A DNA stretch of 64,000 bases from Heterodontus francisci. Its lineage: Eukaryota. The stretch covers positions 76,095,699 to 76,159,698 of the forward strand of contig NC_090374.1 in the NCBI RefSeq assembly GCF_036365525.1, given 5' to 3'. The stretch's first letter is position 1, and each line of letters opens with the position of its first letter. Position numbers and translations under genes: made by a program. The notes under the pieces are model-generated. The model made no database searches. It worked only from the letters and a program-made list of their open reading frames with translations, and was not told where the DNA came from. Of this stretch, positions 1-64,000 are shown piece after piece.

Positions 1-2033
1 TATCTAACTTGACCTTCAGCTTGTCCTTGATATGGACACTAGAATTATGTGGAGGGTTAATGGATGGAATGGCGTCTTCTCACAAATGTAAGACTGCATC
101 TCTCCTAAAACTACCTATCATGTCAAAACTATCCGGGTAATGCGATGTAAGGTCAAGGATCGATGGGTTTGTCCTCTAGATCTGATCTTCCTTCAGGCAT
201 TTGACCGATCCCATGGATTGTAACCAATGTGAGGTGTCTAAACGCTGGTAGGCTGGACCTTTGGTGTTGATGATGCAGAATAACTGTGATGGCCATTCTG
301 ATTGCCCATATCTGTACTCCAGTGTTGTGGAGGCAGTGCATGGAATTGCTGATCCATTGTACACCGTAAACTTTGCAGTTGTTGGCTGTGTCATTGTCTT
401 CCACTTCTGTGGGTACATGTCCTTTAGGATTCTAGGAGGGAGGATATTGGCACTTGCTTCAGTGTCAATCTTTGCCCATAAAGTGTGTTTTCCAAATTTC
501 TGAGGACATATGATGTTCATGGTTGCGAATACTTCTAATAGTGCAATGGCAGCCATGCTTTCTGTGATGTTGACAGCATGAAATGCTTGCTCATCATGCT
601 CTGTAGGATTTTGGTCAGCATCATCAACCACTTCTTCAGTTCTGCTAGCCACTTCATGACGTGTTTCCCAAGGTGCTTGGCATGCCCTTTGCCCCTGCCA
701 GGGTATTGTATCTGTTTGCCACCTATCTGGGTATTGTCACGAGCTTTAGTAACAGCTGCTCAGTTGGGCTTTTTATGCTGGCACTTCCAGTGCCCTTTGA
801 TGCCATACGCCTTGTATATGTCGTGATGTGCCGGACAACTGCAAGGAGCATGCAGAAGACCACATCTTCCACATAGTTTGCTGGGTTTGGTTGACCTGGC
901 TACCATGTCAATAGTTGAAGATGTGCACAGAGTTCATAGAGTTTGCCGTCCAGCGAGGATTGCCTCATATTTGCGCCAATTCTTCAGTAATGCTTCAAGA
1001 GTGTATCCTTTTGGCTTTTGGAGATCTTTTTGAAAAGCCTCAATAGGTGTTAATGCTATCACCAACTCAGTGATTCTCTCAGCCAATTCTGTATCAGAAA
1101 AATTGCAGTCTCTCCCCTTATCTCTACAATGATTAATTAAATGATCTATAGACTCCTTTGGCTGTTGGATGAAAAACATGAATTCGTGGTGATGAATGTG
1201 AAAGTTGAGCTTGACCTACAGTTGGTTTTCTGAGGTGGACCATATCTCGTTGGTTTTGTTCCTCTTACCTATTGCGATTTTTATCTTGACAGCTTGCTTC
1301 TCTGGTTCCGACACTGCCAAAGCTATAAACCATAATTCTTTGTGCTGCTTGAACAGCTTAAATTCAGAGAGAATGTCTGCTTTCTTCCAGTTGAGATATG
1401 GGAATTTGATAGACATTGTATTGATGTTTCCAGGACTCTGCATTTTCTGAATTAGGAACAAGCTTTTCAAGTAGTCAGGATTATAGATGCTGCAGATCCA
1501 ACTGCCTGCAGTAACTCAGTTCGCTACACACTGTTCCTATTCTTTGTTACTGCATCATGATGTCCCCATCATACACTTTTTCAGGCTCTGTCCTCAGTGT
1601 TTTGGCATGAATGCACCATGACGCCCCAAAACACTATAATGACTTCTCCCAGCCTTTCTAAACTTTCCCCAGCCTTCCTGAGCCTACCGTTTGATCAATC
1701 TTCCCTGGCACTATCCAAAACGACAGATTGCCCTCTTTAGCTACCAATCCGGGAGCCTATTTACTCACAGTTGCTATTTGAGTATCACCTTGGAGCTATA
1801 GTTTCTGCCTCTGTTGAACTTACAGATAACTGCAGCAGTTTCAAAATGCACTGTAAGTTGTCCGATTTCTGAATGTTCTGTGAGAAGACAACACGCTGCT
1901 GTGCTGCTACACGTGTCAATGCTCAATATGTCTGTGGACCTGTGATTCGAGCCTGAAGAATTCAATGTCCCGATGTCAGAGTTGTTGCAGATAGTCTTTC
2001 TATACGAATGCAGAGCCTTCAAACTATACTGGC

Positions 2034-2249
2034 TTCCACAATGCCAAAGACTTGCAGGTTGGTAGGTAAATTGGCCATGAGCAATTGCCCCTAGTATAGG
2101 TAGGTGGTAGGGAAATATAGGGACAGGTGGGGATGTGGTAGGAATATGGAATTAGTGTAGGATTAGTATAAATGGGTGGTTGATGGTCGGCACAGACTCG
2201 GTGGGCCGAAGGGCCTGTTTCAGTGCTGTATCTCTAAACTAAACTAAAC
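2034..2249 (+). mobile_element. HE1-type V-SINE, 5'-truncated copy inserted in the Gypsy leader
   Basis: Near-identical to the 3' half of the full copy at 50104-50460; (TAAAC)n tail. Confidence 0.9.
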
Positions 2250-2310
2250 GAAATGTTGTAGATGATGTGCTTAAAACTCGAAAATCTTCAGAAACCACAA
2301 GCTGCCACTA

Positions 2311-2544
2311 TATTGTGTTTACTTTTTTACTACTGAACACAAACATAACAACCACTCACATAGGACTGGTAAACTTAAATGTGGTTTCTTTATTCATGAA
2401 GACTAAGTAGCACATGTACAATCTTGACGAGCTCTTGATAACAATTCTTACTTGGATGATTACATACTGCAGACTACCTATCATGTGGTACCTTACATCA
2501 TTTCTGATCTGGTGATGTACATAGATCATAGCAAGACCACAACA
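2311..2544 (-). repeat. 5' LTR of the Gypsy element, followed by a PBS-like sequence
   Basis: Minus strand starts TGTTGTGG at 2544, contains AATAAA (about 2389-2394), ends ACAATA at 2311, and is followed by TAGTGGCAGC (degenerate TGGTGGCAGC-type PBS). Confidence 0.6.
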
Positions 2545-2880
2545 ATTGTGGCACAGTCCTGGATTCATTCACAAAGTGTTTTAATGACTTAACCAGAGCA
2601 GAAAAGTTGAGCAAAGTTGTACATTCACTGACATCAGGTTGTGTACATAATCACCAACCCCACCCCACTGAGCAAATCTGCCCTTTTCAAGCCTACTCCA
2701 TGACATCATTCCTCATACCCACACTCTTAGTAAGCGTACCTGTTGTTCTATTTCCATGCACTATCCATCGACCACTGCCACTCACCTGATCCTTATGCAA
2801 TTTGATGGTCTCTCTGATAGTCACCCTCACCAAATGCATTGCATCCATTGGGTGAACACATGCCATTATACTCACTCATA

Positions 2881-3897
2881 GGTCTGTTCTTGTGGTGTTC
2901 TCCAAGGATCAATGCTGGGACCATTACTTTTTATGCTATATATAAATGACTTGGATCTTGGAATACAGGGCAGAATCTCAAAATTTGCTGATGACACCAA
3001 ACTTGGAGGTGTGGCAAACAGCGAGAATGATATGAACCACCTACAACAGGACAAAGATAGGCCAGCGGAGTGGGCAGAGAGGTGGCAGATGGAATTTAAT
3101 ACTTACAAGTGAAAGATGATGTATTTTGGCAGAGGAATATGTGGAGGTAATATATACTTAATGGCAGCGTTCTAAAGAGTGTGCAGGAACAGAGGGACCT
3201 GGAGGTACATGTGCATCGATCTTTGAATGTGGCAGGAAATATTGAGAGAGTGGTTAGCAATGCATATGGGATGTTGGGCTTCCTAAATAGAGACGTCAAG
3301 TACAAAAGCGGAGGAGTTATACTGAACCTTTGTAAAGCTCTGGTTAGGCCCCAGCTGGAGTATTGCATCCAATTCTGGTCACTACACTTTAGGAAAGAAA
3401 TGAGGGTCCTTGAGAGGGTGCAGAGGAGATTTACCAGAATGATTCCAGGGTTGGGGGATTTTAGTTACAAGGTTAGGTTGAAAAAACTGGGGTTCTTCTC
3501 TTTAGAATAAAGGAGATTGAGGGGAGATTTAATAGAAATGTGCAAGATTATGACAGGCTTAGTTAAGTTAGACAAGGAAAAACTGTTCTCATTAACGAAT
3601 AGTACAAGTACTAGGGGGCACAGATTTAAAGTTTTGGGCATGAGATCCAGGGGGAATATGTGGAAGAACTTTTTATGCAGCGGATGGTAATGACCTGGAA
3701 CTCACTGCCCACAGATGTGGGGGAAATGGAGACAATCAATGACTTCAAAAGGAAATTGGATGGCCACTTGAAAGAAATAGGCTTGCAGGGCTATGGGGAT
3801 CGAGTGGGGGAGTGGAACTGACTGAATAGCTCTGTGGAGAGCTGGCATGAACACGATGGGCCGAATGGCCTCCTGCCGTAAATGACTCTATGACTCT
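2881..3897 (+). mobile_element. CR1 LINE, 5'-truncated (RT C-terminus and 3' UTR)
   Basis: QGSMLGPLLFMLYINDLD, SKFADDTK, LVRPQLEYCIQFWS, LERVQRRFTRMIPG; ends GGCCGAATGGCCTCCT...GACTCTATGACTCT. Confidence 0.92.
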
Positions 3898-3935
3898 TTT
3901 CCCCAATGCAGAAGAAGAGAGAGAAAAACATGAAG

Positions 3936-4388
3936 AGAAGAAAGAAAGAATTTATGTAGCACTTTTCCCAAACACTGGACGTCTCCAAGTGCTTTACAGC
4001 CAATTAAGTACTTTTGAAGTTTAGTTGTTGTAATGTAGGAAATGTGGCAGCCAATTTGTGCACCGAAAGCTCCCACAAACAGCAATATAGTAATGACCAG
4101 ATAACCTGTTTTTGTGATGTTGATGGAGGGATAAATATTGGCCACACACGAGTGATAACTCCCCTGCTCTTCTTTGAAATTGTGCCATGGGCTCTTTTAT
4201 GCCCACTTAAAAGGGCAGACTAGGCCTTGGCTTAATGTCTCAACCAAAAGGCAGCACCTCCAGTGCTCCTGCAGTACTGCATTTTAGTGTTAGCCTTGAT
4301 GTTTGTGCTCAAGTCTCTGGAGTGGGACTTAAACCCAGCACCTTGTGACCCAGAGGCTAAAGTGCTACCAACCTGCCACAACTGACAC
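3936..4388 (-). mobile_element. DeuSINE (SacSINE1-like), full length
   Basis: Minus strand: tRNA-like head, Deu-type core CCCATGGCACAATTTCAAAGAAGAGCAGGGGAGTT, L2-like tail; homologous to the copies at 19426-20902 and 50908-53076. Confidence 0.8.
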
Positions 4389-4559
4389 TAAGGAGAAGCA
4401 GTTAACCAGAGTTGGGCCACCACAGATTTCCCAGTTGACAGCTGCAGGGGAGGAGCGCCAGAGATCAGTGGCATCACGGTGTTCCTGACTGTTGGAGATG
4501 GGGTCCTCCCTGATACCTGAAGACAGAATTAAACACCAGAGACCCACATGTCCTACAGC

Positions 4560-6170
4560 ACTCAGTCATGTTGACTTGATTTCAGCATCGAGTGAAATAT
4601 GATCATCTTCATAATGCTAAGTTGCAACATTCTTACCTTTCCAATACTAATTCATAATTTTTCTCTCTGCCAGGACCATCAGCAGTAGTTGGTAGACTCC
4701 AGGATAATTAATTCTCAGAAGAGCTGCTTCATTCTGAGGTCGTTTACTGTGCACCGGTGAAGATACTCACATTTTGGTGGGTCCAGTTAGACAGACAGTT
4801 GGGTTTTCACCTGGGTGTCTTAAAGTTCACAAGTGAATGAGAGCATGCAGTAGTGGCTTAGACAGATTTGGGATGTTTATGTTAGAGTGAGAACACCTCT
4901 CCAAGTTCTTCTCAGCAGATACTGAGGGCAGCAAAAATCTGTGATGTACTGTAAGGTCTTCCATGCACACTGTCCATGATTGCAGAGAGAATGGAGGAAT
5001 CCATTTCAATCATGAGTGAAATGATATCACAGGGCATTGCAATCATATGTTCTTGCATGGACAGGTTGGCCAACTCCATGAAACATCCTGGAAATCAAGT
5101 GAATCTGTTCAGTCCTTGGCCATGGCCATGCACACTTAGGATGCCAAGATGTGTGGTACCTTAAAAAGGATGGCAGACACCTTAGCCTTGGTCTTCCAAT
5201 GTGCTACTGTTCTGCACTGATCTCCAACAGAGTGGTAGGAGTAAAGTGAGGGATGATGGCTTATGCGAGGGATGATGGCGAAAGGGAACATCGAAGCGGA
5301 AGGCAACATTAAACCAAAAGGGAACATGGAAGTGGCAACTCCACTCAAAGCGCACTGGATTCTCACCTGTTGCCTCCCCTCCCACACCCACCCTCCACCT
5401 GGTCAGTACTTGGCATGTTACTTCCTTTCTCAACGGCTGAGAATGCCCCTGCACAGGGGCAGAAGAGGCAGTTTTTGATGAGGGCTCCAAAGCCCAGAGG
5501 TCATTGGCCAAGAGCATCTGAGCAGGATCGCAGCAGCTTGCCCTTAATTCTGCTGAAGCCACAGGCGCTGTACCACAGAGCAGCAGTAGGAAAAGGATGA
5601 GTAAAGTAGTTCATCTAGGCCACGCACATGTGTTTTTAACAAAATGTTATGTTGTTACGTTTCCATTATTTTGTAGAATTACATCAAATGTATTACTTTG
5701 CACCACTTTTCCATGTTGCCCATTTTTGGTTGCCTTAACAATTGCTTGTCGATGAAAGGAAAGACATGAATTGACAGGGACAAATGGCGGGATGTGGAAC
5801 TGGCGAATGGTTGGTTACAGGACTGCTTTGTTTCTGTGAGATATGGGGAAAGATGGGTGAGGAGACCGGTTGTTGGATGTGATTGTTACATCAGTCCAGT
5901 GGCAACTAACTGAGCCTTACTACAATAGGGGAATGACTAGCATCCAGACAGCAATGTGAGTGGCTGGTGCTACATTGGGGTCACTATCTTCCTCCTCCTC
6001 CTTTTCCTCCTCTTCCTCCTCCTTGGATTCATCTACAGATGATGTGGCCTCAGCATCTTGTTCCTCCCACAGCTCCAGTTCTCACTGCTGCACAGTGTTG
6101 TGAAAAGCACAGCCAATCTGGAGATCCTGGCTTACTAGTACTGAGTGGGGTGTCCATATTTGTTCAGAAA
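4560..6170. mobile_element. Degenerate PIF/Harbinger element: accessory-gene remnant (+, about 4670-5620) and transposase C-terminus (-, about 5930-6160)
   Basis: Minus 5930-6160 reads CAFHNTVQQ*ELELWEEQ followed by an acidic tail, like the HARBI1 CCxLHN end. The plus part resembles the reverse complement of 8100-9100. Confidence 0.55.
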
Positions 6171-6739
6171 GCTGGGCCAGAAAGGAATCAGGAGGAAAGT
6201 CCAATGTGTTTATGTCACAAACAGATAATACCAGAGGCAGTCAGGCTGGTGGGAGGAGATTGCGCTGGAACATGGTGGGAAGATATTTAAGCCTGTTAAA
6301 CAGGCAACCAACTGCCATTTTACCAGGTTTTTCAATTTTACAAGGGATGCATGGAAACAACCGAGTTTCAGAGCTCCACCCACTATAACGAGGCAGAGGC
6401 TCAGCAGAAGGTTAGTGTTGGCTGCAGTCAGCAGCCATTGCGAGAGGTAGGGTGTGTGATACAGAGTAGGTAGCGGCAGTATCAATCGGCAGTAAAGACA
6501 CACTTGGCCAGTATAGCAGAGGTATTCTGCTTGAGTGTCATCACTGATTTGGCACTTGCATGTACAGAGTAAGAGGGTGGGTGGGTGGTGGAAGGCCCGG
6601 AGAACGGAGTGTAGCTATTTGCCACGGGCCTCATTCTCCCAGGCTTTGAGGCTTCCGGTGAGGGAGAGAGCTGCAGCCATGAGGAGCAGGGTTGCACCAG
6701 GATCATGAGGCTGTAAGGAAGCACGGACAAGGAAGACAC

Positions 6740-7830
6740 AGAGGGGCATGCAACTAGTCTCATCTACGCAGATGCTGCTACCCATCAGAGAAGGTCTACT
6801 GTCAGAGGCTCAACTTCCTCTGAATGTTGGAGCAGCAGTGTTACCAAAAACTGCACCTCGCCAGGGAGGCGGCCACCGGGTTGTGTGCCATGATGGAGGA
6901 TAAACTTTGGGAAGGGGCGGGCACCCAATGCCCGTTGGGTTAAAGATTACCATAGCACTGAATTTCTACTCCTCATGATCATACCAGGGATGTTCTGGAG
7001 ACATCTGTGGGATTTCCCAGTCTGCGGCTCATTGCTGCATCAAGATGGTCACCAGTGCCATGTTCAAGATGACTAGCCAGTCTGTGCACTTTTGCACTGA
7101 TCCAGACAGCCAGACTGAGAGGGCTAAAGGATTTGGAGCCATTGCTGAATTCCCCCAGGTGCAACATGTCATCAACTGCATGCATGTGGCCATGAGGTCT
7201 ACCACAGCCCAGGCAGCAGCCTTCATCAACAGGAAGGGCTTCCATTTGCTGAATGTGAAACTGGTCTGTAACCACCTCAAACGGATCCTTCAGGTCTGTG
7301 CAAGATTCCTGGGAAGCTGCCATGATGCCTACATATGAAGGCAGTCCCAGGTGCCGACGTTTTCAGGGCCCCCCACCACCAACCCCCCCCTGCCATGCGC
7401 ATTCAAGGATAGACACTGGGTGATAAGGGTTACCCACTGAAGAGATTGCTACTGACCTCTGTGAGGAACCCAAGCACTGATGCAGAGGAGCAATACAACT
7501 GCCACGGTTCAACTCGAGTGACCATTGAGAAGACCATAGGCCTTCTGAAGATGCAGATCCAATGCCTGAATAGATCTGGTGGAGCCCTTCAATATATCCC
7601 AGCAAGGGCTGTGTGTATCATGGTGATGTGCTGTATTCTGCACAACCTGTCACAACAGAGCAGAGAAGCTTTGGACAATGAGGACATCCTGCATCACGAT
7701 GCCTTCTCCAAGGAGGTGGATATGAAAGGAGATGGTGACCAGGCGCTACAAGATGAAGACCCTGAGGGACAGCAAGCAAGGCGCAATGAGATATGTGACG
7801 TGCTCATTCAGGCACATTTCATATCACTCT
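6740..7830 (+). pseudogene. Harbinger (HARBI1-like) DDE transposase, disrupted
   Basis: LKITIALNFY..GDICGISQS, FPQVQHVINCMHVAMR, FINRKGFHLLNVKLVCN, GSCHDAYI, GDKGYPL, YNCHGSTRVTIEKTIGLLK..GGALQY..CCILHN. Contains stops and frameshifts; the first catalytic Asp reads Asn. Confidence 0.9.
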
Positions 7831-8099
7831 TACTTACATACCCAGTCAATCCAATAAATCCTTCACCTTCTACAGACTTGTTGCCATTTCATTGAATGCC
7901 CTTACCATTTTCTCTGAATCCATGAGGGCATCACATGAGGCAATAGCATGGGAAATGCATTTACCTTACTCGGTGTGGTCCTTCCCATCACACCCCTTCC
8001 AGGATCCAGTGAACTATTAATGGCCCTATAGTGTTTAAAAAAGTGAAGGATTCTTTTAGTGGTGCACCATTTCAAAATTCATTGAAGACACATACGCAG

Positions 8100-9420
8100 C
8101 AAGATGACATCTAATATCAAAATACAACCCTGTAAAACCCAAATGCAGCTAGGTGGACTTTTTCACACGCTTGCTGGTGTTCCTATGTAGTGCTCCCCCT
8201 GCATTGTCAGCTGAGGTGGAGGCAGGCTGCTGACATTTCTGTTCCTTATCTCGCAATGGCCATGGCAGTCGTCCTCTGGTAGCCTGAAGCCTTGAGGGCC
8301 CCGACATATTGAAGGCCTCCTAAACAGGTGCAGGAGCCACCTCTGTCATTGCAGCTTTGTGAGGCATTGATGTCACCGTCAGAGTGGAGGAGGACCGTGT
8401 CCCCCATTGTCCACGGCAGGAGTGCCCTGAGAGAAGACGCCAGATGCTGCAGAAAGCCACTACTCTCCCCTTTCAGGGCACACATGCCCTTCCCTGCTCA
8501 GCTGAGGAGTTCAAGGTCCTGGTGATGACTCCAGGAGTCTCATTCTCCCTCTCGCCCAGCCATTGCTGCTCAGAGCACATGGATGTTACGATGGCATGCA
8601 AGTCCACGCACATCTTTGGCATCCACTGGGTGGTTTGTGGGATGTGGCTATCCATGAGGGTTACCAACTTCTTGATGGAGGAAGCCCTGTGTGCACATGC
8701 CAGAGGCATGACTGCACTCATGGCCTGGATGGACTCCTCCAACATCTCCATGGGTGTGCATAACCTCTGGAAGCTCCGCCAGATGTTCACTCACTCACAC
8801 TGCAGTTCCAGCATCTGCCACCTTGTGGATGACTCTGGACACATATCATCAGCCTGAAGCTGAACATTGCCGAACCCTCCCACAGTCCTCTGAGTGTGAG
8901 TGGCCTCAACTGTCACTGCCTCCGTCAGCTGCTTGGGCACATCTGTGTTGTGCTCACTAGATTGTGACCACGTTACTAATCGCTTGTGAGTACCCACTGA
9001 TGTGAGAGTATCTGTGCTTGTGAAGAGTGCAGGAGAATGATGTTACAGGGGTCTCCTGCTCCTCCTCAGAAGTGGAGGGCTGTCTCACAGGCTCGGCAGC
9101 TGGCCTCTATTCTCCATCACCTGCAATAGAGAGAAGAGTGATGAGAGGGCAATGTGCTTTTCAACACATCCTTCTGACTATTCAGAAGCATCTAGAGCTC
9201 TATGTGACCACTGGTGGATGCATGAACACTATGCTTTGTGCTCACCAGAAGGTCTGTTTCACCCATCCATTAGGCCACTCACTCTCTCGGGGTTCCACAC
9301 CCCAGTCACCGGCCGCGATTGCCTTGCCTGCCTTTACTCTTCCAAGCTCCAATGTCTCTTTTTCCATAGTGTGAAGATGGCCATGTAGGGCACACGCTAG
9401 GAGCTCTCCTCCTGAAAGCA
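8100..9420 (-). pseudogene. Harbinger accessory (Myb/SANT-partner) gene, downstream exons, degenerate
   Basis: Convergent with the transposase; fragmentary ORFs 8246-8997; acceptor-like CTATTGCAG (about 9121) and GCTTTCAG (about 9411). Confidence 0.5.
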
Positions 9421-9489
9421 CATAAATTCCCATTGTTACTCACAAATTATGATGCCTATGTTGGCGGCAGCCTAACTGTCCATCGTGCT

Positions 9490-9980
9490 GATCACTTGCT
9501 TCGTGACACATCTGGTTGTCATATGGCTTTTGTTGTTCTTGTACTGCTCTCGGGCTTCATTGGTGACTTTTTCATGGGTGTCATCAGCCATGTTTGGAAG
9601 GGGTATCCTTTGTCTCCTAGCAAGTGCCCCTTAAATCTGCTTCCAGATCCAAAGAGATGAGGGAGCTTGGGCTGCCACAGAATAAAAGCATCACAGCAGC
9701 TCCCCAGAAATTTACCTGATATGGCCTCCACTAGGCATTAACCAAGTTTTACTGAGTGGGGCGACTGAGGAAGCATGTGCTCAATAGACAGTACGAATAG
9801 CATCGGGCTCCTGTCGAAGTGATAGCATTCAATTTGCATATATTTATGAGGCTCCCATCTAAGTCAAGCAGGTGCATTAGCCACCCCAGGAAATAGTTAA
9901 GATAGCGGCATAGCATGAAATGAATGTTTAAGTATACCGCTTGACTTTTAACTCACATTCTGTCCAGCTGAAATTCCCCC
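9490..9980 (-). mobile_element. Second HARBI1-like transposase fragment plus a Harbinger-type terminus
   Basis: KFLGSCCDAFILWQ..LLGDKGYPFQTWLMTP (9519-9731); terminus GAAATTCCCCC at about 9970-9980. Confidence 0.75.
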
Positions 9981-10485
9981 TCAAGTGTCAATAACGTGTG
10001 CCCCTTTCGCCAACCCTTGACCATCAGTGTAAGTGACATTTTTAGGACAAAAGCAGCTTATTAAGGCAAAGAATATTGCTAATCAAAGCAAAGCTGTGGC
10101 CCCTCTCTGTTCAAAGCAGTAGAACAGGCTTGGATCAATTAAATCAGACAAGTACTTGGTTTCACCCAAATTCTGACATTCTCAGCCACATCTGTGACTG
10201 GTAGAAATCCTTTTGCGATCTGGACTGCTAGTAAGGAAGAGAGAAAGCATTTTTTTTATCTTGATCATTGGACTTGAAATTCTGATATGTTTTACCCTAA
10301 ACCTTCACCTGAGCCAGAGAGTTTAAAGTGACAGAGTTATTGCGGAATAGTTCATCTTAATTATGAGATAGTTATTTATTTAAATATATGCAAGGTCCTT
10401 TTGCAGTTCTAAATAAGCACTTTGATATTATATGAGTGTCATAGACTGCTGATATGGAACTCTTGTGCCACCATATCTTACATAC

Positions 10486-11285
10486 AACAACAGCAAAAAC
10501 ATGTACTTATTTAGCACCTTTAATATAATAAAACATCCCAAGTGCTTCACAGGAGCATTATGAAGCAAACTTTGACACCAAGCCAGATAAGGTGATGCTT
10601 GGGCAGATAGATGGTCAAAAGCTTGGGCAAAGAGGTATGATTTAAGGAGCATCTTAAAGAAGGAAAGAGAGGTAGGGAGGGGGAGAAGTTTAGGGAGGGA
10701 ATTCCAGAACTTCGGTAGCTGAAGGCATGACCACCTATGGTGGAGCAATTAAAATCAGGGATGTTCAAGAGGCCAGAATTAGATGAGCGCAGGTATCTTC
10801 AAGAGTGTGGCTGGAAGAGATTACAGAGATAGGGAGAGGTGAGGCCGTGGAGGGATTTGGAAACAAGGATGACAATTTTAAAATTGAGGCATTGCTTCAC
10901 CAGGAGCCAACGTAGGCCAGTGAGCACAGAAATGTTGGGTGAATGGGTTTTGTTTAGGATACAGGCAGTGGAGATTTGGATGACATCAAGTTTATGGAGA
11001 ACAGAATGTGGGAGGCTGGCCAGGAGTGCATTGGATTAGTTGAGTCTGAGGGTAGCAAAGGCGTGGATGAAGGTTTCAGCAGTAGATCAGCTGAGGCAGG
11101 GCGAAGTCGGGTGATTTTATAGAGGTGTAAATAGGCAGTCTTAGTGTTGGTGTGATTATGTGGTCAAAAGTGCATCTCAGGGTCAAATATGTATGCAATC
11201 AAGGTTGCAAACAATCTGGTTCAGCCTCAGACAGTTGCCAGGGAGAGAGATGGAGTGGGTAGCTAGGGAATGGAGTTTGTAGCCA
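10486..11285 (-). mobile_element. L2 LINE 3' fragment
   Basis: Minus strand AETFIHAFATLRLN*SNALL..LRWLLVKQCLNFKIVILV..LHGLTSPYL (L2 RT C-terminus), FWNSLP, (TTG)n tail. Confidence 0.85.
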
Positions 11286-12069
11286 TTTGATTTTATATAG
11301 TTTGCTCACCTAATTTCCCGATCAGCTGTGAAAAGCATTGTAATTCATTGACCTTACACACAAGGAACAAATCCTGACAGTGATTATATGATCCAGGGCT
11401 CCCAGTGGGAGAATCTTACTTGCAGAGAGGGCAGATGGATGATAGAGCTACAACGTTGTAGCTCTGATTGTCTTGAGTTGCTTTCATGCTGGGTGCTGGG
11501 AGCACATGGTTGCCTAAGTCCCATATCTACATTGTTGAAATTCTTTTTCTGTAATGGATGCTACACTCAAATATTCTGATAATGTATCACTATAGGTAAT
11601 AATCTTACTGTAACCATTCTGTGAAACAAGCCCAAATAAATGCCTGTGGTCAAAAGAATGAAAATGAACCATACAGGCAGAATTGGGAAAATCTTTCCTC
11701 CAGATATACTGAGAAACTGCAACTAGTGTTTAGTTCACTGCAGAGAGCAGAAGCTTTCTGTGGTTGGAATGTGGATGGAAAGAAAAACTAAAATGGTCTG
11801 TAGCTTTAAAATGGATTTACTCTGCCATGCAAACTAAAAAAAACATAGAATAGTCATTCCTTTCATTGCTACTCTTCAATTTTCCTTTCACTTAAGGTTA
11901 TGTAAGATCACATGTCCAACAGGAGTAAAAAGATGAATGGAAAGAGGCATAAAAGCAGGGATAAGGACGTTCATAAAAGTTTCATTCATGATGAAAATGT
12001 GTTTTATTTATAAGGTCCCAACCAAGGTAGTAAGGTAAACTGTCATTTCATAAAGTGTCAAAACATACT

Positions 12070-14151
12070 GGGTTAGAATTTGTTCTGCGTAACGCCGCTT
12101 GTAGCCGCTCTACAGAAGCCTTACACCGCTCTACACATGTCCCCCATGCCGCCGGCTGCTTCCTGCGCGATCCACGAGGCTTTCTCCAAGAAGAAGGGCA
12201 AGTCATCTCACCGTCACCTTCTCATGGGCAATTAGGGATGGGCAATAAATGCTGGCCTGGACAGCAATACCCACATTCCCATAAACCAATTTTTAAAAAA
12301 AGTGCATCCCCTGCGTGTTCCAGAAGATGTTGATTTGTTACTATTCTCTGACATCACACAGTCCAACCAGTTAATGTGATACTGGAGCTCCAAATTTGGG
12401 CAACGAACGTCCAGGTACACCTGAACTAGTTATTCAAGATTTGCCAGAGATTGTTGCTGCATCTGCACAGTTTGGGGCCAAAGGAGTAGGTGACCTGTCC
12501 ACACAAAAGCTCCAGCTGGTAGAGAAGGGCAGCAATGGAAGTCTCTGGGTCTGCAGCATGGCAGGCAGATGCAGCAGAGCCTGCAGAGAGGGCTAGCTTT
12601 GCGTGATGCCCTCTGCCCAGTTGGAGCTGAACTCCTCCATGCTCCATGACAGTGACAGAAGGCTTTCTGGCAGGCCAGCCATTGCACCCAACATCTCTTG
12701 TGCATGCCCATCAGTGCTGTCCTGGAGGCCACTCCATCGAGTTCCTCATCTAGGTCCTCTGTAGTAGTATTTGTCTGCCACCTCATCCTCCAGTGAGCTG
12801 GCAAATGAACCATCCTTTACTCCTGACCTGGCTGCAGGCCACTTGTGTCCAGATGACTCACCACGTGCTGATCCCAACTCTCTACTAGCTTCCAAGGTAT
12901 GCGCACTGCCAGTATCTGAGATGTGAGTGTCTGATCAAGTGTCGGGGCCTCTTCATCAGTGATGTGCTGTTGCTCTCTTTCTTCCTCCTGGAGCTCCTGT
13001 GACTGGGCAGTGACAGTGGTTGGATGTCTGAAAGCAGAAAATCAGAAAGGAAAGGTTGGTGTGAGGAGAGATGGGTGGGGTGGGAAGCAAGAAGTCCATG
13101 GTGACACCATCAGTAGCTTGCTCATCATGCCAGATAGCAAGATGAGGGTGAGCTGAGATTTGAGGAGGGGCATATGGCAGGGACATACAGTCATCCTTAA
13201 TGTTCTCAGCAATGCTGGATGCCATGGGCTCTGTCGCAGCTGGCCCCATGATTCAGAGAAGCATCTCCTCCATAGAGCTCAGGAGTAGCCAGGCCTCCTG
13301 GTCCCACACCAGCTCTGCTCTGCTAACTTTTATTGGGTGACACTTTGTTCTGCAAGAGAGAGGGAAGAATGGCATTCTTTGTGTAGCACTGTGTTTGGGT
13401 GATATGACTGCCATAGCCGAATAGCTGGAGGTATATGCAGCCAGTGAGAGGCGGGTGTGAGACTGGCAGTATTGGTACATGTGCAAGGGTGAGGTGTAGT
13501 ACCTGGATGTTAGGTGTGAGTCCTGAGTGCTGATGGGTCAGTGATGGGGTCGTGGTGCATTAAGCAGTGTGTGAGGTTGGTGGTGTGGTGGGGTGGAGAT
13601 GTCATGTGAAGATGCATTCACTAACCTTGACCACACGTGTGAGGTCATTAGACTCTTGTGGCATTATTGCCAGGTCCGCGGGTCCAGAATCCAGGTGCTG
13701 ATCCTCCTGGCCATCGGCTCCCACTCCGTTGTGAGGATGGTCCTTGAGTATCTCCTGGCTTCTGTGGACCCATGGTGTCTCTCCTCTTGCCCTCCTACAC
13801 CAGTAATTCTTCCAGCTCTGCATCCATCACTATGGAACCTCCTCTCTGCCCTGGTGTTCACTTTGCACTAATTTACAGTGTAGCAATATTTTTGTGCAGC
13901 TTCCCTTTAAGATACAGCCTGCTTTTAAGAATAGTAGGCTGGCTGTACCAAATGGTTGGCTAACAATGCTGCTGGGCCCTCTTGTTATACACAGAAGCAG
14001 CACAGGAGCCACCCTGGCCAACGCCACAATCATTCAGATGAGGTGGGTACATGAACTTTTGCACGTTGTCCACTTCGAACTAAATGGACAATGGCAGGTC
14101 ATGAATCATGACACCCACTCCCAAAAATCAGGGCTAATCATATTCTAGCCC
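12070..14151 (-). mobile_element. Non-autonomous Harbinger element carrying only a Myb/SANT-like gene remnant
   Basis: Termini GGGTTAGAATT...ATTCTAGCCC; 3-bp TSD ACT (12067-12069 and 14152-14154). Exon about 13626-13861 encodes, across frameshifts, RF..DAELEELL..EWEPMARRIS..RTWQ*CHK..NDLTRVVK. Confidence 0.8.
12200..12300 (+). mobile_element. Short CR1-type 3' end (family of 47768-49062)
   Basis: CACCTTCTCATGGGCAATTAGGGATGGGCAATAAATGCTGGCC matches 48975-49062. Confidence 0.85.
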
Positions 14152-14227
14152 ACTGTAGATAGCAATTAAGGGCAGATTTCCTGATATATACAGCTGTCAG
14201 GTGAGGCTTTCTGCCAGTAGTGTATAT

Positions 14228-14916
14228 GCACTGGATTTTACCAGCACTTTGGGGACAGGCTGGGAGGTGAAAAGGCTGGCAAGATGGCACGGGAAGGTGG
14301 CGGGTGGCATGCTTGGCATCTTCCCATTGTGATACCATCTTGCCAGCAGCGGGAAAGGTGGTGGATGCCCCTCCTGCCCAGAGCCCAATTGAACCACTTA
14401 AGTGGCCAACTAAGAGCCTCTTCCTGCCTCCACTGGCATTTCACCAGCAGCGGGAGGGCTCTCCGCTGCATGGGAAGACCACCAGGAAACTCCGGCGGCT
14501 GCCTGGCAGGATCCAGCAGGGGTCCTTCCTATTTGGTTACTGTTTGGCCAAGGGAGAGGCCCCTCCCAGCAGCAATGGCCGCCCCCACGACAACGGAACT
14601 CTCTGCCCTCATCAACACCTTCCACCTTGCCAGGGCCTCAGCGACTCCAGACCCCTTATCTGGTTGTTAGGGAGCACGTCCATTTATCCACCTTCCTCTT
14701 TCAGGTGCAGCCCCAGCAGTGGCCACCACTCCTGGTGGTGCTGCTGAACTGCCAGCCCTCTGATTGGCTGGCTGCTCTTGGGGGGCATGCAGCCATCCTT
14801 AATGGTTGCCGCTTACAAGATGTGGCCCCGGGTCCTGCTGGCCGCCGAAGGGGGTTCACCCACCCCTCCCCCCACCACCACTTTCGTGCCTGGTGGCAGA
14901 GCACTAAATCCAGCCC
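14228..14916. mobile_element. GC-rich non-autonomous DNA transposon (Harbinger-type MITE)
   Basis: Ends CTGGATTTTA...TAAATCCAGCCC; no coding homology; similar termini recur at about 26631, 32115, 47188 and 63977. Confidence 0.55.
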
Positions 14917-15515
14917 ATTGACCCTAATAAATACATTTTGATTTAAAAGGCTTCATTCATCAGGATTTATTGGCTTGTAGTAAGCTGCACATTTTGCTTC
15001 TCAAATATTTTGAATGTCCTTTAATTGATGCTTCTGAAAAGGGAATTATGTTGAACTGAGTATATAATATGATCAAAGTGATGTCAGCATACAAACTGAA
15101 ACTAGGTCTGCCTTGTTCCTGTGCTTATGCTTTAAAATTTGTGTTTACAAGTTGCTTGTATATTGCACCATATTAGTGGCTTTGTCTTCCAACATGCTAT
15201 CTACACAGTCAGGTGCAACTTGAAAATACACCTGCCAGGATTTGCAAAGGCCAACAGCAGGACATTTTGACTGATCTTCTGACCACCAGCCTTAACAAAT
15301 GGAAGGCAAGTGTCTTTGGATTGGAGCCAACTGCACAACACCAAATATCAGGTTTCACACAATATGGAAGTGCTAAAGATATTCAGGGAAATTTGTGTAC
15401 AGTCATACTTCAGCGACATTCTGTAATTTCAGAACCTATGATATAACTGGAAACTTCCTGATATCACTTCAGGAAATTCTATACAAAATTCCCCCCTGTG
15501 ATTACATCAGATCAG

Positions 15516-15650
15516 TAAAATAAAAATTAAAAGCAGATGCTGAAAATCTGAAAACAAGAACAGTAAAAGACTGGAAACACACAGCAAGTCATAACAGGCA
15601 GCATCTGTGGAGAAACTGAAGGAGGTCAGTCAGTTAACCTTTCGAGGTAA
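15516..15650 (-). mobile_element. Degenerate Penelope-derived terminal repeat
   Basis: GCAGATGCTGAAAATCTGAAAACAAG..GGCAGCATCTGTGGAGA..GTTAACCTTTCG; diverged member of the hammerhead-bearing family. Confidence 0.65.
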
Positions 15651-16080
15651 TTTAGACTTTGGACAATCGTGTAAAATGGCAGCTTAGCCACCTTTTAAAC
15701 ACTTCCCCCAGTTTTGGAAATGAAAATTGCGAGAGGTGTTTAAAAGGCGGCCGAGCTGATATCAACTATTTTACACTATTGTCCAAAGTACCCCCATCCA
15801 GTGTTAGTATCATGCCTCTCCAGATCACATATAATATGGGCTAGAAGAGAACTAAAGTTCATTCTACTTTGTTCCAGTATGGTGGCACAGAGTAACCTCA
15901 AGACTAAGTCAAACTCCTCGGTGCCAATTATAATACAAGATGTTTATAAAGTCCTTGTGCAACTTTAAACTTTAATAACTTTGGATGTACACATGTTAGA
16001 AAATGCATATGAAAGAATAATTCATCAATTTTAAAAAATGTTAATGCTGTTACTCTTTTTGTTAATGCTGTGATGAATCC

Positions 16081-16205
16081 ATTCTGATGAAAGGCTTGAA
16101 ATGTTAATTCTGTTTCTCTCTCCACAGATGCTGCCTGAACTGTTGAGTATTTCCAGCATTTTCTGCTTTTATTTCAGATTTCCAGCATCCGCAGTATTTT
16201 GCTTT
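16081..16205 (+). ncRNA. Penelope-derived repeat with a minimal hammerhead-like motif
   Basis: ATT-CTGATGA(16084-16090)-AAGGCTT-GAAA-TGT-T-AAT, followed by the family tail; stem II is shortened. Confidence 0.6.
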
Positions 16206-16289
16206 GAACTTGTTCCTAATAGTCTGGGTTGGATTTACTCATAAGTACCAGAGCAAAAGGGTAATACCATTCTAGCCATTCAAACTCTT

Positions 16290-16640
16290 CACTGTGTCAT
16301 AAATAAGGAAATTGAAACAGTTGTACTTTATTTCTGGCTTCCCATTCAGTAGAATTGGATTCCCCATCAGAGGAAATAAATTCTCTGTATATACCCTATC
16401 AAATCCCTTTATCATTTTAAAAACTTGATTAAGATCACTCCTCTATCTTCCAATCTCAGAAGTATGCATTCCTATTACAACCAGTCCTCATAATTTAATC
16501 TTTCTATTCCTGGTATCAATCTGGTGAATCTGTATTGTTCCACCTGCAAGACCAGAGGCTCGATGCCCAAAACTGAACACAATACACCAGATGGAGTTTG
16601 ATCAAGGCTCTGTACAACCGAAGCATCACTTCCAAACAAC
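16290..16640 (-). mobile_element. Old CR1 3' fragment
   Basis: Reverse complement resembles LYRALIKLHLVYCVQFW..RFTRLIPG..FKMIKGFDRV. Confidence 0.65.
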
Positions 16641-17324
16641 GCAACATCCCTTTAATAATTTTGATAACTCTTCTTTGTTTCTTTCCTGTTAATAAAAATT
16701 ATTCAAAATTTTAATTATATTGTTCTTTTCATTCAGATCTTGGACTTTTCATTTAGATTATAGGAACTTGACATCTGGGAGCCTACAGTTAGTTCATGCT
16801 GGTACGTTTGTTTTCCTTAGCCTCGTGGCAGAATCATTGATCCATGGAAAACATCCAACAGGCCATGGAAAATCGATGCACCAACACAAACACTGGGAGC
16901 ATGCTTATGGTTGCATGATCATTAAGTACAAATTGAAAGAACAATATAAAAGCACATAATAACATTAATAACTTACAACTTCATTTCAAAGAACACAGAA
17001 CTGGAAAAAAACAGATTTCTATTTCAAGTTGGTGTTTTGGTGTCTGGTTTACATTTTCGAAACGTTCAAATAGAACACTCGAAAACCAGAATATCCAATC
17101 TAAACCAGACAGATGACAATCCTAACCCCCTCCCCCTCCCCCCACCCACGATACTACTGGATCAGTTTAAAGTTGCAGCATCTTTTTAATGATTTTTATA
17201 TTAACTTATATTACAAAAGCAAAACATTCTTTGAACTTTCAGAACATCCTAAAAGTACTTGTTTTTCATTTTCATTCATTTGTGGTTTTATTTTACATGG
17301 CTTTTAGCTTATAAAAGGATTGAA

Positions 17325-17800
17325 AGGCTTCTTCTGATGACTCATCTGGTTAAGCCAGTGAATAGCTGAACCAGGGTTGATTCCTGGTCACTGCTGTGTT
17401 AGCTGATTTCAGCTGGGGTGGCAGAAGAACTACAATTCAACCATTGTTCACAGGTTAGGAGGAAGAATATCAGGATTCCTACTCTAGACTACTATCCAAT
17501 GACCCCTGCTGGAAGCATCATGTTTGAATGCTGGGTCTAGGCAAGTTTAAGTTCAGCTGTGATAATCCTAGTGTTATAATAGGCTGCTTACACTCAGGGG
17601 GTAAGATTCAATTTACCGCTGGATCCTAAAACCAGCACTGAGGAGCAGGCAAATCAATGGAATGGAAAATGGGCTGGTTCCTATAACTGGCACCTGGCCT
17701 ACAACACAGGTTTTATGCATTGACATTATTCACCGTCAAGGCTCACATGGGAATAATGATTACTTGGGAAAGGATCTGAACAAACTATTTGTGGAACTGT
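17325..17800 (+). mobile_element. Old tRNA-derived SINE (AmnSINE2-like), interrupted at about 17597-17725
   Basis: GGTTGATTCCTGGTC..GTTAGCTGATTTCAGCTGGGG..CTACAATT..TATCCAATGACCCCTGCTGGAA; related minus-strand copies at about 19050-19330 and 38930-39140. Family name is from memory. Confidence 0.5.
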
Positions 17801-17960
17801 AAGTGAACAAGGAATTGTGGGAAGCAGTTGCTACTTCCTCATAGTTGCTAATTGCATATTTGAAAGCCAGACATTCCTTGATTTTGTTTTGCATTTCATT
17901 TATGCTGACAACAAACACTCTTCCAATGTTTTGCAAAAACAGGAAAGGCAGTTCCTAATA

Positions 17961-18451
17961 TAAAATAAAAACAGCAAGTGCTAGAAATACTCAGCAGGTC
18001 TGGCAGCATCTGTGGAGAGAGAAACAGAGTTAACGCTTCAGGTCTGTAACCTTTCATCAGAACTGGCAAAGGTTAGATATGTAATAGGCTTTGAGAAAGT
18101 GAAAAGGGGGGGGGGTGGTGTTGGGGGAAGAAGAACAAAAGAGAAGATCTGTGATAGGGTGGAAGACAGGAGAGATTAAATGACAGAAATGTCTTGGAAC
18201 AAAAGGCAAAGGGAGTGGTAATAGTTGTAGTAAAAGATAAAGCATTAGTTCAGAGAGAGTGTTAATGACAGAATAATGAACAGCTCTATCAAAAAGCAAA
18301 AACATGAAAAACAGGTTTAAGAAAGGCACATGGTTAAAAAATAAAATAAAAATAAATGAAAAATGGAAATCATGCTCTGAATTTGTTGAACTCAATATTG
18401 GGTCCAGAAGATAAGAGTGCCTAATTGGAAGATGAAATGCCGTTCCTCGAG
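17961..18451 (-). mobile_element. Penelope-like element 3' end: GIY-YIG C-terminus, 3' UTR and hammerhead motif
   Basis: Minus 18451-18370 reads LEERHFIFQLGTL...GPNIEFNKFRA*. Then a pyrimidine-rich UTR and AGTT-CTGATGA-A-AGGT-TACAG-ACCT-GAAG-CGT-T-AACT at 18064-18028. Confidence 0.85.
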
Positions 18452-19049
18452 ATTGCTACTATAGCTGCCATGACTGGCAGCAAGTTGTATGAAGAGCCCT
18501 TGCAATAGCAACCAATGCCTTCCCAACGTGCAGACTTTACCAACTTTTATGAATTCCTCCAAACACCCAGTACTTCCAGAAACTCAGCAAGAGCCAATCG
18601 AAAGTAATAAGCAATTAACCTGCAGATTGAATGATGAATCCTTTAAGTAGCACTGGTGGGAGAGGACCTTATGCTGCTGAATGCATGTTCAGCTGTGCAT
18701 GTTTAAGAGAGGGTGCTAACTACAGCAGCAAGTCAAAAATGAAAGGTTGAGTGTCAAATCAGCGTAAGATGCTGACTGACCTCACGAGCTGCCCACGCTG
18801 CATAGCTTTGGGGCATGTACGTAATGTCCATGCTAAGGCCCTCACCAAGGTGGTGTTCAGTGCGGGCTGCACCTGAAGTAGACAGAAGCAGCATGAATGC
18901 CATTTTTCTACTGAACCGGCATGAGTAGTGCCAAAATTACTGGCACTACGGAGCTGAATTTTGCAGCCATTGACACTTCTATAGTTCCAAGGATAATTGA
19001 TCTGGGCACCCTTCCCATGTCAGCATGCTGCTTGTATGATTCTTGCAAA

Positions 19050-19330
19050 TGAAAGTTGCAAGCTGTTCAACTATGGGGTTGCCACAGATGAGTTCAATCC
19101 TGTGCTTACGTGATATGAACACAATTTTGAGCAGGAGCCCCTAAATAATGATCAGGAACCATAGCCTTGGATGAATTTTTCCTTCCTGAACCTAGAGGTG
19201 CTGAGGCTAATTGTAGCACCCCATTAGCCACACCAGTTAAAATAAGACAACTCAACATATATTAGAGGTTGCTTCTGGGATCAAACCTGAGACTTCTAAC
19301 TTTCTTGGTTTATATGGCCCATTACCACAT
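19050..19330 (-). mobile_element. Old SINE, second copy of the 17325 family
   Basis: GGTGCTGAGGCTAATTGTAGCACCCC and GATCAGGAACC correspond to the reverse complement of the family core. Confidence 0.5.
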
Positions 19331-19518
19331 TAGGATAGCCTTGTGTTTTTTTAGTAATTGAATAATTAATTAATCAAGACACTGGTCAAAATTTGTAAAT
19401 CCACAAAACTTTACTCTTGAAATCCGTCAGCTGTGACTCAGTGGTAACACTCTCACCTGCGTCAGAAAGTGGTGGGTTCAAATTCCACTCCAGGTGATTT
19501 GAGCAAACAAATCTAGGC

Positions 19519-20547
19519 CAGGGTTATTCAACCTTTTCGCGTGGGGGCCACATTACAATTTTTGTATTACATAGGGGGCCGGTGAGACAATTTCGGAAAG
19601 ATAAAAGCATTAAAAATGTATCTTACTATTAATCAAAACAAAAACAAATGTGCATTTTTGTGAAGAAGCTTTAAATGAGATTAATTTATTGACTTACTTT
19701 CTCATCACTATATTGGACACTGATTTAGTGAGATACCTGGCATTTTTTTGCTTGCACAAGCAATCAATGTTTGTCTGCACACTTGTAGCGATGCAGAGTA
19801 TTCTGGATAGATGTCCATCTATCAGCAGTGATCTTGATCACTCTCTCTCTTTCTCTCCCTGTGTCCCTCCTCTTTGCGTTCCCACCCTCTGTGTTGTTCC
19901 CCCCTCTTGTTATTCCCCCGCCATGTCGTCCTCACTCTCTGTGTCCCCCCCCTCAATGTCCCCCATCTTTCTCTCTCTGCCCCTCTCTCTGTTCCCTCCT
20001 CTTTCTGTCCCCTCTCTCTGTTACCTCTCTCTCTCTCTCTCTCTGCCCCCTCTCTCTGTCTCCACCCCACTCTCTCTCTCCCCCCCAACATCGCCTCGCT
20101 GTCTCTCTCTATTTCTCTGTCCCCCCCACCCCATCTCTCTCTCTCTCCTCTCTCTCTTGACAGTTGCAGGGAGCGGGAATGCTCAGCAGAGCAGCTTTGT
20201 GGTTGGTCAGCTTTTTTTTTTAAAAGTCGCAAGCAAGTTTCATAGATGACAGGTGCTGTCATTGGGAACAGTGATTTTCCAACGTCAGTCAGATTCGGGG
20301 TTTTCTGACAGGCTTTTAAAAAAGGTGGAACCTAATGGTAAACCCCGAATCTGTCCGAAGTTGGGAAACCGCTGTTCCCAATGTCAGCACCTGTCAGCTG
20401 TGAAACAGACTTGCTACCTTTTAAAAAAGCCAGTTTGAAAGAAGAAGACAATGGGAAATTTCTCCTCTCTGAAATACATCTGCAGGCCAGATGGAAACCT
20501 TTGGCAGGACAGATCCTGGCCCATGGGCCTTATGTTGGACAACCATG
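19519..20547. mobile_element. Non-autonomous hAT (Charlie-like) DNA transposon
   Basis: Exact 8-bp TSD ATCTAGGC (19511-19518 and 20548-20555); imperfect TIRs CAGGGTTATTCAAC and GTTGGACAACCATG. Confidence 0.88.
19840..20157 (+). repeat. CT-rich low-complexity tract inside the hAT element
   Basis: Degenerate (CT)n and C runs, almost entirely pyrimidine. Confidence 0.9.
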
Positions 20548-22288
20548 ATCTAGGCTAACACTAGTAGTACTGGGGAAGGGCTGCACTCTCAGAGGTGCTG
20601 TCTTTCAGATGAAACATTAAAACAAGGCTCTGTCTGTCCTCTCAGGTTGATGTAAAAGATCCCATGGCATCATTTTGAAGAAGAGCAAGGGAATTCTCCT
20701 CAGTGTCCTGGCCAATATTAGTCCATCAACCAACAACACCAATGCAGATTATCTGCTCATTATCACATCGCCATTTGTGGGACATTGTCATGTGCAAATT
20801 GGCTGTCGCATTTCCTACATTCCAATTGTGACTACACTTCAAAAGTACTTAATTGGCTTTAAAGTGCTTTGCGATGTTCTGAGGTCTGTACAAATGTAAG
20901 TCGCCTATTGAACTTAATTGCAACAGATTTCTTGAATGCTGTCGATTTACTTTACTAATGTCAATTGAAGAAAAATGCATGTAATTATGAGACTCACAGA
21001 AAACCAAAGATGAAATGCAGTTAAAAATGATGAGTGTTTAAAAAATGTGAAATATCTAATTAAAAGCTCAGTATTTCAAACAAAAATCTGAATTTGGGGT
21101 TTTCCCTTTTTGACATGCTGATCTGGGAAAATTTGTACTTATATGACATTCAAGTGGAGTTTAAAATTAATTTTGCTCTGGAATGGAAATATTTTGAGAC
21201 CCAGTGGAGGATTTTATATTGCTTTTGAAACAAGCTGAGCTGGAAGATTAATTTGTTTAAAGTGCTGTACCTTGGAAAAATGAAACATATTTCTGTGTCT
21301 GAATTAAAGCAGAAGTGATCCACAGTTACCACATAATTACTCCTTTTCCCCATGTATAGATAAGGACTAGCAAATGCGTGACTCTCGGAAAAATGTCAAC
21401 ATTACTGTATCATTGAAGCTACACCCAAGTTATGGTTGGTAACAGCTCCATTTAAACCTGAACTACAAATACATTTCTTTTCCAAAGACATTTCTCTCCA
21501 ACCACAATGCATCAGTTCATACCTTGCAGCACATTCTCCAAGAAAGGGGATGGCTAATCACATGCACATGTTTTAAAAAAAAATCAAACTACTAAAATTG
21601 CAATTTCTGACCCTTGCCATATAATATTTCCTGAGCTATAGGAGCTAAAGATGCTTATGTGTTAAGAAAGCCTCTTCTAGCACCTTCCATTATGGTAATA
21701 ATTGAATTTTTCATAATGAAGACCAATTACAATGCTGCCTGGTTTCCTTACTCAGAACATTGCCATTGCATCCTGAATTCCAGCTATTTGCAGGCCAACA
21801 ACATTTCAGTAAACTGCAGGGATCTGTGGCATGAGGACATAAATCCTGTGGTACTCTAATTGAATTTGACTTCGATAAATTCAGTATCTTCACAGTGGAT
21901 GGCACTACAAATACTTTATTTTTTGAGACTAGCTCTTATTCATATATCAAGGGAAAATACATAGAGTAAGGGTGAATCATGTTAATGCCAATGGCTTCTT
22001 TGTATGCAGGTGATTAGCTCTCTTTTGACTCACCATGCACCTCACCATAATCTAAAGTTGAATAAGTTGCAGATGTTGAGAAATGTATTTTTATAAATGT
22101 AAGCTCCCCTACAGATTGGTAAAATGTGTTGCAGCCTTGAATCATACAGACCCCAGGGTTTGATCCTTGTTCTGTTCTGAGTCTGCCAATGAAAGAAATA
22201 ACAACTTGTTTGGAGCATCAACGCACATAGACCTATTGGGCCAAGTGGCCTGTCTCTATACAGTAAATTCTATTTAATTCTGTATAAT

Positions 22289-22787
22289 TGTCAAGAAAAC
22301 CCCATATGTCAAATGAGAAATATTAATTTAATTGGTTGGAAACATACATTAGACTTTTATTGGAAAAAATCCTACAGTAACTTTAAAAAAAACTAGCAGC
22401 CAAAATGGCCACCACAATTTGAATCTGAAACACCTTTTCATATTCAAAAGATCCACCCGGAGCCAGAGAGTTGAGTAGCAGGGACCCAGGACAATGGCTT
22501 GCTCTAAGTGATTGAATTACCTAAAATGGCCTCATTAGCACAACAGTCAAAGCAATCCTAATATATTGACTTTGGAAAAGCAGACCTTCCACCAAGTGCA
22601 AATTGGTATCCTGGGGCATGTGGAGCCAATTCCTAACCTTGAACTTCATTAGAAGGTTCCAGAAAACCTGAAGCAGCCATGTGACCATCAGTTCATCTCA
22701 GGGGGGAAGCTGGTTTTGTTTTCTTTGGACAAAGAAGACAAGCAGTAACTGAGACTGCAGCAGCAGAGAAAGCTGTGTGCTTCCCTT

Positions 22788-22824
<37 letters not shown>

Positions 22825-23387
22825 AGAAAACATCAAGTTTGAAAACCATCTGTGACTGTGGACCCTCCGAGCCTACAGACTGCTACAGCCAGGGGAAGAG
22901 AGCCAACTACAATTCTGCCTTCAAGAAAACCCTGAGCAAAGCAAGTCAGCCAAAGTGTACTTTGACCAACCAAGGACTTCACGAGTACAACTCCAGCCAG
23001 CCAATCACCGAATCATCCAACTTCAAACTGTGTATTTAACTTTTATTTATTCTGGACTTTAATCCAACCAAAAACCCTACTTTCCACATTATAATCTATT
23101 TGTGTGTGTGTGATTCTCATGTGAATGTGTATGTGAATATGTAGCGTATTTTTTAGTATTTTTAAATTGGAGTTAGAGTGTTAAGTATAATAAACTTACC
23201 TCTTTCTTGTTTAAACTCAGGAAAACCTGTCTGATTGTTTCTTTCGCAATCACGGTAAAGGTAAAAAGGTAAAACACTCGCAGAAGTGGTAAGCACAACC
23301 ACTGTTTAAAAGGAATAAATCCTGTTGTGGTCAAACAGGAGGAAGGGCAAGAGGGGACCTGAGGCTCCTCCTCACCTGGCCTAAACA
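22289..23387 (+). mobile_element. Probable solo LTR (Gypsy-like)
   Basis: TGTCA...AAACA ends; internal (CT)n and (TG)n; AATAAA; 3' end CTCACCTGGCCTAAACA resembles 40511-40527. TSD is not exact. Confidence 0.55.
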
Positions 23388-24109
23388 ATATCAGACCTTG
23401 AGTTCCGGCAAGGGGCTAAAGAGGTGAAAAAGTAGAATGGAAACAATGATGAGCGTGTCAATGTTAACTGCAACAGCTTCAAACTGACTCCAATGGAATA
23501 GAATCATCCATTTGCAAGTATGATTTGAGCCCTATTTTATCTATGGACAAAATTGCTTGAAGCCAGATTCACATATTTTTGAAAATACTATTGGTAATTG
23601 TACCAAAACAAAGTAGGTTAAATTTGCAGTGGTGATATTTATGAAACACCATCAGTGAAAAGCAGCAAAGGGTATTGTCCTGTGTTCTGAATTTTTTCTG
23701 TGGAAAAATAATAGGTTCATTTAAGTTCAGGTGTGAAAGATCTACATTCAGTATTCTTGTTGTTTTGTTGAAGATGATGCAGTGTTGTAGCTGACATCAA
23801 GCTGCATTCAAAGTTACAGCCATTCTGATATAACATGATTGATACTGCATATTGTAACAAATAATGAAGACCCACCTGAAGGGCGGAATTTAATGCCCCC
23901 TCCTCCCCGCCGGGATGGATTAGGAGGTGGGGTGGCTCATAGAATTGTGATGGAAGGAGTTGGGGGACAGAAAGCCCGTCGCCTTCCCTTAGTATCATGA
24001 TTAAGTCAGGGGCGGGAAAGACCGACGATGGCCTTCCCACCCTAAGGCCAATTGAGGCCCTTAAGTGACTGATCAGTCAGTACTTAAGGGTGTTTTCCTG
24101 CTGCTGTTG

Positions 24110-25050
24110 GAATTAGACCAGTGAGGGAGTTTGGTAAGGAAGGGCACTATAGATTAAGAAAAAATTTGACTGCACTGAGAGCTGCTTTGAGTGCACAGAG
24201 TGTAGAGTGGGAGTTTGGTGCAAGAGGAAGGGGCTCCTTTCTTTCTTCTACCTTTTTTTCAGCCTCCAGTAGCTGCCTCTTTCTTCGGTACAGGAGAAGA
24301 AATTGATTGGTAACTGGTAAGTTATTTTACTTCTTATTGTAATAAAAAGTTTTTAAAGTTACGGTATGGCAGGTCAGCTCAGCCAAGTGGAATGTATGTC
24401 CTGCGTATGTGGGAAGTTATGGACGCACCACGTGTCCCAGACGAACACATCTGCAGGAAGTGTCACCGGCTGCACAAGCTTGAGCTCCGGATTCAGGAGC
24501 TTGAGCAGTGGCTGGAGTCACTGTTGTGTATCTGCGAGGCAGAGGACTACATGGATAACATGTATAGGGAGGTGGTCACATCACAGCTTAGGAGCATGCA
24601 GGCAGCAAGGGAATGGGTGATTGCCAGGCAGGCTGCGCAGGACTCCCCTGAGTCTATCTTGCTTGCTAATCGGGTTTCCATTTAGGATACTGGTGAGAGC
24701 AATGGTTCCTCAGGGGAGTGCAGCCAGAGCAAACTCTATGGAACCACAGGTGGCTCAGCTGCACAGGAGGGAAGGAAGAAGAGTGGAATTGCAATAGAGA
24801 TAAGGGATTCAGTAGTCGGGGAATCAGACAGGTATTTCTGCAGCAGTAAACGTGAATCCAGGATGGTGTGTTGTCTCCCTGGTGCCAGGGTCAAGGATAT
24901 CACGGAGCAGCTGCAGGACATCCTTCTGGGGGGGGGGGGGGGATGGGGGGAAAACAACCAGAGATCATGGTCCTCATTAGTACCAAAGACCAAGGTAGAA
25001 AGAGGGATGATGTCCTGAAAGCAGATTTTAGGGAGTTAGGAAGGAAAAGA
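24110..25050 (+). mobile_element. CR1 LINE 5' part (5' UTR and ORF1: Cys knuckle, leucine zipper, SGNH esterase start), 3' part lost
   Basis: MAGQLSQVECMSC/MWEV..HICRKCHRLHKLELRIQELEQWLESL; RDSVVGESDRYFC..MVCCLPGARVKDITEQLQ. Confidence 0.85.
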
Positions 25051-26384
25051 TTCTGCAATGTCTTTTATGTGGCAGGCTGGGATTTCTATCAATGCTACGG
25101 CCTCATGATGGCCCCATCCCAGATGCGGGAGATGGGCTCAGTACCATAATAGGTTCTGTGCCCACGTCTGTGCTGATGCAACAAGGACATCCACCCTGCT
25201 GAAGCAGATGAAAGTTGGAGCGGCATCTTGCCACTCCAAAAGGAAGAGCCCGAAGCCCAGATTAGCTGAAGAAGAATTTTAATCATTTTTTGATTTTTTG
25301 ATCTGATCCCTGAAGTGACAGCAATCAGTCTTTCTGGGACTGCAATATAATGGAGCAGAAGGGCCCCTCCTTCTTCCATGAAATGCAAATCTATATTTAT
25401 TTATCAATGGTGTGAAAACTTGTCAGATCTGGATTCTGCCCCAAGATATGGCCCCCTCGATGACCCCCCCCCCCCTCAATACCACAGCCCCAACCATTGG
25501 AGAACTGCACACTTGGAATTCACAGATACATCTTTGTACAACATATGTGCAGTAGCTTTGAAGCCACATTCATAACTAACAAGAAGCTGCAAATGTGCAA
25601 ATCTCATTCTTATATTCTGTTGCCTGTAATTGGAGCTCCAAGGATTCCTAGGTAAACTTGGCACTTTCTTACTGTTTTTTCAGCTAATACCAGGAAAATG
25701 TTTTTGACTTAATGGTAATAAAATGCGACATCAGATTGCATTGAACTATTTTCACCAACTTCGGAAATCGTCCATGAAATGTTCTGTTGGCAGTCCACTG
25801 GTAAACTTTGCTTTTGAAGTTAGATAAGTTTGTGAGCTCATGGAAACAATTAGGACAGATGGAAAAATAAATATAAACTTGAAGTTTATAGATTACTTCT
25901 CTTCTGAGGGTTGTTCACGCAGAAAAAAAGTTTTGTTTTCCTAAGCTGTAAAGCATATCGCATATCAAGACATTCAGCTAACTGAGTCAACTGAGGAGAA
26001 AGTATAAAAAGCTATTCAAATCTGTAAGTGAGATAGAGTTCACACACTTTTGATAATATTAGAACTGAAGGATCAGGCATAATTCAGTCACCAAAGTCAC
26101 CACCTGTTCACTGAACACTTTCCTGAACTTGTATGGATATTCACATATTAACACTGAGCCACAAACTATAGTGTCACGCAAGACCATTTGTAGTAACTTG
26201 TTTTCTTGGCAGCAAAAAGAAAGTGACACGATTACCTAAATACAGTGCAATTTATGCTAAGATAATTTTTCTTGTAAGAACAACATTTTTCTTTGGCAAA
26301 ACGCAGTTAACCTTAACTCTAATTCTATTGTTATAGTACTTAAATCCCTGGGATAAGCTAAGTTTTGTCTTTGTGACAGTGTTA

Positions 26385-26628
26385 CAACAGGTACTTGGGA
26401 CTGTTATCTGTATTGTGCAAAGACTCTCTCGGACTGACCCAAGAGCTGTATAAATAGTCCCACTTTCTCCAAAGCTCTCCAAATGTTTTGTATTTGCCCA
26501 ATTCCCTTTTCAAAGTTACTATTGAATCTGCTTCCACCATCCTTTCTGAAAGCTCATTCCTCATCATAACAGCTCACTGTGTAAAAAAAAAACTCATCAT
26601 CTCTTCTCTAGTTCTTTTGCCAATTACC
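26385..26628 (-). mobile_element. CR1 3' tail fragment
   Basis: Reverse complement FFTQ*AV..NELSERMVEADSIVTLKRELGKY. Confidence 0.7.
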
Positions 26629-27071
26629 ATGGGCCGGATTTTTAAAGGCATCTGGGGGCAAGAGGGGGTGCACACATGATTTGAAGATCACATTCTCGGA
26701 GGTTGGCATTGGGTCCCACCATCTCCAGAACCTGAAACTATTTTTAAAGGGACGCTGGGAGGGAGGGAATGACAAGCCCACATTCCCCCAATTAATTGCC
26801 TGTTGAGCTCATTGTGGAGCTCGTTAATAGGCTTATCAACAGCAGTTTTGAATTTTTAATGGAAGGGCACGGGAAAAACATCATGTCTGGAACACGGCAA
26901 GGTGTAGAAGACATGAGCAATGTGGAGGGCCATGAGGGCTATAGGAAGGGCTGATTTACATAATGCAGAGTTCCAAAATAAATCTGAGCTGCTCCAAAAG
27001 TGCCACACAATAGCCCTTGCTAGAGTTGTAAGACTTGCTTTTCTCAATGCGGAGAAGCACAAATCTGGAGA

Positions 27072-27298
27072 GGGAGAGGAGTGGAGTCAGACCTATGAGG
27101 GAGCAGCTAAACAGCATGAGCAGATAAATACAGAGCCAGGCCCGGGGCCTGCAACTACCTTCGGGAGAGGAGTGGAGTCAGACCTGCGAGGGAGCCGCTA
27201 AACAGCAGGAGTGGATAAATACAGAGCCAGGCTCAGGGCCTGCACTTAGCTTCGGGACAGGAGTGGAGTCGGACCTGCAAGGGAGCACCTAGACAGTT
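27072..27298 (+). repeat. Tandem repeat of a 91-bp unit, about 2.5 copies, at the CR1 5' end
   Basis: GGGA(G/C)AGGAGTGGAGTC(A/G)GACCT starts at 27072, 27163 and 27254. Confidence 0.9.
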
Positions 27299-28020
27299 TC
27301 AGGAGTCAGTGCGTGTTGACTGAGTTTAAAAAAAATTCAAACAGTGACATCACAGAAAACTAAGGTGATTGGATGGTGAGTAACTGCTGTTAGGGAGTAT
27401 TTGTAAATATCTAGATCAGTACACCACTTTTAGGGTGTGTGTGTTAATAGGTAGAAATTAGAACAAAAATCTTAAAATTAAAATTTATGTAACTACCTTA
27501 TAATTAATTAAGGCACATAAGCAGAAGGGAAGTAAGAAGCTGGTGAGTCTGCTATTTTGTTTTATTTTTAAGAGGTAAGGATTATTGTATTACCAAGGTT
27601 TAAATTAGTGGAGTAAATGCTGGTGAGAAGTGCCATTAGCTAAAATATTAATTAAGTAAATAATTAATTAATTATTTAAAACACAATAAGATGACAGGGC
27701 AGGTGATGTGTTGCAGCTGCAGTATGTGGGAACTTGTGAACACCATGTCTGTAGTAAGTGTCTGTGGCTCGCGGAACTTCGGCTCAGAGCTAATGAGCTA
27801 TAGGCCAAGCTGCAGACACTGCAACACATCAGGGAGAGAGAAGTTATCCAGACACTTTGTACCAGGAAGTATTCACACCCATTAGCATTGGCTGTTCTGA
27901 TTTGGTCCATGGTCAGGGACAGGAGGGTGTGAGTGCAAGTGAGGCAGGTATGGGGACCCAGAACACAGAGGTGGAGGAGCCTCAGCCTTTCCAATTGTCT
28001 AACAGGTTCAAGGTTCTCTC

Positions 28021-28267
28021 TGTTAGTGTCTAATAAAGTTCTGTTGTTGGATGTTAAATACCTAGTAGTTGAAGGTAATAGGGGGAACAAGTGTTGGGTG
28101 TTGATTAGTTAATTGTACTCAGATGTATATATAAAGTAGAGGCAGCCAGCACTGGCTGGGGATTGTCAGGAGTGGGGAAGTAAGTTCTGTGGTAAGCAAT
28201 AGTCTCCACCAAAGCATCTGAGTCTCAGTATCTTCTTCACAAATAGGTTTAGAAGTTTTCTCTGACA
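28021..28267 (+). mobile_element. 247-bp solo LTR inserted in CR1 ORF1
   Basis: TGTTAG...CTGACA ends; exact 5-bp TSD CTCTC (28016-28020 and 28268-28272); TATATATAAA at about 28126. Confidence 0.82.
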
Positions 28268-28621
28268 CTCTCAACCTGTGTGGATGAAAGTAAGGGTTGC
28301 AAGGTGGATGAGTGAACTGAGCATAGCACCATGGCACAGGAAGCCATTCAAGTAGGGAGGGTAAATAGGAATGTAGTGGGAGCAGGGGAGAGCATAGTCA
28401 GGGGGATAGACACAGTTCTGTGCAGCTGAGAGTGATGGCTGTGTTGCCTGCCTGGTGCCAGGGTTGGGACATCTGCTCTGGGCAGTTGGAGGGAGAGGAT
28501 CCAATGGTTGTCGTCCATGTAGGTACCAATGACATAGGTAGAACTAGGAAAGAGGTTCTGCTGAGGGAGTATGAGGAGCTAGGTTCTAAATTAAAAAAGC
28601 AGAACTTCATAGGTAATAATC

Positions 28622-28697
28622 ATGGTTTCACAGGTTGGCGCAACATCGAGGGCCGAAGGGCCTGCACTGTGCTGTAATGTTCTAATTCTAATTCTAA
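28622..28697 (+). mobile_element. Ultra-short CR1 3' end (family of 43581-46862)
   Basis: Near-identical to 46789-46860. Confidence 0.9.
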
Positions 28698-30261
28698 TTA
28701 CCTGAGCCACATGCAAATTGGCATAGGGCAAATAAGATTAGATAAATGAATGTATGGCTCAAAGACCGGTGTGGTAGAAGTGAGTTTGGTTTTTCTGGGG
28801 CATTGACACCAGTACTAGGGAAAGTGGGGGCTGTACAGTGGGACAGTCTACACCTGAACCATGCTAGAACCAGTGTTTGAGCGAGCTGCATAACTAAGGA
28901 AGTAGAGAGGGTTTTAAACTAAATAGTGGGGACAAGGTATCAAATTTTGGAAGATGTGGGAAATCAAAGAGTAGAGACAAGGCAGGAGAGAAAGGTAATA
29001 ATATGGGAAATGATAAACAGACCGTGACAGGAAGGGACAGACAGTACAAATCTAAGAGTAAATCAGCAGATATGGCTAGAAGTTACAAAAATAATAAAAC
29101 TAAAGGCTGAATGCGCATAGCATTCAAAACAAAAGAGATGAACTGATAGTGCAGATAGAAATTAGTAGGTATGACCTGATAGCCATTACAGAGACATGGC
29201 TGCAGGATGACATAGATTGGGACCTGAATATTAAAGGGTACATGACATTTATGAAGGACAGAAAGCTAGGAAAAGGTAGAGGGGTGGCTCTGTTAATTAA
29301 TGATGGTATTAGCACAATAGAGGGATGACCTAGGTTCAGGAAACCAGGATATAGAAGTGGTTTGGGGCAAGATGAGAAATGGTAAAGGCAAGAAATCACT
29401 TATGGGAGTCGTGTACAGGCCCCCCCATCAGTAACCACAGGGTAGGATGAGATATAAAGGAAGAAATAATGGGAGCTTGTCAGAAAGGTACAGCAATATT
29501 CATGGAGGATTTTAATCTACAAAAAGACTGGAAAAATCAGATGGGCAAAGGTAGCTTGGATAAGGAGCTCATAGAATATGTTCGAGATAGTTTCTTATGA
29601 CAGCACGTTCTGGAGCCAACCAGAGAGCAGGCGAAACTAGACCTGGTATTGTTCAATGAGATAGGATTAATTAATCACCTCATGGTGAAGGCACCCCTAG
29701 GCAACAGCGATCATAATATGATTGAATTTTGCATTCAGTTTGAGGGAGAGAAGAGTGGGTCCAAGACAAATATTTTAAACTTAAATAAGGGCAATTCTGA
29801 GGTGATGAAAGCAGAGCTAGCTAAAGTGAACTGGCAAATCAGGTTAAGGGATAGATCAATAGAAGTAGTGGCAGACATTGAAGAGGATATTTCAGAATAC
29901 ACAGAATAGATACATTCCAATGAGAAAGAAAAATTCCAAGGGGAGGACCCACCATCCAAGGTTAACTAAAAAAGTTAAAGATAGTATCAAACTTAAAGAT
30001 AAAGCATATCATTGCGCAAAGATAGGTAGCAGGTCAGAAGGTTGGACAGAATATGAAGTACAGCAAAGAACAACTAAAAGATTAATGAGGAGGGAAAAAT
30101 TAGAGTACGAGAGAAAGCTAGCTAGAAATATAAAACAAATAGTAAGAGTTTCGATAGATACTTTAAAAAGAAGAGTTAAAAAAGTGAGCGTTGGTCCTAT
30201 AGAAATAATGGAAAATAAGAAGATGGACAATATCCAGACTTGGGCTGAATACTGGCAAGTA

Positions 30262-30364
30262 CCAGTTCTGATGAAGGGTCACTGACTTGAAATGTTAACT
30301 CTGCTTCTCTCTCCACAGATGCTGCCAGACCTGCTGAGTAATTCCAAAATTTCTTGTTTTTATT
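30262..30364 (+). ncRNA. Penelope-derived repeat with a minimal type I hammerhead motif (canonical core)
   Basis: AGTT-CTGATGA(30268-30274)-A-GGGTC-ACT-GACTT-GAAA(30289-30292)-TGT-T-AACT. Confidence 0.72.
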
Positions 30365-31632
30365 AAAGATGTTATAGCAGGGCACTTTGAAAAATTCAAG
30401 GTAATCAGGCAGAGTCAACATGGTTTTGTTAAACGGAAATCGCGTTTAACAAATTTATTGGAATTCTTTAAAGAAGTAACATGTGCTGTGGATAAAGGGG
30501 AACTGGTGGATGTACAGTGCTTAGATTTCCAGAAGGCATTTGATAAGGTGCCACATCAAAGGTTATGGCGGAAAATAAAAGCTCATGATGTAAGGGGTAA
30601 CATATTGGCATGGATAGAAGATTGGCTAGCTAACAGGAAACAGAGAGTAGGCATAAATGGGTCATTTTCTGGTTGGCAAGATGTAACTAGTGTTGTGCCA
30701 CAGGCATCAGTGCTGGAGCCTCAACGTTTTTCAATTTATATAAAATGACCTGAATGAAGGGACCGAAGGTATGGTTGCTAAATTTGCTAATGACACAAAG
30801 ATAGGTAGGAAAGTAAGTTATGAAGAGGACATAAGGAGGCTACAAAGGGATATAGACAGGTTAAGTGAGTGGGCAAAAACCTGGCAAATGGAGTATAATG
30901 TGGGAAAATGCGTAATTGTCCATTTTGGCAGGAAGAATAAAAAAGAAACATATTATCTAAATGGTGAGAGATTGCAAAGCTCTGAGATGCAGAGGGATCT
31001 GGGTGGCCCAGTGCATGAGTCGCAAAAGATTAGTGTGTAGGTACAGCACATAATTAGGAAAGCTAATAGAAAGTTATCATTTATTGCGAGGGGAATTGAA
31101 TACGAAAGTAGGGAGGTTATGTTACAGGACATCGGTGAGACCACATCTGGAGTACTGTGTACAGTATTGGTCTCCTTATTTAAGGAAGAATGTAAATGTG
31201 TTGGAAGCAGTTTAGGGAAGGTTTACTAGACTAATACCTGGAATGGGTGGATTGTCTTATGAGGAAAGACTGGACAGGCTAGGTTTGTATCCGCTGGAGT
31301 TTAGGAGAGTAAGAGGTGACTTGATTGAAACATATAAGATCCTGAGGGGTCTTGACAGGAAGGATGTGGAAAGGATGTTCCCTCTTGTGCGAGACTCTAG
31401 AACTAGGTGTCACTGTTTAAAAGTAAGGGGTTGCCCATTTAAGACAGAGATGAGGAGAACTTTTTTCTGAGGGTTGTGAGTCTTTGTAACTGTCTTCCTC
31501 AAAAGACGGTAGAATCAGTGTTTTTGAATACTTTTAAGGCAGAGGTAGATAGATTCTTGATAGACAAGGGGGTGAAAGGTTATCGAGGGTTGGTGGGAAT
31601 ATGGAGTTGAGGTTACAATCAGATCAGCCATT

Positions 31633-32115
31633 TTACAGAGCTGATGGCAGGGCAACACCCACTCTGAATGGGGAGACCGCTAGCTTAATGGAGGCAACAT
31701 CCCAGTGGCAGCCTGGGGGGGCCATCAGAGCTGGAGACTCCATGGCCCAAGGAGGGGGGCGTGGGTAGGGAAGGCAGCCCCCACGGCCCCAACCATCTCC
31801 CCAGAGGGGTTTGCACTCTGACCCCAACCCCCTGAATTTTTCCTGTTTTTGTTTTACTTACCTGTTGGAGGCCTGAGGTTTCCTGTCTTCCTCAGCAGTG
31901 ACCACCTCTCCATGTGCCACTGCTGAGGCTTCAGAGCTGTCGGCCCTCCGATTGGACTAGCAGCATCAGGGGCCTGTCTGCCATTCTTAATCCACAATTA
32001 GGAGGCCGCCTACAGTAAAATTACCAAGGGGATAGGGTGGGTCCCACTGCCAGCAAGTGTGGACATGCTTTTCAACCATCATTGGGGTCCTGAAGCCCTC
32101 AGTAACATTCAGGCC
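31633..32115. mobile_element. GC-rich MITE remnant (Harbinger-type)
   Basis: Shares blocks with 14600-14916 (CCCTCCGATTGG, CCATTCTTAAT); ends ATTCAGGCC. Confidence 0.5.
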
Positions 32116-32816
32116 AACATTTCCATATGTCAGTCAGTAACATTCTTGTTAGACAGTGATAGAGATAGGTAAAGGTATAATAAGCACTCATATTGTCTAC
32201 CTGTATACATAAAAATAAATTATATTAAATAGTACAGAAATTATTGTATTTACAATTTACAGTTTTCAAAACAAGAGTTAGGTAAAAAAAAAAAACTCTG
32301 GTGATTTTGGAGAAGAATCATGATATCCAGAGACACAGGGATAATACTTTTAACAAAATATATTTACTTTCTTCACTGATATGATTAGCACACGAGTAAA
32401 AGCTTGAGGAGGTCACGTAATTGGAGTAATACCAAGGGTGCATTCAAGGGCTCCCAAAAGCTGTATCCTGGAATAGTAGGATGTGAGTTCACATTTGCAG
32501 TACAGTTCTCAGTGAGTGAGTTCCCAGTATTTACCACTCTATTACTAGTACACTGTGAGCAGTGAGAGATACTTATCTAATGAGATGGGGGCAAATTTGA
32601 CATGGGCTGCTTTATGCACCTTCTTAACATCCAATGATAGAAAAGAGACCAGAGAGTAGGGTTTATGCCCCTATTTTAAATTGATAATTGTGCTTATCAA
32701 GGTGCAGGATCTCAATGCTGGGGAATGAAATTGTTTCCATTTCAGGCAACCAATGTCAGCATCAAGCCGGAGCACAGCCAGATGCCGAATTGTCCAATTA
32801 ATGTGCCTCAGTCTCA

Positions 32817-33345
32817 ATAACAAAAACAACTTGTATTTACATAGCCGCTTTAATACAGTAAAATGTCCGAAGGCACTTCACAGGAGCGTTAGCAAACAAA
32901 GTTTGACATTGAGCTGCATAAGGACATATTGGGGCAGATGGCCAAAAGATTGGTCAAAGAGGTAGGTTTTAAGGAGCACCTTAACGGAGGTAAGAGCGGT
33001 AAAGAATTGGAGAGGTTTTGAGAGGGAATTTTCGAGATTAGGGCCTTGGCAGCTGAAGTCATGGCTGCCAATTGTGGAGTAATTAAAATCAGGTAGGAGC
33101 AAAAGGCCAGAATTGGAGGAATGCAGATATCTTGGAGGGTTTTAGGGCTGGAGGAGATTACAGAGATTGGGGGTGTGGGGGGTGGCAAGGCCATAGAGGT
33201 ATTTGAAAACAAAGATGAGAATTTTACGATTAAGAAATCGCTTAACCGGGGGCCAATATAGGCCAGCAAGCACAGGGGTAATGGGTGAAGGGGACTTGGT
33301 GTGAGTTAGGCAATAGTTTTGGATGACCTCAGGTTTACAGAGGCA
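32817..33345 (-). mobile_element. L2 LINE 3' fragment
   Basis: Homologous to 10486-10990 and to the reverse complement of 58608-59082. Confidence 0.85.
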
Positions 33346-33800
33346 ACCTTGGGAAAACAGCCTTCCTTCACCAATGTGACATTTCCCCCCATTTCCAACA
33401 CAGAATTTTCTGAGTGAAATTGCTGATTGATTGATGAATTAATTAATCAATTTCTGTGCTGTTGATTCGTGCCCAATAGGGACTTGGATTGTGACTTCCC
33501 ATTTCACATAGAACCTTGCAGCCAGCTGATAGAGACTGGGCAGAGTTATGTCCTGGTGGCGAAAGATGAGTATCTATCCTATCCAGTTCCTCAGCTTCAT
33601 GCATCTGAAGAAACTAAAAAGAAATGTATGGGAGAAGAGCGTCTTTTTTCTAACAACATGGATCAATTAGTAGCAAAGGGCCAGCTGTTCTTTAAAATGC
33701 AAATGAAGCACAGGTGCATCAGTAAATATTAACCTACCACTTGCCATTGGTTGATATAATCGTAAATTCCAGACTTAAACAATGGTATTTGCTTTATGCA

Positions 33801-36800
33801 TCTTCTTTGGCCTCCTTATCTCGAGAGACAATGGGTAAGCGCCTGGAGGTGGTCAGTGGTGTATGGAGCAGCGCCTGGAGTGGCTATAAAGGCCAATTCT
33901 AGAGTGACAGACTCTTCCACAGGTGCTGCAGAAAGATTTGATTGTCGGGGCTGTTACACAGTTGGCTCTTCCCTTGCGCCTCTGTCTTTTTTCCTGCCAA
34001 CTGCTAAGTCTCTACGACTCGCCACACTTTAGCCCCGCCTTTATGGCTGTCCGCCAGCTCTGGCGAACGCTGGCAACTGACTCCCACGACTTGTGATCAA
34101 TGTCACAGGATTTCATGTCGCGTTTCCAGACGTCTTTAAAGTGGAGACATGGACGGCCGATGGGTCTGATACCAGTGGCGAGCTCGCTGTACAATGTGTC
34201 TTAGGGGATCCTGCCATCTTCCATGTGGCTCACATGGCCAAGCCATCTCAAGCCCCGCTGACTCAGTACTGTGTATAAGCTGGGGATGTTGGCCACCTCG
34301 AGGACTTCTGTGTTGGAGACACGGTCCTGCCACCTGATGCCAAGTATTCTCTGGAGGCAGCGAAGATGGAATGAATTGAGACGTCGCTCTTGGCTGACAT
34401 ACGTTGTCCAGGCCTCGCTGCCATACAGCAAGGTACTGAGGACACAGGCTTGATACACTCGGACTTTTGTGTTCCGTGTCAGTGCGCCATTTTCCCACAC
34501 TCTCTTGGCCAGTCTGGACATAGCAGTGGAAGCCTTTCCCATGCGCTTGTTGATTTCTGCATCTCGAGACAGGTTACTGGTGATAGTTGAGCCAAGGTAG
34601 GTGAACTCTTGAACCACTTCCAGAGCGTGGTGGCCAATATTGATGGATGGAGCATTTCTGACGTCCTGTCCCATGATGTTCATTTTCTTGAGGCTGATGG
34701 TTAGACTAAATTCATTGCAGGCAGCAGCAAACCTGTCGATGAGACTCTGCAGGCACTCTTCAGTGTGAGATGTTAAAGCAGCATCGTCAGCAAAAAGGAG
34801 TTCCCTGATGAGGACTTTCCGTACTTTGGACTTCGCTCTTAGACGGACAAGATTGAACAACCTGCCCCCTGATCTTGTGTGGAGGAAAATTCCTTCTTCC
34901 GAGGACTTGAACGCATGTGAAAGCAGCAGGGAGAAGAAAATCCCAAAAAGTGTGGGTGTGAGAACAGAGCCCTGTTTCATGCCACTCAGGATAGGAAAGG
35001 GGTCTGATGAGGAGCCACCATGTTGAATTGTGCCTTTCATATTGTCATGGAATGAGGTGATGATACTTAGTAGCTTTGGTGGGCATCCAATCTTTTCTAG
35101 TAGTCTGAAGAGACCACATCTGCTGACTAGGTCAAAGGCTTTGGTGAGATCAATGAAAGCAATGTAGAGGGGCATCTGTTGTTCGCGGCATTTCTCCTGT
35201 ATCTGACGAAGGGAGAACAGCATGTCAACGGTCGATCTCTCTGCATGAAAGCCACACTGTGCCTCAGGGTAGACGCGCTCAGCCAGCTTCTGGAGCCTGT
35301 TTAGAGCGACTCGAGCAAAGACTTTCCCCACTATGCTGAGCAGGGAGATTCCACGGTAGTTGCAGTCACCTCGGTCACCTTTGTTTTTATAGAGGGTGAT
35401 GATATTGGCATCGCGCATGTCCTGAGGTACTGCTCCCTCGTCCCAGCACAGGCAAAGCAGTTCATGTAGTGCTGAGAGTATAGCAGGCTTGGCACTCTTG
35501 ATTATTTCAGGGGTAATGCTGTCCTTCCCAAGGGCTTTTCTGCTGGCTAGAGAATCAATGGCATCACTGAGTTCCGATTTGGTTGGCTGTATGTCCAGCT
35601 CATCCATGACTGGTAGAGGCTGGGCTGCATTGAAGGCAGTCTCAGTGACAACATTCTCCCTGGAGTACAGTTCTCGGTAGTGCTCAACCCAGCGGTCCAT
35701 TTGTTTGCGTTGGTCAGTGATTATGTCCCCTGATTTAGATTTGAGGGGGGCAATCTTCTTGATGGTTGGCCCAAGAGCTCTCTTAATGCCATCATACATT
35801 CCTCTGATGTTTCCGGTGTCTGAGGCCAGCTGAATATGACTGCATAAGTGTTGCCAGTAGTCGTTTGCGCAGCGCCTGGCTGTTCTTTGTGCAGTGCTTC
35901 TGGCTGCTTTAAGTGCTACGGATGTTAACTCGCTGGGGGCTTTCTTGTCGTTCAACAGTGCAATGCGCTTAGCGGCTATGACAGGTTCCAGCTCTTCAAT
36001 ATGAGATTGAAACCAGTCTGCATTTCTCCTCGCACTTTTGCCGTAGGTGGTCAAAGCTGACTCATAGATGGCGTCTCTGATGTGGGCCCACTTGGTTTCA
36101 GCATCCCCTGTGGGAGTGTTTTGAAGGGCTGACACGAGTGAATTTAGAAATTTTTGTAACAGCTGTGGGTGAGAAATTCTGCTGGTGTTGATGTGCGGGT
36201 GGCCCTTCTGCTTGGAATGATGCAACTTCTTTGGTCTGAGTCTAACCTTGCTGCACACCAGGGAGTGGTCGGTGTCGCAGTCAACACTGTGGAAGCTGCG
36301 TGTGATTTGAACACTGTTTAAGGCGGCTCGCCTTGTGACAATGAGGTCTAGCTGGTGCCAACGACGTGATCTTGGGTGCCTCCATGAAAGCTGGTGACAG
36401 GGTTTAACGTGAAAGAATGAGTTGGTGATGCAGAGGTTATGATAGGTACACAACTCAAGCAGTCTTTGCCCATTCTCATTCATCCTTCCAACGCCATAGC
36501 GCCCAAGGCAGGAGGGCCATGAGTCATGGTCGGCCCCAACCCTGGCATTAAAGTCCCCCAGCAGGAATAGGTGCTCGGTGTTGGGGATGCTGCTAAAGAT
36601 GTTATGGAGTTCCTCGTAGAACTGATCTTTAGCTTCAGGTGGGGAGCAGAGTGTTGGAGCATAGATGCTGAGTAGGTGTACTGGGCCAGAGGTGGTGAGC
36701 ATTCGGATGGACAGTATGCATTCCGAGCCATTTGTGGGAGGCTCTATCATGCTGAGCAAGGAGTTTCTGATGGCGAAGCCCACTCCATGCTGTCTTGGTT

Positions 36801-36857
36801 CGTCAGGATCCCTGCCCTGCCAGAAGAAGGTGTAGTCTTGCTCTGCTAGAGATCCAC
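33801..36857 (-). mobile_element. RTE-clade LINE (BovB/AviRTE-like), 5'-truncated, young
   Basis: APE domain (HGVGFAI, YAPTL, GDFNARVG, DTDHSL), RT (NYRGISLLS, FIDLTKAFD, LLFADDAAL), C-terminal CxxC..H..C, (GAA)n tail. Confidence 0.95.
33853..36855 (-). pseudogene. RTE endonuclease/reverse transcriptase ORF with two nonsense codons
   Basis: One continuous frame. Stops at 34201-34203 and 34012-34014; natural stop at 33853-33855 by comparison with the copy ending at 52743. Confidence 0.9.
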
Positions 36858-37109
36858 ATACTGGACTGACAATTGCATTTTTACAACTTGTACTGAAGGC
36901 TTGTTGAGCTGGCTTTTTTCCAAATAGTTTTCTTTGCAAATTGGGTGCGGCACAATATGAAGCAGGCCATTAATTACTTCAGCAACTCTTTTCTTAAGCT
37001 GATTGAAGCCTAAAGAAGACCATATGCCTATCATTAAGGTTGTGGAAAATGGGGTTTCTATTTCATATGCACCAGTGTCAGCATTTCAAACACTTCACTT
37101 TCACTGACT

Positions 37110-37625
37110 TTCCTCATAATTAAACCCCTTTATTCCTGATGTCATCCTAGTGAATCTCTTCTGCACCCTCTCCATGGCCCGAACATCCTTCCTAATGTAG
37201 CACACCCAACACTGGACATAATATTTTAGCTCCTACATAACCATTGATTTGTGTCGGTTTAACATTATTTCTTTGCTTTTGTGTTGTTGAAACCATATGC
37301 CTTTTTTTTTAACAGCTTTGTTATCAACTTGACCTCCCACTTTTAAAGAATTGTTTATCTGAACCCTGAAGCGTCTCTGCTCTTCTACTCCTTGTATATT
37401 TCCTTTTCCCAGAATATGTTAACTTCCATTTGTCCGTATTAAATTTAGTTATACGCAACTTGCCCAATCTACTAACCTGTGTATGTGCTTCTGGTCACAT
37501 AAATTCCTTTTCATAGTTAACCACACTTACTATTTTTGTCATCTGTAATTTCTAATATTGTGCCAGTATACCCAAGTCCAGTTCATTTATACATTTTGAG
37601 GAGAGCATAGGTCCCGACATTGACT
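37110..37625 (-). mobile_element. Old CR1 RT fragment
   Basis: Reverse complement includes VGTYALLKMYK*TGLG and DVRAMERVQKRFTRMTSG. Confidence 0.6.
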
Positions 37626-39713
37626 ATTAGTTTGATACAATAATATTCACAACTCTTGTTTATCTCGATAACAGTTTGAGATAGAAAGTTGGCACCAGGA
37701 CTGGGAATACGCTATTATCTGTGGATACAGAGCTATTCAAGGACTTAGTAACTAAGTACAAGAGAAGTATAAGCAAAAAAGAAGAGATTGTAAATCCTCA
37801 GAAGCAAGAAATTTTATATCTCCAAACTTTTGCAGTCCCTTTGGCCTAAAGCCAATTATGTCAAGGTGCCAATCTAGATAGTGGGATGTTGACATACTCA
37901 ACTCTTGAGATATCAGCAGATGTATGTTTAAGTAAAACAACGTGCATTTCACAATGGATCAAGGTATATTTATCTCTGGCCAATAGCACTCCATATGGTA
38001 GACACCCACTTAGAATAGGCACCTCAGGGAATACCCATCAGAAAGAAAAACATTTGATCTGGGTGTGTCTGTCTCGCTCTGTCCCTGATATTAGACTACC
38101 TGTCCTTCCTGCCCAAGTTTTTTCCTAGCATTCATCCAGCCAAATTGCCATAGGTCGCTACCTCGTTTTAAAAAAAAAAATGGACATGGGCAGCCAGCAG
38201 CACTTCACTGGTTCCTGACTTTCTGGCCCCTGACTTGGATGGTGCTTCCTGCATGTCATGCATGAAGCACATGGGACACGACTGAAATATGTTAATGAAT
38301 TGACCTTGCAATATTGCTTGCTCTATAAATGTCTAACCTCTGACAGCATTTTCTTGCTTGCTTTTGGTGAAGAAAGAGGAAACAAAAGTTAACAGCTTTA
38401 CCTAAATCCTAGCACCAGCATCATGCTGTGATGGAGTGATCTCTGTAGAGAGGGACAGAGGGAGAGAGGAAAGGAAAATGAGAAAGAAAGCAGAAAGAAT
38501 GACAATAAAAGAAGTAATTAAGAGTTATGGTGGGCTGCTCAAAAGTCAAAATTGACCCTTTCAGTGATACATTAACAAATTTTCAACCTGTAGATTCTTT
38601 AAAAGAATCATAAATCAATAAAACTATTTTTTTCCTAAAGAAACTGGTTCAAAATTACTTTTCCCATTCAATTTTCTCCCCACCTTGAAAGGCTCAGATC
38701 ATGCTGCAGTACCTTTCTACAGGTAATGCACACTCTCCAGTACTTGATCCATGTTCTCATTCTTGGAGAGGACATGGCTTCTGGATGGGGAGGGGAATGT
38801 ATGTATTATTATGCACAAGGCATCACAACTGTGTGGGACAAGTTAGATGGAACAGTAAGTTTTTTTCCTGTCCATCACTTTTCATATGTTTGTATGTTCT
38901 TCATGTGGATATCTACATAGTGTATATTGGCTACCTATTTGATTGTCAGGTGGAGGCTAATGACAGCTGAGCCCGTCGCTGTCCTCAACTGATATTCACC
39001 CATGTGTGGTATCCAGCATTTCACTGTATAACAAGCAGGAACAGAAACACTTGGTTGATTGTCTCCCACTATACGCAAGCAGCACTATGGTCAATTGTAG
39101 CATGAGGCCCAGGTTGAGAAGACCTAAATTAGGCAATAATTTGATAACAACACTGATGTCTACAGATATTATCCAGATGGATTGATTTTATTACAGACAG
39201 CATTTCCAATCACAACAACCTCACTATTTGAACACAAAAAAGTTGAAAAGGTATTTAGTGAAGGAACATCCAACACTTCACAGAGTTCATTATCATTTAA
39301 AGTCATCAGTCCCAAGATTCTGCAGCAATTCCACTGATTGTAACTCAAGGAAGACAGCATGAATGGCTATTTACGGCATTTCCCTGTAGATTCTTATGGT
39401 CTTCTCCTGGATATCTAGCACTAAATGGTTAGACCACCCTCCCCCCCCACCCCACCACTGAATTTCAAGGCTATCCACTTTAGAAACTCCATAATTGTGA
39501 TCAGTCTGTTGTACTTGTATAAGATGAACCTAACATGGCCGTAGGAGCTGAGGCATGAACCCGACACAGATTTCTAAATGATGTAAATCTAGAAACAATG
39601 GACTTGAGTGTCCAGATACATCGATCATTAAAATGTCATGAACAGTTACATAAAATAATGAAAAAGGCTAATGGAATGCTGGCATTTATACCCAGATAAC
39701 TAAAATAAAAGGG

Positions 39714-40527
39714 TGTCATGCTAGGCCCCCCCACCTGCACATTAATTTTGTCATGAAAATTCATTTTAAACTGTTAGTGGGGTGAAGAAAGGACTTGTTA
39801 AACAGATCAGCTGTGGCTGGATTAGACATTTGCATATTAACAGATGGTGATTGAAAGGACAAAGGACCATTCCCTGACACATTCAACCCACAATGGACTG
39901 TTGATCGCCAGATATTGTATGTAAGAGCAGCATTCCAGAGACTACTGTAATCCAAGACATGACTATAATAAAAGCAAAATACTACAGATGCTGGAAATCT
40001 GAAATAAAAACAAGAAATGCTGGAAATACTCAGCAGGTCTGGTTCTCTCAAGCCTCTAAATCCACTGAAGACACATGAACCCCAAGAGAGAAAAGTCCCT
40101 TACAGCGAACAAGGTTTAAGAATATTGGGCCCCATCAAAAAGCAAGATCAAGGATTCCAGAGTGAGCTCGAAGAACCGTAACAAAAGCTCTTCAGATATT
40201 GCCTCTAACTTTTCCACTTTATTTTTCTTCTGCTCTTTTCTATCTCTATTTGCATGTGTGTATCGTGTATGCATGCTAGCGTGGGTGTGTCGTGTATCCA
40301 TAGGCATTAACGGAATTAGAGTTTAAGTTTAATAAATTTCAACTATTTTTTAAACCTAAGAAAGCCTGTTTGTGCTGGTGTCTTTGCCTTATAATTGGAA
40401 AGCGGTGAACAATGATTCACCAAGGGGGAGCTAAAAACACGGTGTGTTTAAAATGAAACCCTGTTACACTAAGACCAGGTGAAGGCTGAAAGGGAACCCT
40501 AGACCTCTTTCTCACCTGGTCGTAACA
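39714..40527 (+). mobile_element. 814-bp solo LTR (Gypsy-like)
   Basis: TGTCATG...CGTAACA ends; exact 4-bp TSD AGGG (39710-39713 and 40528-40531); CR1 sequence is continuous across it. Confidence 0.85.
39966..40042 (-). mobile_element. Penelope-derived tail fragment inside the solo LTR (no hammerhead)
   Basis: AAAAGCAAAATACTACAGATGCTGGAAATCTGAAATAAAAACAAGAAATGCTGGAAATACTCAGCAGGTCTGG. Confidence 0.8.
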
Positions 40528-41335
40528 AGGGGTAGAATTCATGTTTCAGCTATACAAAACTCTGGTTAGACCACAACTGGAGTACTGTGAGCAGTTCTGG
40601 GCACCACACCTTAGGAAGGATATATTGGCCTTGGAGGGAATGCAGTGTAGATTTACCAGAATGATACCTGGACTCCAAGGGTTAAATAATGAGGAGCAAT
40701 TACACAAACTAGGGTAGTATTTCCTGGAATTTAGCAAGTTAACGGGCGATTTGATCGAAGTTTTCAAGGCATTAAGGGGAACAGATAGGGTAGATACAGA
40801 GAAACTATTTCTGCTGATTGAGTAGTCCAGGGCTCGGGAGCATTATCTAAAAATTACAGCCATACCTTTCAGGAATGAAATTAGGAAACAATTCTACACA
40901 CAAAGGGTGGTAGAAGTTTGGAACTCTCTTCCACAAATGGCAATTGATGTTTGATCAATTGTTAATTTTAAAACTGAAATTGATCATTTATAATTAGCCA
41001 AAAGTGGCATTATGGAGTTAGGTCACAGGTCACCAATGATCTCATTGAATGGTACAGCAGGCTTGAGGGGCTAAATGGCCTACTCCTGTTCCTATGTTCC
41101 GAACATAATGGCCTGGATTTTGCAGTACAGTGGAGAAGGAATGGCATATGCTATTCATTACATTGACAGCTGCACACAGAGATTTTGTGGGATTTTGAGC
41201 GAAGGCTTGCTGTCATTGAGCTTCTGATCCCGTGCGATGCCCTCTACAAGGGATCTGTGGCAGGGCAAGCAACAGCTTGTTTCTTCAACCAATCAGATTG
41301 AAGAATCCTTACTGGGACATGTAGGACTAGATATT

Positions 41336-42369
41336 AATGGTGAGGCAGAAAGGGAATGGGGGCTGCTTTGAGATTGGGAAACCTGGAAGAGCAGGTTTCC
41401 CCCAGGCCCTGCTGAATTCAATGGCAGGACCTGATTAGGTCCTTTGTTTCTGTTACCTGGCCACAATTAGCCAGATTGAGAGGCTGACTGACTATCGGGT
41501 AGACAGGCCTTTGACACAAGGCCACAGCCAGGAGCGAGGAGGAGGGATGGAGGGATTGGAAGCCTTGGGGCAGTTCAAAAGAGTCGGGGGAGAGCAGAAG
41601 AATCATGAAGACGATCAGAGGCCTGGTGGGTATCAGAAGAGTTGGGGGAGACCAGAAGACTCGGGGGCAGAGGCGATCATAAGAGTCAGGGGGAGGTTGA
41701 AGGCCTTGTGGGGGAGATCAGAAGAGTTGTGGACAAGTTTGTAAGGGTCATGGGGAGATCAGAAGGGTTGGTGGGGAGATTGGTTGGGTCAGAGGGAAGG
41801 TTGGAAGAGTGGAAGGGAGGATTGGAAGGATTGGGTAGGGAGATCAGATGAGGAGGCACATCGTAGGCCTCGTGGTAGATATCACAGTTGTTGTGGAGAA
41901 GATGGGAAGGGTGAGGTGTTGGGGAGATTGGAAGGATCGCTCAGAGAAATCTAAATGATCGGTGGAGGGAGATTGGAAAGGGCGGGGTTGGGGGGTGGTG
42001 GGGGGTTGTCCCTTTGCGAGGTTTTGCTGAAGCAGGTAAACTAGATCTGGCAGATAAATGGAAAAGCATTTACCTCTGGATCCAGCAGTCCTTGCCTCCC
42101 TTTAACTATGGAGTTTCCTGAGGCACAGAAAATCGGCCAGCCAAGGTTCAGTTTGAAATGGTGGTTAAATATGAGGCACTCAGCTTCGTTATGATATTTA
42201 AATTGCTAACCCATGTGCTGGTAATGGGTTGGCTGCCTGTCCCCTTCCTATCTCCGTTAAAACTGGAAGTGGGGGTGTTGGAGGTGGTTTGGGATCAGGA
42301 TTCAAATTTTTAACGTTTTAACACACAACCTGACCCAAACACACTTGTTTTTGGGTGCTAAAGTTCCCC
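41336..42369. mobile_element. Probable non-autonomous DNA transposon with a G/A-rich degenerate repeat interior
   Basis: Recurrent GGGGAGAT(C/T)(A/G)GAAG units at 41560-42005; ends CTAAAGTTCCCC. Confidence 0.4.
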
Positions 42370-43580
42370 TGTAGTGTCTAAAGCAGGAAGCATAAATCAG
42401 GAATTATAAAGTAGATTTAAATCTAGTACAAAAAGTGAAGTAAAGATTGGAAGAAAAGATGGGGGAAAAGAGAGAGCTAAAAGCAACAGACAGTAAAAAT
42501 ATAGTGCTACACAGTCAATGACATTCTGCCCTTTCTGTTTCAGGACAAGGTGGCACACAATAGATGGGAGCAGAGCAGATTGGCAGGGGACGAGGATGCC
42601 TGCATTGCCTGAACATTACAGAGGAGATGGTCGGGGTCCGTGGCATCCGGCATTGCTGAGAATATTGAGGATAATGGTAGGTTCCTGCCATATCCCCCTT
42701 CTCAACTCCAAACACACTCTCATACTGCTATCTGGCATGATGAACAAGCTTCTGATGGTGTCACCATGGACTTCTTGCTTCCTACCCCACATCCCCTTCT
42801 CTCACACCCCTTCTGATTTCCTGCTTTCAGACACCCAGAACAGCCTCCTGGTCAACCACAGGAGCCTCAGGAGCAGGAGAGAGAGAGAGAGAGCAACGGC
42901 TCAGCATTGATGAAGAGGCCCAGCCACTTGATCTGACAGTTGCAGCCACCAGTTCAGATACCAGACCACCACATGCCTTGGAGGCAAGTATAGAGTTGGT
43001 ATCAGCATATGGTGAGTCTTCTGGACACAAGTGTGCCGCAACCAGACAAAGGGTAATGCATGGTTCATTTGCCACCTCACTGGAGGGTGAGGTCGCAGAT
43101 GGGTTCTGCTGCAGAGGACTCAGGTGAGGAACTCAATGGGGTGACATAGAGGAGAATGCTGATGGTCATGCACACTAGATGCTGGGTGCATTGGCTGGCC
43201 TGCCAGACAGTCTCCTTTCACTGTCAAGGAGCATGGAGGAGTCTGGATCCAAGTCGGCAGAGGGCATTGCACAGAGCTAGCCCTCTCTGCAGCCTCTGCT
43301 CCATCTCCCCGTCATGCTGCAGACCCAGAGGTACTGCAACTGCTTCCCCTATACCTGCTGCAGCCTATGTATGGACAGGTCACCGATTCCTCTGCCATCC
43401 TTGTGAGGATGCAGCAACACTCTGACAAATCCAGCAACTCACCACAACACCTCCAAAAACAGTCCGCAGTACTTCCGGACACTTTGAAATAGCGGACGTT
43501 CTTAAAAATGACCTGACCTGCAATTTGGGTGCCTGACCTTTTAAGGAATGCCAGTACAAAGCCCATCTTGCAGCTTAACA

Positions 43581-43915
43581 TAGGCACCAACGACATAGGT
43601 AGGAAGAGAGATGGGGATTTAAGGCAGAAATTCAGGGAGCGAGGGTGGAAGCTTAGAACGAGAACAAACAGGGTTGTTATCTCTGGGTTGTTGCCCGTGC
43701 CACGTGCTAGCGAAGCGAGGAATAGGGAGAGAGAAGAGTTGAACACGTGGCTGCAGGGATGGTGTAGGAGGGAGGGTTTTGGTTTCCTGGATAATTGGGG
43801 CTCTTTCTGGGGTAGGTGGGACCTCTACAAACAGGATGGTCTTCACCTGAACCAGAGGGGTACCAATATCCTGGGGGGGAGATTTGCTAGTGCTCTTCGG
43901 GGGGGTTTAAACTAA
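43581..43915 (+). pseudogene. CR1 ORF1 C-terminus (SGNH esterase-like)
   Basis: GTNDIG..VVISGLLPVP..DGLHLN. Confidence 0.9.
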
Positions 43916-44031
43916 TTCAGCAGGGGGATGGGAACCTAAATTGTAGTTCCAGTGTACAGGATGTTGAGAGTAGTGAGGTCAGGGTTAAGGTTACAAGGAC
44001 GCAAGAGGGCACTGGCAAGCAAGAACCTGGT

Positions 44032-46783
44032 TTAAAGTGTGCCTACTTCAACGCCAGGAGCATCCGGAATAAGGAGGGTGAGCTTGCAGCATGGGTTGGT
44101 ACCTGGGATCTCGATGCTGTGGCCATTTCGGAGACATGGGTAGAGCTGGGACAGGAATGGATGTTGCAGGTTCCGGGATTTAGATGTTTCAGTAAGAACA
44201 GAGAAGATGGTAAAAGAGGGGGGTGTGTGGCATTGTTAATCAAGGAGAGTATTACGGCGGCAGAAAGGACATTTGAGGACTCGTCTACTGAGGTAGTATG
44301 GGCCGAGGTTAGAAACAGGAGAGGAGAGGTCACCCTGTTGGGAGTTTTCTAAAGACCTCCGAATAGTTCCAGAGATGTAGAGGAAAGGATAGCGAAAATG
44401 ATTCTCGACAGGAGCGAGAGTAACAGGGTAGTTAGTATGGGGGACTTTAACTTTCCAAATATTGACTGGAAATACTATAGTTCGAGTACTTTAGATGGGT
44501 CAGTTTTTGTCCAGTGTGTGCAGGAGGGTTTTCTGACACAGTATGTAGACAGGCCAACCAGGGGCGATGCCACATTGGATTTGGTACTGGGTAATGAACC
44601 CGGCCAGGTGTTAGATTTAGATGTAGGTGAGCACTTTGGTGATAGTGATCACAATTCGGTTAGGTTTACCTTAGCGATGGGCAGGGACAGGTATATACCG
44701 CAGGGCAAGAATTATACCTGGGGGAAAGGAAATTATGATGCGATTAGGCAAGATTTAGGATGCGTAGGATGGGGAAGGAAACTGCAGGGGATGGGCACAA
44801 TCGAAATGTGGAGCTTATTCAAGGAGCAGCTACTGCGTGTCCTTGATAAGTATGTACCTGTCAGGCAGGGAGGAAGTTGTCGAGCGAGGGAGCCGTGGTT
44901 TACTAAAGAAGTTGAAGCGCTTGTCAAGAGGAAGAAGAAGGCTTATGTTAGGATGAGACGTGAAGGCTCAGTTAGGGCGCTTGAGAGTTACAAGCTAGCC
45001 AGGAAGGATCTAAAGGGAGAGCTTAGAAGAGTGAGGAGAGGACACGAGAAGTCATTGGCGGATAGGATCAAGGAAAACCCTAAGGCTTTCTATAGGTATA
45101 TCAGGAATAAAAGAATGACTAGAGTTAGATTAGGGCCAATCAAGGATAGTAGTGGGAAGTTGTGTGTGGAATCAGAGGAGATAGGGGAAGCGTTAAATGA
45201 ATATTTTTCGTCAGTATTTACAGTAGAGAAAGAAAATGTTGTCGAGGAGAATACTGAGATACAGACTACTAGGCTAGATGGGATTGAGGTTCACAAGGAG
45301 GAGGTGTTAGCAATTTTGGAAAGTGTGAAAATAGATAAGTCCCCTGGGCCAGATGGGATTTATCCTAGGATTCTCTGGGAAGCCAGGGAGGAGATTGCAG
45401 AGCCTTTGTACTTGATCTTTATGTCGTCATTGTCGACAGGAATAGTGCCGGAAGACTGGAGGATAGCAAATGTTGTCCCCTTGTTCAAGAAGGGGAGTAG
45501 AGACAGCCCTGGTAATTATACACCTGTGAGCCTTACTTCGGTTGTGGGTAAAATGTTGGAAAAGGTTATAAAAGATAGGATTTATAATCATCTTGAAAAG
45601 AATAAGTTCATTAGCGATAGTCAGCACGGTTTTGTGAAGGGTAGGTCGTGCCTCACAAACCTTATTGAGTTTTTTGAAAAGGTGACCAAACAGGTGGATG
45701 AGGGTAAAGCCGTGGATGTGGTGTATATGGATTTCAGTAAGGCGTTTGATAAGGTTCCCCACGGTAGGCTATTACAGAAAATACGGAAGTATGGGATTGA
45801 AGGTGATTTAGAGCTTTGGATCAGAAAGAAGACAGAGGGTGGTGGTTGATGGCAAATGTTCATCCTGGAGTTTAGTTACTAGTGGTGTACCGCAAGGATC
45901 TGTTTTGGGGCCACTGCTGTTTGTCATTTTTATAAATGTCCTGGATGAGGGTGTAGAAGGGTGGGTTAGTAAATTTGCGGATGACACAAAGGTCGGTGGA
46001 GTTGTGGATAGTGCCGAAGGATGTTGTAGGTTACAGAGGGACATAGATAGGCTGCAGAGCTGGGCTGAGAGATGGCAAATGGAGTTTAATGTGGAAAAGT
46101 GTGAGGTGATTCACTTTGGAAGGAGTAACAGGAATGCAGAGTACTGGGCTAATGGGAAGATTCTTGGTAGTGTAGATGAGCAGAGAGATCTTGGTGTCCA
46201 GGTGCATAAATCCCTGAAAGTTGCCACCCAGGTTAATAGGGCTGTTAAGAAGGCATATGGTGTGTTAGCTTTTATTAGTAGGGGGATCGAGTTTCGGAGC
46301 CACAAGGCCATGCTGCAGCTGTACAAAACTCTGGTGCGGCCGCACCTGGAGTATTGCGTGCAGTTCTGGTCACCGCATTATAGGAAGGATGTGGAAGCTT
46401 TGGAAAGGGTGCAGAGGAGATTTACTAGGATGTTGCCTGGTATGGAGGGAAGGTCTTATGAGGAAAGGCTCAGGGACTTGAGGTTGTTTTCGTTGGAGAG
46501 AAGGAGGAGGAGAGGTGACTTAATAGAGACATATAAGATAATCAGAGGGTTAGATAGGGTGGATAGTGAGAGTCTTTTTCCTCGGATGGTGATGGCAAAC
46601 ACGAGGGGACATAGCTTTAAGTTGAGGGGTGATAGATATAGGACAGATGTCAGAGGTAGTTTCTTTACTCAGAGAGTAGTAGGGGCGTGGAACGCCCTGC
46701 CTGCAACAGTAGTAGACTCGCCAACTTTAAGGGCATTTAAGTGGTCATTGGATCGACATATGGATGAAAATGGAATAGTTTAG
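44032..46783 (+). pseudogene. CR1 ORF2 (APE endonuclease and RT) with one stop and one frameshift
   Basis: YFNARSI, AISETW, MGDFNFP, GDSDHN, KSPGPDG, DFSKAFD, GVPQGSVLGP, KFADDTK; TAA at 44350-44352; frameshift near 45825. Confidence 0.93.
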
Positions 46784-47767
46784 GTCAGATGGTTTCACAG
46801 GTCGGCGCAACATCGAGGGCCGAAGGGCCTGTACTGCGCTGTAATGTTCTAATGTTCTAATGTTAACACTTGTAGTTTGCAGACTGATGTAGGAATTTGT
46901 TGCCTGGACTTGAGTGGTCCAAATTTGGTATTGTGGTTTCACCAGTTGGGCTGTGTGATGTCAGGCTGGTGTTCCTTCACAGCCTTCCAGAGCATCTGGG
47001 GACACTGGCACCCTTCTCAAGAGGGTGTGCCACCTGGGCCATGCAGGAAGCAGCTGGCGGCGCAGCACACCCCAGCAAAACATTGCTTTGCCTATGTAGT
47101 TCTGCTGAGGCAGTGTTATGGAGATGAATTTCTTACCTAGGTTGTTTGTCAGTAATTATAACTGATCACACCATTAAAAATTCAGGCCTACATATTGGAT
47201 AACTAGTGGATAAGTACGGCAACTTCACGCCCTTACACTGATTTCAAAGCCGAGTCCAGTGGTGAGGTTTTGTTATAGCGCAGCCTGTGGAAGAACAGGG
47301 TAACACGAACCGCAACCTCCGGATTTCTGCATTTAACTGCACATGCGCGTACTCCAGAAGTTGCTGTCCAATTTATTCCCCAATAATAGTGATCGCTTTT
47401 ATCCTCACTGTTATTCTTAATGCATAACCTGGGCCAATGTGAACAGCACCCATCTGAAATTGTATGAGCTGTTCTGGTTAAGGCCTGAAACAGCAGCCAC
47501 ATTATCATGTTGAAACAATGCAAATGTTTTGTTTAAGGTAAAAGCTGGAAAGCTACAGATTAGACTAACAGAATGTAATCTGCATATTGCTTCTTCCCAT
47601 CATGTTATTAACCTTCCCTTGCCACTGTTCCACGCAGGCTCTGGCTTGAGAGTTAAAGACCTTCAGATCTTCAGGGCTGCATGGCTCTGATAGCAGAGGG
47701 CATTCTAGGAGATGTTTCATCGGTTGGGATGCCTCTCCGTAGTCACAGTCGACAGAAGAACTGAACT

Positions 47768-49062
47768 TAAGAGGTGAGGTAAAAGTGACTGCCCTTGACA
47801 TTAAGGCAGCATTTGACTGAGTATGGCATCAAGGAGCCCCAGCAAAACTGGAGTCACTGGGAATCGGGGGAAAACTCTATGCTGGTTGGAGTCATACCTA
47901 GCACAAAGGAAGATGGTTGTGGTTGTTGGAGGTCAATTATCTCAGCTCCAGGACATCAGTGCAGAAATTCCTCAGGGTAGTGTCTTAGGCCCAACCATCT
48001 TCAGCTGCTTCATCAATGACCTTCCTTCAATCATAAGGTCAGAAGTGGGGATGTTCGCTGATGTTTGCACAATGTTCAGCACCATTCGCGACTCCTCAGA
48101 TAATGAAGCAGTCCATGTAGAAATGCAGCAAGACCTGGACAATACCCAGGCTTGTGCTGATAGAGTGGCAAGTAACATTTGTGCCACACAAGTACCGGGC
48201 AATGACCATCTCTAACAAGAGAGAATTTAACCATCTCCCCTTGACATTCAAGGGTATTACGATCGATGAATCCCCCGCTATCAACATTCTGGGGGTTATC
48301 ATTGACCAGAAACTGAACTGGAGTAGCCATATAGATACCGTGGCTATAAGAGCAGGTCAGAGGCTCGGAATCCTGCGGCGAGTAACTCACCTCCCGACTC
48401 GCTAAAGCCTGTCCAACATCTACAAGGCACAAGTCAGGAGTGTGATGGAATACTCTCCACTTGCCTGGATGGGTGCAGATCCATCAACACTCAAGAAGCT
48501 CAACACCATCCAGGACAAAGCAGCCCACTTGATTGGCACCCAATCTACAAACATTCATTCCCTCCACCACCGACACACAGTGGCAGCAGTGTGTACCATC
48601 TACAACAAAAACAAGAAATGCTGGAATCACTCAGCAGGTCTGGCAGCATCTGTGGAAAGAGAAGCAGAGTTAACGTTTCGGGTCAGTGATCCTTCTTCGG
48701 AACCCTCTACAAGATGCACTGCAGCATTGCACCAAGGCTCCTTAGACAGCACCTTCCCAACCCGTGACCTCTACCACCGAGAAGGACAAGGGCAGCAAAT
48801 GGTTGGGAACACCACCACCTGCAAGTTCCCCTCCAAGCCACACACCATCCTGACTTGGAACGATATCGTTGTTCCTTCACTGTCGCTGGGTCATAATCCT
48901 GGAACTCCCCTCCTAACATAACTGTGGGTGTACCTACCCCACATGAACTGCAGTGGTTCAAGAAGGCACCTCACCACCATCTTCTCAAGGGCAATTAGAG
49001 ATGGGCAATAAATGCTGGCATAGCCAGCGATGCCCACATCCCATGAATGAATTTTAAAAAAA
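47768..49062 (+). mobile_element. CR1-group LINE of a second family, 5'-truncated
   Basis: ALDIKAAFD, PQGSVLGPTIFSCFINDLP, MFADVCTMF, YKAQVRSVMEYSPLAW; tail CCCACATCCCATGAATGAATTTTAAAAAA. Confidence 0.88.
48606..48703 (-). ncRNA. About 98-bp Penelope-derived hammerhead unit (CCGAAGA variant core)
   Basis: Minus strand GTT-CCGAAGA-A-GGATC-ACT-GACCC-GAAA-CGT-T-AAC; flanked by TCTACAA (48599-48605 and 48706-48712). Confidence 0.72.
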
Positions 49063-50103
49063 TTGTTTGGCTGTATCCCCATTTCTGCATAAGGGATTTA
49101 TTTGCAGCAACTGACGTGATTGAGACATAGCCAATTAAGCCATGTTTTGTTGGCTCCTGATGGGAGGGATCCTCTGGATCATTAGACAACTTATGTGCCT
49201 TCGTCTGTAGATGTGTTGACCAATCAGCAAGGCGGCAGCTGCGGGGTTACAGTTTAGAGTCTGGACAATATGTAAAAAGTTGTCCCTCGACTTGAGCCTC
49301 TTTATTGCTGGCTCCTTCTGGAAGAGAGGATGACGAGGGTCACTGGTCTGCTTTGTCTGTTCTACTCTTGATATAACTTGCCTCATTATGGTGGGTACCA
49401 GCAAGCAGGTATGGATCATCCACTTTAATAGGTTTCTGGCAGCCAGTAATAGCTGTACAAGCTGTGTTGAGGATGGGATCCAACTTCTTGGCATAGGGAG
49501 AGCATTCCCAGACTGGGCATGTTGCTGAACAATAATCATGAACAATGACAAGTGAACAATACTAGACAATGGGGAGAAGTGAAGAATACTAGAAAAGGTC
49601 CAGCAACTGTGTGCTTATAAAGATGCCCTCTTCTGTGTTTTAATTTTTATCAATATATTTATCCAAGCCATGAACTCAAGTGTCACATTAAAATTTCAAC
49701 TAGTTAAAAATGGGTTCATTTCCATCTGCCTCCTATATAAAGCAGATGGAAAGCCAAGAATTACATCAAAAAGATAAAATGCTTTTTATTATTTATTTAT
49801 AGTTATTTATTTGTTACTGCATTTATCAAACAGATATTTATGAAGAGTGTATCTTAAATTAATTAATGATTTTATTTAGATCTGTCCTGATAAATTGGCC
49901 ATTGTTTGCATAGTACTTTGGAAGAATGTGATTTAATCATTTTAATGAGTCTTAACATTGATGTTCTTAATTGTTTTATCTGCTACATTTAATTCCACAG
50001 TCATAAGTAAAAACAATAAACTGCAAAAATTCTGAGAAGTAGTGGTATTTATTATCTGCCGAGTGCTGTGGTTGAACAAGCGGCATAGATAAGGAATACA
50101 AAT

Positions 50104-50460
50104 GGGCGGCACAGTGGCGCAGTGGTTAGCACCGCAGCCTCACAGCTCCAGCAACCCGGGTTTAATTCTGGGTATTGCCTGTGTGGAGTTTGCAAGTTCT
50201 CCCTGTGTCTGCGTGGGTTTCCTCCGGGTGCTCCGGTTTCCTCCCACATGCCAAAGACTTGCAGGTTGATAGGTAAATTGGCCGTTAGCAATTGCCCTTA
50301 GTATAGGTAGGTGGTAGGGAAATATAGAGACAGGTGGGGATGTGGTAGGAATATGGAATTAGTGTAGGATTAGTATAAATGGGTGGTTGATGGTCGGCAC
50401 AGACTCGGTGGGCCGAAGGGCCTGTTTCAGTGCTGTATCACTAAACTAAAACTAAACTAA
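50104..50460 (+). mobile_element. HE1-type V-SINE, full length
   Basis: Box A TGGCGCAGTGG, box B-like GGTTTAATTC, V-domain TGTGTGGAGTTTGCA..GCGTGGGTTTCCTCCGGGTGCTCCGGTTTCCTCCCACA, CR1-like 3' end, (TAAAC)n. Confidence 0.92.
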
Positions 50461-51114
50461 ATGAATGAGAGTGGAAAAGGCGCTGACTTTCAGTGATCTC
50501 TGTCACAAACCTTTATTTTCATGACAGTGTTGAAGTTGTATACGTATTGAAAGTCATTAGCTGAACTGACAATCCTGATCTTTTACAAGTGAAACCCCCT
50601 GCTCTTCTCATTATATCTAAATGCCCATCCCCACCTCAGCCAATATCAGATGCCCCTCCTGACTTGATCAGTATCCATGTTAAACACTTTGCCTGGGGTG
50701 CATCCCAAACCCTTTTGCTCCTCCCACACACTTTGTGATTGCTCTTATCTTTCCAACCAACTGCCACTCAGAGTGAAGAGTTGATTGGGTAGGGCTGACT
50801 CAACATTTTCAGTGCTAATGAAGAAAACAGTTTCTTTTCATGTTCTGAAGATCCAGGGATAGCTTCATACCACAATATTCTCAACGCCAGAATGAAACCA
50901 TTCAGCAAGAGAAAGAACTTGCATATAAAAGGCACCTTTCATGTCCTCAGGACAGCCCTAATTGCTTTACAGCCAATGAAGTACTTTTGAAGTGCAGTCA
51001 CTGTTGTAATGTGGGAAAATTCAATTGGTAATTTATTCACAGCAAGATTCCACAAACACCAATGCAATAAATGAGAGATAATCTGTTTTAATAATATTGA
51101 TTAAAGGAGAACTA

Positions 51115-52801
51115 CAGATACAGGAGAAATGCCGTGAACAACAGATGCCCCTCTGTGTTGCTTTCATTGATCTCACCAAAGCCTTTGACCTCGTCAGCAG
51201 ACATGGTCTCTTCAGACTACTAGAAAAGATCAGATATCCACCAGAGCTACCAAGTATCATCACCTCATTCCATGACAATATGAAAGGCACAATTCAGCAT
51301 AGCGGTGCCTCATCAGACCCCTTTCCTATCCTGAGTGGCGTGAAACAGGGCTATGTTCTCGCACCTACACGGTTTGGGATCTTCTTCTCACTGCTGCTGT
51401 CACATGCGTTCAAGTCTTCGGAAGAAGGAATTTTCCTCCACACAAGATCAGATGGCAGGTTGTTCAACCTTGCCCGTCTTAGAGCGAAGACCAAAGTACA
51501 GAAAGTTCTCATCAGGGAACTCCTCTTTGCTGACGATGCTGCATTAACATCCCAAACAGAAGAGTGCCTGCAGAGACTCATCGACAGGATTGCGGCTGCC
51601 TGCAACGAATTTGGCCTAACCATCAGCCTCAAGAAAACGAACATCATGGGACAGGACATCAGAAATGCTCCATCCATCAATATTGGCGACCACGCTCTGG
51701 AAGTGGTTCAAGAGTTCACCTACCTAGGCTCAACCATCACCAGTAACCTGTCTCTAGATGCAGAAATCAACAAGCACATGGGAAAGGCATCCGCTGCTAT
51801 GTCCAAACTGGCCAAGAGGGTGTGGGAAAATGGTGCACTGACATGGAACACAAAAGTCCGAGTGTATCAAGCCTGTGTCCTCAGTACCTTGCTCTGTGGC
51901 AGCGAGGCCTGGACAACGTATGTCAGCCAAGAGCGACGTCTCAACTCATTCCATCTTCGCTGCCTCCAGAGAATCCTTGGTATCAGGTGGCAGGACCATA
52001 TCTCCAATGCAGAAGTCCTCGAGGTGGCCAACATCCCCAGCATATTTTTTTTTTTTTTATTTCCAAAATATACTTTATTCATAAACATCTGTAAAAATTA
52101 CATTGCCAGACAGTTTCCAAACAGCACCAAAAAATACAAACATTGCAAGGGAGATCAGTTTCCTTCAATACTGTCATGAGTTCCTTCCCAACCCTTCCTT
52201 TTCACAATTGTCATGTCAATTACAGTTTTACATTTACAGCAATTGAGAATATTAACGATACAGTTCGAGGGGTTTCCCATGGATCCAGCCCCTCAGTCCA
52301 GCTTGGTGGGGGAACCTTACACTGTCCAGCATATACACCCTGCTGAGCCAGTGGCACTTGAGATGGCTTGGCCATGTGAGCTATACGGAAGATGGCAGAA
52401 TCCCCAAGGACTCATTTTACAGCGAACTCGACCCACTGGCCATCCATGTCTCCGCTTTAAAGACGTTTGCAAACGCGACATGACGTCCTGTGACATTGAC
52501 CACAAGTCGTGGGAGTCAGTTGCTAGTGATCGCCAGAGCTGGTGGACAGCCATAAAGGCGGGGCTAAAGAGTGGCGAGTCGAAGAGACTTAGCAGTTGGC
52601 AGGAAAAAAGACAGAAGCGCAAGGAGAGAGCCAACTGTGTAACAGCCTCGACAACCAATTTTATCTGCAGCACCTGTGGAAGAGTCTGTCACTCTAGAAT
52701 TGGCCTTTATAGCCACTCCAGGCGCTACTTCACAAACCACTGACCACCTCTAGGCGCTTACCCATTGTCTCTCGAGAGACAAGAAGGCCAAAGAAGAAGA
52801 A
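51115..52801 (+). mobile_element. RTE LINE, 5'-truncated, same family as 33801-36857
   Basis: Exact 16-bp TSD GATTAAAGGAGAACTA (51099-51114 and 52802-52817); RT motif FADD; (GAA)n tail. Confidence 0.95.
52045..52325 (-). mobile_element. Poly(A)-tailed retro-insert, probably the 3' UTR of an L1/Tx1-clade LINE
   Basis: Minus-strand AATAAA and poly(A); TSD CCAGCATA(T) at 52037-52045 and 52326-52334; begins ACA GTG TAA, a possible ORF end. Confidence 0.7.
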
Positions 52802-55193
52802 GATTAAAGGAGAACTATTGGCCAGAACATTAGGAGAACACCTGTGCTTTTCTTCAAATAGTGCCATGGAATCTTTTTCTGTCCACCTGAGAGGATCGGA
52901 TTGACCTTGGTTTCACATCTCATCTAACAGACGGCAACCTCTGACAATGCGGTACTTGCTCAGTACTGCACCAAAGAGTCAACCTACATTATGTGTTCAA
53001 GTCTCTAGAGAGGGACTTGAGCCCAGGGCCTTCTGATTCAAAAAAGAGAGTGCTAACATTGAGCCAAGGCTGACACCTATTAAAAAAATGTAAGAAACAA
53101 CTGTGGAGCATGTGCTAAAAGGTAGTTTAAAGCGGACATTGGTGGTATGAGGAGATGTAAAATTTGAGTCTGCTAAATTGAAATCATTCCTAAATTTATA
53201 ACTGTATCTCTACCCAGAGTGAGACTCAGTAACATTTTAAAGATCGTAACTAATATGCAGTTCGATCTATTTAGGCATGCTTGACACAGCAGACAATATG
53301 GTAAATGTATAGAGACATTGAGGGTAATTGTATCCACAATCCCTCCATATAACTATCATGATGGAAAGAAAAATCAGGCAGGTGTATAATGGGCGGCTGA
53401 TTCGATATCGCCTGTTTTACATCATCGAAAGAAGTTAGAATTACCCCCATAATCTTTTGCAAACAGTGAAGGAACTGCCCCAAAAGATTGTTCATTTTTA
53501 AGAAGAGCTAAAGGAGTGATGCATCATTGAATATTTTCAGATTATTAAGTAAATTATCTTGGAGAGTAGCAACACTTTACCTCTTATTCCTTTAAAAGTT
53601 GCATCACTGGGTAAATATAATGCCAAAGAAAGAGTCTGTAGACATTTTTCCATGACTGCAAGAAAATGGATCCAATCTTAAAAAAATTTGTCTGGTAACC
53701 TTAACTCTATCCTTGCTCATCAAAGTAAAAGCTGCAATTTGTTTGTGTTTGCTTTCAGATAATGAACCAAACTGACCTTTGTCCCAGACTGTACAAACAG
53801 ATTTTTAACATGAAGGAGATTTGTTAAAATACGCAGTTTAGGTATTTGAGTTTATTCAGGATGGCTACAGAAATTTTCTGACATTGGATGCAAGTGGTTC
53901 AGTGGTGCACAATTTCTGATTTGTGTATTTCCAGAGAAAGACAGATTTTCCAAACAAGCTTTCCCTGAAGACAGTGCAAAATACAAATGCTGACAGCAAT
54001 TTTCTAGCTATAATGTAAATGATCACAAAAGGTATTAATAAAGAAATTAAGCATTCCTGTGGGCCTTCCATTACCTGGGCCTTATCTTTCACTCGGGCTA
54101 TTGTGATGTTAATCGTGATTGTTTGCACCAGAACAGGAAAACAGCTTTTTGTTTCATACAGTATTGCTGTTCTTCCATTTGATTGCATAAATTGTGATTT
54201 ATGGTCACTTTTATTCCATTTATCGGGTCCATACTGCTGTCAGCATGACTGTCACCAGGTATCAGAGATGAGATAGCAGAGGAGAGGTGATCAGGAGAGA
54301 CAGAGAGTCCAGGATTCCTCCCGCTCTAGTTGTATGCTTACAAAATTTCAATTACAATTTGGGGGTCGGGGGTCGCGGGTGGGGGGAAGGGGGCGGGGTG
54401 CGTGGAAAGCAGCTCCAGTGGCATTCTTATCCTTTTGGGATCAGGAGTGTTTTTGTTTTCTATGTTAAACAACCTGAGATATGGCTATGTTGCAACTTGT
54501 CAACAGCAACACCTGACGGCCTTATCAGCATCACTGAGCTACAAATGTTCTTCATATTATCCTTACTCCCTCCCTCAGGAGCCAATTGTTAAGGCTTCAA
54601 ACAGCTGCAAAAAACAAATCTAGATTCTGTCTGGCAGCTGTATAAAAAAAGTGGCATATGGCTTGCTTCATTTTTTTGGCACAATCGCTCTCCTGGATTA
54701 ATTGGTGAAATTTGAGGAGTTAAGTATTTTGAGATGATCCCTCTAGCGAAAAGGTAAATTGCAAAATCATGTTTCTTTGATGTTTAGCATTATAAATGAT
54801 GGGAATGCTTGACTAAGAGCCTTTAAACAGCAACAGAGTACTGCAGAAATACTTTTGTTATAATGTTGATAGTAGGAGTTTTTCTTTTACATAGTCTTCT
54901 TGACAATTTTGTAATGATTTGTGCATTTATATAAGTAACTAATTGTGCACTAGAAGAGTTTATTAAATACTATTACATTGTAATGATTTTACAGGAAGTA
55001 TTATTCTGTTTCATTAGTAATTACATCAACACAAAATTCTAGTGTATAGTTCATTTAGTGATTCATTTGATACGTGGTGCATTGTTCATTTGAGGCCACC
55101 ATACAGGCTTGGTGTAGCATGCGCAGTGTGCCACTAGATGGATTCGTTAATAAAATTCAGTTTACAGCAGTAATCCAGAAGATAGTGCTGTGT

Positions 55194-55293
55194 AATAAAA
55201 ACAAGAAATGCTGGAACCACTCAGCAGGTCTGGCAGCATCTGTGGAAAGAGAAGCAGAGTTAACGTTTCGGGTCAGTGACCCTTCTTCGGAAC
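55194..55293 (-). ncRNA. 100-bp Penelope-derived hammerhead unit (CCGAAGA variant core)
   Basis: Minus strand GTT-CCGAAGA-A-GGGTC-ACT-GACCC-GAAA-CGT-T-AAC; 14-bp flanking repeat AGATAGTGCTGTGT (55180-55193 and 55303-55316). Confidence 0.75.
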
Positions 55294-55663
55294 AAAATCG
55301 CCAGATAGTGCTGTGTGTTTTTTTCCAGAGATTTACAATAGCAGATCTACAATATGAGATCTTACTGTTATATATTGTTATACTGTCTGTAAAGTGCTAG
55401 GAACTAATTAGCTAGGAACTAGTTGTTATGTGTAAGTGTCCAAGTGGGGCCACATTCATGGCTGCACTGGAGAATCATGTGATATGTAACAGAAAACCAG
55501 TCTAGCCAGTCCCTACCAGGCAGCATGGTGAGCTGTATTAAACACAAAGAGCTCCAGCCATTCCAAGTCTAAAGTGTGATTATTTCCAACATCAGGGAAC
55601 CAGAAAACAACAAGAAGATGTAACACTTACAATGGCGACGAGGATGGAATCTGCAGTTGCTTT

Positions 55664-56310
55664 ACAGAATCATAGAATCTCAGAATGGTTACAGTACAGA
55701 AGCAGGACATTCAGCCGGTCGTGTCCACACCTGCAAAATAAACTCACCTTGTCCCACTCCCCTGCTTTATCCCCATAGCCCTGCACTTTTTTTCTCTTCA
55801 GATAATTATCCTGTTCTCTTTTAAAAGCCTTGATTGAATCTGCCTCCTCCGTACTCTCAGGCAGTGCTTTCCAGATCCTAACCACTCGCTGCGTAAAAAA
55901 GTTTTTCCTCATGTCACTATTGCATCTTTTGCCAATTATCTTAAAACTGTGCCCTCTTGTTCTTCATACTTCCACCAATGGGAACAGTTTTTCCCTATCT
56001 ACTCTGTCCAGACCCTCATGATTTTTAACATCTCTGTCAAATTTCCTCTCAACCTTCTCTTCTCCAAGGAAAGCGGTGCCAACTTCTCCAGTCTATCCAC
56101 ATAACTGAAGTTCCTCATCCCTGGAACCATTCTTGTGAATCTTTCCTGCATTCTCTCTAATGCCTTAATATCTTTCCTAAAGTGTGGTGCCCAGAACGGG
56201 ACACAATGCTCTAGTTTAACATAACCTCCTTGCTTTTATACTCTATATGCCTCTATTAATGAAGCCTGTATACTCTATTCCGCTCTTTCAACTTGCCTCC
56301 TAAAACTTTG
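55664..56310 (-). mobile_element. CR1 3' fragment
   Basis: MRKNFFTQRVVRIWKALPE; tail is the reverse complement of AGAATCATAGAATC. Confidence 0.85.
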
Positions 56311-57529
56311 ACAAAAAGAGACCGGAGGATCTCTCTGGGGGTGAAGGGAACCCCACCTTTTCAGCCCGGCGCCGGGAGCCCTGCTGCCGGCGCAAAATCC
56401 GACCCACCATTATTACTTTTAACAATGTGTGATTGTGCCTGTGGAACACTATCCTGCAGCTTTAATCATGCATTATCGCTGCACTAATGATCAAGATGGC
56501 GATGGCTATGCCCAAACTATCACAATTGATATGCACTCCGAGCCCTCATCTGTGTTTCCTCATTGGCAGAAGTGGCTGCGATGATTCGAGGACATAATGA
56601 TGGGCTTTGGAATAATCAATGATAAAAAAAAAAAGGCTTTACTTCTACACAATGGAGGTGAAGAATTGGAAAATATTTTTAAGACACTTACACCTGCACA
56701 AGTCGAATATAATTCAGCAAAAAGGCACTAACAACTTATTTTGCACCCAAGAAGAATGCAATATATGAAAAAATTATTTTCCGATGAATCAAGCCAGAAA
56801 CAATTGAGATAACTGATCAATATTACACATGATTGAGACAATTGGCAAGCAAATGTGACTTCGGTGACGTCGAATATGTTGAATGGGCAATCAAAACACA
56901 ACTAAGTGAAGGATACCTCTCCAGTCAAATACACAGAAAAGCACTTGAGAAAGAAGAAAGCTGTCCAAACAGCTGAAGTTAGCAAGATCGCTATCCCTTT
57001 CAGAGACCAGAACTGCAGAAGCTGAGGTTGCCAACAGTAACTGCCACACTTCAAGCCCAAATCCTGTGAATAGAGTTCACTGCTCATGTGCCTGCAAAGT
57101 ACTCAACAAATTCTTCCATGGTGGAGGTACTTATCCCTGCTACTGGCAAGCAGTGTAAAGCTTGTGAGAAATACAACCATTTTGCTCACCTTTGTTACTC
57201 ATCTGCAAAATTAATTGTTAAAACCAATCCTGCCAAAAGGTTGCCAGGTATACCACACCAAAAGAGTGACAGAATGTAGCCAATGTAGAGATAGATGACC
57301 CTGAGTATACTTTTGTGCTCTCCTCTGGACACAGCAACCAGCCATTTTTGACAGTGAACATTGGCTACTCGAATGTAGATGCTGTCATAGGTACAGGAGC
57401 AACTGTCAACGCCATGGAAGATAAAACATTTAACAAACTTCAGGATTGCCCCATCCTTTGCAAACCAGGGAATACAAAAATCTTCCCCTACAACTGTAAC
57501 AAACCACTGAAAGGTCTTGGGACTTTCGA

Positions 57530-58102
57530 AAGTTCTGGGCACCACACCTTAGGAAGGATATATTGGGCTTGGAGGGAGTGCAACGTAGGTTTACAAGAAT
57601 GATATCTGGACTACAGGGGTTAAGTTACAAGGAGAGATTACACAAATTAGGCCTGTTTTCGCTAGAATTTAGAAGGTTAAGGGGTGATCAGATTGAAGTC
57701 TTCAAGATATTAACAGGAAAAGACAGGCTTGATAAAGATTATCTATTTCCACTGGCTGGAGATTCTAAAACTAGAGGGCATAGTCTAAAAATTAAAACCA
57801 GACCATTCAGGAGAGATGTTAGGAAGCACTCCTTCATGCAAAGGGTGGTAGGGGTTTGGAACTCTCTCCCACAAACAGCAGTTGAAGCTAGAACAGCTGT
57901 TAATTTTAAATCTGAGATAGATTTTTGTTAAGCAAAGATATCAAGGGATTTTTTTAAAAATTCATTCATGGGATGTGGGCGTCACTGGCCAGGCCAAGGA
58001 TATGGGCCAAAGGCAGGTATATGGAGTTAGGCCGTGGATCACCCATGATCTCATTGAAATACGGGACAGGCTCGAGGGGCTGAATGGCCTACTTGTTCCT
58101 AT
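57530..58102 (+). mobile_element. CR1 3' fragment in Gypsy pol, with an about 46-bp antisense tail of the other CR1 family at about 57948-57993
   Basis: LEGVQRRFTRMISG..FMQRVVGVWNSLP; the insert is the reverse complement of the CCCACATCCCATGAATGAA tail. Confidence 0.85.
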
Positions 58103-58607
58103 GAAATGCCAGTCACGTTCCAAGAAACCAGAACAAATGCTGTATTCTTTGTCATATCTGCAGAAAGTGACACACTCATCAGTTTCCACACAACAACAGA
58201 TCTGTGCATGTTTGCAGCCACGTATGCAGTTCCTATGCGTACCAACAACATTCTTGAACTATATGCTGATTGCTTCACAGTATCAGTAAACTGAAGGGTG
58301 TTACATGCAAGCTGCATTTAGATCCCAAAGTGTGTCCAGTCGTGTATCACATTGACTAATAGTGTCCCATGTCAGAAAGAAGACAGAGAAGGAACTTCAG
58401 CGCTTGTTTGACCTTGACGTCGTTGAGAATGTTCGGGATGAACCGACCCCTTGGGTCTCACCTATACAAGTTGTTAAGAAACCTAAGAGTGAGAACAAGA
58501 TCAGGTTCTGTATCGATATGAGGTCTCCAAAGTAATCAATATAACGAGAAAGACATTTGACGCTGACAATTGACAACATAATAGAGAAAGTGAATGGTGC
58601 CAAAAGT

Positions 58608-59181
58608 TTCATACCAAATCCCGTTCACCTATCACCCCTGTGGTCGCTGACCTACATTGGCTCCCAGCCAAGCAGCATCTTGATTTTAAAATTCTCATCT
58701 TTGTTTTCCAATCCCTCCGTGGCCTCGCCCCTCCTTATCTCTGTAAGCTCCTTCAGCCCCACAACCCTCTAAGACATCTGTGCTCATATTATTCTGGCCT
58801 CTTGACCATCCCTAATTTTAATCACTCAACCATTGGTGACCATGCCTTCCGTTTCCTAGGCCCTAAACTCTGGAATTCCCTCCCTACACCTCTTTGAATC
58901 TCTACCTTGCTTTCCTCCTTTAAGAAACTCCTTAAAACTTACATCTTTGACCAAGCTTTATGTCATCAAACATAATATCTCCTTATGTGGCTCAGTGTTA
59001 TATTTTGTTTTATAACACTCCTGTGAAGTGCTTTTGGACTTTTTCTAACATTAAAGCCACTATATCAATATAAGTTGTTGTTATGTGGCTGGGTATCAAA
59101 TTTTGTTTGATAACACTCTTGTGAAGCACTTTGAGGCACTTTAGGTTTTTAAAAGGCACTATATAAATGCAGGTTGTTGTT
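58608..59181 (+). mobile_element. L2 LINE 3' fragment with a duplicated tail
   Basis: LHWLPAKQHLDFKILIFVFQSLRGLAPPYL..LWNSLP; two tail copies. Confidence 0.88.
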
Positions 59182-59410
59182 ACCCAAAATGTGCTTACAT
59201 TTCTTTGTACATTCGTAAGTGCATGATCTAGTCACTAAATATGGCATTTCTCTATGGTAGCTGAACCATTCCTAAAATAAATGGTGCACTGCACAGTTGG
59301 CTTAATGAACTTTTTGACATTTATATTTGTTAAGCATCTTGATAACTGTTATAGGTGCAGTAAAAGATAATTACTGCAGGTGCTATAATGTGCAGCTACA
59401 AGTTTTTTAC

Positions 59411-59558
59411 CTTTTTAAAAATCGTTCCTGGGATGTGGGTGTCGCTGGCTAGGCCAGCATTTATTGCCCATCCCTAATTGCCCTTGAGAAGGTGATGGTG
59501 AGCTGCCTTCTTGAACCGCTGCAGTCCATGTGTGGTAGGTACACCCACAGTGCTGTTA
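59411..59558 (-). mobile_element. Short CR1-type 3' end (family of 47768-49062)
   Basis: Reverse complement of about 48915-49060. Confidence 0.88.
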
Positions 59559-61137
59559 CTGTTAACAATATCACAATCTTAGGAATGCTTTTTCAAAGTT
59601 GTATGTTTCTGTGATTTTGCTATAGAATCAATAATTAGCAATGATAAATTGATGTTTAGTTCATTTTTTGACAAAAGAAATATTTAAAAAGTTTAGTAAC
59701 TGTAGTAATAAACATGCTATTCCAAGCCTATTCTGATTGTTAAATCCTGTTATATTTAGACAAAATTGATTTTTGAAGACCCATTGGATTAGATTTTCCC
59801 CCACTTGCCAGCAGTGCATTGGTTTGGGATACTCATTCACCCACGTAACACCACTGGGACACTATCACGTGTTCCTAGAGGGTAACCTCATCTTGTATGC
59901 AGGTCAACTTTTGAGTGGTACTTCTCCTGAGCAGCCTACTTCCTTTGGTTGGGAGGGAATTGTGGTATAGCTGTAACTCACAAAAGGCCATAACTGCTTA
60001 AAGAACACCTACATGGGGAAATAAAGACCATACAAAGAAAAAGAGCAAATCAACACAATGGCAGAAGGAAGAGCAGCCTTCAGAGTCTCTAGATTCTAGA
60101 CCTAGATTCTCAGATGGAAGTTGTATTGGCAGAGCTAAGGGTAAGGAGAGATTGCCCCTTGGGTAGTCCTCACTCTATGAAAGAATTTCTATACATGAAA
60201 TAATATAAATGAAATACTTATAACACAAGCTGTGCCTGGGTCTTGTATACTGGTAGGAAATGAGCATGCACCTGATGTCTCCCTTTCTTACTCCACTAAA
60301 TGCAGTATTGATAGTACACTGAATCCAATATCCATTGACAGATTAGTTTGTTTTCAACTTAAATATGTAGTGACCTATGTGTCAGTACAGGAATAGAATC
60401 TGCATCCTCTGCAATGTTGCCAGTTACATAGAAGGGTTAGCAATGCATGGGTTAACACATGTGCTGTGCAAGCTTTGTGTGACAGGACATGCACTAGGAA
60501 TTCAGGTTCCTTGGGTAGCCCATCCCACCAAATTTTCTATCTATTCATTTGAATGGCTAGGAGATCCCACAATGTTCAATGACCTCCATACTCAAATTTC
60601 TGATACATGCCTCCAACATGCAGAGCTTTGCCAGCTGGCGAACTCATAAAATCTATGCAGTAGCATGTCATCCATTTACCTTCCTATTATAGCAGTAGTA
60701 ATTAGTTTAACTGCCCTTTAGTATTGTAATGCCTATAAGCCAATTCCTCCAAAAAGTAATTTGAGACTGTATGAGAAACAGCTGGAAAATGTGTACCCTT
60801 TGATATTATTTCCCTGTAACCCTGAAGTAGCACAGATGTTCTCTGCGCAATAGACATTCATTTCAAGGCTACAGTAATCTTTTACTTTACACTTATTATT
60901 ACACAATAAAAACATTGAAGTAATTTGAACTTTCACTGCTTGGGATGTAAACTGGTAGAGCAGATTACCCCAATTGTTATAGATCATCATTTCCTGGAAA
61001 TAAAATTTGGGTGGGTTCAATAACAGGCAGTCACCTTCTCTATCAGTTCACCACCCAAACAGTGAAGGTGAAAATGATTTCCATTGATTTTACTGATGGG
61101 ATTTGAAAATCTTTGTAAATTTAGTAAGTTTAATATA

Positions 61138-61387
61138 TTTTATATGTTGTTATATTATCTGTAAAGAGCTAGGAACTAAGTAGCTAGGAACTAATTGTTA
61201 TGTGTAAGTGCTCCAGGGCCAGTTTCATGGCTGCACTGGAGAGTCATGTGATGTGTAACACTACACCGCTCTCGGGCAGTCCTTACCAGACAGAATGGAA
61301 GCTGAATGATATAAACAAAGACATCAAGTACTTTTAAGCTTAAAGAGTGTTTATTTCTAATTTATGGGAACCAGAAGAATTAATATG
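61138..61387 (+). repeat. LTR related to 55366-55612
   Basis: Shared GCTAGGAACTAA.TAGCTAGGAACTA.TTGTTATGTGTAAGTG and TTCATGGCTGCACTGGAGA.TCATGTGAT. Confidence 0.75.
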
Positions 61388-61388
61388 G

Positions 61389-61476
61389 TATAAAAACAAG
61401 AAATGCTGGAACCACTCAGCAGGTCTGGCAGCACCTGTGAAAAGAGAAGCAGAGTTAACGTTTTGGGTCACTGACC
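61389..61476 (-). mobile_element. Penelope-derived unit truncated inside hammerhead stem II
   Basis: Near-identical to 55194-55281 and stops at GGTCACTGACC. Confidence 0.8.
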
Positions 61477-62612
61477 GTCTCTCATTCTTCTGAACTCTAG
61501 AGAGTATTGGCCCAATTTACTCAGCCTCTCATCCCTTTCTTAAATGTGGAGACCAAAACTGCACACAGTACTGCAGATGTTGCCTCACCAAAACCCTGTA
61601 CAATTGTAGCAAGACTTCTTTATTCCTGTACTCCAATCCCCTTGCAATAAAGATCAACATGCCATTTGCCTTCTTAATTGATTGCTGTACCTGCATGCTA
61701 ACTTTGTGTTCCTGTGCAAGCATATCCAAGACTCTTTAAACATCATAACTTACAAGTTTCACACCTTTTAAAAAATCTTCTGCTTTTCTATTCTTGTAAG
61801 TGAATAACTTCACACTTCCCTACATTATACTCCAACTGCCATCTTGTTGCCCACTCACTTAACTGGCCTATATCTCTTTGCAGCTTCTCTGTGCCCTCCC
61901 CACAGCTTACCTTTTCACCTAGTTTTGTATCATCAGGAAACTTAGATACATTACTCTTTGTTTCTTCATCTAAGTCATTAATGTAGATTGTAAATAGCTG
62001 AGGCCCCAGCACTGATCCATGTGGCAGTCCTCTATTCACTGCCTGTCAACTTGAAAATGTCCCATTTATGCCCACTTTTTGCTTCCTGTCCATTAACCAA
62101 TCCTCTATCCATGCTAATCCCCCAACTCCATGAGCCCTTCTCTTGCCTATTAACATTTAGCGTGGCACCTTATTGAATGCTTTTTGGAAATCCAGGTATA
62201 CTACATCTACTGGTTCCCCTTTATCTACCCTACTAGTTACATCCTCAAAAAACTCTAATCAATTTGCCAAATAGGACTTCCCTTTAGTAAAACCATGTTG
62301 ACTTGTTCTAATCATACTATGCTTTTCTAAGTGCATTGTTAAGACTTCCTTAATAATAGCTTCCAGTAATTTGCCAACAACTGATATTAGGCTACCTGGC
62401 TGGGCTACCTGGCCTGTGTTCTGTCTCCCTCCTTTCTTGAAAAGTGGTGTAACATTTGCCAATTTCCAATCTGATAATCGAATCTGAGGAATTTTGCAAA
62501 ATCATAGCTAGCGCATCCACTATCTCTGCAGCTATCTCTTTTTAAACCCTAGGGTGTAGGCCATCAGGTACTGGGGATTAGTCAGATTTTAGTCCCTTAA
62601 TTTTCTCCAATA
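61477..62612 (-). mobile_element. CR1 ORF2 internal fragment
   Basis: ANVTPLFKKG, SQHGFTKGKS, GLPHGSVLGP, KFPDDTK, LQYCVQFWSP. Confidence 0.88.
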
Positions 62613-62769
62613 CAAAAAGACTCTAAAAGGGATTAGGTTATTTCTAAAAGTTGATTTTTTTTATCTTCTTTAGTTTAGAAAAAAGTTTAATGATTGGAAC
62701 AGTTATATTGATATAGAGGCATTGTGTTTTTAAAAAAAAGAAGAATGTTATATATTGTTAGATTATTTG

Positions 62770-63450
62770 TATATACCTAGCATCACACTGACATTGAAGA
62801 TAGGTCATACGTCCAAAAGACTGGCGGATCGTATCAAGCCACATGTCCCTTCCACTGTTCGCAATGGACAAGGTACAGGCTGTACCCAACCAGCCCGTGC
62901 TTGCAAAACTCAAAACACAGTGTCCAACATTAGATTTGATTCCGCAATTCAACAACATTTGCTAAATAATCCTCAATGTGGTAAGAATTACGCTGACAAC
63001 CAATTTAAGATTCTCAGTAGGGCTTGCAATGTGGCGTATTTGCATGTACTGGAAGCTACATATATTAATACACAGGGCCCTGTGCTTTGCAGACAGAAAG
63101 AACATGTATGAATATTACGCCTGTTTCAGCTAAACAAAATAAGTGACAGCCATTTGCTCGTTCAATCCTCAGGGCGATGCCTTGACCAATCAGAGTCAAG
63201 CTGCCTGGTTTAAATTTCAAACAAAGCTTGGCAATTAACTGTCAGTCACCGTACACTGGTGCATTCTCCATGGCAATGCCTCTATCAGAGTTCACATGGC
63301 AACCAATCAGCACTCTCTTCTCATACAGTAAAAAGTTGTTGTTTTCCCTTACATAGGTATTCTTGTGGATTGTGCAAGATGAAAAGCTTCGACAACATGT
63401 CTCTATTTTCACCAATACTCAAGTTCTGTACTACCAAACGACTATTCTAC
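62770..63450 (+). mobile_element. Penelope-like element of a second family: GIY-YIG C-terminal half, 3' UTR and inverted 5' tip
   Basis: IGHTSKRLADRIKPH..SAIQQHLLNNPQC..LHVLEATYI..PVLCRQKE; the segment LQCQCDARYI lies on the minus strand at about 62770-62799. Confidence 0.82.
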
Positions 63451-64000
63451 AATACTGTTATGCTTATCTGTAGCAATGCGATTCTTTCACTTGTGATCTA
63501 ATGTTGAGTGTTATTGAACAAGGCGACTATACAGATCTGCAACAATCTCTTTCTTTTGTAGTCGGCTACAAGAGACATTGCACTTTATAGATACAGTATG
63601 TTCTAATTTAAGTTTCATGTACAGAAATGACAGTAATCCACACATCTGAAAGCAGATAGTGAACCTTTGAAGAGCACATTTTGTTTTAAGTTTCTTAGTT
63701 TCAAACATTCACTGTAATCTTAGCAGAAATCTTTGAAACTGAATCATGGCAGAAAAATGGTTTATTAACTGTAGAAATATTGCAGGACAGTTGGTTCTTG
63801 ATCAACACATAATTAGTCTGCCAAAACATTTTATTCTTGGAAATGGTTGAACTGTTCTAGTATCAGAATTCAACAAACTGCAGATGAAAATCACAAATTT
63901 ACAAAAATCCTTTAAACCATTTTAATTCAGCAATTCAGTCAATACAAAACCAACACAAATATGAAACAGAAATATTGGGCTGGATTTCACCAGCCCCTGA

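What the first reader, a model, noticed from the sequence alone, without database searches (positions are those of the whole stretch)
15516..61476. Dispersed family of about 100-bp hammerhead-ribozyme units derived from a Penelope-like element
Seen: eight full or partial copies (about 15516, 16081, 17961, 30262, 39966, 48606, 55194, 61389). Five keep the layout stem I (A)GTT - C(T/C)GA(T/A)GA - A - stem II hairpin - GAA(A) - (C/T)GT - T - AAC(T). Stem II differs in sequence but still pairs (GGGTC/GACCC, AGGT/ACCT). Known: Penelope-like elements carry minimal type I hammerheads whose palindromic stem III (here A-C-G-U) works in dimers. Inferred: these units spread as a very small SINE- or retrozyme-like non-autonomous family.
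Basis: partly seen in the sequence, partly recalled or inferred. Interest (0 to 1): 0.8.

Follow-up and report, generated by a model that had tools for sequence, protein, structure and literature searches.

The report
Cap-ended short Penelope retrotransposon copies
The short ribozyme-bearing repeats are not a separate mini-element but pieces of an ordinary Penelope-type jumping gene, and about a third of its young copies look like DNA copies of just the first 100-135 letters of its capped RNA, which hints at how these elements start copying themselves.

Summary
The eight copies are real, but they are ends of an autonomous 3.2-kb Neptune-type Penelope-like element (RT + GIY-YIG), not a separate SINE or retrozyme. 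One window copy runs 390 bp further, into the ORF end. 29 of 91 young genomic copies extend at least 238 bp upstream, and short and long copies share their variants. Minimal hammerheads, tails and inverted pairs are known PLE features. The 5' ends are not random, though: 33 of 91 sit within 5 nt of the first base of stem I (about 1 expected), and none sits at the predicted ribozyme cut. These ends show an excess of G before the first A (127 of 200 junctions, background 42%), like a copied mRNA cap. 6 of 52 short tailed copies continue into sequence found only on the ORF side of the tail. Best reading: reverse transcription primed internally near the 5' end of the capped element mRNA runs off the cap and is inserted as a dead-end copy, bypassing the ribozyme. 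No RNA start was observed. The scan noted the same 5' clustering earlier in another shark-like genome (e1-7858714).

The parts
15513..15660 (-). Old, diverged pLTR-end copy with tail; hammerhead degenerate
   Evidence: 74-77% to other copies
16081..16205 (+). Short copy starting about 1 nt inside stem I, stem II mostly deleted, with tail
17961..18456 (-). 5'-truncated copy of about 500 bp of the older subfamily: last codons of the ORF (broken), 3' UTR, hammerhead (about 18029-18064), no tail
   Evidence: 77% over 511 nt to long copy L114
30262..30364 (+). Short copy starting at about -2, no tail, inside a CR1-type LINE remnant
39966..40043 (-). 3' fragment (+60 to tail end), no hammerhead
48604..48703 (-). 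Young short copy starting at position 0, no tail; 7-bp target-site duplication (48599-48605 and 48706-48712) with two extra G between it and the element start
   Evidence: read directly from the sequence
55194..55293 (-). Young short copy with an intact minimal hammerhead, no tail; 14-bp target-site duplication (55180-55193 and 55303-55316) with 9 extra nt at the 5' junction
55258..55293 (-). Minimal type I hammerhead of that copy: stem I, core with C in place of U4, extra A, 5-bp stem II, GAAA, CG palindrome; predicted cut between 55262 and 55261 (triplet GUU)
   Evidence: sequence; cleavage not tested
61389..61497 (-). Short copy whose core is disrupted by an inserted stretch; 5' end reads G + AGTTC at about 61497

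Best explanation
The units are insertion products of an autonomous Neptune-type Penelope-like retrotransposon (3247-bp unit, one ORF with RT, Cys linker and C-terminal GIY-YIG; SHOWN). The hammerhead lies in its pseudo-LTR (SHOWN as a motif; activity not tested). Its mRNA starts at the A just before hammerhead stem I and is capped (INFERRED from junctions). The element's protein nicks AT-rich DNA and primes reverse transcription internally at one of two sites, about +99 and +135, either side of the 35-nt tail (two 3' end classes SHOWN; internal priming known for Anolis Poseidon, PMC11167929). When priming happens in the 5' pLTR of the mRNA, the RT runs off the capped end after 100-135 nt, often copying the cap as an extra G, and the short cDNA is joined to the target. 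Priming on both target strands gives head-to-head pairs with a tail on one arm only (INFERRED). Longer copies are ordinary 5'-truncated products. The ribozyme cut plays no part in making the short copies, which are mostly dead on arrival.
For: Parent: 7 of 30 best hits extend into a GIY-YIG/RT ORF; tandem array of a partial pLTR plus two units, 99.66% identical; 676-aa frame with DKG, YIDD, Cx4CxxC linker and YIG motifs, Pfam GIY-YIG below cut-off (E 0.003), Atlas neighbours RT/GIY-YIG proteins at 0.97-0.98. Hotspot: 33 of 72 copies reaching +5 end within -5..+5, against 10 of 39 over the next 232 nt; expected 1.0, p about 1e-41. Independent 800-kb sample: 13 of 56 at -5..+5, 18 extend further. 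Genome-wide, 19,288 of 36,362 exact 0..+21 matches carry the 11 upstream bases (mutation not corrected for). Cap-like G before the A: 63 of 100, 64 of 100 in an older subfamily, 35 of 49 junctions with no element-derived upstream letters, background 0.42 (counted by eye). An extra G marks full-length L1 5' junctions (PMC11702581, passage). ORF-side continuation past the tail in 6 of 52 short tailed copies (6 of 32 reaching +135; chance 0.005 each, p 1e-8). 3' ends: 43 at +93..108, 47 at +130..147, 1 into the ORF, of 91. A tail on exactly one arm in 10 of 11 inverted pairs.
Against: No RNA start was observed; only contigs were available. The parallel test of G vs C before position 0 (81:19) is not significant against the CpG-depleted background (p=0.35). 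Only 2 of 21 copies that hold the tail-ORF junction start at about 0; 5 start at +41..49, 4 at +78..128, 10 extend upstream, so long products rarely end at the supposed cap. The sequence before position +1 also fits a 3' splice acceptor, and the D. virilis Penelope intron ends at helix I (PMC4209133). In Anolis Poseidon the hammerhead lies at the ORF start, and in D. virilis the transcript starts about 120 nt upstream of helix I, so the geometry is not the same. One site (+7) differs between short and long copies (10 of 31 vs 3 of 32, uncorrected p=0.03, 1 of 7 sites). The young sample comes from the first 12 Mb of one contig only.
Confidence: 0.62

Rival explanations
1. Same start and cap, but many templates are transcripts from the promoters of the tens of thousands of truncated or short copies, mobilised in trans. 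The unit would then work like a SINE without being a separate lineage.
For: The D. virilis pLTR promoter is internal and a 3' pLTR can drive transcription (PMC2377424). 46 of 52 short tailed copies do not show 4 or more nt of ORF-side continuation. Both arms of L174 share two variants, one a CpG decay, as if copied from a mutated template.
Against: For only 1 of 31 short copies is another short copy nearer than any long copy. ORF-side continuation is seen in 6 of 52. Anolis Poseidon needs RNA extending beyond the priming sites (PMC11167929).
Confidence: 0.17
2. The hotspot is not the RNA's end but a structural or protein-caused RT stop, or a splice junction, at the 5' foot of the hammerhead.
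For: Branch-point-like, pyrimidine-rich sequence ending in AG directly before +1 (sequence; consensus recalled). The D. virilis intron ends at helix I (PMC4209133). A second cluster at +11..13 (10 of 91) sits at stem II.
Against: RT has already passed the fold at position 0, and the monomer folds no better than shuffles (z -1.0 to +1.4). No shared upstream exon is seen; duplications mostly abut the element. Exon ends would favour A over G at -2 (recalled), the opposite.
Confidence: 0.13
3. One reading: an independent non-autonomous SINE or retrozyme family spreading through ribozyme-cut or circular monomers.
For: Very high copy number (39,464 exact 33-mers; 57 hits in 800 kb), clustered ends, target-site duplications in most solo copies (20 called of 26, a few of them weak 6-mers). 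Animal retrozymes derive from pLTRs (bioRxiv 10.64898/2026.07.22.740005).
Against: No end at the cut site (0 of 91), no tandem arrays of short units (0 among 57 hits), sequence shared with the autonomous element, no private lineage.
Confidence: 0.05
4. Purely random 5' truncation of a long element.
For: Upstream of -5 the ends are scattered from -33 to beyond -2300; heavy 5' truncation is typical of PLEs (PMC8557442).
Against: About 30-fold excess of ends in an 11-nt window, seen in two samples, with a base bias at the junction in two subfamilies.
Confidence: 0.03

Closest known systems
Endonuclease-positive Penelope-like elements, Neptune clade (Craig et al. 2021, PMC8557442)
   Same: One ORF with RT, Cys linker and C-terminal GIY-YIG; partial tandems forming pLTRs; 30-40-bp tail often at one end only; inverted 5'-truncated neighbour; heavy 5' truncation.
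   Different: Here a third or more of young copies share one 5' end with a cap-like G; the passages read describe only variable truncation.
[quoted passage not shown]
   Same: 4-bp stem I, extra base between positions 9 and 10.1, palindromic 15.2-16.2, no stem III, thousands of dispersed single motifs attributed to truncated PLEs.
   Different: Stem II is 5 bp; the youngest subfamily has C at position 4 and U at 17; copy ends do not map to the cut site.
Anolis Poseidon in vitro (Frangieh et al. 2024, PMC11167929)
   Same: Two adjacent internal RT start sites bounding the tail, extension on both target strands, AT-rich targets, uncut RNA as main template.
   Different: A different clade and ribozyme position; that work did not, in the parts read, describe genomic run-off copies ending at a capped start.
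Non-LTR retrozymes (PMC7229834; bioRxiv 10.64898/2026.07.22.740005)
   Same: Type I hammerhead, pLTR ancestry, co-occurrence with PLEs.
   Different: Retrozymes are head-to-tail arrays processed to circular RNA; these units are solo or head-to-head and are not bounded by cut sites.
Minus-strand strong-stop DNA of retroviruses and LTR retrotransposons (recalled)
   Same: Short cDNA primed near the RNA 5' end that runs off the cap over a sequence repeated at the 3' end.
   Different: Primed by nicked target DNA, not tRNA; inserted as such; transfer to the 3' repeat is not shown here.

Membership tests
EN+ Penelope-like element (Neptune) | Single ORF with RT and C-terminal GIY-YIG | tested here: met
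   Motifs in the 676-aa frame of L034; Pfam GIY-YIG E 0.003, below cut-off; Atlas 0.97-0.98 to RT/GIY-YIG clusters
EN+ Penelope-like element (Neptune) | CX2-5CxxC linker between RT and EN (Neptune/Nematis) | tested here: met
   Residues 542-550
EN+ Penelope-like element (Neptune) | Clade placement by RT phylogeny | not tested
   No reference PLE proteins at hand; Neptune rather than Nematis is inferred from the vertebrate host
EN+ Penelope-like element (Neptune) | Partial tandem pLTR, tail, inverted neighbours | tested here: met
Minimal type I hammerhead | Conserved core and extra base before stem II | tested here: met
   C3, A6, A9 invariant and G5, G8, G12 at 90% or more in 32 aligned copies; position 4 is C in the youngest subfamily; shared ancestry alone could give this
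Minimal type I hammerhead | Stems I and II with covariation | tested here: inconclusive
   93% paired against 14-46% for slid partners; only 1 of 9 pairs covaries in many copies (A-U/G-U/G-C); stem I barely varies
Minimal type I hammerhead | Self-cleavage as dimer or with protein | not testable with these tools
   needs an in vitro assay
Non-LTR retrozyme | Head-to-tail tandem arrays of hammerhead units | tested here: not met
   No adjacent same-strand short units among 57 hits in 800 kb; the two same-strand neighbours lie 0.8 and 2 kb apart
Non-LTR retrozyme | Units bounded by the cleavage site; circular RNA | tested here: not met
   0 of 91 5' ends at +32; circular RNA itself not testable
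SINE-like non-autonomous family | Own lineage with diagnostic variants apart from the partner element | tested here: not met
   p=0.09, no variant private to short copies; one site skewed (uncorrected p=0.03)
SINE-like non-autonomous family | Defined ends and target-site duplications | tested here: met
SINE-like non-autonomous family | Own internal promoter and transcript | not testable with these tools
   only contigs were offered

The most novel reading that the evidence does not exclude
The short copies are trapped strong-stop intermediates of the normal cycle: every round starts by target-primed synthesis in the 5' pLTR of the capped mRNA, runs off the cap, and normally transfers by homology to the 3' pLTR to go on through the 3' UTR and ORF. 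A second run-off and transfer would build the partial upstream copy, which would explain how pLTRs are regenerated. The hammerhead at the very 5' end would then serve to set the RNA's 3' end in the downstream pLTR, or as a protein-binding fold, rather than to release monomers.
Probability: 0.25. Interest if true: 0.8.

Novelty: new variant of a known kind. Interest (0 to 1): 0.5.

Why it matters
[quoted passage not shown] Tens of thousands of young insertions here record one RNA end to the base, two priming sites and two-strand priming. They give a specific, cheap prediction (capped start at the A before stem I, short run-off cDNA, ribozyme bypassed). They also warn that dispersed minimal hammerheads with sharp ends need not be SINEs or retrozymes.

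Tried and rejected
Rfam scan: no hammerhead hit. PDB sequence search and NCBIfam gave nothing useful for the ORF. Monomer folding is no better than shuffles. G vs C before position 0 is not significant once CpG depletion is allowed for. The first 30 loci were biased by my query, which began with two flank bases, so they were not used for the 5'-end distribution; they were used. RNA evidence: only Logan contigs, RNA status mostly guessed; the depth step over the short unit and loose ends at position 0 in one run would also come from DNA or intronic copies, so no conclusion. Strand-transfer test by linkage between 3' UTR and short-unit variants in 48 long copies: the haplotype table shows mosaics but mostly retained linkage; the statistic crashed and was not rerun; inconclusive, and transfer within one RNA would not break linkage. 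Idea that fold-back pairs are a replicating family: one shared junction occurs only twice genome-wide; the test for a second junction was mis-built and is uninformative. Searches that found no paper on this short capped class or on shark PLE hammerheads; the library lacks most subscription papers and Repbase.
Full report
Coordinates. Position 0 is the G of the GTT strand of stem I (window 55293 in the copy at 55194, minus strand). The predicted ribozyme cut is between +31 and +32.

Observation. All eight copies are present and far above chance: 8 hits at E 9e-36 to 2e-14, next at 0.28. Five show the hammerhead layout, one intact (55194). Three carry a ~35-bp tail. The copy at 17961 continues to 18456, through a 3' UTR into the broken end of an ORF. 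Copies 48606 and 55194 have 7- and 14-bp target-site duplications. The window is repeat-rich DNA of a 6.0-Gb animal genome, full of LINE remnants; 'shark-like' rests on a recalled SINE motif and on earlier notes, not on a call.

Parent element. Of 30 best genomic hits, 7 extend at least 130 bp upstream, four of them 1.5 kb. At G000:C3 a 257-bp partial pLTR precedes two 3247-bp units that are 99.66% identical. A 676-aa open frame in L034 has DKG, YIDD, a Cx4CxxC linker and a YIG motif; Pfam GIY-YIG matches below cut-off and the nearest Atlas clusters are RT/GIY-YIG proteins. This is the layout of a Neptune-type Penelope-like element as described in PMC8557442 (passages read); no tree was built. 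The ORF starts at +171. Counts: 39,464 exact matches to a 33-mer of the young subfamily, 1,992 tail-ORF junctions, and 57 hits in 32 of 80 evenly spaced 10-kb stretches, which extrapolates to roughly 400,000 arms.

Ribozyme. Rfam has no match. In 32 of 42 candidate copies (10 dropped as truncated, deleted or out of register) the core is conserved, 93% of stem cells pair against 14-46% for slid partners, and one stem II pair covaries between subfamilies. This agrees with the minimal hammerheads of PMC4209133 (parts 1-2 of 4 read), which already reports thousands of dispersed single motifs and low cleavage. Activity is untested; the youngest subfamily has C at position 4 and U at 17.

Ends. I fetched the first 80 of 89 regions around the 100 listed young matches (91 copies, first 12 Mb of contig C1). 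5' ends: 6 at +30..58, 0 at +20..29, 13 at +6..19, 33 at -5..+5, 10 at -6..-237, 29 extend at least 238 nt. With the upstream rate, 1.0 end is expected in the 11-nt window (p about 1e-41). None is at +32. In the 800-kb sample of mixed ages, 13 of 56 mapped hits end at -5..+5, 15 at +6..28, 10 at +29..80 and 18 further upstream (1 hit unmapped). 3' ends fall in two classes, 43 near +99 and 47 near +135, the two sides of the known tail. Of 57 short copies 31 were called inverted, 20 with duplications, 6 without. In 10 of 11 pairs with both arms scored exactly one arm has the tail (p=0.006), and 10 of 11 share the subfamily tag. This matches the two internal priming sites and two-strand extension shown for Anolis Poseidon, where uncut RNA is the main template (PMC11167929, parts 1-2 of 4 read).

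Why position 0. Three lines point to a capped RNA start at the A at -1. (a) Among junctions with a purine before that A, G outnumbers A: 63 of 100, 64 of 100 in the older subfamily, and 35 of 49 after removing 50 rows with element-derived upstream letters and 1 mutated long copy; background is 0.42; p 2e-5, 9e-6 and 3e-5. These rows were counted by eye, and overlap. An extra G marks full-length L1 junctions (PMC11702581, passage). The parallel G:C test at -1 (81:19) is not significant against the CpG-poor background. (b) The sequence around that A fits the initiator consensus (recalled), and D. virilis Penelope has an internal promoter in its pLTR (PMC2377424, passages and Discussion). (c) About 8-10 of 100 junctions repeat the first 7-9 bases, as if RT reached a true template end and re-aligned (by eye).

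Which template. Six of 52 short tailed copies continue at least 4 nt into the sequence that follows the tail only on the ORF side (chance 0.005 each; p 1e-8); 1 of 20 copies classed long does, and that one (L144) is a short inverted copy starting at -16. In L005 these bases are absent from the target site. In others part of the match is also target sequence, so priming by microhomology or target preference contributes. At least some short copies therefore came from the 5' pLTR of ORF-bearing RNA. Short and long copies are not separate lineages: mean distances 3.49, 3.31 and 3.46, p=0.09; 24 of 31 short copies lie within one difference of a long one. One site is skewed.

Against. No RNA start could be seen. 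Of 21 copies with the tail-ORF junction only 2 start near 0; 5 start at +41..49, 4 at +78..128, 2 at -11/-15 and 8 at or beyond -172. The five just past the predicted cut are unexplained and may reflect cleaved templates. The upstream sequence also resembles a splice acceptor.

Comparison. Hammerheads in pLTRs, tails, inverted neighbours and internal priming are in print. Retrozymes (PMC7229834, passages; bioRxiv 10.64898/2026.07.22.740005, parts 1-3 of 5) are head-to-tail arrays, which these are not. PMC6155905 and PMC11371274 were seen as passages and added little. The dimer-cleavage paper of Lunse and colleagues is recalled, not read. A fixed, cap-marked class of short PLE insertions was not found in searches; supplements were not read (those of the bioRxiv paper are closed) and may list shark motifs. 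Earlier notes of this scan reached similar readings in other genomes; I had stated the transcript-start idea before opening them, and they are not evidence.

Verdict. Observation confirmed; SINE/retrozyme reading not supported; the units are products of a known kind of element, with a well-supported but unproven new detail: run-off from the capped 5' end after internal priming. Interest 0.5.

Noticed in passing
window 62790-63440 (+): 3' end of a second, unrelated Penelope-like family: GIY-YIG-like frame followed by a decayed hammerhead-like motif near 63375.
   Followed up: no
L162 and L174 (G000:C1:9970016 and 11891743): Two head-to-head insertions at unrelated targets share the same junction and a rare variant; the junction occurs only twice genome-wide, 1.9 Mb apart. 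Similar shared junctions in L138/L149/L157 and L119/L143/L168. Unexplained.
   Followed up: partly
rows, e.g. G000:C1:20793150: Reiterated first 7-9 bases at the 5' junction, up to three times, reminiscent of telomerase-like template re-alignment.
   Followed up: no
L175, L176, L183, L190, L194: Five of 21 copies holding the tail-ORF junction start at +41..49, just past the predicted ribozyme cut.
   Followed up: partly
L012, L037, L045: Long inverted pairs have arms of similar length (-133/-133, -315/-386, -530/-548), as if two RTs advanced together.
   Followed up: no
L180 (G000:C1:22287678-22288420): A 130-nt piece of tail plus ORF start is joined directly to a pLTR end starting at -27.
   Followed up: no
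window 20215-20428: 89-bp inverted repeat, 83% complementary, arms 36 nt apart, beside a TC-rich tract; MITE-like.
   Followed up: no
window 34201-36969 (-) and 51082-52743; 43517-46783 (+): A 922-aa RTE/L2-type LINE frame with a 92% identical inverted second copy, and a near full-length CR1-type LINE.
   Followed up: no
window 7413-7895 (+) and 176-736 (-): Remnants resembling a Harbinger-type transposase and an LTR-retrotransposon protease (names recalled from motifs).
   Followed up: no
window 27072-27296: 2.5 copies of a 91-bp tandem repeat.
   Followed up: no
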